Source: Amoebophrya sp. A120
Lineage: Eukaryota; Protista; Dinoflagellata
Direction: 5' to 3'
Length of the DNA stretch: 64,000 bases
NCBI GenBank assembly: GCA_905178155.1
Contig: CAJINV010000007.1
Location: 1,841,151-1,905,150, forward strand
Shown here: one piece after another, positions 1 to 64,000 of the stretch
Layout of the letters: each line of letters begins with the position of its first letter
How positions within the stretch are numbered: position 1 is the stretch's first letter
Made by a program: the position numbers and the translations under genes
The notes under the pieces: model-generated
The model's database searches: none
The model's input: the letters and a program-made list of their open reading frames with translations, nothing else
Told to the model about the DNA's origin: nothing

Positions 1-1610
1 CGTGGAGGATAAGAGCAGCAGTGTTCGAGAGCGGGAACATTTGGCGCAGAAGCTCCGACTCTGCTTCATGCCAAAACATCAATGCCAGGGCGTTGCAGTA
101 GGTGTTCTTGTCTATCTCTCCGAAGCGTTCAAACGAGTACCAGGCGGGAAGCTTTCAAGGTCTTCTGCCAGTGCGTCCACCATCACCGCGGAAGCGGTGC
201 CAGCGGTGAGTGGTTGGGGCGGTGGGTGAGAGATCGAGGCGCGTTCGAAGAGTTCCAAGAGGTCTCGAGGGGCCTGCGTACCAAGCCCGCACGAGCCGGC
301 TTGCGGCCTTTTTTGGGTCGCGAGTACGTAGGGCCCGGGGCCGCGAAAAAGATGCCCGGCTGCGCCTGTTGGGCGTGCTGTGAGTGCCCGTGGGCCTGCA
401 CGAACCACAAGCACACGCTGTGCTACGACGAGCGAACCTGTGGCGACAACGCGGCCCTGGTGGTGTCTGGATACTGGCGGCTACCTCTCCTTTTCCGGGA
501 ACATCGTGTGCGACATGGGGATCTTCACCCCGGCCTGGCCGTATCGCATGGGTGTGCGGGTGCTCGATGTCAGCTGCAGTGCGTGTCCCCGCTTACAATC
601 TCCGGCTGTCGCTGCGGTTCTCTCCTGTGCTCACGGTAGTTTTGGATGCCAACCCTTCTCGCTGCTGTTCTGCCAGGTTCGGGTTTTCCTTGAGGTCTCC
701 CTCTCAGAGCCCGCTCGTCTTCAACCCAGTGCTGTCGTCGACAAACCTCTGTCTGAAACTCCCGTTGCAGGACGCTCGGACTTTGGGGCGTCTTCGCCAC
801 CGGCAGGAGTCAGGATGGGTAGATGGGCTTCCTCGCTGTTGCCTGAGCTCTGCTCGCGTCTGGCGGAACTTCTTCGTGCCAGGGTTGCGTTGGGTCGTAT
901 ATGCGGGTCGGAGTTCGCCGGGCACTCGTCAGTTTGGACGGTGCGCTTGCGTCCAGCCGTCCTCCTGGCTGCTTGCAGTCGGTTATATACTATGTCCCCC
1001 CTGGTCTCGTGCTGTTCTGTCTGACTGGTGATGGCTTGGTTGCAGCCAGCGACTTGTCGCTCCGTTTTGCCGCCACCACTGTCTGGTCCCCGGGCTCCCA
1101 GGCGCGGGAGTGTTGGGTCACCTGGTCGGGTTGTCGTTCGCTGCGGTGTCTCTCACGTCCCAAGCTCTTCGTGCTTGCCACTGGGCACAGTCGAGCGCCT
1201 TGTGATCGCCGCCAGTTTCTAAGAGCTGAAACTATAGGCTTTCACACATGGGGAGGTTCTTTTTGCCCCCCGGGACTATGCCTCTGCTCCCGTCTAAACT
1301 GTTGGGCATCTTCTTCCCCTTCGGTATTCGGGTGCAGGGAAGGGTGTTCGGGGTTGCTTCCCCCTCGGTTCTCGATGGTGGGTCTGCATTTGTGATCGCG
1401 GGGCAGTGGTTGGTTGAGGTTCTGTGGAGTTCCTCCAGGTGATACTCCCGCTCCTCTACCCGGCGGTGATCTTGCATCACAGCCACATGGGGCCACCCCG
1501 TGCTCAACCCCAGGGGATTATGGCCCCCTCTTTTTCGACGCGTTCGGACTGAGGATTGTTCCATTTTCCCTTAGTGACATCACCTCAGGGTTCCAGGGGT
1601 TCCAAAGACA
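1..1610. mobile_element. GC-rich insertion (probable transposable element, left end outside the window) nested inside the GH7 introner
   Basis: Similarity to the introner family at 8427-8678 stops abruptly at about 1609. The segment 993-1610 is bounded by TGTC...GACA (LTR-like ends). A protein-like minus-strand frame (KLPAWYSFERFGEIDKNTYCNALALMFWHE...) runs off the window from about 155 to 1. No diagnostic RT or integrase motif seen. Confidence 0.45.
410..456 (+). repeat. Exact 47-bp copy of GH7 sequence at 1662-1708
   Basis: agcacacgctgtgctacgacgagcgaacctgtggcgacaacgcggcc occurs at both 410-456 and 1662-1708. Confidence 0.97.
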
Positions 1611-1662
1611 GCATCACAAGTTTGTTGCAACCTTCCAGATCCAGACACTTTTGCATTCGATA
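1609..1662 (+). mobile_element. Right end of an introner (family B, as 8427-8678) in the GH7 gene
   Basis: cagcatcacaagtt...ttccagatccagacacttttgcattcgata matches cagcatcacaagtttccagacccagacatttttgcatttgata at the end of 8427-8678, and directly abuts GH7 coding sequence. Confidence 0.85.
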
Positions 1663-2404
1663 GCACACGCTGTGCTACGACGAGCGAACCTGTGGCGACA
1701 ACGCGGCCGACCCGCCGATGCGTTACAACGGGGAGTGTGACAAGGACGGGTGCGATTTCCAAACGAACCGGCTGGAAAACCCGACCGCCCCAGCGGAACC
1801 GAGCTACTACGGACCCGGAAAGAAAGTGGACACCACCCAGCCACTCACCGTCCACACTCAGTTCATCACCAGCGACAACACGCCCAACGGCGACCTGGTG
1901 GAAATCCGGCGGTACTACGAACAGCCGCCGAACTCCGGCACTTTCATCGACAACATGGTCTGGCAGGACGACTCGGGCTGCCACCACAAATCGCTCACGG
2001 ATTCTTTCTGCCACAAGTTCGTCGATGCCGTTGGCGAGAAACACGAACACGAACAGGGCGGGTTCATTGCGAAGGGGAACATGAAGGGCATGGGCGAAGC
2101 GATGAAGTTGGGCATGGTGCTGGTGCTGTCCCTCTGGAACGACTGGGAGGTCCAGATGGATTGGCTGAACTCCAATCCGTTCCCGAACAAGATGGGCGCG
2201 GACGGCAAACCCCACTTTGGCACCTTCCGGGGGCCGTGCGAACCGAACAAGTACGACCGCGATTTCACGGAAGCGGCCGGCTTTCGCGAAAACCGCAAAA
2301 CCAGCTTCAGCGACATCAAGGTGACGGGCATTGGGTCCGGGGGCGTGCCAAACAAGTACGCCGATGGCAGTACATGGAAGGCGGAATGCAAGGCGGCGCG
2401 GTGA
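1663..2404 (+). CDS. Glycoside hydrolase family 7 cellulase (cellobiohydrolase/endoglucanase), last exon; 5' part outside the window
   Basis: GH7 motifs CDKDGCDF, YYGPGKKVDTTQPLTVHTQFIT, GDLVEIRRYY and MGEAMKLGMVLVLSLW..MDWL. Confidence 0.93.
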
Positions 2405-3568
2405 ACAGGAGGAGACTCGTTTTTGCGGCGGCTATGATGAACAGGGAGTCAGTGGCATGAAAATGCTAATCCTGATGTTGGTGGAGAAGAGCACTCGAAT
2501 ATTTTTGTTCAGTGTTTTTCGTTTTTCTTTTTGCTAGTAGCATATCTTTCAAATTTATCAACTACTTTTGGCCTATTGTGGCGTGCCGTGTCTTCTGCAT
2601 CATGTTCACGTCGACTCTACTATGTCTGTAAAACAACGTATCACGAGCGTACTTATTCAGAAGGTTAAGGTTTCATTTTATGTCTGCATCATCATGAAGA
2701 TGTTGCCATGTACGATTCATTTTGATTTCTCTAATTCTCCTTCTGTATCAAGACTGTGAACGACGACAAATATTATCAGACAGCATACAACACGTGATGC
2801 TGTGCTGGGACCTGATGCTGAGTGGTCGAATTTTTGTGATTCATGAGAGGACTTGCCTGAGTCTGTGTCCGGTAAGCCTGGTGTCGCAGTAGCGGCACGA
2901 AGATGAAGTTGTGATTACTCAGTGACCACCACGACCTCGACCATACCACAATTTACAATTTTCAAAAATCGCTCCAACAAACATCAGCAGTCGTATCGAG
3001 TTAATTTCATCGTGGAACGAAATAAAAAGGCGGTGACCGAGAGCCGGTGGCTAACACCCTTATCTAAAACTCTGCCACCGTGGTCGCAGTGTTTACATGA
3101 AGTTTCATCGCGTATCTTCATGTCGGTGTTCGGATGTTTGCGAATTTGTCCCGCTAACAACGCCTGAAAGATGGAATGACGACCCAATGACATTGATGAT
3201 GAACCACCATTCTTAAATAATATACGCAATAGCGAAGAACAAGTAAAGTGATGAACTAAGTAAGCGAAAGCGAAAGGACCCATCATGCGAAGCAACGGAC
3301 ATGCATACCGCTCCCCGGCACGTCTGTTGCAAGAGGCTGATAGGTGGATAAACGTACCAGATCTCTTCATGAGAGCACCACAGACACGTATCTCGGCCTA
3401 AATTTAAGTAAGTACTTACATGATCATCGCTGGAGCTCAGCGCTTCCACAGCCCTATGGTATCCTAATTCTCCGTAAACGCCAACAGAAAAATGAGACCC
3501 AGAGCTCTTCCCGTGATTCACAATAAATTCGAGTAGAAATTAAGATCTAGTAGCTCCGGGCCAAAAAA

Positions 3569-4366
3569 ATGACGGACTTCGTTCATCATCTCCTCCAGCA
3601 ATGCGGGCCCAATAAATACGGAAATCTCGCCTTCCTTTGCGAGCAAACTGAGATGCAACAGCTATTGCATGTCGCTGCCACGACTGCGGGTGATTCACGA
3701 GCAGTAGAGGCCCAACAAACAGAATTAGAAAAAAGTCTGTCGCCGGACTTCTACGCCTTGCTCTTTCTCGCGTACTTGTATCACGGTGATAGGACCTCGA
3801 CCGGACAAGAAGCTTTCGCCCGGGCGGAGTGTCTTTTGCAGCGGCTGGTAGACGATGTTGCCGCAGCTGGGCTCGCTGGCGAAGGAGGTGGCGGAGGAAG
3901 TTCAACACGAAAACCCGCATATTACGGTGGAACGCAGCTCGCCGACTGGTTGCCGCACGGACAGTTGATTCTGCAACTCCGGGCGAATTACGAATTCGCG
4001 GAATGCGCAGAATGTATCAGGAGCTTGCCGGTTCCGGCTGTTTTAGAACAGTTTCGAGAAATTGTGGCGCAGCGGAACCTCCAGACGAGCAGCGCTGCGT
4101 CGAATCATGGAACACCGTCAATTATGGCTCCACAGAGTGATGGAAGTTCATCACGGCCAGAAAAACAGATGGCGGCGCAAACTCTAACTCATCTTGAGGG
4201 CCGGGAACAAGATCAAGAAGAGCAAGGGGCGACTCCGTTTTCTTTTGCACATATTTCAAAAGTGGTTTCCTTTTTGCAGGACTGTGAGGACTTTCAGGAG
4301 CTGCAGATCGGGAAAGCCACCGCGGCGGAAAGCGAACGCGACGACCCAATGGAGGGAAGGGCTTGA
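3569..4366 (+). CDS. Hypothetical protein, 265 aa, intronless
   Basis: ATG-started ORF with helical protein-like composition, on the same strand as its neighbours. No recognised domain. Confidence 0.55.
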   Translation: MTDFVHHLLQQCGPNKYGNLAFLCEQTEMQQLLHVAATTAGDSRAVEAQQTELEKSLSPDFYALLFLAYLYHGDRTSTGQEAFARAECLLQRLVDDVAAAGLAGEGGGGGSSTRKPAYYGGTQLADWLPHGQLILQLRANYEFAECAECIRSLPVPAVLEQFREIVAQRNLQTSSAASNHGTPSIMAPQSDGSSSRPEKQMAAQTLTHLEGREQDQEEQGATPFSFAHISKVVSFLQDCEDFQELQIGKATAAESERDDPMEGRA

Positions 4367-5368
4367 GGAAGCACTCTGTGGCAAGGGCTCCCGCACTTCA
4401 CATCAATTGGACTGAAGTACTAGAATGAAAGTACTAGCTGCGTCATGGACGAAGCAGAAGATGCTAGTGAAGATAGAACGTGCTGCAACTACGACACTTG
4501 TTTGTTTCGCAAAATGTGAATGATTGCCTTTGCTCCCTTCATCACATCTAGCAGGTGAGTTTGAGTTACGTGCTTCACCACAAGAATCCGCCGTGATCTT
4601 GCACTCACATTGTGATAGAGATCACGCCTGTTGTTCAAAAAATCCTCAGTGCCGGTGCTAATTGAAAATTTAAATTCACTGAAAAGATCCTCCGCGTACG
4701 CGCTTGAAAGGATGATAAACGACATGCGGCACGCCACTTCTAATTTTGTGCATTAGCGGCCAGAAGAGTTCTGCGCCGACGATCTATAAATTGCAAATGC
4801 CTGCTCATCATTACCCATGCACGAATCTCGTACTCCTATGCGCACTGGATTTAATAGAAGTTGCTCTCTCTGACTCTGCGTGAAGTCTCCTTGCACGGCC
4901 AGTTAAGATGTTGCATTTCGTTTTTCGAATACAGCAGGACGCAAATAGCTACGGGCAGCATACTAGTTTTCAATTTCATAGTCTCCAACTAGCTCCTTTT
5001 TAGATAGAGCGCCACATCATAAAAACAAGAAGCATAGTTGAAGTTGTCCTCACCAGTTGTCATAAGGTATCACGGGGTATTCGTATTGTTCGCGACATAG
5101 TTACATACGACAAGAAGTAAATAAAGGTCCTTCGTTCTACTTCGAACATATTTCAATCCTGCGGCGACGACACGACAAACAAGACAACGATCGTCACTAC
5201 CTAGTGCTAGTTAGTGAAACGGAACGGCTATAAAATTCGTAGATATCTATCCAGGGAACGAACCCAAAGCAACTACAGTGGAGGTACTTATCACCGCGGA
5301 GCATTTGAAGCAACGTAGTTTACTCAACATAACGACACCTCATCCTCACCTACCAAATCGTTGAAGCC

Positions 5369-8300
5369 ATGGCGCAGTTTGGTCTCCGTCCGAATATCAT
5401 CCTCCTGCGGGACGGGACGGATAGTTCCCAGGGCAAGCCGCAGATTATCAGCAACATCAATGCGTGCTGTGCGGTCGTGGACATCGTGAAGTCCACACTA
5501 GGTCCCCGCGGCATGGACAAGCTGATGGTGGACGAGGGTGGTGAGGCTTTGGTCACCAACGACGGGGCCACCGTGATGAAGCGACTCAATGTGGTCCACC
5601 CGGCAGCGAAAATTTTGGTGGACATCGCAAAGTCACAAGACATGGAGGTCGGAGATGGAACCACATCGGTGGTCGTGCTGTGCGGTAGGAATTTTTGATC
5701 ATGATCATGATGTAGATTTTTCTACTGCAGTTTTTCGTATCTAATGCTAGCGACTCCACGCATAGCCATTGGCATAAAGCGGTCGTGTCTTTTTGTCATG
5801 CCAATATGCAAGGCTGGATCTCAATCAACAACAAAAATTAGGCGAGTTCCTCCGCGAAGCTAAGACGTTCTTAGAAGACGGCGTCGTGGCTCAAACCATC
5901 ATAAAAGGCTACCGCAAAGCGGCAGAGCTGGCGCTGCAGAAATTGAAGGACATCAGCATCGATTTGTCCACAAAAGACCCGGCAGAAAAGACAAACATGC
6001 TGCGGAAATGCGGTATACTTTTTTGAATGGATTTCTCTTTTTTCGTGTCGCTTCAAATCTCCATCTGGTGCAAAGGTTTTGTTACACTGGCGTGACATGT
6101 AGTAAGTAGCGTTGTGGCGCTCGTTCTGCTGTTAACAGAATCTCCATCCTGCTTTGCTAAATTAATACACAACAGCGGAGACGACCCTGAACTCAAAATT
6201 GGTGGCTGACTACAAGGAATTCTTTTCCGAAATGGTCGTTCGCGCGATCCAGATTCTAGGCGACGACTTGGACTACCGAGGAATCGGAATCAAAAAGGTA
6301 TAAGGTTAAGGAATTTCTGTTGCACCAGATGTTGCCTTTTGCGCAGACCCTGTAAATAAGAAAGAGAACAAGAAGACACCTCCAGAGAAAAAACTTTCAT
6401 GTCAACATCAGGTCACGGGCGGCAGTGTGATGGATTCCACGCTGATCAATGGCGTTGCCTTCAAGAAAACCTTCTCCTACGCCGGCTTCGAGCAGCAGCC
6501 CAAGAGCTTTGTGAAGCCAAAAATCTTACTTTTGAACTTGGAGCTGGAACTGAAGAGCGAAAAGGACAACGCGGAAATCAGAATCGCCGACCCCAGCAAG
6601 TTCCAAGCCATTGTCGACGCGGAATGGAGTATTCATCTGCAGCTTCTTGTTCGTTCAACAGTAGATGTACTACAGTTCTTATCGATCAGCACAAGATGAA
6701 GAGCCAGATCCGATGGCTATGATGCAAGCATAATGTAAGACTAAGATGACGATTGTCTTCCTGTATCGCTATCGTCGTCCTCTACTTCTCCGACCACTAA
6801 AACATTACAATATCCCCACGACAGATATCATCTACGAGAAACTGGACAACATCGCTAAATCCGGTGCCAACGTCGTCCTCTCCAAGCTCGCTATCGGCGA
6901 CCTCGCCACCCAGTACTTCGCCGACCGCGACATTTTCTGCGCCGGCCGGGTCGAGCACGCCGATTTGGACAGGACGAGACGCGCCACAGGGGCGGCTGTC
7001 CAGACGACAGTTACCGCGGGGCTGGACCCGAGCGTCTTGGGATCCTGTGGAAAGTTTGAAGAGGTGCAGATCGGAGCGGAGAGGTAGGATTTGATACATC
7101 GTTTTGTTTGACAGGCTGATGATTCTTTTCCAGCATGATCGTCTTGGTTTTTTCCCAAGTCTTCTGCTAAAAAAATCGGCTACACATCACGCAAATCGTC
7201 TTCGCACGACATCTTCATAGCACAACATCTTCATAGCACAACTTTATTTGTCAACAACATGCTCTATTGATTGCTTGAGCATGTTGATCTTGATACAACA
7301 TCACAGGTGGAACCTCTTCAAAGACTGCGAGAACACAAAGGCCGCAACATTGATTATCCGTGGAGGCGCTCAGCAGTTTGTGGACGAGGCCGAACGATCT
7401 ATCCACGACTCATTTATTATGAATGTGTCAGAGTTGAAATCGACAAAGTTGAAATAATTTGCCATGCATAAAATGGATGCCAGTTGGAGCCCAGTTTTCA
7501 AGTGGCGCATGACAAATTTCGGTGGTCCCTAAATCCAGTCTGTCATGCTGCTTAGGCAAAGAAGAGTGATTTTCTCATGCTACTTTAGCAGCTCGAGCTG
7601 TAACCCCAAACAGGCTTACAATCGGCCTCACTTGCCTGCTCTGCAACACACGTGCCTCGGGTCATGCATTTTATGCATTACAAATTATTTCAACTTTGAC
7701 GATTTCAAACCTGACGCTTCCATATTTATGATCGTGAAGAGCGCGACAAAGAACACCGCGGTAATACTACTTCAGGGTTTAAATTTCAATCTATATTTCT
7801 TTCCGATTATACTTGCGAGCACGGAGTCGGAGCACATGTGGTATGACTATGTATGATCATGATGTTCGTGTTCTTATCTTTGCTGTTTCTAGAGTTTGTC
7901 TTTGTCATGCCACCAGAAAACTTCCACTTATCACAACGAACAGATTGTCGGCGGAGGCGGTGCTATCGAGATGGAGCTTTCCCGCTACCTTCGGGAGTAC
8001 GCGAGGACCGTGCCGGGAAAGCAGCAACGGGTCATCGAGAACTACGCCAGAGCACTGGAAGTCATCCCCAGAACACTCGTCCAGAACAGTGGTAAGCTCT
8101 GGAGATGGTTTTTATTCACTGTTTCTGTCGCACTTAGTTCTAGTTCGTTGCAAAAGCAACATCAAAAAAGGGGCAGGTATTGAAACAAAGATAGAATTTC
8201 TGAATCTGATGCAAAATTTCATGACTTTCCTGCAGCGCCGCAACGAATCAACACAAATCAAATGCATTCTTTTAATCCCCCGCAACGAATCAACACAAAT

Positions 8301-9563
8301 CAAATGCATTCCCATGTTTATTTGATCCCCAGGCGGTGACGCCACGGACGTGATGAACAAGCTCCGACAGAAGCACACGGGCGCTTCCAGCACGGAGTCC
8401 CGGTGGTTTGGCGTGGACTGCATCGATATGAAATGCAAAAATGTCTGGGTCTGGAAGAATGCATGTTTGTCATGCTTGTCTGGCATGACTCTTAAATCTG
8501 TCACGCACGTTGCCCAAGAGCCGCATTTTTCTGTCATGCGGAGACGCAGTTTGTCATGCAGAATAGGCAACACCTACAAGCTCAGAAATTTGTCATGCTG
8601 AGCCAGCACTTGTGGCCTCATCATGAGATGCCACCCAGCATCACAAGTTTCCAGACCCAGACATTTTTGCATTTGATAATCGAGAACGGCGTGAAGGACA
8701 CCCTGGCGAACTTCATCTGGGAGCCGATATGACAGCCTCAGAATGGAAATCCTGAAAGTGGAAATAATTTGTAATGCAAAAAAACGACTCCAGTCGAAGC
8801 ACCATTTCTAGTCGGCGCATGACAAATTTCCCGGGCACTCAAAACGTGTCTGTCATGCTAGTTAGGCAAAGGGGTGCCCGTCTTTCGTGCTAATCAGCAG
8901 CCCAATTCTGAACCCGTAGAAGCACAATAGTCGGCCTCCATTGCGTTCTCTGCAATACAGTCTTTTACTTTTTGGTGTCGCATTTCATGCATCACAAATC
9001 ATTTCCACTTTGAGGATTTCCATTCTGAGGCTTCCATAGCCGACCACCGTGAAGGAAAACGCCATCTACGCCGCGACTGAGGCCTGCAACCTCATCCTCT
9101 CCATCGACGAAACCATCAAGAACCCGCAGTCCGAGCAGCCGAAGGGCGGCAAGGGCAAGGGCGGCGGCTATTACAATGAAAAATGCCCCCACCCCCGAAC
9201 TTGGGAGCATTTGTATTGCAAACCTTTCCAAATGAAACATTCGCCCTCTTGCATCTATCAGCATCACAGGTTTCCAATCGTGAAGAGCAAGAATTTGTCT
9301 TGCAAAAGACCCCAGCAAGAGCGGCGCTTGTCATGCAAGCGATGCGACACACGCCTAGACTCTGCATCAGAAAGATTCATACTCCTTTCATGCATGACAA
9401 AAGGTTTTCATTTGGAAACTTCGCATCACAAATTTTTGCAATTTCAGGGGTGGGGGGCATTTTTCACTGTAATAGCGGCAAGGGCTTCACCAACCAAATG
9501 GCCGGCATGGCACGGGGCGGCAAGGGCAGGGGCATGAAGCAACTGAGGAACACCATGGCGTGA
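5369..9563 (+). CDS. CCT7: T-complex protein 1 subunit eta (chaperonin CCT7), 12 exons: 5369-5684, 5842-6012, 6176-6297, 6412-6628, 6825-7083, 7307-7417, 7730-7760, 7944-8091, 8333-8426, 8684-8727, 9044-9168, 9480-9563
   Basis: [49 protein letters not shown] and [18 protein letters not shown]. Seven GT-AG introns and four introners; the frame is restored at each. Confidence 0.95.
7418..7724 (+). mobile_element. Introner family A (307 bp), TSD TTTAT, in CCT7
   Basis: tatgaatgtgtcag...ctgacgcttccata with about 55-bp imperfect TIRs. Removal gives HDSFMIVK. Confidence 0.93.
8238..8311 (+). repeat. Tandem duplication of about 32 bp (period 42) in a CCT7 intron
   Basis: ccgcaacgaatcaacacaaatcaaatgcattc occurs twice. 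Confidence 0.85.
8427..8678 (+). mobile_element. Introner family B (252 bp), TSD ATCGA, in CCT7
   Basis: tatgaaatgcaaaaatgtctgggtctggaa pairs with ttccagacccagacatttttgcatttgata. Removal gives GVDCIENGV. Confidence 0.93.
8728..9038 (+). mobile_element. Introner, diverged family A relative (311 bp), TSD GCCGA, in CCT7
   Basis: gcctcagaatggaaatcct pairs with aggatttccattctgaggc. Removal gives [11 protein letters not shown]. Confidence 0.93.
9169..9474 (+). mobile_element. Introner family C (306 bp), TSD GCGGC, in CCT7
   Basis: tattacaatgaaaaatgccccc pairs with gggggcatttttcactgtaata. Removal gives GKGGGKGFTNQ. Confidence 0.92.
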
Positions 9564-10838
9564 GGTGTTTCGAGATGATGTTCTTTACGACGCTCTCCTT
9601 TCTTCGCAAAAGTTCTTGCAGTCGAGGTTGTGTGCGTTAATGTCGTGCTTCTGATACAAGAAATCATGTATCGATCAGCTTCAGCACGGAAGTAAAACAG
9701 GTGTATGCTCACTAGCAGCTGCTGCTAGTGCAGCATCAAACACCCAGCAGCCCTTCGCGGACGTACACTAAATAATTGGTGGAACAAGCGGTGGGACGTA
9801 CCTGTGGTCCATGATAATTACAAGCACAACAACTCCATCTGTTTCTGCTGCCGCAGACGGTAGTAGGCCGCACATCTTCAGTCAGCTGAGCTTACGACTT
9901 TTTTCAACAAGAACTCTTGGGAGCAGTACGGCACCAATTTACAATTTGAACTCCTTTTCGAATTTGTCCTAACCTGTTCTTCGAGCGAGTTTTTTAACCG
10001 TGGACGTCTGGTATGGCCTTCAAGTGAACGTCGGGTGTTTTTTATGGACGAAGGAAATCCCAAATCTGTCGCAACCTGCCGGACGAACAACTCTTTGCGT
10101 CGCATACTGACTTCCGTTGTTCTTGTTGATTCTTGATCTTCATCATATTTTTTGTTTTTTTGAATCCATTGCCGTTGCCCGCACTCGTGCTATACGTTTG
10201 TTCTACACCCTGTTTTCAGGAGGTTTTTTTTCGGGACGGCTCTACAATAACAAAGCAAACGGGCGCGAAGTAATTTCCTTTTGAGATCATCCACAAAGCG
10301 CAGTCCCTCAGCTAACACCGAGAACGAGAGAAACAAAACGATGAAGCTGCGTGGGCCTTCGTTTGATGCTATGCTCGATGATGAAGTAGTTACAGTCGAT
10401 CGATGTACGGTCTTTCTAGGATTCAGATTTCGAGCTCGAGGACGACGTTGTAAAGTTTCTGTCTTCTTGATAATTCTCCCCAGGCACTCATCGAAACTTA
10501 GCAAAACAGATTGGATTCTACGCCCCGCCCCCCCTTTTTTCGGATTGATACACTTCGGTTCTATTTTTTATTCCACACAATAATTCATTTCAACCGCAAG
10601 CTCCGCACGAAGATGGAAACTTTTTTGTTTTGTTTTTCGTTCGTGATGATTCTCAGCGATAGAGTTAGTTTGATAGTGATAGCGCGCAAAAATAGAAGTT
10701 CAAGTTTTAGCTGTTCATCCCCATCTGCAAAAAATACGCGTTCTAAATACTACTTACTTTAATAAAAACCACTTCAATTACGAGCCTACTCTCTACTAAG
10801 AACCCCGCTTTGCCTCGCAGAACAAAGCAGTACGAAAA

Positions 10839-13800
10839 ATGGGTTTCGGTCTGCAGTGGGTCCTGTCCGATGAATCGCACTACCGGGAGTTTGTGTGCAA
10901 GATTTGTCTGGACCTGGTCGAACTCCCCGGGACGTACACCAAGTGCTCGCACGTGTTTTGTAACACGTGTCTCCGCCAGTGGGTGCACTCGCTCGCGGAC
11001 ACGAGAAGTAATGCGCCCGGCAACGATCATGATGGGTACTATCTCGACGCTTTCATGGATCACGCAGGAGGGAATGCCTTCGGAAGTGGCGGAGGTTCAT
11101 CCGCGAACGCTTTCTCTTTTTCCCCGCCCTCCGACCGCAGTGGTACTACGCAGACAGTTCCAACGATTCCCTGTCCCGCGTGCAAGGAGCCACTGACCAT
11201 GAACAGAGACCTTTTTGTCTTGCCGAAAAGGGAGCCCTTGGCGAGCCGCTTGCTGAGCAACATCCGGTGTCGATGTCCCTTGGAAAACGGCTGTCCCTGG
11301 CAGGGGGACTACTCGGAACTGCAAGCGCACTTAACAAATCGGGACGCGCACAACGCACCGAGAGCAGGCGGCGGGCTGGAAAATGCTAGTTCTACACCGC
11401 CGACAAAGATGGCGGGTGTCACGACTGGTACTAGTCGTGATAAGATGGACACCATATCAACACAAGAGGACGAAACAGCGCAGGTGACATGCCCCACGGC
11501 ACCAGGAGTGGGCGATACTGACGCCGCAGTATTTTCGACTCGTACCGGCGGCTCGACGAAGCAAGTTTCTGCACCGGGAACAAATGGTAATGGAAGCACT
11601 AACACTCCCACACTACCTGTACCTCCACAAGCCCAAACCCCCTCCATCTCATCTCCAGACTCATCAGACCCGAGTGCTCTGCTGAAAGAGCCCGAGGGCC
11701 TGAAAGAGCTCGGGAACGCCAGGTTCAAAGCCGGTGCCTATCAGGACGCAATACAGCTGTATTCGAAGGCCTTAGCGACACTCCCAGACATAACAAGCTC
11801 GGGCAGTTCATCTCGACCAGGCTCGGCAGCTTCCGGAGGACCAGCGAAGAACACGGGTAATGCTAATAAAACAGCTAGCGCAGCGTCCTCTTCCTCGCGC
11901 GCCGGGGGTTCTTCCCAGTTCATCTTGCCCCCTTCTCCACTCCAACTTGCCACTGAAAGATTGCAGGCCCGCCTGCAAGCCAACCGCGGCGCCTGCTGGA
12001 TGGCGCTCGGCGTGCACAAAAGCGCCGTTGCGGACTGTCAGGAGGCCTGCAAGGCTGACCGCTATTTCGCAAAAGCCTTCGTGCGGCTGGCGTCCGCGAT
12101 GTTTTTGTCGGGATCCAGTGTGCAAGAAGCCATCGCGGTTCTGATGGCAAGAATCGGACAAAACGAGCAAGATAATGTTTCTAACCTCAGCACATGCACA
12201 TCGCAGTCGCACACAAGCACATCAACTCCTTCTCTAGCCACCGCTTCCGAAAAGGACCAATGTCTGAAGGAAATCCGTGCAAAAGTCTCCGAATTCTCCC
12301 TCCTGGCATCCGCGTTGAAAGATGGGCAAGACGCGCTTTCCACCCTGCAAGTTCAGAAATGCGAGCACCTGTTTCAGCGCGCGCACGACCTGGCCGCGAC
12401 CAGCTTCGGCGCGACCCAGGTGCCGCCGGATTTGCAGTTGTGGCTCGCGCGGGCGAAAATCGCGAATGGCAAATCCGACCACGCGAATGGAGTGACCAGG
12501 AGGGTTTTGCGGGGGAACAAGACGAACGCCGAGGCTTTGACGGTGCAATCCACAATATTACTCATCGACGGAGAGACGGAAAAAGCGTTGCAATTATTGA
12601 AGGAAGCGCTCCGGCTCAATCCGGACTTGCAGGAGGCGCAGTTTGTTTTCCGGAAAATCGCGAAACCCTTTTCAAACGCCTTGCAAACCGGGCGGGAATT
12701 CGTGAAAACGCGAGACTTTGCGAAGGCGCTGGACGCCTTCCTCGTTGGGATTGGGTTGGTTCGCGAAAAACTACAAGCGCAGAGAAAGACGAAAGTGAAT
12801 GGTGCACCTACAACTGGTGCAGCTAAGGCTGTGCCAATAAACGGGTCGTGCACAGAGGAAGGACAGCAGGAGACTCCGCTGATTGAGCCAGTGTCTTCAA
12901 TTGCCAGTGGTTGTAGCGGCCAAGAACATCAAACCACTGGGAGGTGGCCCACGTCGACCAAGGATGAATCTAGCGCAATCTTCCCACCTCCGCCTCCGGT
13001 CGACACTCTCGCGAAGGAAGCCGCGGTTGTTCTCGGTTTATCGACCTCTGTGCTCTACGTGCAGCTGCTCTCGGAAGCGGCTACCGCGTCGTTTCGCTTG
13101 AAGCGGTATGACGCAGCGTTGAAATTGTGCAACGACGCGCTCTACGCCCGAGCCGACTACTATGGATGTGTCAGAGTTGAAATCGACAGAGTTGAAATAA
13201 TCTGCCATGCATAAAATGCAAGGCATGCAGTGCCTGTCTTGCCGGGATGGCAAGCGAGGCCGATTGTGAGCCTGTTTAGAGTTTGAAATAGAGCTACTAA
13301 ACTAGCATGATAAAAGCAGTCTCCAGTGCCTAAACAGCATGACAAATTGGATTCCGGTTCTTGGAAAATTTGTCATGCGCCGCTTGATAAGTGGGCTTCC
13401 GACTGGTATCGGTGTGATGCATGACAAACTATTTCAACTTTGACGATTTCGATCCTGACACACCCATAACTACCGCGACGCGATTGTGTTACGGGCAAAC
13501 ACGTTGGTGAACCTGGGTAGGTACCAAGAGGCGGTCCAATCGCTAGAGGGGACCACGCGGTCGATGTTTGAGCACGACGCCCTTGTCCAGCACGCGCACC
13601 AGAAGGCGGTGTTCGAATTGCGCAAATCACAGAGACCGGACTACTACGACGTTTTGAGTAAGCCGTACAAGACGACGCAACAGAGGCCAGCAGCGTGGTC
13701 TTCAAAGCAGGATGGCGACAACAAAGAGGACCAAAGCAGCTCAAACTGCGAAAGCGCAAATAATCCAGTTCCAAACGGTTCGTCAAATTCAGAAGGCGAA

Positions 13801-14280
13801 AATCACGTCACGAATCACGCCCAGAAACGTGTCAAGCGAAACGATTCAGATAATGTGTCGGATCTCGATGAACACAACTCCGAAGCAGAGCCTTGCTCCT
13901 CCCCGAAAAATATGGAACAGGAGCAACAAAAAGCAGAACAAGAAGACGAGCACCAGCAAAACAAGTCCTACTACAAGCTCTCTTCCTTCTCCACCCAATT
14001 TGACATCAAAAACTGCTACAAGCAGCGGTGTTTGGAGCTCCACCCGGATAAACACGCAGGAGAGTCGGAGGCGGATCAGAAAGCGGCGAAAGAACGTTTT
14101 CAGCTGGTCGGGGAGGCATTTGAGATTTTGAACGACGACGCGAAGAGGAAATTATGGGACGAAGGATATGACAAGCAGGCAATTGAGGAGAGATTGCGCA
14201 TGATGAACGAGGCTGCGCACAGGCACTCGGGGTGGGGCAGCCACGGTGGTGGCGGGGGAGGGCATCATCACCACCATTAA
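10839..14280 (+). CDS. RING finger + TPR + DnaJ-domain protein (DNAJC7-like with an N-terminal C3HC4 RING and a TRAF/Sina-type zinc finger); exons 10839-13160, 13474-14280
   Basis: CKIC...CSHVFCNTC...CPAC; CPLENGCPWQG..LQAH; TPR LKELGNARFKAGAYQDAIQLYSKAL; J domain RPDYYDVL...LHPDK...FQLVGEAFEILND..KRKLWD. Confidence 0.88.
13161..13468 (+). mobile_element. Introner family A, inverted-core variant (308 bp), TSD ACTAC
   Basis: tatggatgtgtcagagttgaaatcg...cgatttcgatcctgacacacccata. Removal gives ARADYRDAIVLRA. Confidence 0.93.
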
Positions 14281-15272
14281 GTAGGTAAATTTTGGTGTGC
14301 AGTAGAACAAGAAAAAATGATGTGCAAATAGTAATAGATATACATATAGAGACTTTCCGTACGCCTACGAATTCCTCTCGAAAACAATTCAGCAGCCGAT
14401 GGCACTACTGCCGTCGGCAGGCAGCACCTTGCTCGATGTGTGTGAGGCTGCATCCGAGTTTACTGTTCGTCACGTGGTTCTGTTTATTTGACGCATGTGA
14501 TGTTGTCCCAGCACTTCTACATCGGATCATAGCACAAGGAAACGCACGGCTTCTTTCGATGGAAAAGAAATAGCTGATCGTAAGCAGCTTCTGTTGTCGT
14601 ACTGAGCAGGTGAGGATCCTACAAAGCCGCGCGGACGTCTGGTCTCCGTTAACATCATGACGAAGAAGATCATGATGATCACGATAGTGATCCATTGGAT
14701 CGCTTCAGGTGCTCTACGTCGGATCAAAAAGTGTACTTTCAATTTTGTACAGCACAGAAGATCTCCTGCCATCTAATTCAAAAAAAAGCTACTGTGCAAT
14801 TGATCCCAGCGTAAAATGATTTCAGATTTTGAAGTCCCGAGTGTGCGTCGTGTGGTATTCAACGAATGAAGCAAGATCAAATGTGGCAAGATGCGTGCTC
14901 CGAAAATGAATCAACTACGTAAAAAAGATCTATTGTTGCTGTTGATCCTGCCATGAGAAAAATGATCTTCCAGATCAAGCCTTAAATCTGCGCTCTAATC
15001 GAGTTCTGCAGCATGCACGAAAAAAATGCTCCCCTCCGCTCCTGCGTGATACTGCTTTCGATTCTTACATACAACGAATGCGCACAGGCCGTGTTTGATG
15101 TGCAAGCCCAAGCCGTAGTTGTATGCTACATTTATTTCTGAACATATTTTAAGGATAAAGAGCAAGGTTCTACTTACTACGTCTACGGTGCCAGCAGTAG
15201 ATACATAGTACAAATTTCTTTTCAACATCTTCTAGTCCCATCTTTTTCAAACGAACAGAAGAGAAAATCAAA

Positions 15273-18200
15273 ATGGCGAAGAGCAAGAGCATGAAGAGCA
15301 AACCGGTGAGCAAGAGTCTCTCCATCGCCAAGGCTGCGATGGCACGCGACTTCCTAGCTGCGACAAAAGCTGAACCTGGGAAAAAAGCTGCAACCAATAA
15401 AACTAACGAGATGAACACTGCAGCGAAGAAAGTAGATGCCAGTTTTTTGGCAACAGCAAGCAAAAATCCACCAAAAGCAAAACCCCCGGCGACCTCCTCC
15501 GTGAAGAATAAAAAACCTGCTCTTGCAGGAGGAGCGTCTTCGTCGAAGAAGCGTCCGGCTGTAGTGGAACAACCCGAGGACAACGAATCTGACCTCGAGG
15601 AGGAGGAGTTTTCCGATTTGGAAGAAGAGGACCTCTCGACCTTGGACGAGGAGGAGATGTCAGATTTAGACATGCTATCAGAGGAAGAAGAGGAGGAGGA
15701 GGAGGAAGCAGCACAAAGCAGAAATACAACCGCTGCGAAAGCTGATACCAAAGACGCTACTTCTTCAAGTAAAACCGCGAAAGGTAAAGATTCCGCAGAA
15801 GCTCCAAAGGTGGCTACAGCCACCGACAGTACAACAAAGCAGAGCCTGTTCGAAGATTCAGACGAGGAGGAGGAGGAAGAAGACTCCGACGACCTGATGG
15901 ACATCGAAAAAGAGCAGGAAAACATCGATAAAGAGACCGCAGCGACTAAGAAGGCAGCCGCGGCTTACCAGAAGGAGGTGGTTGAAAAGAACCAGCAGGA
16001 CCTGGACTTAGCGGAGAATAGTGAGGACAAGGACTTGCTGGAAGCCGCCGCACTGGACAAAGGGTCTGAGGACGAGGGAGAAGATGGGGAAGAGGAGGGG
16101 GATGCAGCGGATAAAAAAGCAGTGCCAAAAGCCATGGAGATGTCAAAACTGAAAGCGAAAATGGAAAAGAACATCGAACTGCTGAACGACTGGAGTACTT
16201 CGGATCTTATTTTTTTACATGGCATTTTTCGACACAAGGAAGATGATTTTTATATTTTGTTCTTGGTTGTGAACGAGAACGCGGCGTCGCAGCTCACATG
16301 GTGTACGTATAAGTGGTAGCCCAATTGAAGAAGATTCCTCGTTTGCATACAAACGTTTCAATATGGATTGGCTACGGAACAAGACGTTCTTCCCGACAAA
16401 AGGAATCAAACATAAGTATATCAAAACAAAACAGAAACCCTCGGCCGTGCGTCTGCGCGAACAAGGCAGGAGGTCCGGGATGAGGTGTGCGAGCTGGTCA
16501 CCATGTACTATGGCTACAATCCGGAACTCGCCAAATATTTCCTCGACATGTTCCCGCCGGAAGAAGCTCTCTCCTTCTTCGAGGCCAACGAGAAGGCCAG
16601 ACCAGTGACCTTGAGGACCAACACTCTGAAGACGAGAAAAACCGATCTGGCGAAGCAATTGACCGCAAGAGGGGTCAACGTGGCGAACATTGGCGAGTGG
16701 TGCAATCGGGAGGGATTGAAGGTATATGCAAATAGTGACAACGTGTTCCGATTTTCATGATTTATCATGTTTCATCCCCATCATGAACATGAAGTGGAAT
16801 CGTTTCAATCAATAGAAAAAGAAAAAGTTGCTGTGCAAAACATGAACAAGCACACAGCTGCAGTTTATTGCGTGCTAGAATCATAGCAATTATTTTCCTC
16901 CACCCCCCTCAGGTCCTCGACTCCTCCGTGCCGGTTGGTGCGACTCCGGAATACTTGGCTGGGCACTACATGATCCAGGCCGCGTCGTCCTTTGTCCCGG
17001 TGCTCGCGTTGAACCCCCAGGAGGGGGAATCCATCCTCGACATGGCAGCAGCGCCCGGGGGGAAGTGCACGCACGTCGGGCAACTGATGAAAAACACAGG
17101 AACGCTCTACGTCAACGAACTGCAAAAGCAGCGACTTTCGTCTTTGACCGGGAACATACACCGTACGAATTTTGAAGATTTGCTGGCTCTTATTTCTCTT
17201 GCTGGTTTTTGGTACAAGAACTACTCGGGATTTGCATTTGGTTTATTCTCTTACATTTGCTAATCATGTCTTGCTAGTCCTCTAATAAAGCACTCATGCA
17301 TGATAAACCAGATATGGCATCCAGATCCAACCGCAAGGAGGCCGGAAAAATTGAAATACGAATCCAAAAAACAATAGGTCTGGGCCTCACCAACACGGTG
17401 GTGCTGAACTACGACGGTCGGGAACTTCGGGACGTCCTGCCCCCACACAGCCTGGATCGGGTCCTCCTGGACGCGCCCTGCTCGGGCGCGGGTATCGTGG
17501 CGCGGGACCCAACGATCAAGTCGAAGCGGAATCTACTCGAGTTTGAACAAACCGCGCAACTGCAGAAGCAGCTGCTGCTCACCGCGATCGACCTTTGCGA
17601 CGCGAAGAAGAACGGTATACTACCAGGGTTTTGTGTGTTGTACTATCACTAAGGACAGACTTCTTGTAAAATAAGTGCTCAGCACTCTAAAACTTCAACT
17701 GCTGGAAAAATGTCGCTTGCATGTTGCCGATGGAAGAGAAGATCATACTCGACAGATTTTTCCAGCAATTATCCGTATCAAAAATCGATTTTAAATCACA
17801 CTACCCAGGCACGATCGTCTACTCCACGTGCTCCGTGTCTGTCGAAGAGAACGAGATGGTGGTTGACGCCATCCTGAAGAAGAGGAATGTCCGCTTAGTG
17901 GATTTCCGGAAAGAAATCCCCTTCGGCGTACCTGGGTTCACGTCCTACCGGGAGCATCGGTTTGACAAAACGGTCGAGAAAACGCAACGATTCTACCCCC
18001 ACCGACACAACATGGACGGGTTTTTCGTCGCGAAGTTCGAAAAGTTTTCCAACGATTTGCCGAACTTGACGAAAAGAGAAAGGAAGGCAAACCCGGTGGT
18101 GCACTGGGGCAAGGACAAGTGGGAACAAATGGCTGAGACACTTGTGGAGTACGGTGAGGAGCAGGAAGAAGTAGATGATGAGAACGCGGCCACGGGAGCT

Positions 18201-18497
18201 GCAGAAGAAAAGGATGAAATAAATTCGGGCTCTGACAAGGAGCAGGACGGCGAAAAGAGATCGAATGGAGATGAAAGCGCGAGTAAGAAATCAAAGAGCA
18301 AAGTAAAGGGTAAGATATCATCATCAACAGCAGCAGGTTCTGGTTTAGTGGACCACGGAGCGAATGCGGCGCTCGCAGAAAAGATGAGGCTTTTCCGAAG
18401 TGGAGACAAGGCGAAGCTGAAAAAGATGGTCGCGAAAGAGAAGAAAGGTGAGGGCAAGAAAGGTAGTTTGGGGAAAAAGAAAGTGCACAAGAAGTGA
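15273..18497 (+). CDS. NOP2: 25S/28S rRNA m5C methyltransferase NOP2/NSUN1; exons 15273-16194, 16435-16721, 16913-17162, 17378-17614, 17809-18497
   Basis: Acidic N-terminus, YYGYN, RPVTLRTNTLKTR, VGATPEYLAGHYMIQ, ILDMAAAPGGK, DRVLLDAPCSG, VYSTCSVSVEENE and RFYPHRHNMDGFFVAK. Four GT-AG introns. Confidence 0.95.
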
Positions 18498-19056
18498 CTG
18501 CAGCAACAACTTGATGCGCTCCAATAGCTTCTTTTGCTTCATTTCGCATACTATTTTTACTGGCACTCGACCGCACCGCACTCACGCTGGTGCACCAAAA
18601 ATAGCGAGTACAGTGTAACTGACTCGAAATTCAAAGCAAGAATAACATGAGGCTACTGCAGCTCTATGATTTATGCAAATGCTCATGATGTGAAAATGAA
18701 AATTGAACTACATCAAGTTATAGACTCATGCAGTAGTCGAGCACCATCGCATGCACCTGCACGTCTCATTTTTTTTCTTCTTCGTCCGTCCCCGACGTGT
18801 CTTCCACTGAGGGCTGCGAGCTCAACGCTTTCACAGTTTCAATGTCGTGAGTCAAGCGGAGAGCTAGAGAGTCCGGTTTCACTGAGAGGAGCATCGATGT
18901 TTTAAATTTGTTTATTCAAAAAGCTGTAAGAGCAGCTTGTCTTTTGTATCTTTTCGTTTCTCTCTACTAGAAGCGCCAGCACGACCTGCTAGTGTCGTGG
19001 CGGGGGCATATTTATTTTCATTTCTCTGTTCATCTGCCAGACCTATCAGTTTTACC

Positions 19057-22000
19057 ATGTCGGGTGATGAATTTTTGCAGGACGACGGTCCGCCTGCCTC
19101 GCTGCTAGAGGGTCTGGACATCGAGCGTCTGGAGGCGCTCGCGGGAGCGGGAATGGACGGCAGTGAGGATTTTCACGTCAATGGGGTGGAGGTGGAGAAT
19201 CGCGACCAGAGCCGAGTCGCCCGCACAACTGGAGCAGATAGTACTTTAACTACGAATCAGGAGCCACATCCTGACTCGACGCCATCACCAACATCAATAA
19301 CGAACCGGGGAGGTGCTGTGGGCGCAGGAGCGGCCTTGAGGTCATCTACTTCGAGGACGTCGACTAGTGCCATGAATCATGGCATTGGAACTATCCAACA
19401 AGAGGAGGCCGATCTTGTCCTCGCAAACAATAATCCTCCAGCAAACGTTCTTCGTGGCAGTAGTTGCAAAGCCTCTACTAGTTGTACCTCGTCGTCTCCA
19501 GCATCACGGAATTCTGGCGCGACGACAAAAGTCTCTTCTTCCAGAGGACAGCAGCACACAGGTGTTTCTTCTAGTACGACTAAGATTTATTCCCGGAACA
19601 CGAGCGGGCAAGATAACTACCCAAGCGAACAAATAGAACTACCGCTTGGGGGTGTAGTTGCAACTGAAGGAGGTACAACTTCTACAACTAGACCTACAAG
19701 TAGAGCAGATATAATCGGCGGCCGCGCGAATCTGGCTTCTACCCTGCAAAATGCTCGCGATCGTGGCACAAGCAACTCGCTCGGCGAGCATTCGTACTCC
19801 TCGTCTGGATCCTCGCCACTTGCAGGACCTGCGAGCGCACCCTCAAGTTCGTCAAACTATCAAGGAGAAGCACATCAAAGCCGGAACAACATCAACTCCT
19901 CGGCGATAAATTCGCCGTCGACTGCAACATCAGGGCGGGGGGCGGGTCACCGCCAAGTTCTTGCCACCATGGGTGCTGTGCCTCTGCTCTCCGAGCAGGA
20001 TCATGGTGGTCAACAGCACGGTGCGAGCGTATTTGTGAGTGCTGCGGCACAGCAACTCACCGCATCATCCTCTTCTTGTTGCTCATCTTCCTCGTCCTCC
20101 TCTAGTGCAGCAGCCTCGTCGGCGACCACCGCCTCTGCTCCCGGGGCAGTGTGGGGCGGCGGGGTGACTACAACATCGACAATAAACAGCCTTTCATCAA
20201 CCTCTGGCTCGGGGGCCACTACCGGCCCCACGCCAACAGGCATGCCATTACCCGCAGCGACGATTTTTCACAACACAGGAGCTGGAAGTTGTACTACCAG
20301 CGGCGTTAACGGCACGTCGCGGGGTGGAACCAGTACAGCTATGGGCGGTGGTGGGCAGCTTCTCGCCGGAACAACTACGAGCAGTACTAGCAGCACCTCG
20401 TCAGTAATCTTCACTGCTGTAACTACGCCGAGTGGGGATGGTGCAGCAACTTCTTCTAGTGCAACGAACCGAATGAGCAGCAACAGCAGCGCAGGGGGAG
20501 GAACTTCTGGACCGCCAGTTCTAGTGCACAACAACTTTTCAGCTGCTCACACGCCCAAAAGCAGCGAGCTGAGCAATTCGCAGACGAGGGTAAACGCCGT
20601 GCGGACCCCGCCGAACTGTGGTTCGGAGACGCCGCCGGCTGTGGGGCACAGTAGCTCGAGGAACAGCAACCATGGGGACAGCAATATCATGGGAACGAGC
20701 GGCGATCTGAACAAGTCCAAACGGATTTTACGGCTTTTCTCGCCATTGCAGGGACCGGGACGCTATCGCATGGATGCAAATGCAGAGATGAAGAAGAAGT
20801 GCTAGCACGCAAGCAAAGTAAAATCGCGGTTTTGCCTCTGGATTCGCTATCTGCATCGACGCATTTTCGATGCTCCTGGATTCGCTAGCATCTACAAGAT
20901 CTCTCTATCGAATGCGGAAAAAGTGCTTGTACTTATAATTAATTTTTGCAATGATCTCGATGACGCTCCTCGTAGTTAGCAAGTATGTGTGTCATGCTTG
21001 CTTCTACTTCAACATCAACTTCTTTTTCCCTGCATAGACGGAGCAAGGAGGGTAGCAAGGAGCAAACGAAGAAGAGCTGGAATGAAGTAGTTGGGAAAGT
21101 GCAGAAAAGTGACGGTATATTGATATCTCGATCGTTCTTTTTTGTCTAAATGTTGCATGTAAGACGATGGATCATCATCTTCTTCATTTTCATGGATGGC
21201 GAGTCAGTTGTGCACACGTCCAAAGAGCAATCGCACCGGCGCGACATCAGGAATACTCTTTTCGATTTTCTGTCTCTGACAAACCTCAAAGTATAAATCG
21301 GTAGTAGAAGATCAATTTTTTTTGGCCCTTAAACATCAGGTAGTGTCCGTGCCTCTCCGCCCGGGAGTGGCGCTCCCGCGCGACCCCGAAGCCACGACGG
21401 CAACACCCCCGACAGTAGCACCTCCGCGCACGCGGTAGCCATGCCAGAGCCGCTGCGTCAGTACCACCTGTCGGTTTTGGATCAGAATTGCTCCACGAGC
21501 ACGACGGGCTCGAGCCGAACCTCCCTGCCATTTCGAAGCAAGGGGCTGATACGGTAAATGAAGAGCTGAACTTTGTTTATATTCCACTAACAAACTTGAT
21601 CTGATGTGAGGCTCTCGTCTCAGTGCTGGTAATATAAGAAGTTCAAGTTTATTGCGTGGTTCGTTGTCATGTCTGTATCTAACACTGCCACTCTAAGACA
21701 CTCCAACTCCTACAACTTCGACGAGATGATATTCACATTCATCAGCTTCCTCTTTCAACAGGTATTTGAAGGAGGTCCTGACACAAATCGACACCAACAT
21801 GCGCAACGGGCACATTCCGAGCAAGGAGAAATTTGAGAGATTTCATTCGCAGCTTGTGGAAGCGGTCAGGAAATGGACCCGACCAGCAACTGGGCATGAC
21901 ATGGTATTTTTATAAGTAAGTAATTTCATCTGAATTTCTTTTGTCACAGTCACGCTTGATGTGGAAAAACATTTTCAGTGATAGTCGACATCGAGTAGCA

Positions 22001-23587
22001 CTAGAACATGACTATGCTAGTACAACATACGAATCAATGGCTTTCTCCCATATTGCAATGTGCTCAGCAGCTTTCTACGTTGATTTCCAAAAAATATCAG
22101 ATCCAGCTTGCAGAAATTCTGGCTCCCCTGAGGCAAAAGATAGAAGGCCCTGTGGAGTTACACAAGACTCTGCGGAGACTGGTGAGAAGGTTAATGGTCT
22201 ACGAACGGCCTCGCGGTGGCGGAAGCCACGACGAGCCTCGCAGCTCCACGCGGTGATTGACGTCGTGTGTCTGGAGAAAACTACTGACCCAAAATTCAGC
22301 CTAGTAGACCGAAGTATCTTCTACAAAAATTTGATGATATTAGTATATAATTTTGATCTCCTAACCTTTCGATTTAGCATGTCGTCGGGCACCACCAGCA
22401 CGCATTCATGCTTAGTTGTTGGTAGCAAGCACCAAACATCAATCCTTCGTAACTTGTTATTACAAGATTAGAAAGTTGAAAACAAAACCAAAAGTCATGA
22501 GGAGCGCCACCGCTTCGAAGCCGAGAAAGTCATTGTTTCCTATCGACGCCTGATGCAAAAATTGATTATTTCTTTGATGAAAGTGTATAGTGTGAGTCTA
22601 GTCTGAGGTGGAACAAATATTGTTCTCGTCACCCGCCTCACGTGTAAGGCAAGATGAAAAAAATAGCACCTGAAGATTTCCATCGAGTTTTTTTTTTCTT
22701 TCAAATATTACTTTACACCCATCACGTTGTTGGGTAGATCTGGATACTTACTTGATGAAACGCGATAAGGACAAGGCTTTCGGTAGATAGTGCCGGACAC
22801 AACCACCACCAGCTCCAGCGCCGTCTTAATTATCGCTATCCGTTTCGAGTCGCCGGAGAAGTAGAAAAATGATTTCTGCCTCACGGCCAGCACCGAGTAG
22901 ACAGGTATTTTTAAAAAAGAAGACTATAGACGACGGACCTACTTCTCATGTCACAGCAAAAGGGTGAGATCAAGGACCGCGATCTGTCGTCCCTGAGGTA
23001 TGTCATATTACGCGTTCATTATCGTGGCCGTGTCGCCATTTTTTGCATGGACGTCGACTTGTTATCGCTGGAAAAGTCTTGTTTGAAAAAAATCACGGGC
23101 ATCTATATTAATGACTGGTTGTTTTTGTTTATCTCTTACTCTTTATGATTTTTACATCAGTACAGTAAGTAGCCATGGGTTTTTTTGTACCTTTCACGTT
23201 CATCTCTTTTCGACTTGTACTAAATCGCAGAAGCAGGAGCAGCTCACGGAAAGGGTGAAAACAGTTACATTAATATCTTCGGAGTACTTCTAAACTAGGC
23301 TACTGCATCTACGTGCCAGATACAGAGAGTTGAATTCCACCACAGCGCAATCTATTTTCCGCGTTTTCGGCAGTATCGGCCACCCGTATTTGTTATTGTT
23401 TCTTTTGCCATTAAGACAATATTTGCTTTTATCCTTCCTGCCAAAATTCCAATTTCGAACAGGAAGTAACTCTGTTTATCATCAACAACAAAACTACGTC
23501 ATAATGTCGGAGCCCCTGCGTGGAGTGCTCGCCCACATAGAGAGACTGGCAAAAGACGCTCATGCAGAAATCAGCGGACAGAAGTAA
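19057..23587 (+). CDS. Unknown multi-exon protein with a long S/T/G low-complexity N-terminus; 3' exon structure approximate
   Basis: Long first exon (MSGDEFLQDD... to about 20720), then AG/GT-bounded coding-like blocks near 21038-21115, 21340-21553, 21762-21903, 22068-22253, 22957-22997 and 23463-23587. Confidence 0.5.
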
Positions 23588-24985
23588 TAGTAAAGTAGAA
23601 CTTTCAAGAAGAAAAATACAGATGACGCATTTCGGACGACAAAATTGCTAAAAAAGATACTAAGCAATCCTAATTTGTAACTTTTCGCCTGTTGCTAGGA
23701 AGGCCTAACTACTTTTACGATTTCGGCATTCTTGCACTGATTGCTACGGAAACGCAAAATTTATAAAATCGCTGCTTCATCTCCACCACTTAGCTACTAC
23801 ACTACTATATCAAGCGATTGAAAAATGTTTTTACGTCTTCCGTTTTTGCGTTCTTGCAAGCCAAAAGCAGCCACCTCGTGTATAAGTATATGCATATGAA
23901 GAAAAGAAAGAACAATATAGAAACTCACTGGCCTCTTTTTTTGCTTACCTACGCAACAGGATCGATTACGATAAGCTTCGTGAAGGTAGTCACCTTTTCA
24001 CTGGTATTCATTGGCTCAGGCGGGCTCGTCGAGCACAGCCCGCACCACTCGCACCAGATGATTCCTTACTCTTTTTGTGCAGATTTCGTTCGCATAATGG
24101 GCGAAAATAGATAGTGAAGACGAGGCCCTTTCTAATATTTCAGCGACCAAGAGTGCCCTCTTGCTTCAAGCGGATGAAAAGCGGTGTCGATCGTATGAGG
24201 AGGAATAAGGAACAGCAACAAGTTGTGAGTAAAAATAATATGGATATGCAGTTTTCGTTTTGTAATTCTGGTGTACATTAGTCATACCCGCCCACCTATT
24301 TGCGACCACACTAGTATCGCTCTACTTTCTGAGCGGTATCTCTGTAGTTGGGAGTTTCTTAAAAGGTTTTTTTGCATCAATGAGCAGAAGCTTGCCTTGC
24401 AGAAGTCAAAGGACTACAGCTCTTGCGGGCTCTGCCATTGCACTCCGGAATTATGAACATGATGGTCTGAATGCCGCAGCGTTGGCGATTGCTGGAGAAA
24501 AGGAACATTTTTTTTCAAGCTCGATGATTTTTGCAGCTACTGTAAGTAGCACGAAATTGCAAACTCGACATAGGTAGTTGCGCCCCACAGAAGCAAATAT
24601 GACAGACGGAAGAACGATTCCGCCCAATTCGCCTGCACATGCCCAGCGAAAGTCTTTTTTTCTGTTTCTTTCTGAAAAAATTGATCAGCAACTACAAGAT
24701 CAAGATTCACTCCAATAAAATATATTTTGTATTACCAGAAGATGAATGAATGCGCTACCCACAGAGCTGCTCCTGTTGGTGCTCGCATGGTACAAACTCT
24801 CTGCGACCAACTGGTGGGCTAAGCTTTACTTGTGCAGGAGCGTGTAGTCACACTTTCGGAAGAACAATATTATCTAGTTTCCGTTTCTCTTTCTGTCTGT
24901 TGGATAGTAATACGTCGCGTCACCTACTAGCACGGGTCCCGGACGGTGCGGGGAAGCCGCTACTAAACATCAAATAGAAATACTA

Positions 24986-26058
24986 GAGCGGGGTCACAAA
25001 TTCAATCCTTAGGTCCGCACCGGACTTACGGACCACCCGGCCGGGTGGTCCTTAGGTCCGGTGCCCAAAAAGTTACTTTACGTAACTCCACAAGCTGCAG
25101 CAGCTGAGTCGGCAGAACTCTTACACGATATTCTGCATGTTAATGCTATTCATTTTCTGCATGAAGGGGCGGCTCTATGCCATAGGCTGTTCTGACGTAG
25201 CGCAAGAAGCTTCTTCATATGCACTAGGAAGGACTTCCTATTTGATTTGTGAAGCTATTTAGAAAGCTTCGCTTTTGATTTTGCATTGCAGTGCATTCGC
25301 CTTTCGCTAAAAACGTCACCCGTTGGCCGACGTCGTTCGCGCAGGCACGCCGACGTCGTTTGCGCAGGCACAGCCACAATTGTATCGGGAATGGCGGCGC
25401 CGCATGAAAATCAGCCGGCGCAGCGCCAGCGTCACCGCCACCTCTTCCTTCGCGACACGGTGGTGACGACCTCGACGCGGTGGTTTGTGACGTTGGTGTG
25501 ACTTGTCCGGCAAGTCGCAACGCAAAAACCACACCTCGCAACGCAAAAACCACACCAACGTCGCAAGCCACCGCGTCGAGGTCGTGGTCATCACCGTGTC
25601 GCGAAGAGGTCGTCATCACCGTGTCGCGAAGGAAGAGGTGGCGCCGTTCCCGATGCGATTGTGGCTGTGCCTGCGCGAACGACGTCGGTGTGCCTGCGCG
25701 GCCGAAACGACGTCGGTGTGCCTGCGCGAACGACGTCGGCCAACGGGTCCCGTTTTTAGCGGAAGCAGGCGAATACAGAAACTCAAACCCCTGTAAATGC
25801 ATACACTGCAATGCAAAATCAAAAGTGAAGCTTTCTGAATAGCTTCAAAAATCAAATTGGCATAGAGCCGCCCTTCATGCAGAAAATGAATAACGTGCAG
25901 AATCTCGTATAAGAGTTCTGCCGTCAGAGTGGGACTCAGCTGCTGCGGCTTGTTGAGTTACGTAAAAGTAACTTTTGGGGCACCGGACCTAAGGACCACC
26001 CGGCCGGGTGGTCCGTAAGTCCGGTGCGGACCTAAGGATTGAATTTGTGACCCCGCTC
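24986..26058. mobile_element. Non-autonomous foldback/MITE (1073 bp), 3-bp TSD CTA, PIF/Harbinger-like
   Basis: gagcggggtcacaaattcaatccttaggtccgc at the left end and its reverse complement at the right end. The arms stay complementary for over 400 bp. cta flanks both ends. Confidence 0.9.
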
Positions 26059-28182
26059 CTATCATTTTGCCTCGTCTTCAACTTCATGATCGATGCATTA
26101 TAGACGACGAGACGACTACGAGTACGACGTCGGCGAGGAGGCTCAGAGTACAACGTTCAAAAAAAAATCGACATCAAGAACAGGCGATAAGAGCTACGAA
26201 TATTTTTAAACCTCTACATCGAAGAAACAAGCATACACTACTCCTTTTTTTTGCATTTGGATTCCCGAAACCAGCATGCTACCGGGTCGCTGAGGATCTT
26301 CAATGCCTGTTGTGATACAAAGACCAAGACCAAGATTGTACAAGTAGGAAGATTTCGAAAAAAAAAGGCGACAGGAAAACGGAAAAATTTCGGAAAATAT
26401 GGTTCCAGATGGACGTAAATAACGAGCTGGTCCTGGTGCTGTGGCGTGAGTGGTCAGAACATGATCATGTTGAAAAGGCGAATAGCAATGGGAACAGAAT
26501 TTGCATTTGATTGCTCCTACAAAAGACATCAGCAGCACGTGCACGTACCCCCTATGATCTGGGACGACAAACGCCGCCTAGCGCTGGTGCGTGGGCCACG
26601 GGTATTAAAAATCACGATGTTCTTCTGATATCAGTATGATCGGCAGTTTTGATTTTGTGGGCCGACGTCTCCTATTTTCGTTCTCCCTTGGTTTTGTTCA
26701 CGTTTTTCGAAACGAAATTGGTTCAGTTTGTGTTAAGTATGTTGTTTCGATGTCTTTTGTCTTGTCTTTGCTTCCTCGCTGCAAGTGCTACGATGCGGCT
26801 CGCCGCGTAGTCTGTTCGTCTCCGTTTTGTGCTCTGGTGGATCTGGTACAGGGTTAACACTTTCAAGGAGTACCCCTTCGATCGTATGTTTTGCGTTTTC
26901 TACCAGCAACGTTCCCGTCTGCTTCTGATTCGCTTCCCCTGGTGCAGGCACGGACTACAGTAAGTAGAAGTGCTTCATACTTGATAGTTCTTTACGTTTC
27001 TTCTATATTCAGAAGCAAAACAAAATGAGGAACAGGCCTTCCACGGCGTTGGCGTGCTTGCTCGCGCCGTGTTTTGCGGCAGCAGAGCGATTTTGGTTGC
27101 ACCGAGTGGAACGGTTGCCGGAACCCAGAACGTTCGAAATTGTGCACTATCACACGGTAAGATTGTCGTGATTGTTGCACTTCCTGCAGCGTCAGAGTGA
27201 AATCGTTGGCTGCACTGATGCTTAACATCTTAGATATCTCGGAAGATAATGAAATAGAAGTAAGAAATAAGTTGATGCACAACTTGCCGTTCGTAAGGAA
27301 ATTCATCAACACACGATAATTATGCAGGTGGAAGCCGGCGCAGAAGTTTCGTTGCAAGGTCCAATCGCATTAGAGGGAATAAGGGAAAAGCTTGACTATC
27401 AGACCACAACACTTTTCATCTCGTCGGCGTTTCATGGTGTCTCCGACACTGTAGCTCTAGCAAGACAAGCGACTCTTGATTCTGCAGAAGAACTGTTTGC
27501 TTTTTGGTTCTTGTGATGACGCACGATGAATTGGATTATGATTGAATCAAATAATAAGTCTGCTGCTGAAGAGATCTCGACCGCCGTACTATGAGTCGCA
27601 GAATGTTGTGCTTGGATAGCAGCACTAAGATTCAACTGCACCTCCTACACTCTTCCTTGATGGGACATATTTCAGCCGACCACTTCTCTATGAAAGAAAA
27701 AAAGTTGTAGAAGTAGACAACGTGATTTGATGTAAAGTTGGTTTTGGAAGGCCACCATGACGTGCTCGTGCCGGCGCCCGTGCTACTTGACCCAGACTGC
27801 ATTGCTGGACGAGTACGCGAGAGACAAGAATACAAAGAACCAAGGCCGCTTTGCGGCTTTTGCGCTTTTGCTTCCACTTTAGCTGTACTTGTAAGTACCC
27901 CGTTAACGGCCTTCTAGACGTACAACTTGAGCCGATATTTAGTTAGTTCACAACTTTTTTATTTTTTCTTTCATTTTCCGTTGCTCAAAGCAGGACGTCG
28001 CGGAGAAAAAGTACGATGAAACTTTTTTTTTGTTTTGTCAGCGGATGAACACAAACAACGCCTGATGTTTGTTGAATGCAAATCCGCGAGACCGACAGCA
28101 GGTGCAGGACCACAGCTACGCTCGCACACGATGATCGGGAGGAACAGAAACATCTCCACGCAAATACGAACAAAAAAATCAG

Positions 28183-30151
28183 GTGCGCCACCGAGGGAAC
28201 CCTGATGCTGACAGACGGACCGGATGCGTTAACGTTAGACGCAAAAAGCTTCTCGCCGTCCCGAATGGACCAGTACGCGCCATGGAAAGTGAAGACGACG
28301 GGCCTGTATTTCCTGGCCATCAGTAACTGCGGCGAGACAGACTTCAGCTCCGGAAAGTTTACGTCAGGTACGTAAAAAAGCGTATGCTCATAGTTCTTGA
28401 CGGAGGAAGTGAGTGTCGCTCAAGGAGATCATTAGAGCACCGCTTGGAACGTAAATAGAAGTTGTTGTAATTTGAATTTCGCTCGACCACGATGAAGATT
28501 CTAGTCATACAACACTTCTTGCATCAATTCTGCTCAACTACAGGTGAGATATCAGTTATGACCAAGGCTGGGTATCTGCCAGCAGAAGAAAAGCCGATAT
28601 GAAGACCGAAAACCCATCGAGAAATAATAGAGGTCGCATCAGTTTCAAATCATGATCGACTGTTCACGCTCGTCATTTTCGTGACACACTTCACGCATCG
28701 AAAAGCAAAAGATGCTTCTTTTCTGTCGTACCCAATGAAGCGAAACTGATGCCGAGGAAATAAATTTTCTCCCTTTATTTCGTTTCCATACCAAAAGATG
28801 GCCTTTTACATGTATCTGGCACTGGGTTACGTGGGGTTGCTTTGCTGCTGGGCCGCTTACTGTTGGGCGTGGACAGATGTGCTGTTTTTAATCCATCACT
28901 TCATTTCCTGCGCGCTCATCTGCGGTGCCTTAGAGGTACTTAAAAAAATGACTGCAGTAGAATCTTTGTTTATTTTCACCACAGGCGCGGCGTTATATGC
29001 ATATAGGCTGTATGCAGCTACGACGAATGAACATAAAAGCAATGCATTTACGAGCAGATGAAAATCACGCAATCACACTCACCCCAGGCGACCTGTTGGT
29101 TTACGTCGCTTGCTCATTGGAACTGGACCGGACATCGGTGGTGGTCAATGATCGCGCTGGCAACTTTGGTATTCTGTGCAAAAGTATCGTAGTCGTAGTA
29201 ATCGCAATCATGAATTACAAATCTCCATCCCAAGGTAAAACAGCATGACAAATTTCATTTGGCATGCTGAGTGATGCGATTCATACTAGTACGATGCTTT
29301 TGCAATGCATATTTGGGCACGACGATTAAGCAGGGAGTCTGCTACGCACTGCTCTTGCTGGCCTGTTTGGGCGTAGGAGTGACACAACCGAAACCATCGA
29401 CAAAAACAGTACTTGACTAATTTTAAGTCCAGCATGAAGAACAACAACAACAAGGGAACACCAATTATGATTTATCTTCACAGAGTAATTATAATATATC
29501 CGTCTCGCACCGCGAATTGTAAACAGTAGGCTGGACCTCGTTCTTTCGGGAAAGGGAATTTAGCTTCGGCTTGAACTTGTTCTTGTTCTATCCGCAACTC
29601 CGTCACAACAGTTGATGCAGATTTTCGCACTCACCGTGGCCTTTGTGGTAACTGACACGTACCGGCAGTTCGCGATGGCGGAGCGCAGCACCGTCGGGTC
29701 GGACATGACCACTTTCTCCACCGTGCTCGTCGTCGCACCTGGTTCGTTCTTCGTGTCCTGTCTCTACGTCTGGATCCTCCAAGCCCTCCAAGAGACCATT
29801 TCCGAGCTGAACTCCACAAAACAAATCGTGAAGGCGGAACTCTACCGGTACCTGCGGCTCGCACTCGGGAGTGTTTGCGCGGTGGTCATCGCGTTGGTCG
29901 CGTACGAAACGGCGGTGGTCAGGCAGACAGATTTGTCCCAGAACTGGGACAGCAGGTGGATCTTCACCGACGCGGCCTCGCACTGCATGTTCTTCTTTCT
30001 CAGCATGGTGTTGATGTACCTGTGGCGCCCGAACGAAACCTCGCAGCAAATCGCGTACTCGCAGCAAATCGGGGACGACGACGGGATTGAGTTGGGCAAC
30101 CGAATGGACATGGACTTGGACGAAGAAGAGGGGGTTTCCACTTTGGAATAA
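28183..30151 (+). CDS. TMEM87/GPR107-like (lung seven-TM receptor, GOST family) protein; 5' exons lie upstream and are unresolved
   Basis: VKTTGLYFLAISNC, GYLPAEEKPKMAFY, IHHFI, YALLLLACLGVGVTQP, WILQALQETI..L...KQIVKAELYR and MYLWRPNETSQQIAYSQQI. Confidence 0.85.
28598..28790 (+). mobile_element. Decayed introner (193 bp) with degenerate TSD (GCCGA/CCAAA)
   Basis: tatgaagaccgaaa...tttcgtttccata with an internal IR gcatcagtttc/gaaactgatgc. Removing the element plus 5 nt gives AEEKPKMAFY in frame. Confidence 0.75.
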
Positions 30152-31360
30152 GATAATTCAAATTTTTTTTGCAGCTGCCAGGACGAGCTGAACAAAGACA
30201 GTCACGACAGTCTTTTTTTTCCCATTCGCAGTCAGTTCCGCAAATTTCGTTACCTTCAGGAATTACTTTACACAACAGTACGGTGGCAGGTTTTCACTTT
30301 CCGTCCACGCAAAGCCATCCGGGCGCGCGCGTTATTTTCTTCCTAAGGAAGTCTATTTCATCGGACTCCTCACCCTGACCCTGATGAGGTGGAGTTTTCC
30401 GAGATCGTGAGAGCCGCAGTCATCAATGCACATGTATACGTAGCGCTTCTGCTCTACTTCTGTAAGTATTGTAAATTGGGGTTGGGCACCACCAGCAATG
30501 TGCGGTCTAGTTCTTCGCGCGGCTAGTAAACAGAAACAGAAAGAAGTACCTCCACACGACTACTATGAATGTGGCCACTCATTATATAATCCCAAAAACA
30601 TCAAGACGCCACGACTGGCTGGTCTTTTTTTCAAGTCTGTAGGGTAAAAAAGAAACGAGGCTTCAGCTTCGTTAGTATCAAAAGATCTGTCGTGCAAACA
30701 AACGATGAAGTAATGTAATTTCTTCAACGGCTTCTAGAAAATGGTGATGGTGGAATGCTTGCGTAAATAGAAATACCATAATCATCGCAACCTAACCAGA
30801 AGTGGGTGAAAATGGCGCGCAGCTTCTTAGTGATGTTCAATTGCGCTTCTACTTGCAGCTTGGCACTAGTGCTGCTTCGGTCGTCCGTTTCTGACAATCT
30901 AAAGTCGTTGCATCGTTGACGCTATTCTCGTCGTCACCTGGGTTTTTTAGTTGTCGTAAAAAGTTGGTGATATAGGGTAAAAAAAGGGCTGTGACAGCAC
31001 TGGGAAGGGTAGAGGCGGCGGGCATTACGTTTTGCCATTTATACAATTAGCATGCTGTAGCGAGATAGCTCTTTTGCGAGTTCGATTTTCTCCTGATGAA
31101 AATTTAGTGACTCTACTGGAAGATAGTTGTTGTCCGAGTTGTAGACACCAACAGTACGCTGGAAATAAAAATACAGAAGCGCCTACTATAGCTGCTTCTT
31201 GTGGAATACCTTCTGTATGAGTATGTGTCTATGTCTGTACTAGCCAAGAGCTGGGTGTCTGCATTTCCGCTTGGTTCCACGAAACAAAGTGCTGGCCTGG
31301 AATAAGGGAGGTAGCTGTATGAATGTGTATGTGTATCACGGCTTCTTCATAAAAAATCAA

Positions 31361-34300
31361 AATGAATTCGAAAAAAGCGATTGGCGACCGCCTGACGCAG
31401 CTCGCCGCGGACCTTCGCAAAAAGCAAGCGACAAAATCCGTCACCTACATCTCGAAGTCCCTCGATCAACTCGCACCGAGCGTCGAAAACACGCCGCATA
31501 TCAAGGAGCTCTGGGAGGAATTGCGGGGCTACATTCGAATCGGCTATTTGCAAAAGGCAGCGTATCTCCGTCGAAAGAATGATGTTACAACCAGTGCATG
31601 ATAGAAGCGGATTTTGGATCTTTTGGTTTTGTCATGCCGTTGTACCTGAAAGTGTATTGCTACAGCTACAGCTACACTTTGAAAATAATACGTTGAATCA
31701 TTGTGTTGCAGTGCTAAAAGAAGTAATCGAAAACGAAATGCAAATGACAATGCAGAACAAATCCGTTTCTGAGCCTCTTTGTAAGCAGCGGTATTCGTAT
31801 TTTCTTGTCGGTTGATACAGCGCACCTCTGCGACATCATCGCGCTGACATGGAGACACTTGGATCCGGTATCCAATATTTTCCTTCAACATTTATTTTGC
31901 TCGGTCGGTGACAGATGATTCATTTCAAAACAGCCGAGCGATCGCGCACCCTCATTGGAGCTCATCTTCCCGAACAACCATGATTGACTTCAACCTTTTC
32001 CTCTTTCCAGGTATCCGTGACTTCCACAACTGGGGTCACGCTGGTCGGCTCGGCCTTGCTCGAGCCTTCCGAAGCTTCCAGCAGAGACACGCACTTCTCG
32101 TTCGTGAAGGCCAGCCATGTTCCATCCTCGAGTGCACAGCAACTTCGTGGCAGCCCAGGCCTTGGGCAACATCAAGGAGAAGGTGAAGGTGAGTTGTCTG
32201 CAACCAGCAGTAATGTTAAAGCGAGCAGTCCGCTCTACAACACCAGGGGGAGCCGACAGGTCTATGACCGGGTCATGTCTCCGAAGCTCGGTGTGCGAAG
32301 GCGCGCACTCGACCCGCCGACGGCCATGGTAGTCGCCTCGCCGATGTATTTGACGCGGAATTATTCTCCTACTTTATCAACATCTACTCACGAAAATAAG
32401 TCGAAACCAGGGCCGGCCGTGCCCCAAGAGCAAGAAGTGCAAGCTCTTGCGACAAGGACGTGGTCAACAACACCCGGAACTGTAGCTTCTGCTTCCCCCG
32501 TCGTCGCAGCAGTAGATCTGCACCCAAGGAGTGACGCTCCGGTAGCCTCCGCCATGCCTCTAGTACCGGTAGACGAAGAAGGAGAAGACGCTGGTCAAAA
32601 TCTTAAACGAAATGAGCTGCAAAGTGGCCGGCGCGGCGGACCGGGTGAGCGTCGACGGCCACAGCCTCAGCCAGCGGTGCAAAACGTGTTTGAGAACATG
32701 TTGACGGAGCACGAGCTGGAAGAGGAGCGGCTACAAAACAACGAAGAGTACGTGTTAGAGCATATTCTGGACAATCGGCACTACAAAGACATCGACGTGG
32801 AGGCTTTCATGCACGACCACACGAAGCGACGGAGTAGGGCCGCGGATGCAGCTTCGGTGAACAAACAAGGGCTGAACAGTACCTATCAAGAGGAACAAGG
32901 TAAAGATCTGTACCTCCAGACCCTCCGACGCAAAGCGGACAAAGCGTCCACCGGGTTCAAACATGATGCTTCCGTGGAAATCGACGAGGTGACGCTGCAC
33001 GCGGACACGATTACCCGGCAAATACGCTTGGAAAACGAGTACAACGTGCAGCAACGGTTACTCGAGTTGAAGAGGCAGCGGGAGGAGAGAAGTAGAAGCG
33101 CTGCTGGGGCGGACGAGAATGCATTGCTCGAGAAACGGAGACTGGAAGAAAAGCTCGATTACGAGAAACGGATGGTGGAGCACAACGCGAGACACACGGT
33201 AACCAGTGTGGTGCGGAAGCACGTACAGACGAGTACCAAAGTATGGATGCGTCAGAGTTGAAATCGACTAAGTTGAAATAGTTTGTCACGCATGAAATGC
33301 AAGGCATGAAATGCCTGTCTTGCCGGGTTGGCAAGTGAGGCCGACTGTCAGCCTGTTTAGGATTTGAAATAGAGCTGCTAAAGTAGCATGACAAAAGCAG
33401 TCGTCTGTGCCCAAACAGCATGACAGACTGGATTCCGGTGCTCGGCAAATTTGTCATGCACCGCTTAGAAATTGGGCTTCCAACTGGTATCGAGTTTATG
33501 CATTACAAGTTGTTTCAACTTTGTCTTTGACGATTTCAATCCTGACGCTTCCATACAAAGAGGTGATTTCAGCGGAGCGCGAACTCAGGGAGCAAAGCCA
33601 TTACTTGCCAAGGCCGCAAACACAATTATCGGTTCAGCAGCAGCCGACAGAGGCGAGTTTGCCGCGTCGGCGGTCGAGCACTAGGTCGTCGCCCAAATCC
33701 AGGTCCCGGTCGGGGTCGAAGTCTAACATGTCCTCTCCGAAAATGAAAAATAGACCCGAGCAGGGACGAGCAGGTATAGGACGTTCCGGTAGCCGTAGAA
33801 GCCGGAGTCCATCTCATCTTCATCTACAGCGAGGTGGAACTGGAAGCCAAACAAGGGACGTCGCCGACGAGCGCGTTCCCCGCCCCGTTTGGAACAGCAG
33901 GGTGATCGCGCCGAGCCACTTTGATCCGTACCACAAAACCTCCCCGTCCGCGAACGACCTGGATTTTGCAAGGGAACTGCTCTTATCCTGTGCAAAAATA
34001 TGATCGCACTCGTACTAATTGCATTTATGCATTACGAATCTCGTTCCCGTGGCAAATCCGCATTTCATACAAATTCAATTTGTAATGCTGAGCCAATTTG
34101 TATTGCAATTTATACTAGTACGCTACTTTTGCAATTCATAGCTCTCCGCAGCGCACCGGCGCGCGGGGACGACCACTGCCGGTCACAGTCATCACCACGT
34201 ACATCATCCATCGCACTGGAAACACCCGGGTACAGTGCCGAAAAAGCACCGCGGCGCCTCACGATATTTGCACGACCCTACAGAAAGGAGCGCTCGGGGT

Positions 34301-37300
34301 GGTGCTGCGCATTATTCCCGAGGATCTTCGGGAAGTCGCAGCTCTTCTCCCGGTCAGCAGAGCAGGAGTGTTGGGGGAAAATCTTCAAGCGCCAGAGCTA
34401 ATAGCCGCAGCGGCAGTCCACCAGGTCGTGCTTCATCATCTGCAGGCACGAATATTAAAACAAGTACCAGATCGACGATGCAACAGATCATGCACGGCCG
34501 TCCAGCCAGCAGGTCCAGATCTCCGGGGGCGGGAACTGCTGGTCGTGGTGCTAGTAGACCTTCACAGGAGCAAGAAGGACCGTATCCTGTTTCACAATCA
34601 GCTTCGCGGGGTAATTCCAGCTCTCCCCCACCTCCGGGCTTTGAACAAAAAACTTTCGCGGCCAGCCCGACCAACGGGAGTGCTGTGCAAGATGGTCGGC
34701 GAGCAGCGCCAGTAGAATCCGCTTTCGTGGTGCTGCTTTCGCCATCAAGAAACAGCTCTGTAAAGTCGAACACAGTGCTGACACACGACAAAACGGTCTC
34801 GGTGCAAGTTCAACGCACAGCAGGAGGAGCAAAAAGCGCAAGTGCAAGGCAAAGATCTCCTTCCCCCCTCCCGCTTACGACAGTCGCGGAGCAAGACGTC
34901 GTGCGACCTGCTGCAACAACCAGCAAGGCAACGTCGAGCGCTGACCCGATCTTCAACGGTAACCAAAACGTGATCACCGCCACCCCGGTGCGTTCCCGCG
35001 GTATGCTGGACATGGGAAATTCGTCCATCCCCACCACCGTCACCATGATCGTCCCTCCGTCCGACCGCGACATTAACGCGCCGCCTCCCCACGTGATTGT
35101 CGATCCGTACCCCGTCGATAGGCAGACGGTGAACTACCCGGGAAGTAGGGATCACCCGCAGGTCAGCTTCGCGAAGCGCGATTCCGCGTTGCTACACTCC
35201 GCGCGGCCGATCCCCGGCCCGCCCATGACAAGCTTCATTGAGAACAACGAGTTTGTGGATACCCAGGAGAAGCTGGACGGCAGTCGAGAAGTGTTGACGA
35301 CGGCGCAGAGGATTCAGGTGCGCGAGGTTCGATCGCGGTCTCCCAGTGCCAGTGTGAGGAGCTTGGACAAGAGTGGAATGATATCTGCGAGATCTGGAAC
35401 TGCGGGAACAGCAATTATGGAACAGCAAAACGACGACCAACCGACGTGGCGCAACCCGTTCTCCGCGCGATCCCGACCGGAAGAGTGGGCGCAGGTTTTA
35501 ACGTTGGAATCGAAACACCGGATCTACAGCCGGACTCCGCGAGGGGACTACGAACTGAACGAAGCGCTTTCTGTCGAAGAAAGGAAAAACCTCAGCGAAC
35601 AGCTGATCCCCGCGTTCCCCGGAGCGCACTACGCATTGCAGGCCAGGGGTGGAGGGTTCACGCACATTTCGTCTTCACCAGTAAGTGTGACGAAGAGCAG
35701 TGCTGTGGCCGTGAGCATGAAAAATGCGCCGGAAAGTTCTAGTGTGCTGATGGCGGAGGCGGCGAGATTGGCAGCTGCTGCACCTCTTGACGTTCTTGAA
35801 GATGAAGAAAGAAAAAACCGGCAGACGGCAGTGGCAAGACCACGACAGGAAGATGCCGCACAGCAAGAGGAGGTGGAGGCGGATAATAGGCGAGGGGCTG
35901 GGAGAGTGAACTACCGAGCTTCGTCTGCAGCAAGCCAACAGCACCGCTCCGCGGCGCTGGTGCACCCCGAGTCGTTTATCTGTCCACCGAAAAGTGACGG
36001 TCTTGTTGGGACGTCATCTGAGGTACTGGCACAGTCGGCAACTACCAGCCCCTTTCCTCCTCTGCTGGGTCTTGCTGAAGACGCAACAGCACCAGGCGAA
36101 ATGAAAGTAGAAGGAGAAACCGCAACCGCATCCGCACCCACTGTAGGTCTTGCCGTAACAAGCCCTCCCGCTCCACCACGGATGAAAAGCGGGGCTGGGT
36201 ACGTGGTCACGATGCACCCCGATCCGTTGTTGATCGACGAACGTACCAGCCGGGTTCCCATGACGTTTTACGAAGAAAGACACTCGGAAGTCGACGACTT
36301 GTTGCGCCAGGTGGAAGAGCTCGAGTTGTCGAACCTGCATCAGCCAGGTGGAAAAAAGCATGTTCTTCCAGGGGAGCAACAAACACCTCCATCAACATCT
36401 TCAGCTCAGAAACAACACAACTACAGCACCAGTGTCCTAAAGGCGGAAGCCGGTGCGCTGGTGTACCATCGGAAAAAGGCGGAGGAGTATTTCCAGCATA
36501 GAACTTCAAACAACTATAGTCGTGGTACAACGTCGCCGCTACTAGCTGCGCAGGAGGGGCGGGAGCGATATAACTCATCTGGTGCGAGGACGTCGCCACT
36601 CTCTCAGCAACTGAAACTGTCTGCGTCCCGCGGGGGCTCCCGGTCCTCTTCTCCGAAAAAGCAGACTCGCTCGACTCCGGGCAAGATGTCGCCGAGCAAG
36701 ATGAAGGGCCGGCGCATGCCATGGGAAGCGAAGGATGCGGGGGAAGCCTTCTCCGCGAAGGACGACGCTGATTTTGCGGGGCCAACATCATCTTCCAGCG
36801 TGGTCTCTGGCAACAGAAATGTAAACTCGGCTGCTTCTTGTGCAGCAACGGCCTCTGTCGTGCCGTCAGTCAAAGTTCAAACTCTTATGTCCCCGATGGA
36901 CCAGCAACTGACTGCGGAGGAGCAGAAGCAGAACGCAAAACAAAAAGCCGATACTTTCCTGGAGCTGAAATCCAAAGCCTGGGCGGCGAGACGAGAGGCA
37001 GCTGCATTTACCGCAGCAGGAGAGACATCAAAGCAAGATGCTGCAGGGGGTCCTAGAAGTACAACATCAACAGACTACCAGAACTACAAGAAAGCCGCTG
37101 TTGCTTCCTCTGCATCTGGTCTTCCTGACGAAATAGGCAAGATCTGGGTTTCCTCGAAAGACAGCGAGCCTGCGATATCCGGAACAACGACCACGACGCA
37201 ACTTTTAACCGCGAAGAATCTGATCCAAAACATCGGCTTAGGCGCCAAGCCACTCACCTCCGCTTGGAATTTCGCTAGTGGGAAAATGAATTCACTTGCA

Positions 37301-39529
37301 GGAACTTCTACAACAGCAGCGACGACCCGTGGAGCTGCATCCGCAGCGACGACTTCCACTGTTCAACAACAGGAGCCAGGAGAAATGACGATGAAAAACG
37401 CCAGCAAACCCCCCGGAATAATTATTCCGAAACTGGCACTAAGTGCTATTTCCGGTTCCGCCTCTATTCCTGTGCCTGGAGTGAAGGTGAAGCCGTTGGC
37501 TCCACTAAAACAAAGAGACGACGGGTCATCTACAGCTTGTGATCGGCCTGCTGCTGTAATGACAACCAGCGCCAGAGCGGCTTCCAGCTCCAAATCAAAG
37601 TCCAACACCAGTGCCTTGCTTTCCGTCCCGAGCTCCCCCTTCCTGATCACCCCGCTCGTGATGCCACGGGTAACCGGAGTGAGCTTGGTGCCGAAAGTAA
37701 GTAGAACGAAGTCTGTTTCTCGGAGTATCCCCTCCAGTAGAGTGGGAAGTAAAGATATCCTGAGAAAAAAGCGTTACAGTTACACATTGTGTTGCTGGCC
37801 AAGCAAGACAGACAAGCTCTGTCATGCCGGACATGCATAGGGGCCTCGTTTCATACGTGTTTTCCCATAGGATTTCTGCATTACATACAAACTTTCTCTC
37901 TCATGCAGAGAAATTCGTGTAGTTGCTGAATTCACTACAAATGTGTAACTGTAACACTTTTTTCGTGGGATAAAAGAGAAAGTGAAAGGAACTAAAGAAA
38001 TCACAGGGTTGAAAAAGACGTCGACAACCGCAGCAACTGCTTCTGCGGGGCAGCACCAGCAGCAGCACGACGAAGTTGATCTCGCAGAGAAGTACAGCGC
38101 TACCCTCGCGACGAAAGACAAAGAAGAAGAGACCCAGAAGATAAAAGTCTTCCGGAACTACGGGATCAAAAACCGGAAAGGGGTTCAACAGAATAAAGCA
38201 GCAGCTGAAGTGGAAAAAGTACACCAGTCCCATCAAGCTGCAGAACAAGAGCCGACAAATGCCGAAAAAGAAGACCTTCCTTCCCCAACGCCGGATGAGT
38301 TCCACGATCCAATCATTCTGCGCGACAAAGCTCTGCTGGCGCTCCTGCCGAAGCCGGTGCCTGTCACGGAGAATTCACGGAGCCCCATGGGCGGGGGTCG
38401 TCAAACAGGCGAACAATCGGCGAAACAGCAGCGAGGTACCACGACAGGTGGAAATAGTAGAAACGCAGGCTCAACTACAACACCAAATCGAAATGCCGTC
38501 GTGTCCACCTCAAAGCTGAATCAGTACAGCAACAGGCGTACGAACATCCCATCTTCGGACACGAGCAGCAAAACCGGTGCAGCAGGAGAGCCTGCTCAAC
38601 TATTGCACTACGACTCGTCTCCTTCTGACTTCATCCCGGTAGCAAGACTGGTGGAACTTGTTCCGCGGGGGGATGACGGCGGTGCCTCTGCGCAGGTATG
38701 AGAGTGCGTAAAACCTCCTGTTCCGCCACCCCACCTCCCCTTCTTCATATGAATGAACTTCCTTGAAGAGCATAAACAGGAACTGAGAGACACCAGCGAA
38801 CCACCTAAAGCCATCCAGCCTGCCGGCATGCTGGTAAGTTCATGCGCGGAGTGCAGTGCATGTGCAACTGTTTCTTCTTGTGCTCCCTCCACCGAGATTT
38901 ACGATGCAAACAGTTCCACAAGGCAGCATACTGGATTTGGGACTTCGTAAGTATGACAAATGAGGGGGCGGGGCGACGAGTTGTAGTTCTTGCGCACTCT
39001 CATAGCAGGAGGACGAGCTTAACACGGAATTTGACTCCAAGTACTCCGTCCCATCAAAGGACGCAAATGGTAGAGAGGAGCAAACTGCCATCGGCAATTT
39101 TCACTTGTTCTATCCGTCTTCTGTCGCGGGAACTGGTGGAGCAGGAGCTGCAAGTCCGTCCGCAAGACAGAAGAAGTCTCTGAACTCCAGTATGACCTCC
39201 TCAGGTGTTGCATCTCTGTGATGCAAGAAGTGCAATATCATTACGCATGGCAATATCAATACGCATGACAAGTTGTGGAGTGCCAAACTGCATTCGAGGA
39301 ATCCGGCGAGACTTGTATTGTAGAAAGTGGAACGCGCCGTGCCCGTGTGGCAGCTCGTCTCCTGCTGATCATGCAAGAGAAACACAAAATCCAGTTACTC
39401 TGTTGTAGTAACGCTTGAGATTTATCACTTGAGAAGGTTATATCTAGCGTGGCGCTCGATATCACAGAAGATTCCATCGCGAACATGCCGCTGCGAGACT
39501 TGAGTCACAACGACCGGGAGCAGCAGTAA
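31361..39529 (+). CDS. Large unknown low-complexity/coiled-coil protein (over 2000 aa) interrupted by three introners and several ordinary introns; ends approximate
   Basis: ORFs at 31984, 33407, 34235 and 37982 join in frame after removing the elements at 33242, 33984 and 37756. Short flanking exons near 31361-31555, 31712-31790 and 38914-39529. Confidence 0.7.
33242..33555 (+). mobile_element. Introner family A, inverted-core variant (314 bp), TSD CAAAG
   Basis: tatggatgcgtcagagttgaaatcg...cgatttcaatcctgacgcttccata. Removal gives TSTKEVISAE. Confidence 0.93.
33984..34140 (-). mobile_element. Introner family D (157 bp), reverse orientation, TSD GCTCT
   Basis: The reverse complement aligns to 42520-42667 and 55747-55891. 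Removal gives RELLSAAHRR, in frame with ORF 34235. Confidence 0.9.
37756..37972 (+). mobile_element. Introner family E (217 bp), TSD AAAGA
   Basis: tatcctgagaaaaaagcgttacagttacacatt pairs with aatgtgtaactgtaacacttttttcgtgggata. Removal gives GSKEKVKGT. Confidence 0.92.
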
Positions 39530-40743
39530 GCGGGAGCAGCCCACTAACTATCAAAATCATTCTCTGGTGACGAGTATTGAGTAGTCCGTCTGCAGCTGGT
39601 GATGAGTAACATGTGACGCTCGACGCGACCCTATGAAAGAGTCTGGTCTGTATGTAGTTTTAGCACCATCATCATTGTTCTTCTACGGTACAGAATCAAA
39701 AATTAGTAAACTCTAATGAATCCAACTCCAATTATCCCATACGACCAGTTGCATGCCTTGAACTTCTTAACCGCAGAAATTTTTGGCGTTTTTGATTTCG
39801 CAGCTTGAATGAGAAAGTACACGACGCAGCTTTGTTTTTGTTTATCACTGAGACCCAAAATGAATTTGAGTCAGCGTTTCACGTTCGGCGCAAATATTGA
39901 CACTGATACTACTTTTTGTTGTACAGTAATGTAAAAAAATGTTTCCTTCTGTGTCTTTGGATAAGCATATAACATTATTTAGAAACTACATTAGTGAAGA
40001 TGCGGATGAAATAGTCAAAGCGCAGCACGCGCTGGCTCTCGGTGCGTTGTAGCCGCAAATAATTGTTCGCATTCGTTGTATAGTTGAAAAAACTTCGCAA
40101 ACTAATGAAGTGATGTGCTTTTTTTCATTGTCCAGGAGGAGGCACAGGGGCACTGATTCGTTTTTTTTTTTTTTTATGCATCGCACTGCAAGGGCATCGC
40201 TGGGGATGGAGCAGGCGGGCAGACTTGAGATGAAATAATCTTCGTTACCTTCAGAACTTTTTTTCCAATCTTTTTTTTTGTGTCTGTGTTGACGAGCGAG
40301 AACAACGAACAAAAATCACTACTTCTACACTACGTCGTACCTCTTGCTGCTGTATGTTTTTTCGTTCTTTTTTCCTCCTTGTGCGTCTTTGTAGTTTCCC
40401 TTTGATGTTTCAATTCAAGGGGGGGCAGAGGTCGAAGTAAAAAGCACCGGCATGACAGTCAGGGGTGGCCCCTGCAGATGTAAGTATAATCTTCTCGACG
40501 ACGTTCTTCTCGATGACGACGTTCTTTCCCTGTTGTAGGTGTCGTCTTACCTGAAACACTACCTCTACCACTTGTTCACTCTACAGGTGACAGACGAGTT
40601 GTTGATCAAGTGAAACAACAATAGCCTCGTCCCGACGAAGTTGTTATGGAGTTATCAACACCACCCAGCACGTAGACGTAGAGTTTCAAAATAATTTACT
40701 TACACACCCCAACGCACGGTATAGAAATCCCCGAGAAACAAGA

Positions 40744-43700
40744 ATGTCTTGTCCCACCACCATGAGCAATAAACAAGTTGCAGCGGAGCAGGTGGAGGTT
40801 CCTAACAGAACCGCAAGAAGTTCCACGGCGACAACGCCCAACTCCACGGCGATCCGAGACCAGGAGCAGGAGGGCGGTAGTGCCTTCTACCCGGCGCACC
40901 ACCTACTGCAACATCACAAGTCGGAAGCCAAAAAGGCCCGGGTTCTCCGGAAAGACCCGTACCTTGGCCGCAACGTGAGGCGCACGGACCGGAAACGGTA
41001 CTCGGACCTGTTTTTGGAGGCCCAGGCACAGACGCAACACGCGACGTCTACAGGGGAGAGTCTTTTAAAAAATCACCCGAACGACAAGAAGGGCGATAAT
41101 TTTCTCCAGTTCCCCGTCGTCACTATCGAGGACCCTGAGACGGGGACCAAGCTCAGCCCCCGCTCGGCGCGCGGTCAGCACCTCTCCGCCGAGCAGATCT
41201 ACCATCAGAACTGCGTGAAGGAAACCAAAAAGCAGAAGAACAGACTTCTGAACCGCAGCTTGAGCCCGTCGAGTCTCGCCGGGAGCCCGTTCGTCAGCCC
41301 GCGGTCCATGTCGACGTCCGGTTTGGGGCTTGCAGTTTCTGGCGCACCTCATACCACGTCCTCTATCGGCACCAATCAATACCCAGACTTGCAAGTGCTA
41401 CCGCGTCGCCGGATTTACCGCAAGGACCCCTTTCTGGGGCGGGACGTGCGAAAATCCGATCACAAGCCGTACGTCGAGTTGTTCCGCGAGTGTAAGGAGA
41501 AAAATCGTTTGACGCTCGGCGCAAAACTGTCGAAACAGTTCCTGCAGAACGGACCGGTCGTGTGCACTGGCGGGGATGGAATGAGTTCTGCGAGCGTCAT
41601 GTCTGCTACCGCTCGTCCAGCTGTTGTTCCGCGCAGAATGAGGAGTGAGCCGGCGGGGAACAAACTAAATGTGAAAAATGCCTCTTCTAAAAAACCGGTA
41701 CTGTTGAAACTGAACAAGGCGGCAGTTGTGGCTACGAAGGCAGATAACGCCAAGAGTAGAAGTGCAAAGATGGAACAAGAACGCCCCCAACACAGCACGA
41801 ACTACACCAGCGAACAACAAAACGATGCGGCACTTCTAGATCAGCAGCTGCACTCGCTACCCTCGACTCAATTTGCAACTCCGCGCGGGGGACTACAACA
41901 GCCGCTGGAGCTGCCGCCTGCTGAGACGCAGTTCTTCACGTATTTGTCCGATCTCCACACCACTACCAGCACGACCACAAGCGCGACGAAACACGACCGC
42001 CCGCTGCCCTTCTCTCATGGTGCGGAACAAGGTGGACTCGTCGCACAAGATCCTCAACGAGAAGAAGCAGAGGACGGCGACCAGGTTCGGCTCGCGAGCC
42101 AAGCCAGCACGACGCTTCTCGAGGATGGTATCAACAAGACCACCAGCACCATTAGCACCTATTCCATGGCGAAGACGAACTCCATGAACCGCACAACTAC
42201 GTCGTCGACTGCTGGCAGTCCTTCCAAGTTCATCATGAAGGAGGCCGAGGCTCTATTTACGACGTCGGCTATTGATGAAATTATGGAGGAGAAGTACGGG
42301 CACGTCGCCAGCAGCAACCGGGACTCGGACGACTGGGTCGTGTTGGAACTGGAAGACTGCGCGGGGGCCACTGCTGGAGCAGAAAACTACGATGTCGAGC
42401 AGATGTTTTTGGCAGGCTTTCTCCGGGACGAAAGCGAAAAGCACGCCCGTCTCCTCGAAGAGGAGCAAGCGGCCATGGTGTTGGAAGATCAGGACGCGGG
42501 CGTTTTCGTGCCGGTCCTCTATGAACTGCAAAAGTAGCGTACTCGTATAAATGCATTACAAATCTTCTCAGCATGAGAAAAAAAATTTGTAATGCGGATT
42601 TGACTTGACAAAAAGATTTGTAATGCATGATTGCAATACGAGGAGTGCGATACTTTTGCAGTTCATGTCCTCGACCGCCAGAACAAAATTTACGACAAAG
42701 ATTTCAACCTTCCTTCCGTTAACATCCAGCCGGTGCCGGTGAAGATGAATTTGGACTTGCATCCACAACCTTCGCAGAAGCTTTTCTCCCCCTTGAAGCA
42801 GCACAAGGCAAGCACATCTCCGACCGTAAAGCATCTCCGGGCCGTTCAGGGAACGACGGTCTTCGACTACCAGCCGATTGCGCGGAAAAACCACTCTACG
42901 CAAAGTGGCGCTGTGGTTCCGCCTGTTTCACCGGTCGTGACTGTAGGTGGGAACAAGATGAACAAAGACAGCTCGTCTGGTTGGCTGGACCAGGAGAGCG
43001 TCTCCTTGAGCTCACCAATGGCGAAGAGACAGGGAAATGAAAATAGCCAGTCCGCTGGAAGAGTGGTGACGAACAAAAAAAGTAAAAAGCTGATGCAACA
43101 AGCTAAAGCAAATCTAAATGTAAACAGTTCTTCGAAAGACCAACAGCAACAGCAGTCTCATCAACACCATCAACTTGGGCGTCGGTACGACAGTGTGGAG
43201 GACGAGATGAAAACTGAAGTCATTGACTTGATCGGGTTGGAGCAGAAGGATGCGATCCCTGCCACGCTCTCCGCAGAGAAGCTTTTTGAAGAAAATTTCC
43301 ATCAACACCAAATGGAAAAGACTGATACCCCACATTTCGGGAGCGATAATGGTGCTGACATGGTAGCCGTAGCAAATCGCGCAGCGGCAGCAACTGCAGC
43401 AGCAGGAAATAACGGAGATATTAAACTACCGCAATACAAGTCCAACACCGCACAGCTCCTTTCCTCCTACGGCTTGCCGGTCGAGCCGCACGAATTGCCG
43501 TCGGCCGGGGCAGCCAGGATGCAGATGCTGACTAGCAAGAAGGGGACATCAACTACGCCTGATCATGGGCAGCTCCTACTTCCCGCGCCGGTGCCGGTGA
43601 TTGGTGCAAGCAATGTGCTGACTTCGGCCGCCTCATTCTGCACAGTGATGCCGACGACTACATTAGCATCGGCACATCAACATGATCAACAAACTTCCAG

Positions 43701-44391
43701 TACCGGCGTTGAGAACAACTTACCGTATGACAAGAATCGCTCAACTTCTCCACTGAAGGATTACGGTATGAAGTTCCGGCAAACGCTGAACTTTCCGGTC
43801 TTTCAGGTGCCGACGTTGCACTTGTTGCCCACGCCGAATGTTGTCGGTCAGGTCGTTATGCAGCCGGGCTATGATACAACGAGTTTTGCCATCAATCCCA
43901 ATCGGATGGCAAGTTGTAACGTTGTCGGCTCCACTGCCAGCCTTCCGGCCTTCGGTCGCCCGGCATCAACCTCGTCGATGCCACACGTCGATCATCAGCA
44001 GCAGCAGTCGTTTCATCCCATTGTTCTGAAAACCCAATTGCCTGCTTCGCCGAGGGTCGACACGCTGAACAAATCCTGCAGCATCGTAATTCCAGAGAAG
44101 GACTTGGCGCATTACCAGCAGAACTGCGCTGCGGTGCCTCCTCGTCCTGTTCAACACCTCCTGCAAAATGATCAAAAAGACAACTACCTGGACGTGAGCC
44201 CGGGTTTGCCGCGGAAGGAGCAAAGTTGTTCGGTGAAAGAACAAACATCAAAGCACAATTCCAACGGTGCCGTCTACCTGCCCGCGACGGAGAGTGAAGC
44301 ACTGTACTTGAAGGAATTGACCGAGGAAGCGGAGGTGTTGATCCACCGCATTGTGGAACGCGAATCGCCGAGGATGGGGATGAAGTTTTAA
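40744..44391 (+). CDS. Unknown protein of about 1160 aa; exons 40744-42519, 42673-44391
   Basis: The 597-aa and 586-aa ORFs join in frame (VPVLDRQNK) on introner removal. Contains a duplicated RKDP(Y/F)LGR motif. Confidence 0.8.
42520..42667 (+). mobile_element. Introner family D (148 bp), TSD TCCTC
   Basis: tatgaactgcaaaagta pairs with tacttttgcagttcatg (the terminal base is G rather than A). Confidence 0.92.
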
Positions 44392-45646
44392 AAAAAATGA
44401 AACTGCTACTGCTCCACTTGATTTGAAATTTTTGTTCACTTTTTTTCGTTTTTCGTTTCAGCTACTCCGTCACGACTTGTTGAGAATTACAGACGACGAG
44501 GACCACCAGGCTATTGTAAGACGACGATGTTGTACTAGCCCTGGCATTATTGTATTGCAATTGCGTTTCCTTGTACAATATATTGAAGAATTTGATCCAA
44601 GCATAGCAAATTTGGTACGTAAATCCTAATTCTGGTGACACAAAAATACACTCACTATTTTAGTCTTTTATTCCTACTTGTTCTGTCAAACGATCACGAT
44701 AAAGAAGCAGATCCTGATGGAGTCAGTCCGCAAACTAACTACGAGCAAACAGATATTAAAGATGAATGATTATTGTGCGGCTTCGGCTCGTTTGTTTTTC
44801 CGGCCGCCCCAGGCAACAAATAAGAATAACTGATGTTGAGGGTAAAAAGTATAGATGAAAATGCGCATCATGTGAATGAGTCATCATGTAGAAGCAGCAT
44901 AGTCACACACACGTGAAATTGAAACTGGGAAAATCGATGAAAGTTTAAAGATTGGGAAGTAGATGTTGACAATGACATTGGCAGGTGATCATAAACTAAC
45001 ATATCCGATACATCTTGTTGCTGCACACTGGCATGTGACATTAAAATGTCAAAATCTACATGATCTAGTACGCATTGCAATTTGTATGAAGTGTTGACAC
45101 GTGTACGCGCTCGAGTTCGACCATAGATGTTTTGTTCTGCTTCTGTGTGGTCATCTTCTTCGTTGTCCCGCCTGAGGACAAGCACGCGAGGGAGCATCCT
45201 GCAAGTATTTTAACACGATCAAATTTTGATGCTCCAACTAACAGATCAACACGATGCACGATTTGCATCGCTTAATCATGTGCAGTCACGACCTCCAACA
45301 AGATCCACGCAATCACCTGCTTGATGAGATCGACTGCATCTGCATCTTCTTCTGGTTCATTTTTTCAAAAAGAATCCTACCGCTGTTGGTCGCTTTCCCA
45401 GCCATGTATTCTTGGTGACGGTAACAACGCTCTTCATCCGCAGACATTCACCAGCGACATCCTACGAAGACGATCGATTAGTTGTATTGCACCCTAACAA
45501 GAGTACGTACTTTATTTAGAGTCGAAAAACTCGCAGCACAGTAGGTGTAGTCGTCGACCTCGACCACCCATTCCCATAATATTCTTCGAAGCACCTTTAT
45601 CACCAATCAAAAATCATCTCATCCGTCGACGAAAATCTCACGCAAC

Positions 45647-48600
45647 ATGGCAAAGGAAAGCGACCCGAACAAAGGCGTGAAGATGTCGGCGGTGAACGCG
45701 ACGAAGCAGCAGAAAAGCCAAAAACCGCAGCAGATCACCACCAACCAGGCGGTGATTCTCGCTGATGTGGGGCAAAGTGTAGTGTTCAACCTGCTGCACC
45801 ACAGTAGTTGTTCAAGCAGCGCAACGAGCTCCTCGTCGTCTAGTACTTCTAGTACCTCCGCCGTGCACCCTCTACTCTTCCCCGTCGCTGGGGTCCCTCT
45901 GGTGGATCACATGCTGTTTTTCCTGAAGGACTACAACAAGTTCTGCGAGAAGCGGTACGCCGAAACGATGAAGCTCTCCGCGGAGCTCATGCAGCAAGAG
46001 GTGGCCTTCCCACAGCAGATCTCGGATTTGTTCATCTGCACCAAGAGCAAGAAGTTGAAGAACCACATCGAAAATTGGGAAAGAAAAAACATCGACCCGA
46101 CGACGGACCGAATCGCGTTTCGGGTTTTTGTGCCGCCGAATACTGGGGGAGAAAGCGGGGCGGTGAAAAGCTTGAGCGACGGGAAGCAGGCGCTGGTATT
46201 AGTTGTCTTCGAAAACAAGACTGCGTCGTGCTTGCTAGCTCGCAAAACTGTAAGAGTGGGGTAACAATGAAATCCTTATCCGCCCCCCCGGCGGATAAGC
46301 CGGGGGGGGCCCCCCCCCTGGCTTATCCGCCGGCGGGCTGCCCCGAAATAGGCCCCATGAACTGGCCCGGCCAAGGCGCCGTTTGGATGAGCCCGGGGGC
46401 GCCCGGACCGACACACGGCACGCCGCTGGTGCTTATGGTTTTTTTAAGTAATGCGCAGGAAATTGCCAAACGTCGCACCACCGGGACTGGTAGAGCAAGA
46501 AAATGACGGGACGCAGCGTGTCAAGGTTTGCCATGGATGCAAGCAAAACAAGGCGGAAAGACATGGCGTTGAAAATTCACACACAGAAACTAGATAGCTT
46601 CGCACGTCGAAGCCTGTTTAGGGGGTTTGTCAATAGAAGCCCGGGCCTCATCACATTACAGACAGAAGAGGCACACACATAGACCGAGTCCGGCAGCGTG
46701 CCTCGCAAACAAGGGCGCCAGGCTTCACATGTGCAGGCTGTCTTGGGGCTGTTGGCAGGTGCAGGCACCCCGCTGGCTTTGCAAGCTACTCACAAGCCCC
46801 GACGGCTACCAATTCGCGCTGAAAACAGGCCACGCAAGAAATCATCACTCAGCCCGCAGCCTCATGCAAGTCCCCGGAGCTGCTGCCCTGGCGCCATGCG
46901 TGCCGCGTGGTGAGGCGGCCGGGGCGTCGCGAATGAGCCAGCACGGGGGTGATAGCTGGTAGCGGGCTGTGGCTTGCCCTGGGCCACAGCCCGCCGCACT
47001 GGGCCGGCCCCGGGGCCTGTGCGGCGGGAAAACCTTACCGGGGCCCGAGATGGGAAGCGGGAAAACCTGTAATGGGAACCGAGAAAACCTCACTGGGCCC
47101 CGTGGCCTGTTTCGCATCACTGACTTCGGGCGGGCATTTGCGCCGCGCCGGAAACTTAGAGCTAGCACATTGGCCGGCGGCGGTATCAAAAAAAAAAGCC
47201 GGCGAACAAAAGGAAAGCGCGCGAGGCTGTCGCCCGCGCGGCGCAATTGGTTGCTTAAATATCTATGGCCGTGGCGGAAGCTATTGAATCGCGCTGCGGC
47301 AAGCTAAGACGTCACCTGCACGGCCCGGCCCGCGGCCCAGGAAATGACTGCCCAGCTTAGAGCCCCCTCCTGTCTCGGTAGAATATAAGTCGAGCACACC
47401 AGCGGGGGGAATTTTACCACCGACGGTGCCCCGCATTTATTAAGAAAGGGGCGAGCCCTCGGCGCGCAGGCGTGGGCGTTGTCGCGGCCTGTTTCGGTGC
47501 ATGGCAGGCTGGGCCCATTGAAAAAGCAGGGGGGCCCATTGCGGGCGGCGGGCTTGGGTTGGCACAGGCGCACACCCCTAGAAGGTGGGCGCGCGCAAGA
47601 TGAAACCTTCAGTCCGTGGCTGTGTTTCGTTCTCGCTTCGGACCCTAAGCCGCTGCCTGCAGGCATGCCCAAGACAGAGCAGGGCGGCATGGCCTGGCAA
47701 GTAAGCGCATGGCCCGAAGGGTATATGCGAAGAAGCTCTGCGGCCCTCACGCTGGGAGTTTACTTCTGTGGGGCAAGCTCTGGCCCTGGCCTTGTCTGCC
47801 CGCTGCTATTTGCTGGGCCACTTCTTGCGTGGCGAATTCCCCAAGCTTTCGCACCTTTTGCGTGGCAAGTATGTATCTGCTGGCGGTTTTTTTTAAGTCC
47901 AAAGCAGTCCCGGCAGTGAGTGCGGGGCCTTCAAATGCTGCGCCTGCTACAACTTTCAAAGAAACACCTCAAAGGCCGGCGGCGTCATGCTTGCCGTCGA
48001 CCTTTCTTTGTGGCGTTTCAAAATCTTGCCACAACATGCCGGATGCTGTCGGCATTTCCGGGTCCCTCAGGCGATGGCAGCGCCCGGCCACTTTGTCGCG
48101 GCTATACCGGTACGGCCCGCCGGCGGATAAGCCGGGGGGGCCCCCCCCCCCGGCTTATCCGCCGGGGGGGCGGATAAGGATTTCATTGTTACCCCACTCT
48201 AACTGAAATAAATCACGAGGATATTCAGTAACGTGCTTCTATCGCGCTCTCGTAGCTGTAGTATGTGTATCCATGATTGACGTCGATTTATTTTCTTCCA
48301 TATGCTTCCCTTGCTGCTAAAGTCATGCGTGTTTTTGACAAATTCAACACAGGTCGGCGACCTCCTCGGATTTCTCCGGGATCTACAGTCGCGGAACATC
48401 ATTCAAAAGGACTTCCTGCTCTGGGAGCCCTTCGCACTACTCTCGTCACCCGAAATCCTCTTCGAATTCTTTACCCAGCACCAGCAGACCAGGCAAGACA
48501 AACTCCGACACTGCGCCGTCAGCAAGCTGTACACGGAGTTGACGTCAACAGAGCAAGCAGAGCAATTTCCGTTGACGCACCGCGGATTTCCGATTTACTT

Positions 48601-51011
48601 GGAAAAGATCGAGCAGACCGCGTACTCAAACACCCTGGAGCTGTTGCACTGCCACACCGAGAAGCCGCAACTGGACGTGATTTTGCAGGATTTGATGAAA
48701 AGAGAACAGCGGGGATGTCTGGAAATCCTGAAAAACGTCTGCGATTTGGCGATCATGATTCTAACGCCGGACATCTTGACGAAAGTCGCGGCCGAGGCGG
48801 TGGATATGGTATAAATAAATAGAAGAACACAACAGACCACATGAACGCATGTCATAAGCATTTATTGCACTTTCTTGGTTTACAACTGCATCCATGCAGA
48901 GCTAGAGCAAATAATTAGTGCGCGTTGAAGTGCAACGCCCGACAGGACAACGACAACCGGATTCGCTATTCTACCTACTAGCTTTGTTGAACTTGAAACA
49001 TGTGATGCTTCTTCTGAACATAATTTACATCTATGGATACAACATTTCCAAATCAGACCGTCCTGTCCGATCTGGTGCAGAACATGCTTGTCGAGAAGTT
49101 CGACTCCAAGCTTTCTTCCGACTCGGTTTACGTCCATGTCTGCTACAAGCCGGTCCGCCCCATCTGCTTTCCCAAAAGCATCGTGGCGCTCTCCAAAGAG
49201 TTAACGCAGAAACTCGCCGGACCCTTGAAGAAGCAACAGAAAAAGGCGGGGAAGAAGGACGCCGGAGGTGGACCTGCGTTGGAGCCCGTAGCCGAAGGTG
49301 GTTCATCCGCACCAGCAGCGACGCAGCTGCACCCCTTTGCAGCCCTCGCCCGACCGGAGTGGTTTTCGGGCACTGCATTGGTGAGTGGGAGCGAGCAGCT
49401 GAAGCTTCAGCCAATTGAAATCAACTCCGCGTGCATTACTAGCGGGGAGGAGGCGATGCAGGTTAGTGCTATCTGGCTGTCAATCTTCCTATTTATCCTT
49501 TACTTGCTTCACGAAGAAGACGAAGAAGAAGTAGCATCAAAACTCTTCATTCCGAAAAAATGCTTTATGATGTTGACATTGTCGTCAAGGGTCCTCATTC
49601 CGTTTCCGGTTTGAATTCATCCATTGATCAGCATCAACACCATATCCACATGATAAACGCATCTTCTCAGATACCCACTGCTACGTCCGACTCTGAGTTG
49701 GAGCTGAAAAACAACACCTTCTTCGGCCCAACGAGCATCAAAGCGGACTCGTGTGTCATCAGCGACTGCTACCTGTTGAACAACGTTGAAATTGAAGCGG
49801 AGTGCTTCCTGGAGAAATCCATCATCTGCGAAGACTCCAAAATCCGCAGTGGCGCAAGTTTGAACAGCGGTTGCTTTGTCGGCCCGAGCACCGAAATCCC
49901 TGCAGCAACAGAGCTCTTACCCGGCTCCGTCGCGCTGGCATCACCGTCCGCCTTCGCCGGTTTAGCGAACAAAGAGACAGCCGCGGCGACAGGAATTTCT
50001 ACCGATACTAGCACGACCACCGCTGCCGTGTTCGATTCCGAAAAGTACAAAATTTCGCACTTGATCGCCAACGAACTTGGGAGTCTGGCACCGCCACAAC
50101 CCGCTGCAGCAGCGAGTAAAGCCGCAGCAGCAGTTACGGAATCACAGGATGCGGAGGAAGATAATGACCATGCGGAGATTTTCGATCCGCAGCAATGGTG
50201 GAGCGAGTACCACGGGCTACGGAAGTTTTTTGACGAGGAGGTCGAGAAAAACGACGACGAGAATGGGAACGGTGGAAACGAAGACCCTTTCCAAAAAGAG
50301 TTGCGGATGCTGCTAACCGATTTCTTGCAAAAATTCCCCTGCAGCGGAGAACAGGAGAATGCAGAAGATTCATCCCCGGATGGCGACGACTACAATGCGA
50401 CTTTGCTGGAGTTGAAATCCTTGAGAATGGCTGCGCGGGCCTCCGTGCCGGAATTCGCGCTGAAAATCCTCCAGATTCTTCTCCAACTGCTGAAACAGCA
50501 GCTCTTTTCCACCCCCGCGGCGTCCGCGAACCAAAACGTGAAATTAGCCGTCGCGGTCATCAACCGCATGAGCCCCTTTCTTGCGAACTTCACGGCGAAG
50601 CTGGACTCGTCCGCGAAATTGAAACTGGTCCAGGAGATGCACGGCCAGCTGTGCTGCGGACTACAAGTGGGTGTAGGAGCACCGCAAAACGACATCGGCA
50701 GTTCCGCCTCTGAACATCAAGCGAATCCCAACGATGTCGCGGAGCTTGCAACCTCGGGCGGGGCGTCGGGTCTGCAGGCAACGGTGTCGCCAACCTTGTT
50801 CGTGCATATCCTGAACGCCTTTCGGCAGTTCGGGGACGGTGACCAGGTGATCGACCGGGTTTCCATCGCGGGCTGGTACAGCGAGGCGCACAACGTGCTG
50901 GAAAAGCAGAAGACGGTGCTGGAAAATCAGAGTTTGAAGAACTTGATCGCGTTCTGCGAGGCCGACAGCAGCGACGAAGAAAGCGGCTCGGATGGGGAGG
51001 AGTCGGATTGA
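45647..51011 (+). CDS. Translation initiation factor eIF2B epsilon-like (divergent); exons 45647-46195, 48353-48808, 49057-49461, 49671-51011
   Basis: QAVILAD, PLLFPVAGVPLVDHML, VGDLLGFLRDL...IIQKDFLL, a hexapeptide left-handed beta-helix (ISDCYLLNNVEIEAECFLEKSIICEDS), LLELKSLRMA and a W2-like end with an acidic tail. Confidence 0.8.
46254..48199. mobile_element. Non-autonomous TIR element (1946 bp), 3-bp TSD TAA, PIF/Harbinger-like, inside eIF2B epsilon intron 1
   Basis: taa-gagtggggtaacaatgaaatccttatccgccccc...gggggcggataaggatttcattgttaccccactc-taa, with TIRs of about 85 bp. GC-rich interior with no recognisable transposase. Confidence 0.9.
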
Positions 51012-51342
51012 ATATGACAGGGAGGAGATCATGTCGCAGTCACTTACTCCTGCACGACTTCTCTTTCTTTGTATCATCTTCATCTTGATCTTCTAGAAGA
51101 CGAGGTCAACCGCAACGTCATTGCTTCTGGAATGACCACCCAGTTGATATATCCTTTCTTTGTTGTACAACTACAAAAGAATCAACGGCCCATGTGCTGT
51201 CCGCTTCAACTTCATGAAGCCAGAGCCTGTGTTCAAGTCGGGTAATCGTACCAGCAGGCGTGTGCTCCTGCTGCGCCAAATTTATGGTCGAGAGGGAGAG
51301 GAGGGCCCGGGATATAGAGGGAAGCAAGCACTTCTGGCAATG

Positions 51343-51568
51343 CTTCGATCTCGATTTCCTTCGATGGTGAAGTTAGTGTTTAATTATATCTTTCTCGGGA
51401 TTTTGTTTGTTGCGTTTGCGCCACCTTGATGGCCACGACGGAGGAAGTCGCAACCCTTCGATCTCGATTTCCTTCGATGGTGAAGTGTTTAATTATATCT
51501 TTCTCGGGATTTTGTTTGTTGCGTTTGCGCCACCTTGATGGCCACGACGGAGAAAGTCGCAACCCTTC
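51343..51568 (+). repeat. Near-perfect tandem duplication, period about 113 bp
   Basis: cttcgatctcgatttcc...aagtcgcaacc starts at 51343 and again at 51456. One 4-nt indel and one substitution seen. Confidence 0.93.
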
Positions 51569-51595
51569 TTGTAGTTGCGGCCAGCATCGTGCGTC

Positions 51596-54056
51596 ATGTT
51601 TTTTGCCATCCGGGTCCGTCATTATGAGGGTCCTCGCTGTGATGAAATGTCAATGTTGAGGATCTCGATGGGAGCGTCGTGGTCGCACGCCGGCTAATAT
51701 GTTGTTGACAAACAATTTATAGACCGAGATGAAGATTGATATTTCCGACTTCGAAATCAAAAAATAGCATGATGAAGATCCATAGTCCGTCGTGCATTGC
51801 ACATGCACTGAAGTAGCATGCTACATATGTCGTGGTCTTCACGAACAAAAAATAGCGAAAAAGATGTACGGAGGCGAGCGAGTCGGCATTGCCGCCTGTC
51901 CAGTGTGCGACCGAGTTTTCCGGCCTCGCACAGAATCCGTGGACGCGCGTGCGTGCCTCCGGCAGCACATCCGACAGCTGGCGCAAAATGGTTGCGACCA
52001 GCATCTGGAGCTTCACGCCAGTAACTACCTGAATCCGCATGCACCGCACGGTTCATCGACTCTGTTTCCTCTGCCTTTCGGGTTGACTCCGGAGCAGACC
52101 GCGGCAGCGCGGGCGGAGCGCGAAGCTGTGCGGGCGGCTGCCCGTTTGCAGGAGGAGGAGAAACGGGCTGCGCGGAAACTCGCCCGGGAACTGTATTCGC
52201 TCGCCCAGGGGGGCCACGATCTCGGCCGTTTGGCGGACCTGCTGGATTTGGATTATTCTGTGGTGGTGAGCGAAGACCAGAAAAAGAAAGCGTGCGGGTC
52301 TCTGCTACACCGGTACTATCGTCATTTGTTAGAAGTGCAGGAGGTCGCTGAGGAAGCAGAGAAGCAGGCACAGGAACAAGCAGAGGATGTCGAAGACGAC
52401 GAAGAGCTTGATCATCTTGAAGAACAACATGAAACTGCCACCGCAGTAGACTGTTACAACGCACATAATGACAATTCAAAAAAGCGCAACAGTACCAATA
52501 GTCGAATAGTAAACACGGCGGGCGACACTGGCTCATCTCTAGGAGCATCTAACTCGACCACCACTGCCGCGGCCTCCACACCCAGCACGGAGGCTAGTGC
52601 AGGTTCACCTTTGGAAGATGAGCATCACCATCAGCGTCTTGCTTCTCCAAATGAGGAGGTGGATCATCGTGGGACAAGCACAAGCACCAACTCAACAACG
52701 TCTAACAGCAGTCTTGCCATTGCTCGCGCGGCGAATAGGAGCAGCGCTATTTCAACGATTGGAGCAAGAAATGTCGACGCAGATGAATCTGAACCAGCTG
52801 CAGCTGTCGCGACCACGACAGTAAATGTAAATGCGAATGGCAAGAAGCTGGTGAAAAACAGAAATGACTGCTACTCGTCCCTCCTCGACGCAAATAGGAA
52901 GCATCGGAAAATCCTGAATCTGAACGCTGGCGGAGAAGACGGCTACACGCCACTGATGACAGCCTGTGAAAATGGGAAAACTTCTGTCGTCAAACTCCTG
53001 CTGTGGACATTGGCCGACGAGGAGGCGGAGGCGGAGTCGCTACAGCCTCACACGGACAGGCTGCTCGTGAAGAAAGACGAAATAAAGGAATACTCCCAGC
53101 GAAAATCGCTCGTGGGGCGGGTGCGTGGTTGTACGGATCGTGAGCCAGCGCGAAGTGTTGAAACCGGAACCGCATTTGCTCGGGTGGCTGCCGTGCCGGC
53201 ACAACTGGGCTTTCTACCAACTGCATCTTCTGGGAACAACTCCTGTTCGGCGCAAGAAGAACAATTATTGGCCCTTGAACAGGCAGAACCTGGGATGCAC
53301 TTGCAGGTGCGCGTGGTACCATCGGAATTCCACCATTGGGGCACGTCGTTTGAAGAGCGCCGTTTTGTAGACTATACCTTTTGCCGCAACACGCCGAAGG
53401 AGCAGCCGGTCGAAGATCCGAAGCGCAGACCAGACGACAAGAAGCTACAGCTACACCTCGCGAACGCGTACGGGCAAACGGCGCTTTCCCTTGCCGCGAC
53501 CAAGGGCCACAAGCAGATCGTGCAGATGTTGCTGAAAACCTTCTCCGAACAGACCACGGCCAACAAGCTCCTGCCAACCATGGAGCAGAAGAACACGAGG
53601 CCGGTGCAGAAACACCCGGTGGAAAAAAAGTGTTTCAGTTTTTTCGAGACCGGAAACCCCGCGGAGGAGGCCCGGAAGGTGGGGCACTCGGAAATTGCGG
53701 ATCTGATCGCGGAGGCTGCAACCGGGTGGCAGAAAAAGTATTTCGAGCTGGCGCAGAAGGACTGGACAAACCTTCCGGAGAAAACCTACGACTCCCTTGT
53801 CGACCGGTGCGTGGCTTTCTGCGCGAAAACCATGGGTGTGCACGTCCGGCCCGTTAACCACGGGGCGGGAGACCAGCCGCTGGCCGGTGGCGCACCGCTT
53901 TGCTTTTTGTGTTTCACCGAAGAGGTGAACGCGGCACTGGTGCCATGCTTCCACTGCAAAACCTGTTACGCCTGCGCACAGGAGCTGCTGCGCCGGAATG
54001 AGCCCTGTCCCTTCTGTCGAGTCGCATGCACCTCGGTGCAGCGGATGTATTTGTAA
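51596..54056 (+). CDS. Ankyrin-repeat + C-terminal RING protein (putative E3 ligase) with an N-terminal zinc finger; probable exons 51596-51613, 51786-54056
   Basis: GYTPLMTACENGKTSVVKLLL, GQTALSLAATKGHKQIVQMLL, GHSEIADLI; RING CFLCF..AALVPCFH..CYACA..CPFCR; CPVC..H. Start exon inferred. Confidence 0.85.
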
Positions 54057-54920
54057 ACGAAGTACTTAGTGTTCTCGATGCTTAGCGATAGAAGTATATT
54101 TTCAGTTTGGGTTAGGTTTTGCAGTTTTGGAAAAGGGCTGTAGCTGAGTACTCACATTTTGGTGGAAAGAGACAAAACTTGCGTGTAACAATGCTGAAGA
54201 TCGTAGCTGCTTTTGTGCTACAGTACTTATGTTGAAGAGCTCCACAACGCCGCCACGTCTGGGCGCCTAGCGAAATAAAGCAGATATTGTGTGCAAATGA
54301 ATACGAAATCGAAAACAAGTCTCCGCATACAACAACTAAGTTAAAGCGTAGCGGATTGCAGCGAAGAGCACGAGGCAGTCTCTTCCTCATACAAACTGCA
54401 TTCTTTTCTTTCTGGGAGGCGTGAATCTGCCGCATGTGTCCTTGCTGCTTGTGCTTGCGGTGCTGTGACATAATTCTGTGGTCGCGAGGGCGAGGATTTT
54501 TTTTTCCGTTTTTTGATTCATCCTGAGCGATGAGACTGGAGAATGGGGCAATGGGATGGCCCTACAAGTCAGAGATGGCAGTAGAGGGACGAGAGAGCCG
54601 ACTGAAACTGATGGCGCAGCAGTAATACACGTACCTGATGAACTACCAGGACAAACGGATTATTTATGTCGTGTGCAAGACTGCAGTGGTCACTAGTCAC
54701 TTTTTAACAAGCAACTCGACCACGAGCCGTCAAGAATACAACCGGTTTGTCTTTGTTTGAGCACCACGATATTCATAAATAAGCAGCAGCTTTTCTATAT
54801 TTCAGTTTCTGTTTCTAATGAGTGAGTTGCATGAACAGAAACAGTAGCACCAGAACATTCACTTTTACACAGATGATACTTTGTTCCGCGAAGTAGAACT
54901 ACACGTGAAAAAATAAGAAA

Positions 54921-56693
54921 ATGCATTCTGACGAGCAGGACCGTCTTCGGCCAGACGAGGCAGAGGACCAAGACTCTTGCGTTGAGGTAACCCTTCGCGA
55001 GGACAGCGAGAATGAGGCCGGGGGCGGGTATTCTGGCGGCGACCCGTTTCTGAATGAACAAAAGGCCGCAGGGGAGCAAAATTATCGACAGGGGTCATCT
55101 AGCAGGACAATCACCTTCACTGCGGAGGATGTAGACGAGATTTTTGCGACAAAAAGCGAAGAGGGAAACAAGTCCAGCGACGGTGCGCAGGCGAAGTTTC
55201 TGGAGCAATTTAAAAATATTGCAGGAAGCGGAACTAGTGGGAGGGACGAGGCACGACGGCCCGTGGGGAGGCCAACCTTTCCAAACAGTGAGGCGCCAAT
55301 CGGTGCTACAGCCGTCGCGACACTCAAGAATTCTGGTGGAGCTGCTGGACAGAGCGGCGGAGAAGAAGACGAGCAATCTACAGAGGTCACTGATATGGAT
55401 GTGTCAGAGTTGAAATCGACAAAGTTGAAATAATTTGCCATGCATAAAATGGATGCCAGTTGGAACCCAGTTTCCAAGTGGCGCATGACAAATTTCGGCG
55501 GTCGCTAAATCCAGTTTGTCATGCTGTTTAGGCAAAGAAGAGCGATTCTCTCATGCTACTTTAGCAGCTCGAGCTTTAACCCCAAACAGGCTTACAATGG
55601 GCCTCACTTGCCTGCTCTGCAACGCACGTACCTCGGGTCATGCATTTTATGCATAACAAATTACTTCAACTCTGACGATTTCAAACCTGACGCTTCCATA
55701 ACTGATGTCGTCCCAATAGAGTACCAGCTCTGCGAGTTTTGCTGCATATGAACTGCAAAAGTATCGTACTCGTATAAATGCATTACAAATTTCATCAGCA
55801 TGAAAAATAAGATTTGTAATGCTGATTTGCCTTCAGACAAAAAAAATGCAAGACTTGCATTTATACGAGTGCGATACTTTTGCACAGGATACTGCAAAGT
55901 GGAAAGCAAATCACCGAGCCCAACTTTCTCGAGCCGATTGGTGCTCATCCAGACGTCGCAAACAGACACTGGCGCTACGGGCGGCGGGGATTCAAATTAC
56001 CACACGGGAGGAGACGAACACCAACAAGAAAACGGGCAGCAGGAGGGGCAAGAAAGATTTCAGGTGGAGGAGGACACCTACACGTACACCTCCGCTCCAT
56101 TCGTGGACAAATGTGGCGGCGCCGGGGGTCGTGGGGGGAGACAGCAGGACGGCGAGAAACATCAAGGAGTGGGAGAACAAAACAGCTACCACGACAGTCT
56201 TGGAGGTTATCATGTCAAAGACCATGATCAAATCCTCGCGAAGACGCGGACAAAACCGGCGACCGCCAGCACGCTGCTGACCGCAACTCCTGGGCCCAAC
56301 TTCGCAAAAACCGTGTGCACGTTCTGCGAGAAGCCCATCTGTCTGGATTGCATCCGGAGTTTCCGGTGCAATCACCCGCTGGACTGCTGTTTTCCGAGCC
56401 GGCGATGGACAACCAACAGTTACTGCGACCGCTGCTTCATCGCGGAGCGGGAACGGAGGATACGAAGACACACCACGACCATGCGCACACCGGCGACCGC
56501 AGATAGCTACATGCGCAGCTCCGTGCACGTCGCGACCGGAAAACATTTGCGGTCACCTGCGTCGAGCAAGGAGAGGTCGAGCAAGGAGAGGAAAAGCAAG
56601 GAGCGGGTCGCACGACCGGCGCAACCGCAATCACTGCAAGAACTGGAGACAACCACGGAGGTTGGTGTCACGGCACCGGCCAATCGCGTGTAG
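54921..56693 (+). CDS. Unknown protein with a Cys-rich zinc-binding region; exons 54921-55393, 55706-55746, 55897-56693
   Basis: The frame is continuous after removing two introners. Contains CEFC...CTFCEKPICLDC...CDRC. Confidence 0.75.
55394..55700 (+). mobile_element. Introner family A (307 bp), TSD ACTGA
   Basis: Colinear with 7418-7724, about 16 substitutions by eye. Removal gives TEVTDVVPIE. Confidence 0.94.
55747..55891 (+). mobile_element. Introner family D (145 bp), TSD CTGCA
   Basis: tatgaactgcaaaagtatcgtactcgtataaatgca pairs with tgcatttatacgagtgcgatacttttgcacaggata. Removal gives EFCCKVES. Confidence 0.93.
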
Positions 56694-59675
56694 TAAAGGG
56701 TAAGGGATGGACATGGAGCATCAACAAAGAATTTCAGCCCTCGGTCCCATGGAACCGATGTCGGTAGAAGTTGATGTTCAACAGCATATTATGCTCTTCC
56801 TATTATTGTGAAAGTGTTGTGAGTGTGACACATTTGCGCATGATGGATAGATGGTAGAACTGCACAACGCTCACGTGTGTTGAATGTGACGCTGAAGACC
56901 TACGCGGCACGCGGTATGATAACAACTTCCTAACTGCGAGCTTCTCTTTCTTTGAGCTGAAATTCACCACACACGACGATTATAAGATTCATTAGGCAAT
57001 AAACAATCACACACTGACAGTTCGAAGGGCATTTCAGAACCTTGTCGAAAACTGGTCACATGTGCAATGTCAGATGTCGATGTGTTTACGTCTTCAGAGC
57101 GAAACAAGCCCTTGATTGATAAATGATTTTCCGCTGATTTTTCGTGCACTGAGACTTGTCTTTCTTTGTGGATAATCTCACGACCTTCGTGCACGACCAT
57201 CGATGCACAACAAGCATTGCGCCGCATGGTGCTTGCAATGTTGATGCGACCACATCAACGTCACTACTGCACTTGTGGTGGTCTTCGAAAAGTTGTAAAG
57301 TAGTTTCCAATTCGTTGGATCTCCAGCTCTCTTCTATTATATGTAAAACCATATCTCCCCCCGTTGCGGCTAAGTAGTATAAATAAAAGCTGGGAATAAC
57401 ATGATCACACGGCGCTAGCGATTCATGTGGTTGCAGCTCCATGCGGGACGTCGTCGTCGAAATTGCATTGTGGAGGTGTAGAAGACGCTGAAGATGCTAC
57501 TTAGAGTAAACAAACGAAAACCCTGCTAACAAGGAGGACAAGCGTTGCGCTAGCCCCTCGTCTGCTCTCGTCTGTGTACCATTTTTACAGATGAAGATGA
57601 TGTCGTATCGAAGGATGTTCACAGCTGGTGCGCAATACTTCCCTGATCCAATTTTTGCGCTTGAAAGTTGGCACTGATATTTTTTTTGCATGGATTATCC
57701 CGTGTACAGTGAATGGTGCCTGTGTTCAACATCGGAGAAACTGGGTCAGCTCTGCTGCTGAGCGGCGTCCTCGGCGCTCGCGTCCATTTTTGAGTTGTTG
57801 TTGTTTCTCGAATGCAAAAAAGATGCTACATATTAACACAGAGCGCTACACTACGAACTATGTACGAATATATATTTTTTTTCGCTTTTGTTCCGATTTG
57901 CAGTCGTCGACTGCGTAGATGCCGATATTAGCGATAGAAAATACCTGCACAAAAAGGACGGCGCGTCAGACAGTACATCGACCTGCTAAGTTGAGCGAAA
58001 GCGTCGGCAAACCGAAACCAGCAAAAGTAGAGCTCTCGTCCAATTTTTTAGGATAAGGTACTTATTTCCTGGAAGAATAGTTGTGCACGAGGATCGATAA
58101 TATACGTACTTGCAAGAAAACTGATATTCTTGCTTTCTTTGTAGTTTGTCTCTTTTGCACAAAAAGTTCTCACTCTAGGTCAGTGATTGCGTAGAGGGCA
58201 AGACCTGGACTTTTTTTGTTGTTTGTACGTTTAGCAAAGCTCCGACGCTATTTCGCCAGCCGGTGCTCGTTTCGCAAGGTTCTCCATTTTTGTTTTCTTT
58301 ATTACTGAATACAAATACTCGTCGTGGGTGCACAACTGGCACAGGCACTGACCATCAATCTTCGAAAAAAATCTCCAAACGCAATAGCTTGAAGGTGGCT
58401 ACTTTTTCCCCCGTCGTAAGTTTGTTGTCGGTGGATAAGTTGTGAAAGCAACCTTGACTTTCTTGTTTTGTGATATTTTAACTGCGAAATATTCTTGCAT
58501 AATCTGAAATTTTTATTTAAATTGAAATCAATGTAAGATCGGAAGTCGAGATATCATCATTGCTTCCTCTTGATCGTTTTCGTCATCCTTCGTCAGCTTC
58601 CGATCACCTCGCTTCTGCATCCAAGCATCTCCGGGGAGCCGTAAGGAATCCCGGCCACGACGAACAAAGCATCTACTGCTTTACTATTGCGTGTGGGACC
58701 GACGTCTACCTGAGGATTCTTTTTCGAAAATAGTTGTTTCTGGACGAGGTCGTCGTGTACTACAACTAGCGGAAGTAGAAGGAACGGTAACGGAGAGGGC
58801 AGGAAACGTTGACGTGAAGAAAGGACGAACGAACGGCGAGACGGTTTCAGTTGTGCGCTAGGCGGCAACAGTTATATCGGAAAGAGGAGCTGGCAAAGTT
58901 AAAGTAGAACTTTGGAACCGCAACCGATTTTGTGTACGACCTGTGTAGAAGGAATTGTCAATCGAGCTCGAGGTCCGGACGGTGTAAAGAACGTCGGGAC
59001 GAACAAGGGACACATCTTCATCATCCTTGGAGGCTTATTAGTACCGATTGAAAATAACCGGGAACATTTGTCCACCGCCGATTTCGACGTACTTTTTCTC
59101 TCGGATTTTGAGAACTTTTTTGTGAAGCAGAAAATACGAAAAACAGTGCAGCTGTCATTAAACAAGAATATTACCAGCAGCTCATCTACGACGTACTTCT
59201 GGTCTTGCAGTCCGAGGACGACAGCAGATCACGCGGGAGGTGAAGAACAAGAAGCGAGTGCGAACTACACGACTGGGACAATAGCAAAGCGCAACAGTTT
59301 CCTCGGGGTTTCCCAAGAACAAGAACTCGTCAAGCCATAACAAAAACAATAACGTGACGTGTGAATAACGTGGAAAAGCAAATACCTGCCTAGACAAATT
59401 TGTGAAGAACGAGGAAATTTAACGTGGTGGTGGTTTCTTAGTCTTAGTGGTACTACGACTAAGACCTCTACAACTCAGATGTATCATCAGGCTCACCAGA
59501 AACATCTTCACTGAGAAACCAGACTTGACGTTGTCGTCCCGAACAAGTACTGAAATAGCAGAAATCGTCGATACGGTTTCGGTTTGCAGCTGGTGCAATG
59601 TAGCCACCAAACCAGATCTACAACATCTTCAACATCTACTGCAGAATCATCTCCGAGGCAGAGCAGGCTGGTGAG

Positions 59676-62600
59676 ATGACAGGCTCTATTGAAGAGACCA
59701 GCACGAGTGGCAGTGTCAAGGCGACCTCTGCCGGGTTACATCAGATCGAAAGTTGCACCGCTGGTGGTGGAGCACAGCAGAACTCCTCCGAGACGGTGAT
59801 GACGTCCCATGGAGACGCTGAACAGAAGCACCCGAACACGGATTCTTCGTCTGTCAACAAGAACTCAAGCATGACGAGCTGCAACAGTCTCACGGTCGTC
59901 GCAACGCCGAGCGCTGCGGCAGCCAACAACGCGAATGCGTGTCCTCAGCTCAAGAATATGATGCATTTGACCCCTCCTGCTGGTGCGGCAGGAAATACAA
60001 ATAGTTTTAATCTCCCACTTCGCCTACCCTCCATGATGGGTAGCTCACCAAAGTCATCCTCCGTGGCCAACAGTGCTGGCTCTTTGACATGTGCACCTCC
60101 AAATGGTGGAGCAGATGGTGGCGCGCCGCATGCAGAGCAGCAGCGACAAATGAATTTGAATTTCAACAATTCGCTACTCTCCCTTGTGCCGCCCTCTACG
60201 ACCTCCACCTCGCAGCATCAGCCACTACAGTCCTTCATCACGGCCGCACAGCTACCATCCACTCAGTCCATAATTTCATCGGAGCAGACCGGGATGAACA
60301 ACAACAATCCCTTATTTGCTGCATTCGGTGGCGGATTTGGTCTTGCTGGAGGTGACCCTACTCTTCAGCAACAGTTGATATTTGCGGGAACATCAAACTG
60401 TGGTGCGGGCGGAGTTGCCCAAGTAGAATCCGCTTCGGCACCAGCCTCAGGTTCATCGTCTTCCGGTCTCAGCGACCATGGTCATCTTGGGCAGCAACAA
60501 CTTTCAAGCGGAACTATCGACCAGATGATGTCGGCAAACTCCATGATTTCGGCGAGTTCGTCTTTAACCGCAGGTGCTCCTGGTCCACATGAACACCAGC
60601 TCTTCGTTTCTACCACCTCCTCTGCGTCGATCGGTCCCCCCCTGGTTTCTGCGAATTCTGTGGAAGAAGTAGATGTTCCGCGTCCCTCGAGCTCCACCCC
60701 CTCAGTGGATTTGTTCAACCTTGTTGCCGGCGTAGTTGGCTCAGCTACAACAACTTCGCAGCTGCAAACGACCCCGGGCGAACAACAGCAGCAACAGCAA
60801 CAGCAAATGACGTCGCAGCAATTCCAGCAGATTCAGGAGAGTCAAATGGAAACGCAGAAGCTGCTCGAACGCTGCAACGTGATCAGTTCCAACACGAACC
60901 ATTTGACTGGCGGCGGGGATCATCCGATGAGCAGGAGTGCGTGCGTGGTGACTGAGGTGCACCAGAAAAACCAGAACAGTGGGAGTGGTTGTGCTAGCTC
61001 GGCCGCAGGAGCTGCAGAACTGTCAGGAGGACGCGCCGCGACTGACGCTGCCAGCATCGCGATAAAGGTAGGTGGAGGGGGGCCTCAAAACAGCAACTCT
61101 CTTAGCAAGAAGAATGACCAGGCCCAGGCGGGAGGTAGTACAACAACTAGCACAGCAGGCACTACATCACAACAACAGACGAACCCGCACATCACAAAAA
61201 AACCGCCGCAGCCGCCCCCTCCGGTACCGACGCCCCCGCCCGCGAACTATGCTACTTTCAACTTGCACAATTTGAACTTCGGATCATCTTCTACCGGAAA
61301 TAACCCTAGTAACTTCGGAGGTGGAACTGCTGGTCCTCTTGCACCTACATCCTTCTTGCCACCGCCGCCGATGCCGCCCCTGCCGAATCAAAACATCAAT
61401 ATGATGGGCGCAGCATCGTGTAATAACCCAACTGCGCCGCAGCTGATGAACAACAACAATGAGCTTATGCTCCTGCGAAACAACACCACAGGTAGTGCCG
61501 GATCTATCGGCTCGTCTAACATGGTCACCGTCACACCTTCGCCCGGCGCTGGCGCAATGATGAACAACAAGGGCGCCTCCAGTGATATCAACTTTCTTCC
61601 GGGACACCAGCCCGTTTATGGGGCAGGTCAGAATAACTTGGGTGGCGGTGGAACTGGAACTTCAACTACACTAAACAATGCGGCCAACTACGTCGCAAGT
61701 AATGTACCTACTCCGCCCCCGCCTCCCGTTCTTGTTCCCCAGCAGCTTCACCTCTATCGAAGAAAAAAATTGTGTTAGTGTAACTTTCTTTGGCCGACAG
61801 CATCACAAACTTGCTCTACATAACAGATAAAACCTGTCACGCGTGGCTTGTAAGGGAAAACGCACAGCAGGAGCGGAGGACTTCATGGCTGTCTGGCATG
61901 TTGACAGGCGCGACTCTGTTGCGAGTTTCTGCATTACAGAGTTACACTTAGACAGATTTTTTCTTGCATAACCTCGACCTTGTAGGCAACAGCATGATGC
62001 TGAACCCGCAACAGTTAAACTGTTCATCTTCAATGTCGCAGTTTCTCCTACCGTATCAAATGCAGCATCAAACTGGCACCAGTGCTGCGCCAGCGAGTAG
62101 TACTAATATGTTGAATCCAAACGGCGCCACTGGGGGCGTTTTTCTTGGAGGTGCAGGAGCAGGTGGTGTTGTGGCCGCTCCTTTCTCGCAACAGCAGCAG
62201 CTACAGCAGCAACAGCCTCTGGCGTCCTCGACATCGTGCGACGGAGCTGCAGCACCAGCGTTCATGATGAATAACAATAACCCAAACCCTACTCAACAAC
62301 AGCAACAGCAATCTGCGGATAACCTTCGGGAATTTGCGATGTCCTTCAATTCCTCGACCTCGGCCGGGGGATTTGGGAACTCCCCGGGCTTCTCGCCCTG
62401 CTTCGTTGCGCAGCCGCAGCTGCAGCAGCCCGGCGGATCAGGAGCAGGGGGAAGCTGCCTGAAGGGAGTGGTCGGAAACGAAAACATGTCTGCTGGCGGT
62501 GGGGTCGTTCCGTTGTCGAGCGGAGATGTTGGAGGCGCGGCGTTTACAGCAACGGGTGGTGCACCAGGCTGCACGAATTTCGTTGCGCCGGGGGCGCAGT

Positions 62601-64000
62601 TGCCGCATGGGTCCTCTTTTGGATCGAGTTTCAACATGGACACACAGAATATGAATGTCCAGCAGCAATTTCTTCATCAAGGCGCTCCGAACCCGAAGTC
62701 CATGCAGCCTGAACAAATGTTGACTTGGACGATGAACTCCAATGGAGGTGTCAATCAGCAGCAGCTTTCGTCGCAGTCGCAGCCTTTCGTTCCGCAGCAG
62801 CAGCTCCTGCAAGACCCGTTATTTGACAATAGCCTGATGATGAGCAAAAATTCTGATCAGCTCAACCAGAACCAGTTGTGCGGAGGCGGTGGACAGCTAT
62901 ACAGCAATTCCGGAAGCGGACGACCGCCTCTAGGACCAAATACGACCGCAGGAAGCACCACTGGAGGCAAAAGCAACAATCTCTTTGGTAATTTTTCAAA
63001 CAGCGCGCACTTCCAACAGCAGCACGGGGGAGGCCCTGGGCCTCCGCTTAACAACCACTCAGTGCCGGGGGGTAAGAACCAGCAGCTTCCTCGAGAAATC
63101 AACTTGTCCACCAGTATCAACATCTCCGATCGGTACAATAACTTCAACAAGAATTATCGCGAGGACCTCCAGCAGAGTATGGGAACAACCAAGAACCAGA
63201 ATAGTAACTACAACGACATGAATTACCAAGCTCCATTCAGTGCGATCGAGACTGAACATTACAGCCGTGGGCTGGTGCCCGCTTCGTTCCTGTGTCACCA
63301 GCACAGCAAGGGAGGTGGATGCCCGGGCAGCGAGAGGACTACCTCCCGTGGAGGGGGCAAAGGTACTACTACCCGAGGAATGAACCATGGCAAGATGTCG
63401 GCGCAGAACAATAAACATGCTGGCGTCCGCGAAACGAGTAGTGCCGGTTATCATGCTTTTTCAGCGTCATCCACATCCGCGGTGCTGTTGAACGATGCCA
63501 ACTACTTACCGCCGGCGCGTGGTTGTGGTCAGGGAGGTAATTATAACGGCAAGCAGGGCGGCAAAATGCAATTGGGAAGCGGAAATCAGCAAGACAAACC
63601 ATTCATGTTCGCATCGGATAAAAATGGTAGTTACAACGCTAACTACAGCAACAGCGCCTCTGCCTCTGGCCAGTATAATCAGCAGCAGAACTACAATCTG
63701 GCCCCTGACGGCGCACCAGGTTCTTGTTCGCGGGGAGCAGGAGGTGGAGCCTCAGGTCGTGGACGCCGCAAGTGGTCTGTCTCGTCAAGCGGAGCAGGCG
63801 CAACTGCTAGCGGCACGGGGCTCATTCTGCAGAGCATGAATCACCATGCAGCTGCTGGTGCCGCACCACCGCAATTGTACCAAGATGAAATCAACATGAA
63901 GAATTATATAGGGAATGATCATGATGATCAGAGCTACAGCTATGGACAAGGAGCGCTTTCTCGTCGTGGAAGCTGCAAGGGTGGTGCGGGAGCTGGTGGA
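59676..64000 (+). CDS. Very long low-complexity (Q/N/G/S/P-rich) protein, continuing beyond the window; exons 59676-61754, 61976 to the end
   Basis: The 700-aa ORF continues in frame (QLHLDLVGNS) after the introner and appears to stay open to the window end. Confidence 0.75.
61755..61970 (+). mobile_element. Introner (216 bp), TSD ACCTC
   Basis: tatcgaagaaaaaa..agtgtaact pairs with agttacact..ttttttcttgcata. The frame is restored on removal. Confidence 0.9.

Follow-up and report, generated by a model that had tools for sequence, protein, structure and literature searches.

A putative intron-less copy of the host GH7 cellulase exon junction within a long introner of Amoebophrya sp. A120

How could an intron come to hold a copy of the exon junction that it interrupts? 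This question arises in a window of 64,000 nucleotides from the dinoflagellate Amoebophrya sp. A120 (GCA_905178155.1, contig CAJINV010000007.1, positions 1,841,151 to 1,905,150), which opens inside a long introner in a GH7 cellulase gene. A first-pass annotation, made from the letters alone, reported an exact 47-bp copy of the introner's 3' boundary within the introner itself. We compared the window with itself and confirmed that 410-456 is identical to 1662-1708, a direct repeat of a length for which ~2e-19 exact pairs are expected by chance in the window. The features of the locus are listed in Table 1.

Table 1. Coordinates of the features at the introner and the adjoining GH7 exon (positions in the window).
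Feature	Positions	Strand	Observation
Multicopy interior, left part, continuing out of the window	1..399	.	X5 summed depth 300-730 vs 24 for single copy
Microhomology of 6 bp between repeat interior and GH7 exon, left joint	394..399	+	Nearest sister matches to 399, exon path from 394; chance ~0.001
Putative intron-less GH7 junction, 63-bp copy	394..456	+	410-456 = 1662-1708; 394-439 common to exon-1 contig (X5, X7, X1); in frame with exon 2
Target duplication, predicted 5 bp, single copy inside the captured piece	411..415	+	Letters = 1663-1667; family duplication 5 bp in 145/149 elements listed
Stretch private to this copy, right limit ~750-790	457..756	.	One X5 contig, depth 22.6, over 427-817; T-rich like 757-1550
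Short inverted likeness (14/15) to the element's own right end, weak	463..477	+	10/20000 shuffles and 0/1502 other windows reach the score
Interior, right part, patchily common to other copies	757..1581	.	X5 depth 40-230; one contig (depth 194) in four patches
Right terminal inverted repeat, TAT...ATA introner family	1582..1662	.	Profile positions 186-262, E 1e-16; family also at 8427-8678
Target-site duplication, predicted right copy	1663..1667	+	5 bp in 11/11 TAT-type window elements and 145/149 listed elements in loci
GH7 cellulase downstream exon	1663..2404	+	PF00840 positions 237-433, E 2e-44; best homologues 40-46% identical

The annotation also proposed that ~394-456 represents a spliced or pre-insertion allele across both exons, with 394-409 belonging to the upstream exon. 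We found that in three of four runs (X5, X7, and X1; X9, a small share, has 0 contigs on 300-560) a contig matches the window from exactly 394 and carries nine further letters before it, which read T-T-H ahead of A-C. No exon-1 branch was seen in the contigs of run X4. The catalytic motif is present in 117 of the 120 GH7 homologues listed, and 112 of the 117 motif-bearing ones have H-x-C followed by C after 7 residues, as in the 394-456 junction. The identical T-T-H-A-C motif occurs in one of the listed homologues. Since the contigs match from 394 and the upstream letters read T-T-H, a GH7 motif, we identified 394-456 as an intron-less junction. Judged from its letters, this piece is an intron-less (empty-site) allele of the host GH7 cellulase gene spanning both exons, in which ~20 letters from the upstream exon are followed by a single copy of the duplication and 41 letters of exon 2, and it reads in the same frame as exon 2. 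The contig letters thus support both the two-exon reading and the assignment of 394-409, and the homologues agree with the C-x7-C spacing that the annotation had given for GH7. The GGGCC...GGCCC borders of the copy are present as letters (392-396 and 453-457), but they consist mostly of exon letters (394-396 and 453-456), and chance alone produces an inverted pair of this length in 3.8% of trials.

The internal copy overlaps the two exon ends by 21 and 46 bp. In X7, one contig has a 2-letter loss at 412-415 within the target duplication, which is likely a read error because several other 1-letter losses occur in that run. We also observed a start codon within the interior that opens a cysteine-rich frame (352-456), which enters the captured piece in frame with exon 2 and lacks the catalytic motif. 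The intron-less path has a depth of ~760-820 in X1 (a poor fit) against 806 for the exon; the same path is present in the DNA-like runs, and the RNA status of X1 is a guess. Downstream of the gene, contigs of X1 and X4, which come from one study, stop near 2990-3035, while X5 continues to ~5900 (from 1679). This is a weak hint of a transcript end there, ~600 letters beyond the GH7 stop.

To the right, the element ends as a member of a known introner family. A 262-bp profile built from 143 short family members matched the element only at 1582-1662, and the window contains one full member of the same family (8427-8678). A family likeness stretching left to 1471 was not above shuffles. The element is at least 1.66 kb long, its left part runs beyond the window, and its ends fit the description of Amoebophrya introners in PMC7789003. 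Four end motifs were not found in 12 of the 14 supplements of PMC12130899 (all but files 13 and 14). The inverted likeness at 463-477 was not above background when compared with the whole family.

Elsewhere in the window, eleven TAT...ATA-type elements of several families all have 5-bp duplications (7418-7724, 8427-8678, 8728-9038, 9169-9474, 13161-13468, 29170-29311, 33242-33555, 33984-34140, 37756-37972, 42520-42667, and 55394-55700), and 55746-55900 is a further member of this type whose ends were mis-called by the scan. Two other elements, at 24986-26058 (1073 bp) and 46254-48199 (1946 bp), end in GAG...CTC, carry long inverted arms, and show duplications of 3 bp (CTA and TAA), with longest stop-free frames of ~200 residues; they presumably resemble PIF/Harbinger elements. 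The window also holds a tandem duplication of ~115 bp at 94% identity (51337-51568) and, starting at 5368, a putative gene for a chaperonin (CCT/TCP-1) subunit.

If the piece were a programmed part of the element, as the annotation's targeting guide or splint would be, sister copies should carry a slot that varies to match each insertion locus. Three other X5 contigs depart from the window, at 391, 394, and 399, and all go on with one shared motif ending in a G run plus CC, as seen in the 30 loose letters visible in each beyond its departure point. Their depths are 127 (listed), ~44, and ~27 (solved from bin sums, residual 0.19), against 23-24 for a single copy. From this continuation and these depths, a constant sequence stands in place of the GH7 piece in at least three, and probably about eight, other copies. 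The window copy lacks the shared motif. On the other side, at 80% likeness, X5 and X1 each have a single contig over 462-560, with no other copy, and therefore there is no shared scaffold to the right of the GH7 piece. The captured fragment is not amplified with the element, as 427-817 is at single-copy depth. In these letters the sister copies lack the GH7 piece at this place, and the piece is most likely private to this copy. The expected variation was not found: the sisters share one sequence after 391-399, and 462-560 is private.

We next consider whether other introners hold their own site. None of 14 other elements in the window has its own junction elsewhere, and their longest internal match to their own flanks is 14 letters. 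Metagenome contigs were scanned with the end motif, giving at least 131 loci from one other assembly with at least 149 paired elements, mostly 240-280 bp long, of which 145 of the 149 listed have a 5-bp duplication; 76 left ends had no partner and fell outside the own-site count. After removal of one 7,783-bp mis-pair from the 149 listed pairs, 0 of 148 members held their own site, with a longest junction-spanning match of 7 and a one-sided match of 8, compared with 46 here. These controls represent short members of the end family, none with the 1-1600 interior, and not the long subfamily. Matches of 14-32 letters between listed members and their flanks proved to be the ends of neighbouring introners and disappeared under the junction test. 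A guide or splint system, for which sisters lack the slot and no listed member carries its own site, was accordingly not upheld.

Five listed members (481, 496, 631, 697, and 972 bp) carry unrelated cargo, and since such long members exist, foreign inserts are ordinary in this family. Four of them lie at L036 9533-10028, L036 4631-5602, L024 3862-4492, and L023 571-1051, and one of these cargoes is an A-rich tandem array. The introner at L069 765-1461, of the same end family, contains a nested piece of ~440 bp; a C-x-C-C...H...C frame on the minus strand of this piece stops ahead of a short microsatellite, and the piece thereby resembles the 3' end of a truncated non-LTR retroelement.

The annotation placed the copy within a separate, nested minus-strand element, and the interior gave little to establish it. 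There is no second inverted-end pair within 1-1610, and 757-1581 has no match to the 262-bp family profile. Pfam returned 0 families for all six non-GH7 interior frames, and protein searches found no homologues; the sole match among 1.84 billion representatives was a tandem-repeat protein joined from summed weak stretches, which we rejected. The interior frames had no match in viral contigs, and neither Pfam nor the homologue searches identified a recombinase or nuclease in the in-window part of the interior. Silent changes between copies showed no significant excess in 18 region-frame combinations (best 9/19, p 0.074). Another interior copy has five extra letters after 194, which would bring two minus-strand frames into register. 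Interior depth falls from left to right in X5, which is only a hint of a nested non-LTR retrotransposon; its reverse transcriptase ORF, 3' tail, and own target duplication would be expected to the left of the window. The surroundings of the GH7 piece may belong to a nested element, or they may simply be what a long family member has between its ends. Base composition is uniform over 457-1550 and different in 1-393, and the AT skew of 457-756 is -0.43, compared with -0.45 and -0.38. The interior (1-1600) had no blastn match in the at least 131 loci (706 kb) of the other assembly, and a 20-letter pattern left of the slot had 0 matches in the metagenome contigs. Rfam gave no family match (one chance-level match, E 2.1), and the fold of 275-530 on the minus strand was not better than that of shuffled sequences (z +1.0).

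These results bear on the idea that, in long introners of this family, a segment specific to each copy records its empty target, or is refreshed from it, and guides insertion, retention, or excision as RNA or DNA. The copy is perfect and centred on the junction, and there are probably two such copies with right ends 4 letters apart. The stretch 457-756 is private yet interior-like in composition, so this region may vary in all copies. In addition, only this copy is well covered in X1 (203-363 vs 4.7 for another), as if transcribed, with the RNA status of that run again guessed. However, the sisters have a shared motif where the slot is and this copy lacks it, no conserved scaffold lies to the right, no fold or Rfam family was found, none of the 148 listed members and 14 window elements holds its own site, and the in-window interior has no identified recombinase or nuclease. 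IS110 bridge RNA systems and TnpB/IStron elements are mobile elements holding sequence that matches their own target, and in this they resemble the present element. Unlike them, it has one contiguous 63-bp match rather than short guide loops, with no two-sided conserved scaffold, no variable slot in its sisters, and no recombinase or nuclease found in the window part. The piece thus has neither the variable slot nor the two-sided scaffold that mark guide systems, and we judge a programmed record to be quite improbable.

An antisense interior RNA could also pair across the exon junction and align the exons for non-canonical splicing. An RNA antisense to 394-456 would be complementary to both exons, the interior is covered in RNA-like runs, and the accessible part of PMC7789003 leaves it open how such introns are spliced. 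Ordinary members of 240-280 bp lack such a piece (the same 148 listed), so this is not the general route. Moreover, no promoter, scaffold, or fold was shown, and the contigs carry no strand information; two raw-read RNA runs (X13 and X14) yielded 0 reads, so that the stretch was covered by contigs alone. A splint function is extremely improbable.

To place the copy relative to the exons, we used a contig graph of 31-letter words, judged from 30-letter overlaps, in which all 16 X5 contigs were accounted for. The core at 410-452 has three entries, from the interior, from the exon-1 end, and from the right end. It is left by three exits, to 457 onward, to exon 2, and by a third path that begins after 452, and the exit depths in the DNA-like run X5 are 22.6, 24.1, and ~18. 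The third path is not GH7-like; its resemblance to 453-480 was rejected, as 4835 of 20000 shuffles do as well. The branching points to a second ectopic copy of the empty junction in DNA, running from at least 10 letters before 394 to 452, so that the ends of the two ectopic copies are 4 letters apart (452 vs 456). Since its X1 depth is intron-like (325 vs 203-363 for the intron), the third path may be part of the same intron, beyond the left edge of the window, or it may belong to a truncated duplicate. Depths of contigs shorter than 60 letters are not additive and the X1 fit was poor (residual 127), and copy numbers were not rested on them. The exon-1 contig starts 9 letters before 394, and this start requires a path that leaves after 414. 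From this branch, the left end of the introner is expected right after 414, which would place the left joint one letter short of the 5-bp duplication, as a 4-bp overlap or a 1-bp loss.

The same graph can be read without any capture. Serial long duplications would leave 394-456 as target DNA between two insertions, the second without a left end; target pieces of 59 bp (394-452) and 46-47 bp (410-456) would be duplicated, and the junction would never have been cut at 414/415. The three entries and exits of 410-452, near single copy in X5, do string into one path, from exon 1 to the third path, from the interior to 457, and from the right end to exon 2, and the intron-like depth of the third path in X1 is consistent with this. 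A 6-bp microhomology is also typical of the joints of 5'-truncated retroelements, 463-477 resembles a left end, and one family member, L069, does hold a nested piece like a retroelement. However, the start of the exon-1 contig calls for a path leaving after 414, where the left end is expected, and on the right the element closes with an ordinary family end, after which the expected duplication comes. The likeness at 463-477 does not exceed the family background, and no duplication longer than 7 bp was found among the 149 listed members in a scan covering 4-7 bp. We consider serial duplication unlikely.

Because no contig spans the whole 47-bp repeat, the left and right pairing in the window rests on the assembly. 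Mis-pairing at the 47-59-bp repeat could have joined real pieces from different loci, and a third entry and a third exit do exist. However, each joint is bridged by contigs with 0 other letters (X4 297-439, 427-920, and 1135-1691; X5 370-423 and 427-817), so the ectopic junction adjoins the interior under any pairing. The window also contains longer repeats that are read through with no N, for example the palindromic element of 1073 bp. An assembly error of this kind is very improbable.

Among the origins that the annotation had listed, a template-switch or repair scar fits best, given the left microhomology and the restriction of the piece to this copy. We therefore favour, as the probable though far from certain reading, a private, one-off templated insertion copied from the empty allele through microhomology-primed template switching. 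A break inside this long introner copy would have been repaired through a template switch to an allele of the gene that lacked the intron. The broken end, carrying the six letters 394-399, would have paired with the empty allele at 17-20 letters upstream of the insertion point, and copying would have run to 456 before a switch to other DNA. Microhomology was seen at the left joint (6 bp). Candidate templates would be an empty sister chromatid at the time of insertion, a precisely excised chromatid, or spliced mRNA. DNA is the more likely template, because both ectopic copies straddle the insertion point and random mRNA pieces seldom would. Repeated priming on one template would also account for the second, overlapping copy that ends at 452, and neither splicing nor targeting is predicted to depend on the captured piece. 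Two junction-centred copies, however, exceed what one accident needs, and the left joint in the graph, one letter short of the usual duplication, also counts against a one-off insertion.

The favoured templated insertion shares several features with inserts made by polymerase theta or microhomology-mediated template switching, in which nearby DNA is copied, the joints show microhomology, and copies overlap (accessible sections of PMC5068794; compare PMC8421209). Overlapping templated inserts made by repeated priming are described for polymerase-theta repair in the available part of PMC5068794. The same part gives templated inserts as mostly <25 bp long and prone to error, with a source no more than 10 bp from the break. 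In contrast, the present insert is 63 bp long and free of errors, lies more than (at least) 1.2 kb from the right end in terms of its template, and needs an uninterrupted allele as that template, which argues against a one-off insertion. Like templated insertions, it is private to one allele and has its template in the same locus, the host gene.

The element resembles Amoebophrya introners in its inverted ends (TAT, seven variable letters, and an A run), its direct repeat at the boundary, its insertion into coding sequence, and the many families in one region, as described in the accessible parts of PMC7789003 and PMC12130899. It differs from typical introners in length (at least 1.66 kb vs ~262 bp), and from the described ones in holding a copy of its own empty site, which is absent from the descriptions in those parts of both papers. 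A literature search, with most subscription journals outside its coverage, found no introner holding its own empty site. Pack-type elements likewise have inverted ends and carry host exon fragments (PMC13317346, available sections). Unlike the Pack-type fragments presented there, this one derives from the very gene that hosts the element, straddles the element's point of insertion, and is not amplified with the family. The Pack-CACTA route in those sections captures DNA between neighbouring insertions, a process that would yield no empty junction. Break repair templated by spliced mRNA also writes an exon-exon junction into DNA; the accessible portion of PMC12065846 describes it for human cells and gives whole-intron deletion as its signature, whereas at the present locus the intron is retained and contains the copy of the junction.

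Read as a one-off insertion, the locus would be a rare fossil, in which an intron-less template was copied at this site after or during insertion, and it bears on how introners insert and are lost. The overlaps with the exon ends would, as we infer, let two homology-based deletions remove the intron precisely. The other reading, that long introners record their own empty target, with a region at ~400-756 holding junction-centred copies as possible antisense guides for targeting, retention, or splicing, is doubtful and carries a low probability. If true, target-recording long introners would be the first such case among eukaryotic intron-forming transposons. If long members carry such records as a rule, this would give a testable answer to the question of site choice or splicing in non-canonical introners.

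Follow-up and report, generated by a model that had tools for sequence, protein, structure and literature searches.

Sixteen copies of the published Amoebophrya sp. A120 introner elements in one genomic window, with support for their removal from RNA

The 64,000-nucleotide stretch of DNA analysed here (the window) carries 16 copies of the published introner elements of Amoebophrya sp. A120, and RNA contigs support their removal at the RNA level. Tentatively, we favor a reading in which the cuts are likely set by the element ends and a predicted hairpin, and in which the work is probably done by a spliceosome for which GT-AG plays no part in recognizing these introns. The observation is already known: it is the introner-element system that Farhat et al. 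reported in 2021 for the same strain (BMC Biol, PMC7789003). An earlier sequence-only reading of the window had correctly stated that such a system is described in Amoebophrya. The window's origin in A120 follows from a CCT7 exon that is 100% identical to P0001, an ‘unnamed protein product [Amoebophrya sp. A120]’. The elements and the gene that holds four of them are:

5909..9565, + strand: CCT7 (TCP-1 eta) gene, 3' part, with six GT-AG introns and four introner elements
7418..7724: element of family A, 307 nt, duplication TTTAT on both sides
8427..8678: element, 252 nt, duplication ATCGA
8728..9038: element of family A, 311 nt, duplication GCCGA
9169..9474: element, 306 nt, duplication GCGGC, in the Gly/Lys-rich CCT7 tail
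13161..13468: element of family A, reverse, 308 nt, duplication ACTAC, in a RING/TPR/DnaJ gene (Pfam)
28598..28790: old element, 193 nt, decayed arms and duplication (GCCGA / CCAAA), in a GOST_TM gene
29170..29311: element of family B, 142 nt, duplication TTTGG, absent from the earlier list
33242..33555: element of family A, reverse, 314 nt, duplication CAAAG, ORF evidence only, inside restored + strand ORF 31984-39219
33984..34140: element of family B, 157 nt, duplication GCTCT, ORF evidence only
37756..37972: element, 217 nt, duplication AAAGA
38697..39004: element, 308 nt, duplication GCAGG, absent from the earlier list
39191..39442: element, 252 nt, duplication TCCAG / TCTAG (one mismatch), absent from the earlier list
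42520..42667: element of family B, reverse, 148 nt, duplication TCCTC, ends in ATG, not ATA
55394..55700: element of family A, 307 nt, 94.8% identical to 7418, duplication ACTGA, ORF evidence only
55747..55891: element of family B, reverse, 145 nt, duplication CTGCA, ORF evidence only
61755..61970: element, 216 nt, duplication ACCTC, ORF evidence only

The elements are 142-314 nt long and non-coding, have inverted ends and a 5-bp target duplication, and occupy + strand exons in both orientations. All start with TAT (TATG in 12), 15 end with ATA, and the duplication is perfect at 14. The sequence-only reading had listed 13, all of which are real elements at their stated starts, but it missed those at 29170, 38697 and 39191. 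Its general description, TAT...ATA with a 5-bp duplication, fits most copies but not 28598, which has no intact duplication, or 42520, with its ATG end. In a scripted check, 11 of the 13 combined TAT...ATA ends, matching arms and an exact duplication, with 15-19 of 20 arm positions matching except at 33984 (12 of 20). BLAST separates at least five families, as had been proposed, and an internal GCATGACA motif is common to several of them. The element at 8427 has four TGTCATG motifs, all in one direction.

Chance alone produces fewer such structures. When an exact 5-bp duplication was required together with an arm match of 12/16 or better, the window yielded 22 hits and each of ten Markov-shuffled windows 1-10; the 22 comprise 12 elements, one shifted copy of 9169 and nine hits exactly at threshold. 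A second scan, for TAT..ATA ends and at least 14/20 arm matches with any flanks, gave 23 hits. Every one of the 13 with 0-1 duplication mismatches is an element, and the remaining ten have 3-5 mismatches.

Evidence for removal comes from contigs of four RNA runs (X4-X7) and one DNA run (X1), with a 31-letter rule for a contig to bridge a site in the window. The X4-X7 contigs represent spliced RNA because GT-AG introns are absent from them, whereas X1 contigs retain those introns at a flat depth of ~25-31 over unique DNA. The four RNA runs derive from one sample and so are not independent libraries. Joints could be assessed in RNA at 10 of the 16 elements, and restored ORFs and the CCT7 translation were used elsewhere. 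At eight of the ten (7418, 8427, 28598, 29170, 37756, 38697, 39191 and 42520), the RNA contigs, which are also without GT-AG introns, skip precisely the element plus 5 bases. These joints support removal at the RNA level.

The CCT7 gene is the best documented case. Its matches bear the name T-complex protein 1 subunit eta, and PF00118 is present in P0001, which confirms that four elements lie in this gene. An X4 contig shows its six GT..AG joints (6011>6175, 6295>6410, 6628>6825, 7081>7305, 7759>7943 and 8090>8332), and the gene at 28183-30769 has three more, so ordinary introns do coexist with the elements, as had been claimed. Joint 7411>7724 skips 312 bases (307+5) and joint 8421>8679 skips 257 (252+5). 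With all four elements taken out, the CCT7 translation is an exact substring of the public protein model (P0001, residues 129-573), aligning gap-free with homologues at three conserved junctions. Element 7418 interrupts the conserved HDSF|MIVK motif, where the alignment with seven homologues is gap-free. For 8728 and 9169, excision in silico yields the public model exactly, and at 8728 the alignment across IWEP|TTVKE is also gap-free.

In the other genes, the joints follow the same arithmetic: 28596>28795 skips 198 bases (193+5, one ambiguous base, 4/4 runs), 29164>29312 skips 147 (142+5, 4/4 runs), 37750>37973 skips 222 (217+5, 2/4 runs), 38691>39005 skips 313 (308+5, marked GT..AG, 2/4 runs), 39188>39446 skips 257 (252+5, two ambiguous bases, 1/4 runs) and 42513>42667 skips 153 (148+5, 2/4 runs). 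The GOST_TM Pfam match of the gene at 28598 lies in the neighboring exon. At 13161, an X4 contig piece begins at 13469, one base beyond the element end. No bridging RNA contig was found in the RNA runs for 33242 or 33984, and for 55394, 55747 and 61755 the case for removal is made by restored ORFs. The claim that deleting an element with one duplication copy restores the frame holds for the 15 elements tested, through the open CCT7 frame and fused + strand ORFs at 10800-14278 (13161), 31984-39219 (four elements), 40606-44389 (42520), 54909-56691 (55394 and 55747) and 59604-64000 (61755). The family B copies at 29170 and 42520 lie in opposite orientations within + strand genes and both are removed, a small addition to the known system.

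What defines the cut sites? None of the 13 listed elements has GT/GC..AG in any of six registers, as the sequence-only reading stated, and the four duplications that it named as free of G (TTTAT, ACTAC, TCCTC and ACCTC) are so. The rule does not extend to the unlisted 38697, which has GT..AG in register 1 through its duplication GCAGG and is cut at the same offsets as the others, leaving 15 of 16 copies without such a register. No end preference is visible in any register, and there is none at the 3' cut. Removed length equals the element plus 5 bases throughout, even where the duplication has decayed. The two decayed duplications are informative: 28598 has no repeat left and is cut in register 0 or 1, and 39191 retains the C of the upstream copy (register 0-2). 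From these two elements, on which the register inference rests, the upstream copy appears to stay in the mRNA, another small addition.

Folding distinguishes the elements from the ordinary introns. End-to-end folding is predicted in 14 of the 16. In 13 of 15, no fewer than 15 of 30 end-to-end positions pair, z being -2.1 to -11.3 (30 shuffles per sequence, keeping mononucleotide content only), and the sixteenth, 39191, has a stem flush with its ends (arm duplex -32.6 kcal/mol). Arms are 62 nt and 85% complementary at 7418 (z -10.0), 30 nt and 97% at 8427, and 56 nt and 88% at 8728. The nine GT-AG introns have no end-to-end pairs (z -0.9 to +2.1), and all nine are GTA...CAG. Two intron classes occur side by side, GTA...CAG without a hairpin versus a hairpin without a consensus, which would represent two recognition modes. 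The predicted folds support a link between structure and removal but do not prove it. Two elements fold poorly: 28598 has a weak terminal stem (0 of 30 mirror pairs, arm duplex -12 kcal/mol) with its TATG...CATA ends kept, and 33984 also has a weak terminal stem (9 of 30 mirror pairs, z -1.7). Given that 28598 is removed despite its decayed stem and 33984 is weakly folded, a flush hairpin may not be required, and the short TATG...CATA ends may be enough, whether they are read as sequence or pair into a 4-bp helix. The inverted ends, and the 8 of 95 pairs in family A that are compensatory, are no proof of a splicing role because transposition itself needs inverted ends.

The reading that we tentatively favor would place the 5' cut either directly at the first element base or 1 nt ahead of it, and the 3' cut 5 (or 4) nt beyond the last. 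Because of these offsets, the upstream duplication copy would remain in the mRNA and the downstream copy would depart with the intron. The paired ends would bring the two cut sites together, catalysis would fall to the spliceosomal core, and the elements would spread as non-autonomous DNA transposons. The lean toward the core draws on 38697, with its canonical register and usual offsets. In the published work, nearly all spliceosomal proteins are found in Amoebophrya, the repeat layout occurs in 15% of canonical A120 introns (PMC7789003), and a U1-70K homologue is reported from strain A25 (PMC12787238). In Fritillaria, the spliceosome handles most non-GT/AG introns, according to bioRxiv 2025.08.15.670264 and the review PMC11282704. 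Against the core, a variable first or last intron base is hard to picture in the spliceosomal active site. Farhat et al. argue for a mechanism distinct from the usual machinery (PMC7789003), and the Euglena authors likewise argue for a distinct machinery for their own introns (PMC12501133).

We rank the spliceosomal core only slightly above a separate route, itself possible but doubtful, in which the same hairpin-guided recognition serves a spliceosome-independent, structure-reading endonuclease and an RNA ligase, the intron exiting as a circle or a linear piece and not as a lariat, much as is proposed for euglenid nonconventional introns. We know of no candidate enzyme. Such a pair would explain why the offsets are fixed to the element ends irrespective of boundary letters and of the state of the repeat, and why the introns within a gene fall into two sharply distinct classes. 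In Euglena introns, the distance from each cut to a terminal helix is fixed and differs between the two sides (N3...N5-6; PMC12501133), and the authors of that work suggest non-spliceosomal factors and circular products (PMC12501133; review PMC11282704). However, flanks are unpaired in the predicted folds, which gives no bulge-helix-bulge geometry, and 28598 is removed despite its decayed terminal stem. A fixed-offset enzyme would tolerate a single duplication length, whereas the direct repeats of A120 introner elements are given as 3-5 nt (PMC7789003), and canonical-register elements are far commoner (the 15% above, PMC7789003) than the 1 in 64 that we compute for a random duplication. This excess suggests that the spliceosome acts on such elements.

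Euglenid nonconventional introns (Nomura et al. 2025, PMC12501133; review PMC11282704) share variable non-canonical borders, terminal pairing that draws the ends together, target-duplication-like repeats, a suspected MITE origin, fixed unequal spacers from the terminal helix and coexistence with GT-AG introns. The two lineages are unrelated, however. Circular products have been shown in Euglena, where introns carry the signature N3-CAG...CTG-N5-6 and then a purine (PMC12501133), whereas here the helix begins at the first intron base (UAU...AUA) with spacers of 0-1 and 5-4. CAG/CTG at the Euglena positions is absent from the elements of the window.

Less likely still is a relaxed spliceosome that reads signals within the inverted ends (5' UAUG; 3' a U-run and then CAUA), the hairpin being a mere by-product of the transposon's inverted repeats. 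The near-invariant TAT and ATA ends would fit this, and a GUAU-type donor in register 1 would take its positions +2 to +4 (UAU) from the element, with three of the nine canonical introns starting GTAT. Mirrored arms would let the signals function in both orientations, and 28598 is removed with TATG...CATA kept and other arm parts decayed. About 10 of the 16 elements have an A-run in the left arm and hence a U-run 10-20 nt upstream of the 3' cut, which fits the published inverted repeats, 8-20 nt long, in which TAT and a run of three or more A are separated by 7 nt (PMC7789003). However, the U-run would be locked in a stem if the arms pair, family A and 39191 have no A-run, and the 3' cut has no preferred letters. 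The terminal triplet is strain-specific (TAT in A120, TTA in A25; PMC7789003, in part), which better fits a transposase signature.

As far as the seen parts of PMC7789003 go, we find no essential difference from the A120/A25 introner elements, which share RNA-backed non-GT-AG introns, terminal inverted repeats, short direct boundary repeats, a predicted hairpin, many families and, in A120, TAT-led repeats with an A-run; 29,850 repeated introns make up 17% of the A120 assembly. The window alone adds the exactness of the 5-bp duplication, the retained upstream copy in two informative cases, removal in both orientations, the motif shared across families and an empty-site paralogue (below). MITE-derived non-canonical introns of Fritillaria borealis were reportedly described by Henriet et al. 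in 2019, and canonical introners of dinoflagellates and algae are said to be covered by Roy et al. 2023. The Fritillaria introns share a transposon origin, inverted repeats and escape from the GT-AG rule, and outnumber canonical introns in that genome (review PMC11282704), but they keep preferred ends (AG-AC, AG-AT) with the spliceosome implicated (bioRxiv 2025.08.15.670264), whereas no end preference is seen here. The canonical introners described from other dinoflagellates and from algae (Gozashti et al. 2022, 2025; PMC12130899) are likewise intron-creating transposons with inverted repeats and target duplications, and A120 is among the species listed with diverse introner families. Those families were curated on largely consistent, mostly canonical splice sites, in contrast to the 15 copies without GT/GC..AG here.

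Two readings without RNA splicing have next to nothing left in their favor. Direct repeats around a stable hairpin are a classic setting for template switching, but we give hardly any weight to elements being kept in mRNA, whether in pseudogenes or with the joints as reverse transcriptase jumps, given that 28598 shares only one base at its joint yet is skipped in 4/4 runs, that the spliced CCT7 contig is deep (151) with gap-free junctions against conserved homologues, and that restored ORFs of up to ~6 kb across four elements are not expected in dead genes.

Precise DNA excision, with clean transcripts made from excised copies, is comparably improbable. Ciliate IESs are also short, transposon-derived inserts in coding sequence, bounded by short direct repeats and leaving one repeat copy behind, but they leave the somatic DNA, whereas here the elements are present in DNA contigs and missing solely from RNA contigs. 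In X1, unique flanks at flat depth continue into element ends. Contigs with 0 mismatches extend 25-29 nt from the flanks into the ends at 7698, 9447, 13185 and 13440, which is below the 31-letter rule and thus supports retention without strictly proving it. X1 depth is 0 for both CCT7 RNA joints, 7411>7724 and 8421>8679; a small excised fraction is compatible with the contigs, since contigs lose rare variants. Of the two routes offered by the sequence-only reading, structure-guided removal from RNA therefore stands in its RNA part, with the structural part supported but not proven, and IES-like excision is not supported. Its proposed search for empty sites in DNA gave a single X1 contig, which joins 7417 straight to 7730 and keeps GT-AG intron 7082-7304. 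We ruled this contig out as an excised CCT7 locus: it is a different locus because its variants (those at sites 6503, 6509, 6523 and 6857 plus a 4-nt duplication that follows 7746) all match P0002, a partial paralogue on another contig. The paralogue has an empty insertion site, a further small addition to the known system.

All 13 introners that had been picked out from sequence alone (starting at 7418, 8427, 8728, 9169, 13161, 28598, 33242, 33984, 37756, 42520, 55394, 55747 and 61755; elements are named here by these starts) proved to be real elements, as judged by a script that seeks the best inverted partner for each start and by a repeat finder. The script recovered TAT...ATA ends and an exact 5-bp flanking duplication in 11 of the 13, with arm matches of 15–19 of 20 in these 11 except at 33984 (12 of 20), and the repeat finder gave arms of 29–62 nt that are 80–97% complementary in 12 elements. 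Element 7418, for example, ends at 7724 and has TTTAT on both sides. The arms of 28598–28790 are decayed and no intact duplication is left (GCCGA vs CCAAA), and 42520–42667 has a terminal ATG, not ATA. Three copies of the same build, absent from the initial list, bring the total in the window to 16:

29170–29311, unstranded, element with duplication TTTGG
38697–39004, unstranded, element with duplication GCAGG
39191–39442, unstranded, element with duplications TCCAG/TCTAG (one mismatch)

At 142–314 nt, the elements are too small and cannot hold a transposase. All 16 start with TAT, and 14 are flanked by an exact 5-nt direct repeat, the others being 39191, with its one mismatch, and the decayed 28598. 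By eye, about 10 of the 16 also show an A-run (TAT, seven nucleotides, at least three A), which is missing from 39191 and from family A, one of at least five families in the window defined by BLAST. As a chance control, an exact 5-bp duplication combined with at least 12 of 16 arm matches was sought and occurs 22 times in the window (12 elements, one shifted copy of 9169 and nine matches exactly at the threshold), against 1–10 times in the same scan of ten Markov-shuffled windows. When TAT..ATA ends were sought with 14 or more of 20 arm positions matching, whatever the flanks, there were 23 matches, 13 of which have 0–1 duplication mismatches and are all elements; the other 10 have 3–5 mismatches. 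The elements thus have the build of small transposons of the MITE type, with terminal inverted repeats and a target duplication of fixed length. An Rfam scan of the window gave no matches.

Removal of 15 elements, each with five bases, restores long open reading frames on the forward strand, as the sequence-only reading had proposed:

10800–14278, forward strand, reading frame restored after element removal
31984–39219, forward strand, reading frame restored across four elements
40606–44389, forward strand, reading frame restored after element removal
54909–56691, forward strand, reading frame restored across two elements
59604–64000, forward strand, reading frame restored after element removal

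Because the restored long frames lie on the forward strand, we place all host genes there. By Pfam, the gene around 13161 encodes a RING/TPR/DnaJ protein and the one adjoining 28598 and 29170 a GOST_TM protein; 8 of 12 reading-frame pieces are without a Pfam match, so that most host genes are unnamed. The CCT7 exon at 6827–7081 is 100% identical to P0001, a public protein of 573 residues that is encoded on a 4.65-Mb contig, is entered as 'unnamed protein product [Amoebophrya sp. A120]' and carries PF00118; those of its relatives that have a name are called T-complex protein 1 subunit eta. That four elements sit in CCT7 is borne out, as removal of six GT-AG introns and of the four elements, each with five bases, leaves an open frame. 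The joined translation matches residues 129–573 of P0001 exactly, and the public gene model therefore already has these elements as introns. Three of the junctions are gap-free against seven homologues (HDSF/MIVK, GVDCIE/NGV and IWEP/TTVKE, with the slash at the junction), and the fourth falls in a Gly/Lys-rich tail. Two GT-AG introns of CCT7 contain short tandem duplications of ~16 nt and ~38 nt (within 7190–7240 and 8236–8310), as seen by eye.

Contigs of coded sequencing runs were compared with the window over 1–20000 and 28001–48000. Run X1 behaves as genomic DNA, since its depth is flat (~25–31) over unique sequence and its contigs contain introns. Runs X4–X7 are one sample for which the RNA label is a guess; they hold spliced transcripts, because their contigs are without GT-AG introns that X1 contigs keep. 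An X4 contig of depth 151 has six GT..AG joints in CCT7 (1–20000), and X4–X7 show three GT..AG joints over 28001–48000. The joints across elements, written as the two positions joined, are:

7411>7724, forward strand, element joint, skip 312 (307+5), X4 contig, X1 depth 0
8421>8679, forward strand, element joint, skip 257 (252+5), X4 contig, X1 depth 0
28596>28795, forward strand, element joint, skip 198, four of four runs
29164>29312, forward strand, element joint, skip 147, four of four runs
37750>37973, forward strand, element joint, skip 222, two of four runs
38691>39005, forward strand, element joint, skip 313, marked GT..AG, two of four runs
39188>39446, forward strand, element joint, skip 257, one of four runs
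42513>42667, forward strand, element joint, skip 153, two of four runs

The first two, at 7418 and 8427, are among the 15 of 102 joints listed for 1–20000; those 15 include none for 8728, 9169 or 13161. Every observed skip equals the element length plus five. Removal thus occurs at the RNA level, with explicit joints at eight of the 16 elements and two more elements (8728 and 9169) backed by the joined translation identical to P0001. An X4 contig piece starts at 13469, one base past element 13161. Over 28001–48000, no X4–X7 contig bridges 33242 or 33984, and a joint at 33277>33372 inside 33242 (side 20, one run) was set aside because it looks like another copy. Two raw RNA runs with the same species label, X13 and X14, contributed 260 and 2 reads, all on 8728–9030 at 95–99% identity and none on exons, and so say nothing on splicing at these genes; they are probably from another strain. 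Beyond 8728–9030, the X13 reads extend into two flanks, each the exact reverse complement of the other, as would be the case for an element copy sitting inside a longer inverted-repeat element of another strain.

Precise excision from DNA, the other route that had been suggested from sequence, predicts a different pattern: ciliate IESs are absent from somatic DNA, whereas here the elements are retained in the DNA run, with depth at an ordinary level. Mismatch-free X1 contigs (7698–8267, 9447–13185 and 13440–20000) reach 25–29 nt into element ends from unique flanks, an overlap shorter than the 31-letter bridging rule and hence supportive only. In keeping with elements that are repeated in the genome, summed X1 contig depth is 2,877–196,714 over bins with elements vs ~27 for unique DNA, a sum that is not a copy number. 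One X1 contig does join 7417 to 7730 and could be taken as an excised CCT7. It keeps the GT-AG intron 7082–7304, with three substitutions and a 3-nt insertion, and its variants at sites 6503, 6509, 6523 and 6857 are the residues that set apart P0002, a 302-residue A120 protein encoded on another contig, of 3.96 Mb. Against 6803–7794 of the window, the P0002 locus is a partial, frameshifted CCT7 paralogue (97.6% identity over 248 residues), and a 4-nt duplication after 7746 in the empty-site contig explains the frameshifted P0002 tail. As the variants and the 4-nt duplication fit P0002, we assign the contig to this paralogue and reject it as evidence of excision. The paralogue keeps the GT-AG intron, lacks the 7418 element, has a single TTTAT and seems to continue into an element resembling 8728. 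The simplest reading of this one case is that insertion at 7418 postdates the gene duplication, with precise loss as the alternative. Excision from DNA is excluded as the main route at these loci.

The splice sites of the elements are not those of ordinary introns. Sliding the boundaries through the 5-bp duplication gives six registers, and the initial observations that none of the 13 listed elements has GT/GC..AG in any of them and that four of the duplications are free of G both hold. With the added copies, 15 of 16 elements fail the GT/GC...AG requirement of U2-type introns in every register; the exception is 38697, whose GCAGG duplication creates GT..AG in register 1. Nine neighbouring ordinary introns all read GTA...CAG. 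The register actually used can be fixed at two elements with unequal duplication copies. The 28598 joint has one ambiguous base, which puts the intron start at the first element base or 1 nt ahead of it, and the intron end 5 or 4 nt past the last. At 39191, the C of the upstream copy stays in the mRNA, which leaves registers 0–2. The two cases agree that the upstream duplication copy stays in the mRNA and the downstream copy leaves, and they yield a testable position rule with cuts at 0/−1 and +5/+4, built on these two cases. In one of them, 28598, removal proceeds without repeat identity; since the offsets hold there, the cut appears to be measured from the element and not from the repeat. 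The length removed is fixed at the element plus five bases, whatever the boundary letters.

Hairpins set the elements apart. Folding predicts end-to-end stems for 14 of the 16 elements; in 13 of 15, the minimum-energy fold has 15 or more end-to-end pairs out of 30 (z of −2.1 to −11.3, from 30 mononucleotide shuffles per sequence), the weak folds being 28598 (0 pairs, z −2.7) and 33984 (9 pairs, z −1.7). At 39191 the stem is flush with the element ends. The nine GT-AG introns form no end-to-end pairs (z of −0.9 to +2.1), so that two sharply different intron classes coexist within the same genes, one hairpin-less with GTA...CAG, the other with a hairpin and without GT-AG. Removal outlives most of the hairpin, because 28598, with a decayed terminal stem (arm duplex of −12 kcal/mol) and TATG...CATA kept, is cut at the usual offsets in all four RNA runs; short element ends may therefore outweigh the long hairpin.

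Family A has five copies (7418, 55394 and 8728 one way, 13161 and 33242 the opposite way; 55394 is 94.8% identical to 7418) and family B has four (29170 and 33984 one way, 42520 and 55747 the opposite way). Because all host genes are on the forward strand, both orientations occur in transcripts, and in family B removal is seen in both (29170 and 42520). We do not use orientation to separate structure from sequence, since mirror-image arms give the same end sequences either way. A terminal stem of ~48 pairs is kept in the five family A copies; changes on both sides affect 8 of 95 predicted pairs in this family and 1 of 33 in family B. This covariation was discarded as evidence for a role in splicing, because constraint by a transposase on master copies could also explain it. 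Divergence between 7418 and 55394 in the arms vs the interior (4 differences in 110 columns vs 12 in 197) involves too few differences to be informative.

An internal 8-mer, GCATGACA, recurs across families. With its complement it occurs 27 times in the window, 21 of them in 3,883 element bases (5.4 per kb in elements vs 0.10 per kb elsewhere), and it is found in 10 of 16 elements (for example, at 7508–7515 and 7541–7548), which belong to at least six families unrelated by BLAST. In family A, two copies of the motif pair with each other, and the resulting internal hairpin of 8 bp is kept in all five elements; 8427 has four motif copies in one direction. The motif may point to a mobilising or processing factor that the families have in common. 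PMC7789003 does not contain the string in its main text, and its supplementary Figs S19–S25 may show motif or repeat positions. The CCT7 intron at 7761–7943 has one TGTCATG motif, at 7903.

The elements belong to a known system, described in a 2021 publication on this very strain that likewise leaves the mechanism open, in agreement with the initial statement that such introners are described in Amoebophrya. In the text available to us, PMC7789003 (Farhat 2021) reports 66,565 RNA-backed introns in A120, >60% of them non-canonical; introner elements with inverted repeats of 8–20 nt and direct repeats of 3–5 nt; and 29,850 repeated introns in 1,954 families, making up 17% of the assembly. The A120 inverted repeats are given there as TAT, seven bases and at least three A, and a transposase was not found. 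The present elements share with the introners, as described in that text, RNA-backed removal, non-GT-AG sites, hairpin repeats, direct repeats, the TAT start and organization in families. A120 introners have been assigned to several transposon classes in the available part of PMC12130899 (Gozashti 2025). The accessible portions of reviews from 2024 and 2026 give no mechanism for these introns, and our full-text literature searches found no paper resolving it. To this the present analysis adds an independent confirmation, junction by junction, for one window; it also excludes DNA excision as the main route at these loci and yields the position rule in which the upstream duplication copy is kept, as well as the internal motif common to families. 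Mobile elements in essential exons that are exactly removed without GT-AG are remarkable biology.

So, what removes them? The element ends probably set the cut sites through their pairing. As to the catalyst, we lean slightly, and tentatively, towards a spliceosomal core that accepts these introns without reading GT-AG. We do so because 38697, which has a canonical register, is removed with the offsets seen at the others, because 15% of canonical A120 introns carry the same repeat layout vs ~1 in 64 computed for random duplications, and because few spliceosomal proteins are missing, the layout and the protein set both as reported in the available text of PMC7789003. The same text has U1 snRNA undetected in A120, and the portion seen of the 2026 review notes a U1-70K homologue in strain A25. 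Non-GT/AG introns of Fritillaria are handled by the spliceosome, according to the part of that literature at hand.

Somewhat less probable is a separate nuclease that reads the hairpin, paired with a ligase. We likewise hold it less likely than not that about two thirds of Amoebophrya introns are removed by such a spliceosome-independent machine, with a flush cut at the 5' foot, a second cut 5 nt beyond the 3' foot, and ligation. Of 15 predicted folds, seven leave the five flanking bases on either side entirely unpaired, with a long stem running from the first base of the element; in the remaining folds only short chance pairs reach into the flanks. This does not match a bulge-helix-bulge (tRNA-type) intron, which is cut in a pair of 3-nt bulges flanking a 4-bp helix that includes exon sequence. 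Nonconventional introns of Euglena obey a code, established by genetics, in which the spacers on the two sides of a terminal helix are unequal, as the available text of PMC12501133 describes. The euglenid signature (N3-CDG ... CHG-N5-6 plus a purine) is absent from the elements, which, unlike it, begin TATG, TATC or TATT, form a helix from base 1 and have no CAG at +4 to +6. If true, the hairpin-machine rule would be convergent with the unequal-spacer code of Euglena, and any inverted-repeat transposon that duplicates 5 bp would be harmless in exons and free to spread.

A relaxed spliceosome that reads sequence is improbable, and we give hardly any credence to DNA-level excision or to a cDNA artefact. 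From the interpretation first offered, RNA-level removal linked to structure is retained and excision from DNA is dropped.

Palindromes of other kinds also occur in the window. A nested palindrome of ~1.07 kb lies between genes at 24986–26058, with outer arms of 94 nt (99% complementary), several inner arm pairs and ends GAGCGGGG...CCCCGCTC; no flanking duplication was seen, and its inner ORF has no Pfam match. Two short, near-perfect, G/C-rich palindromes at 46284–46337 and 48113–48172 have a common core, CCGGCGGATAAGCCGG.
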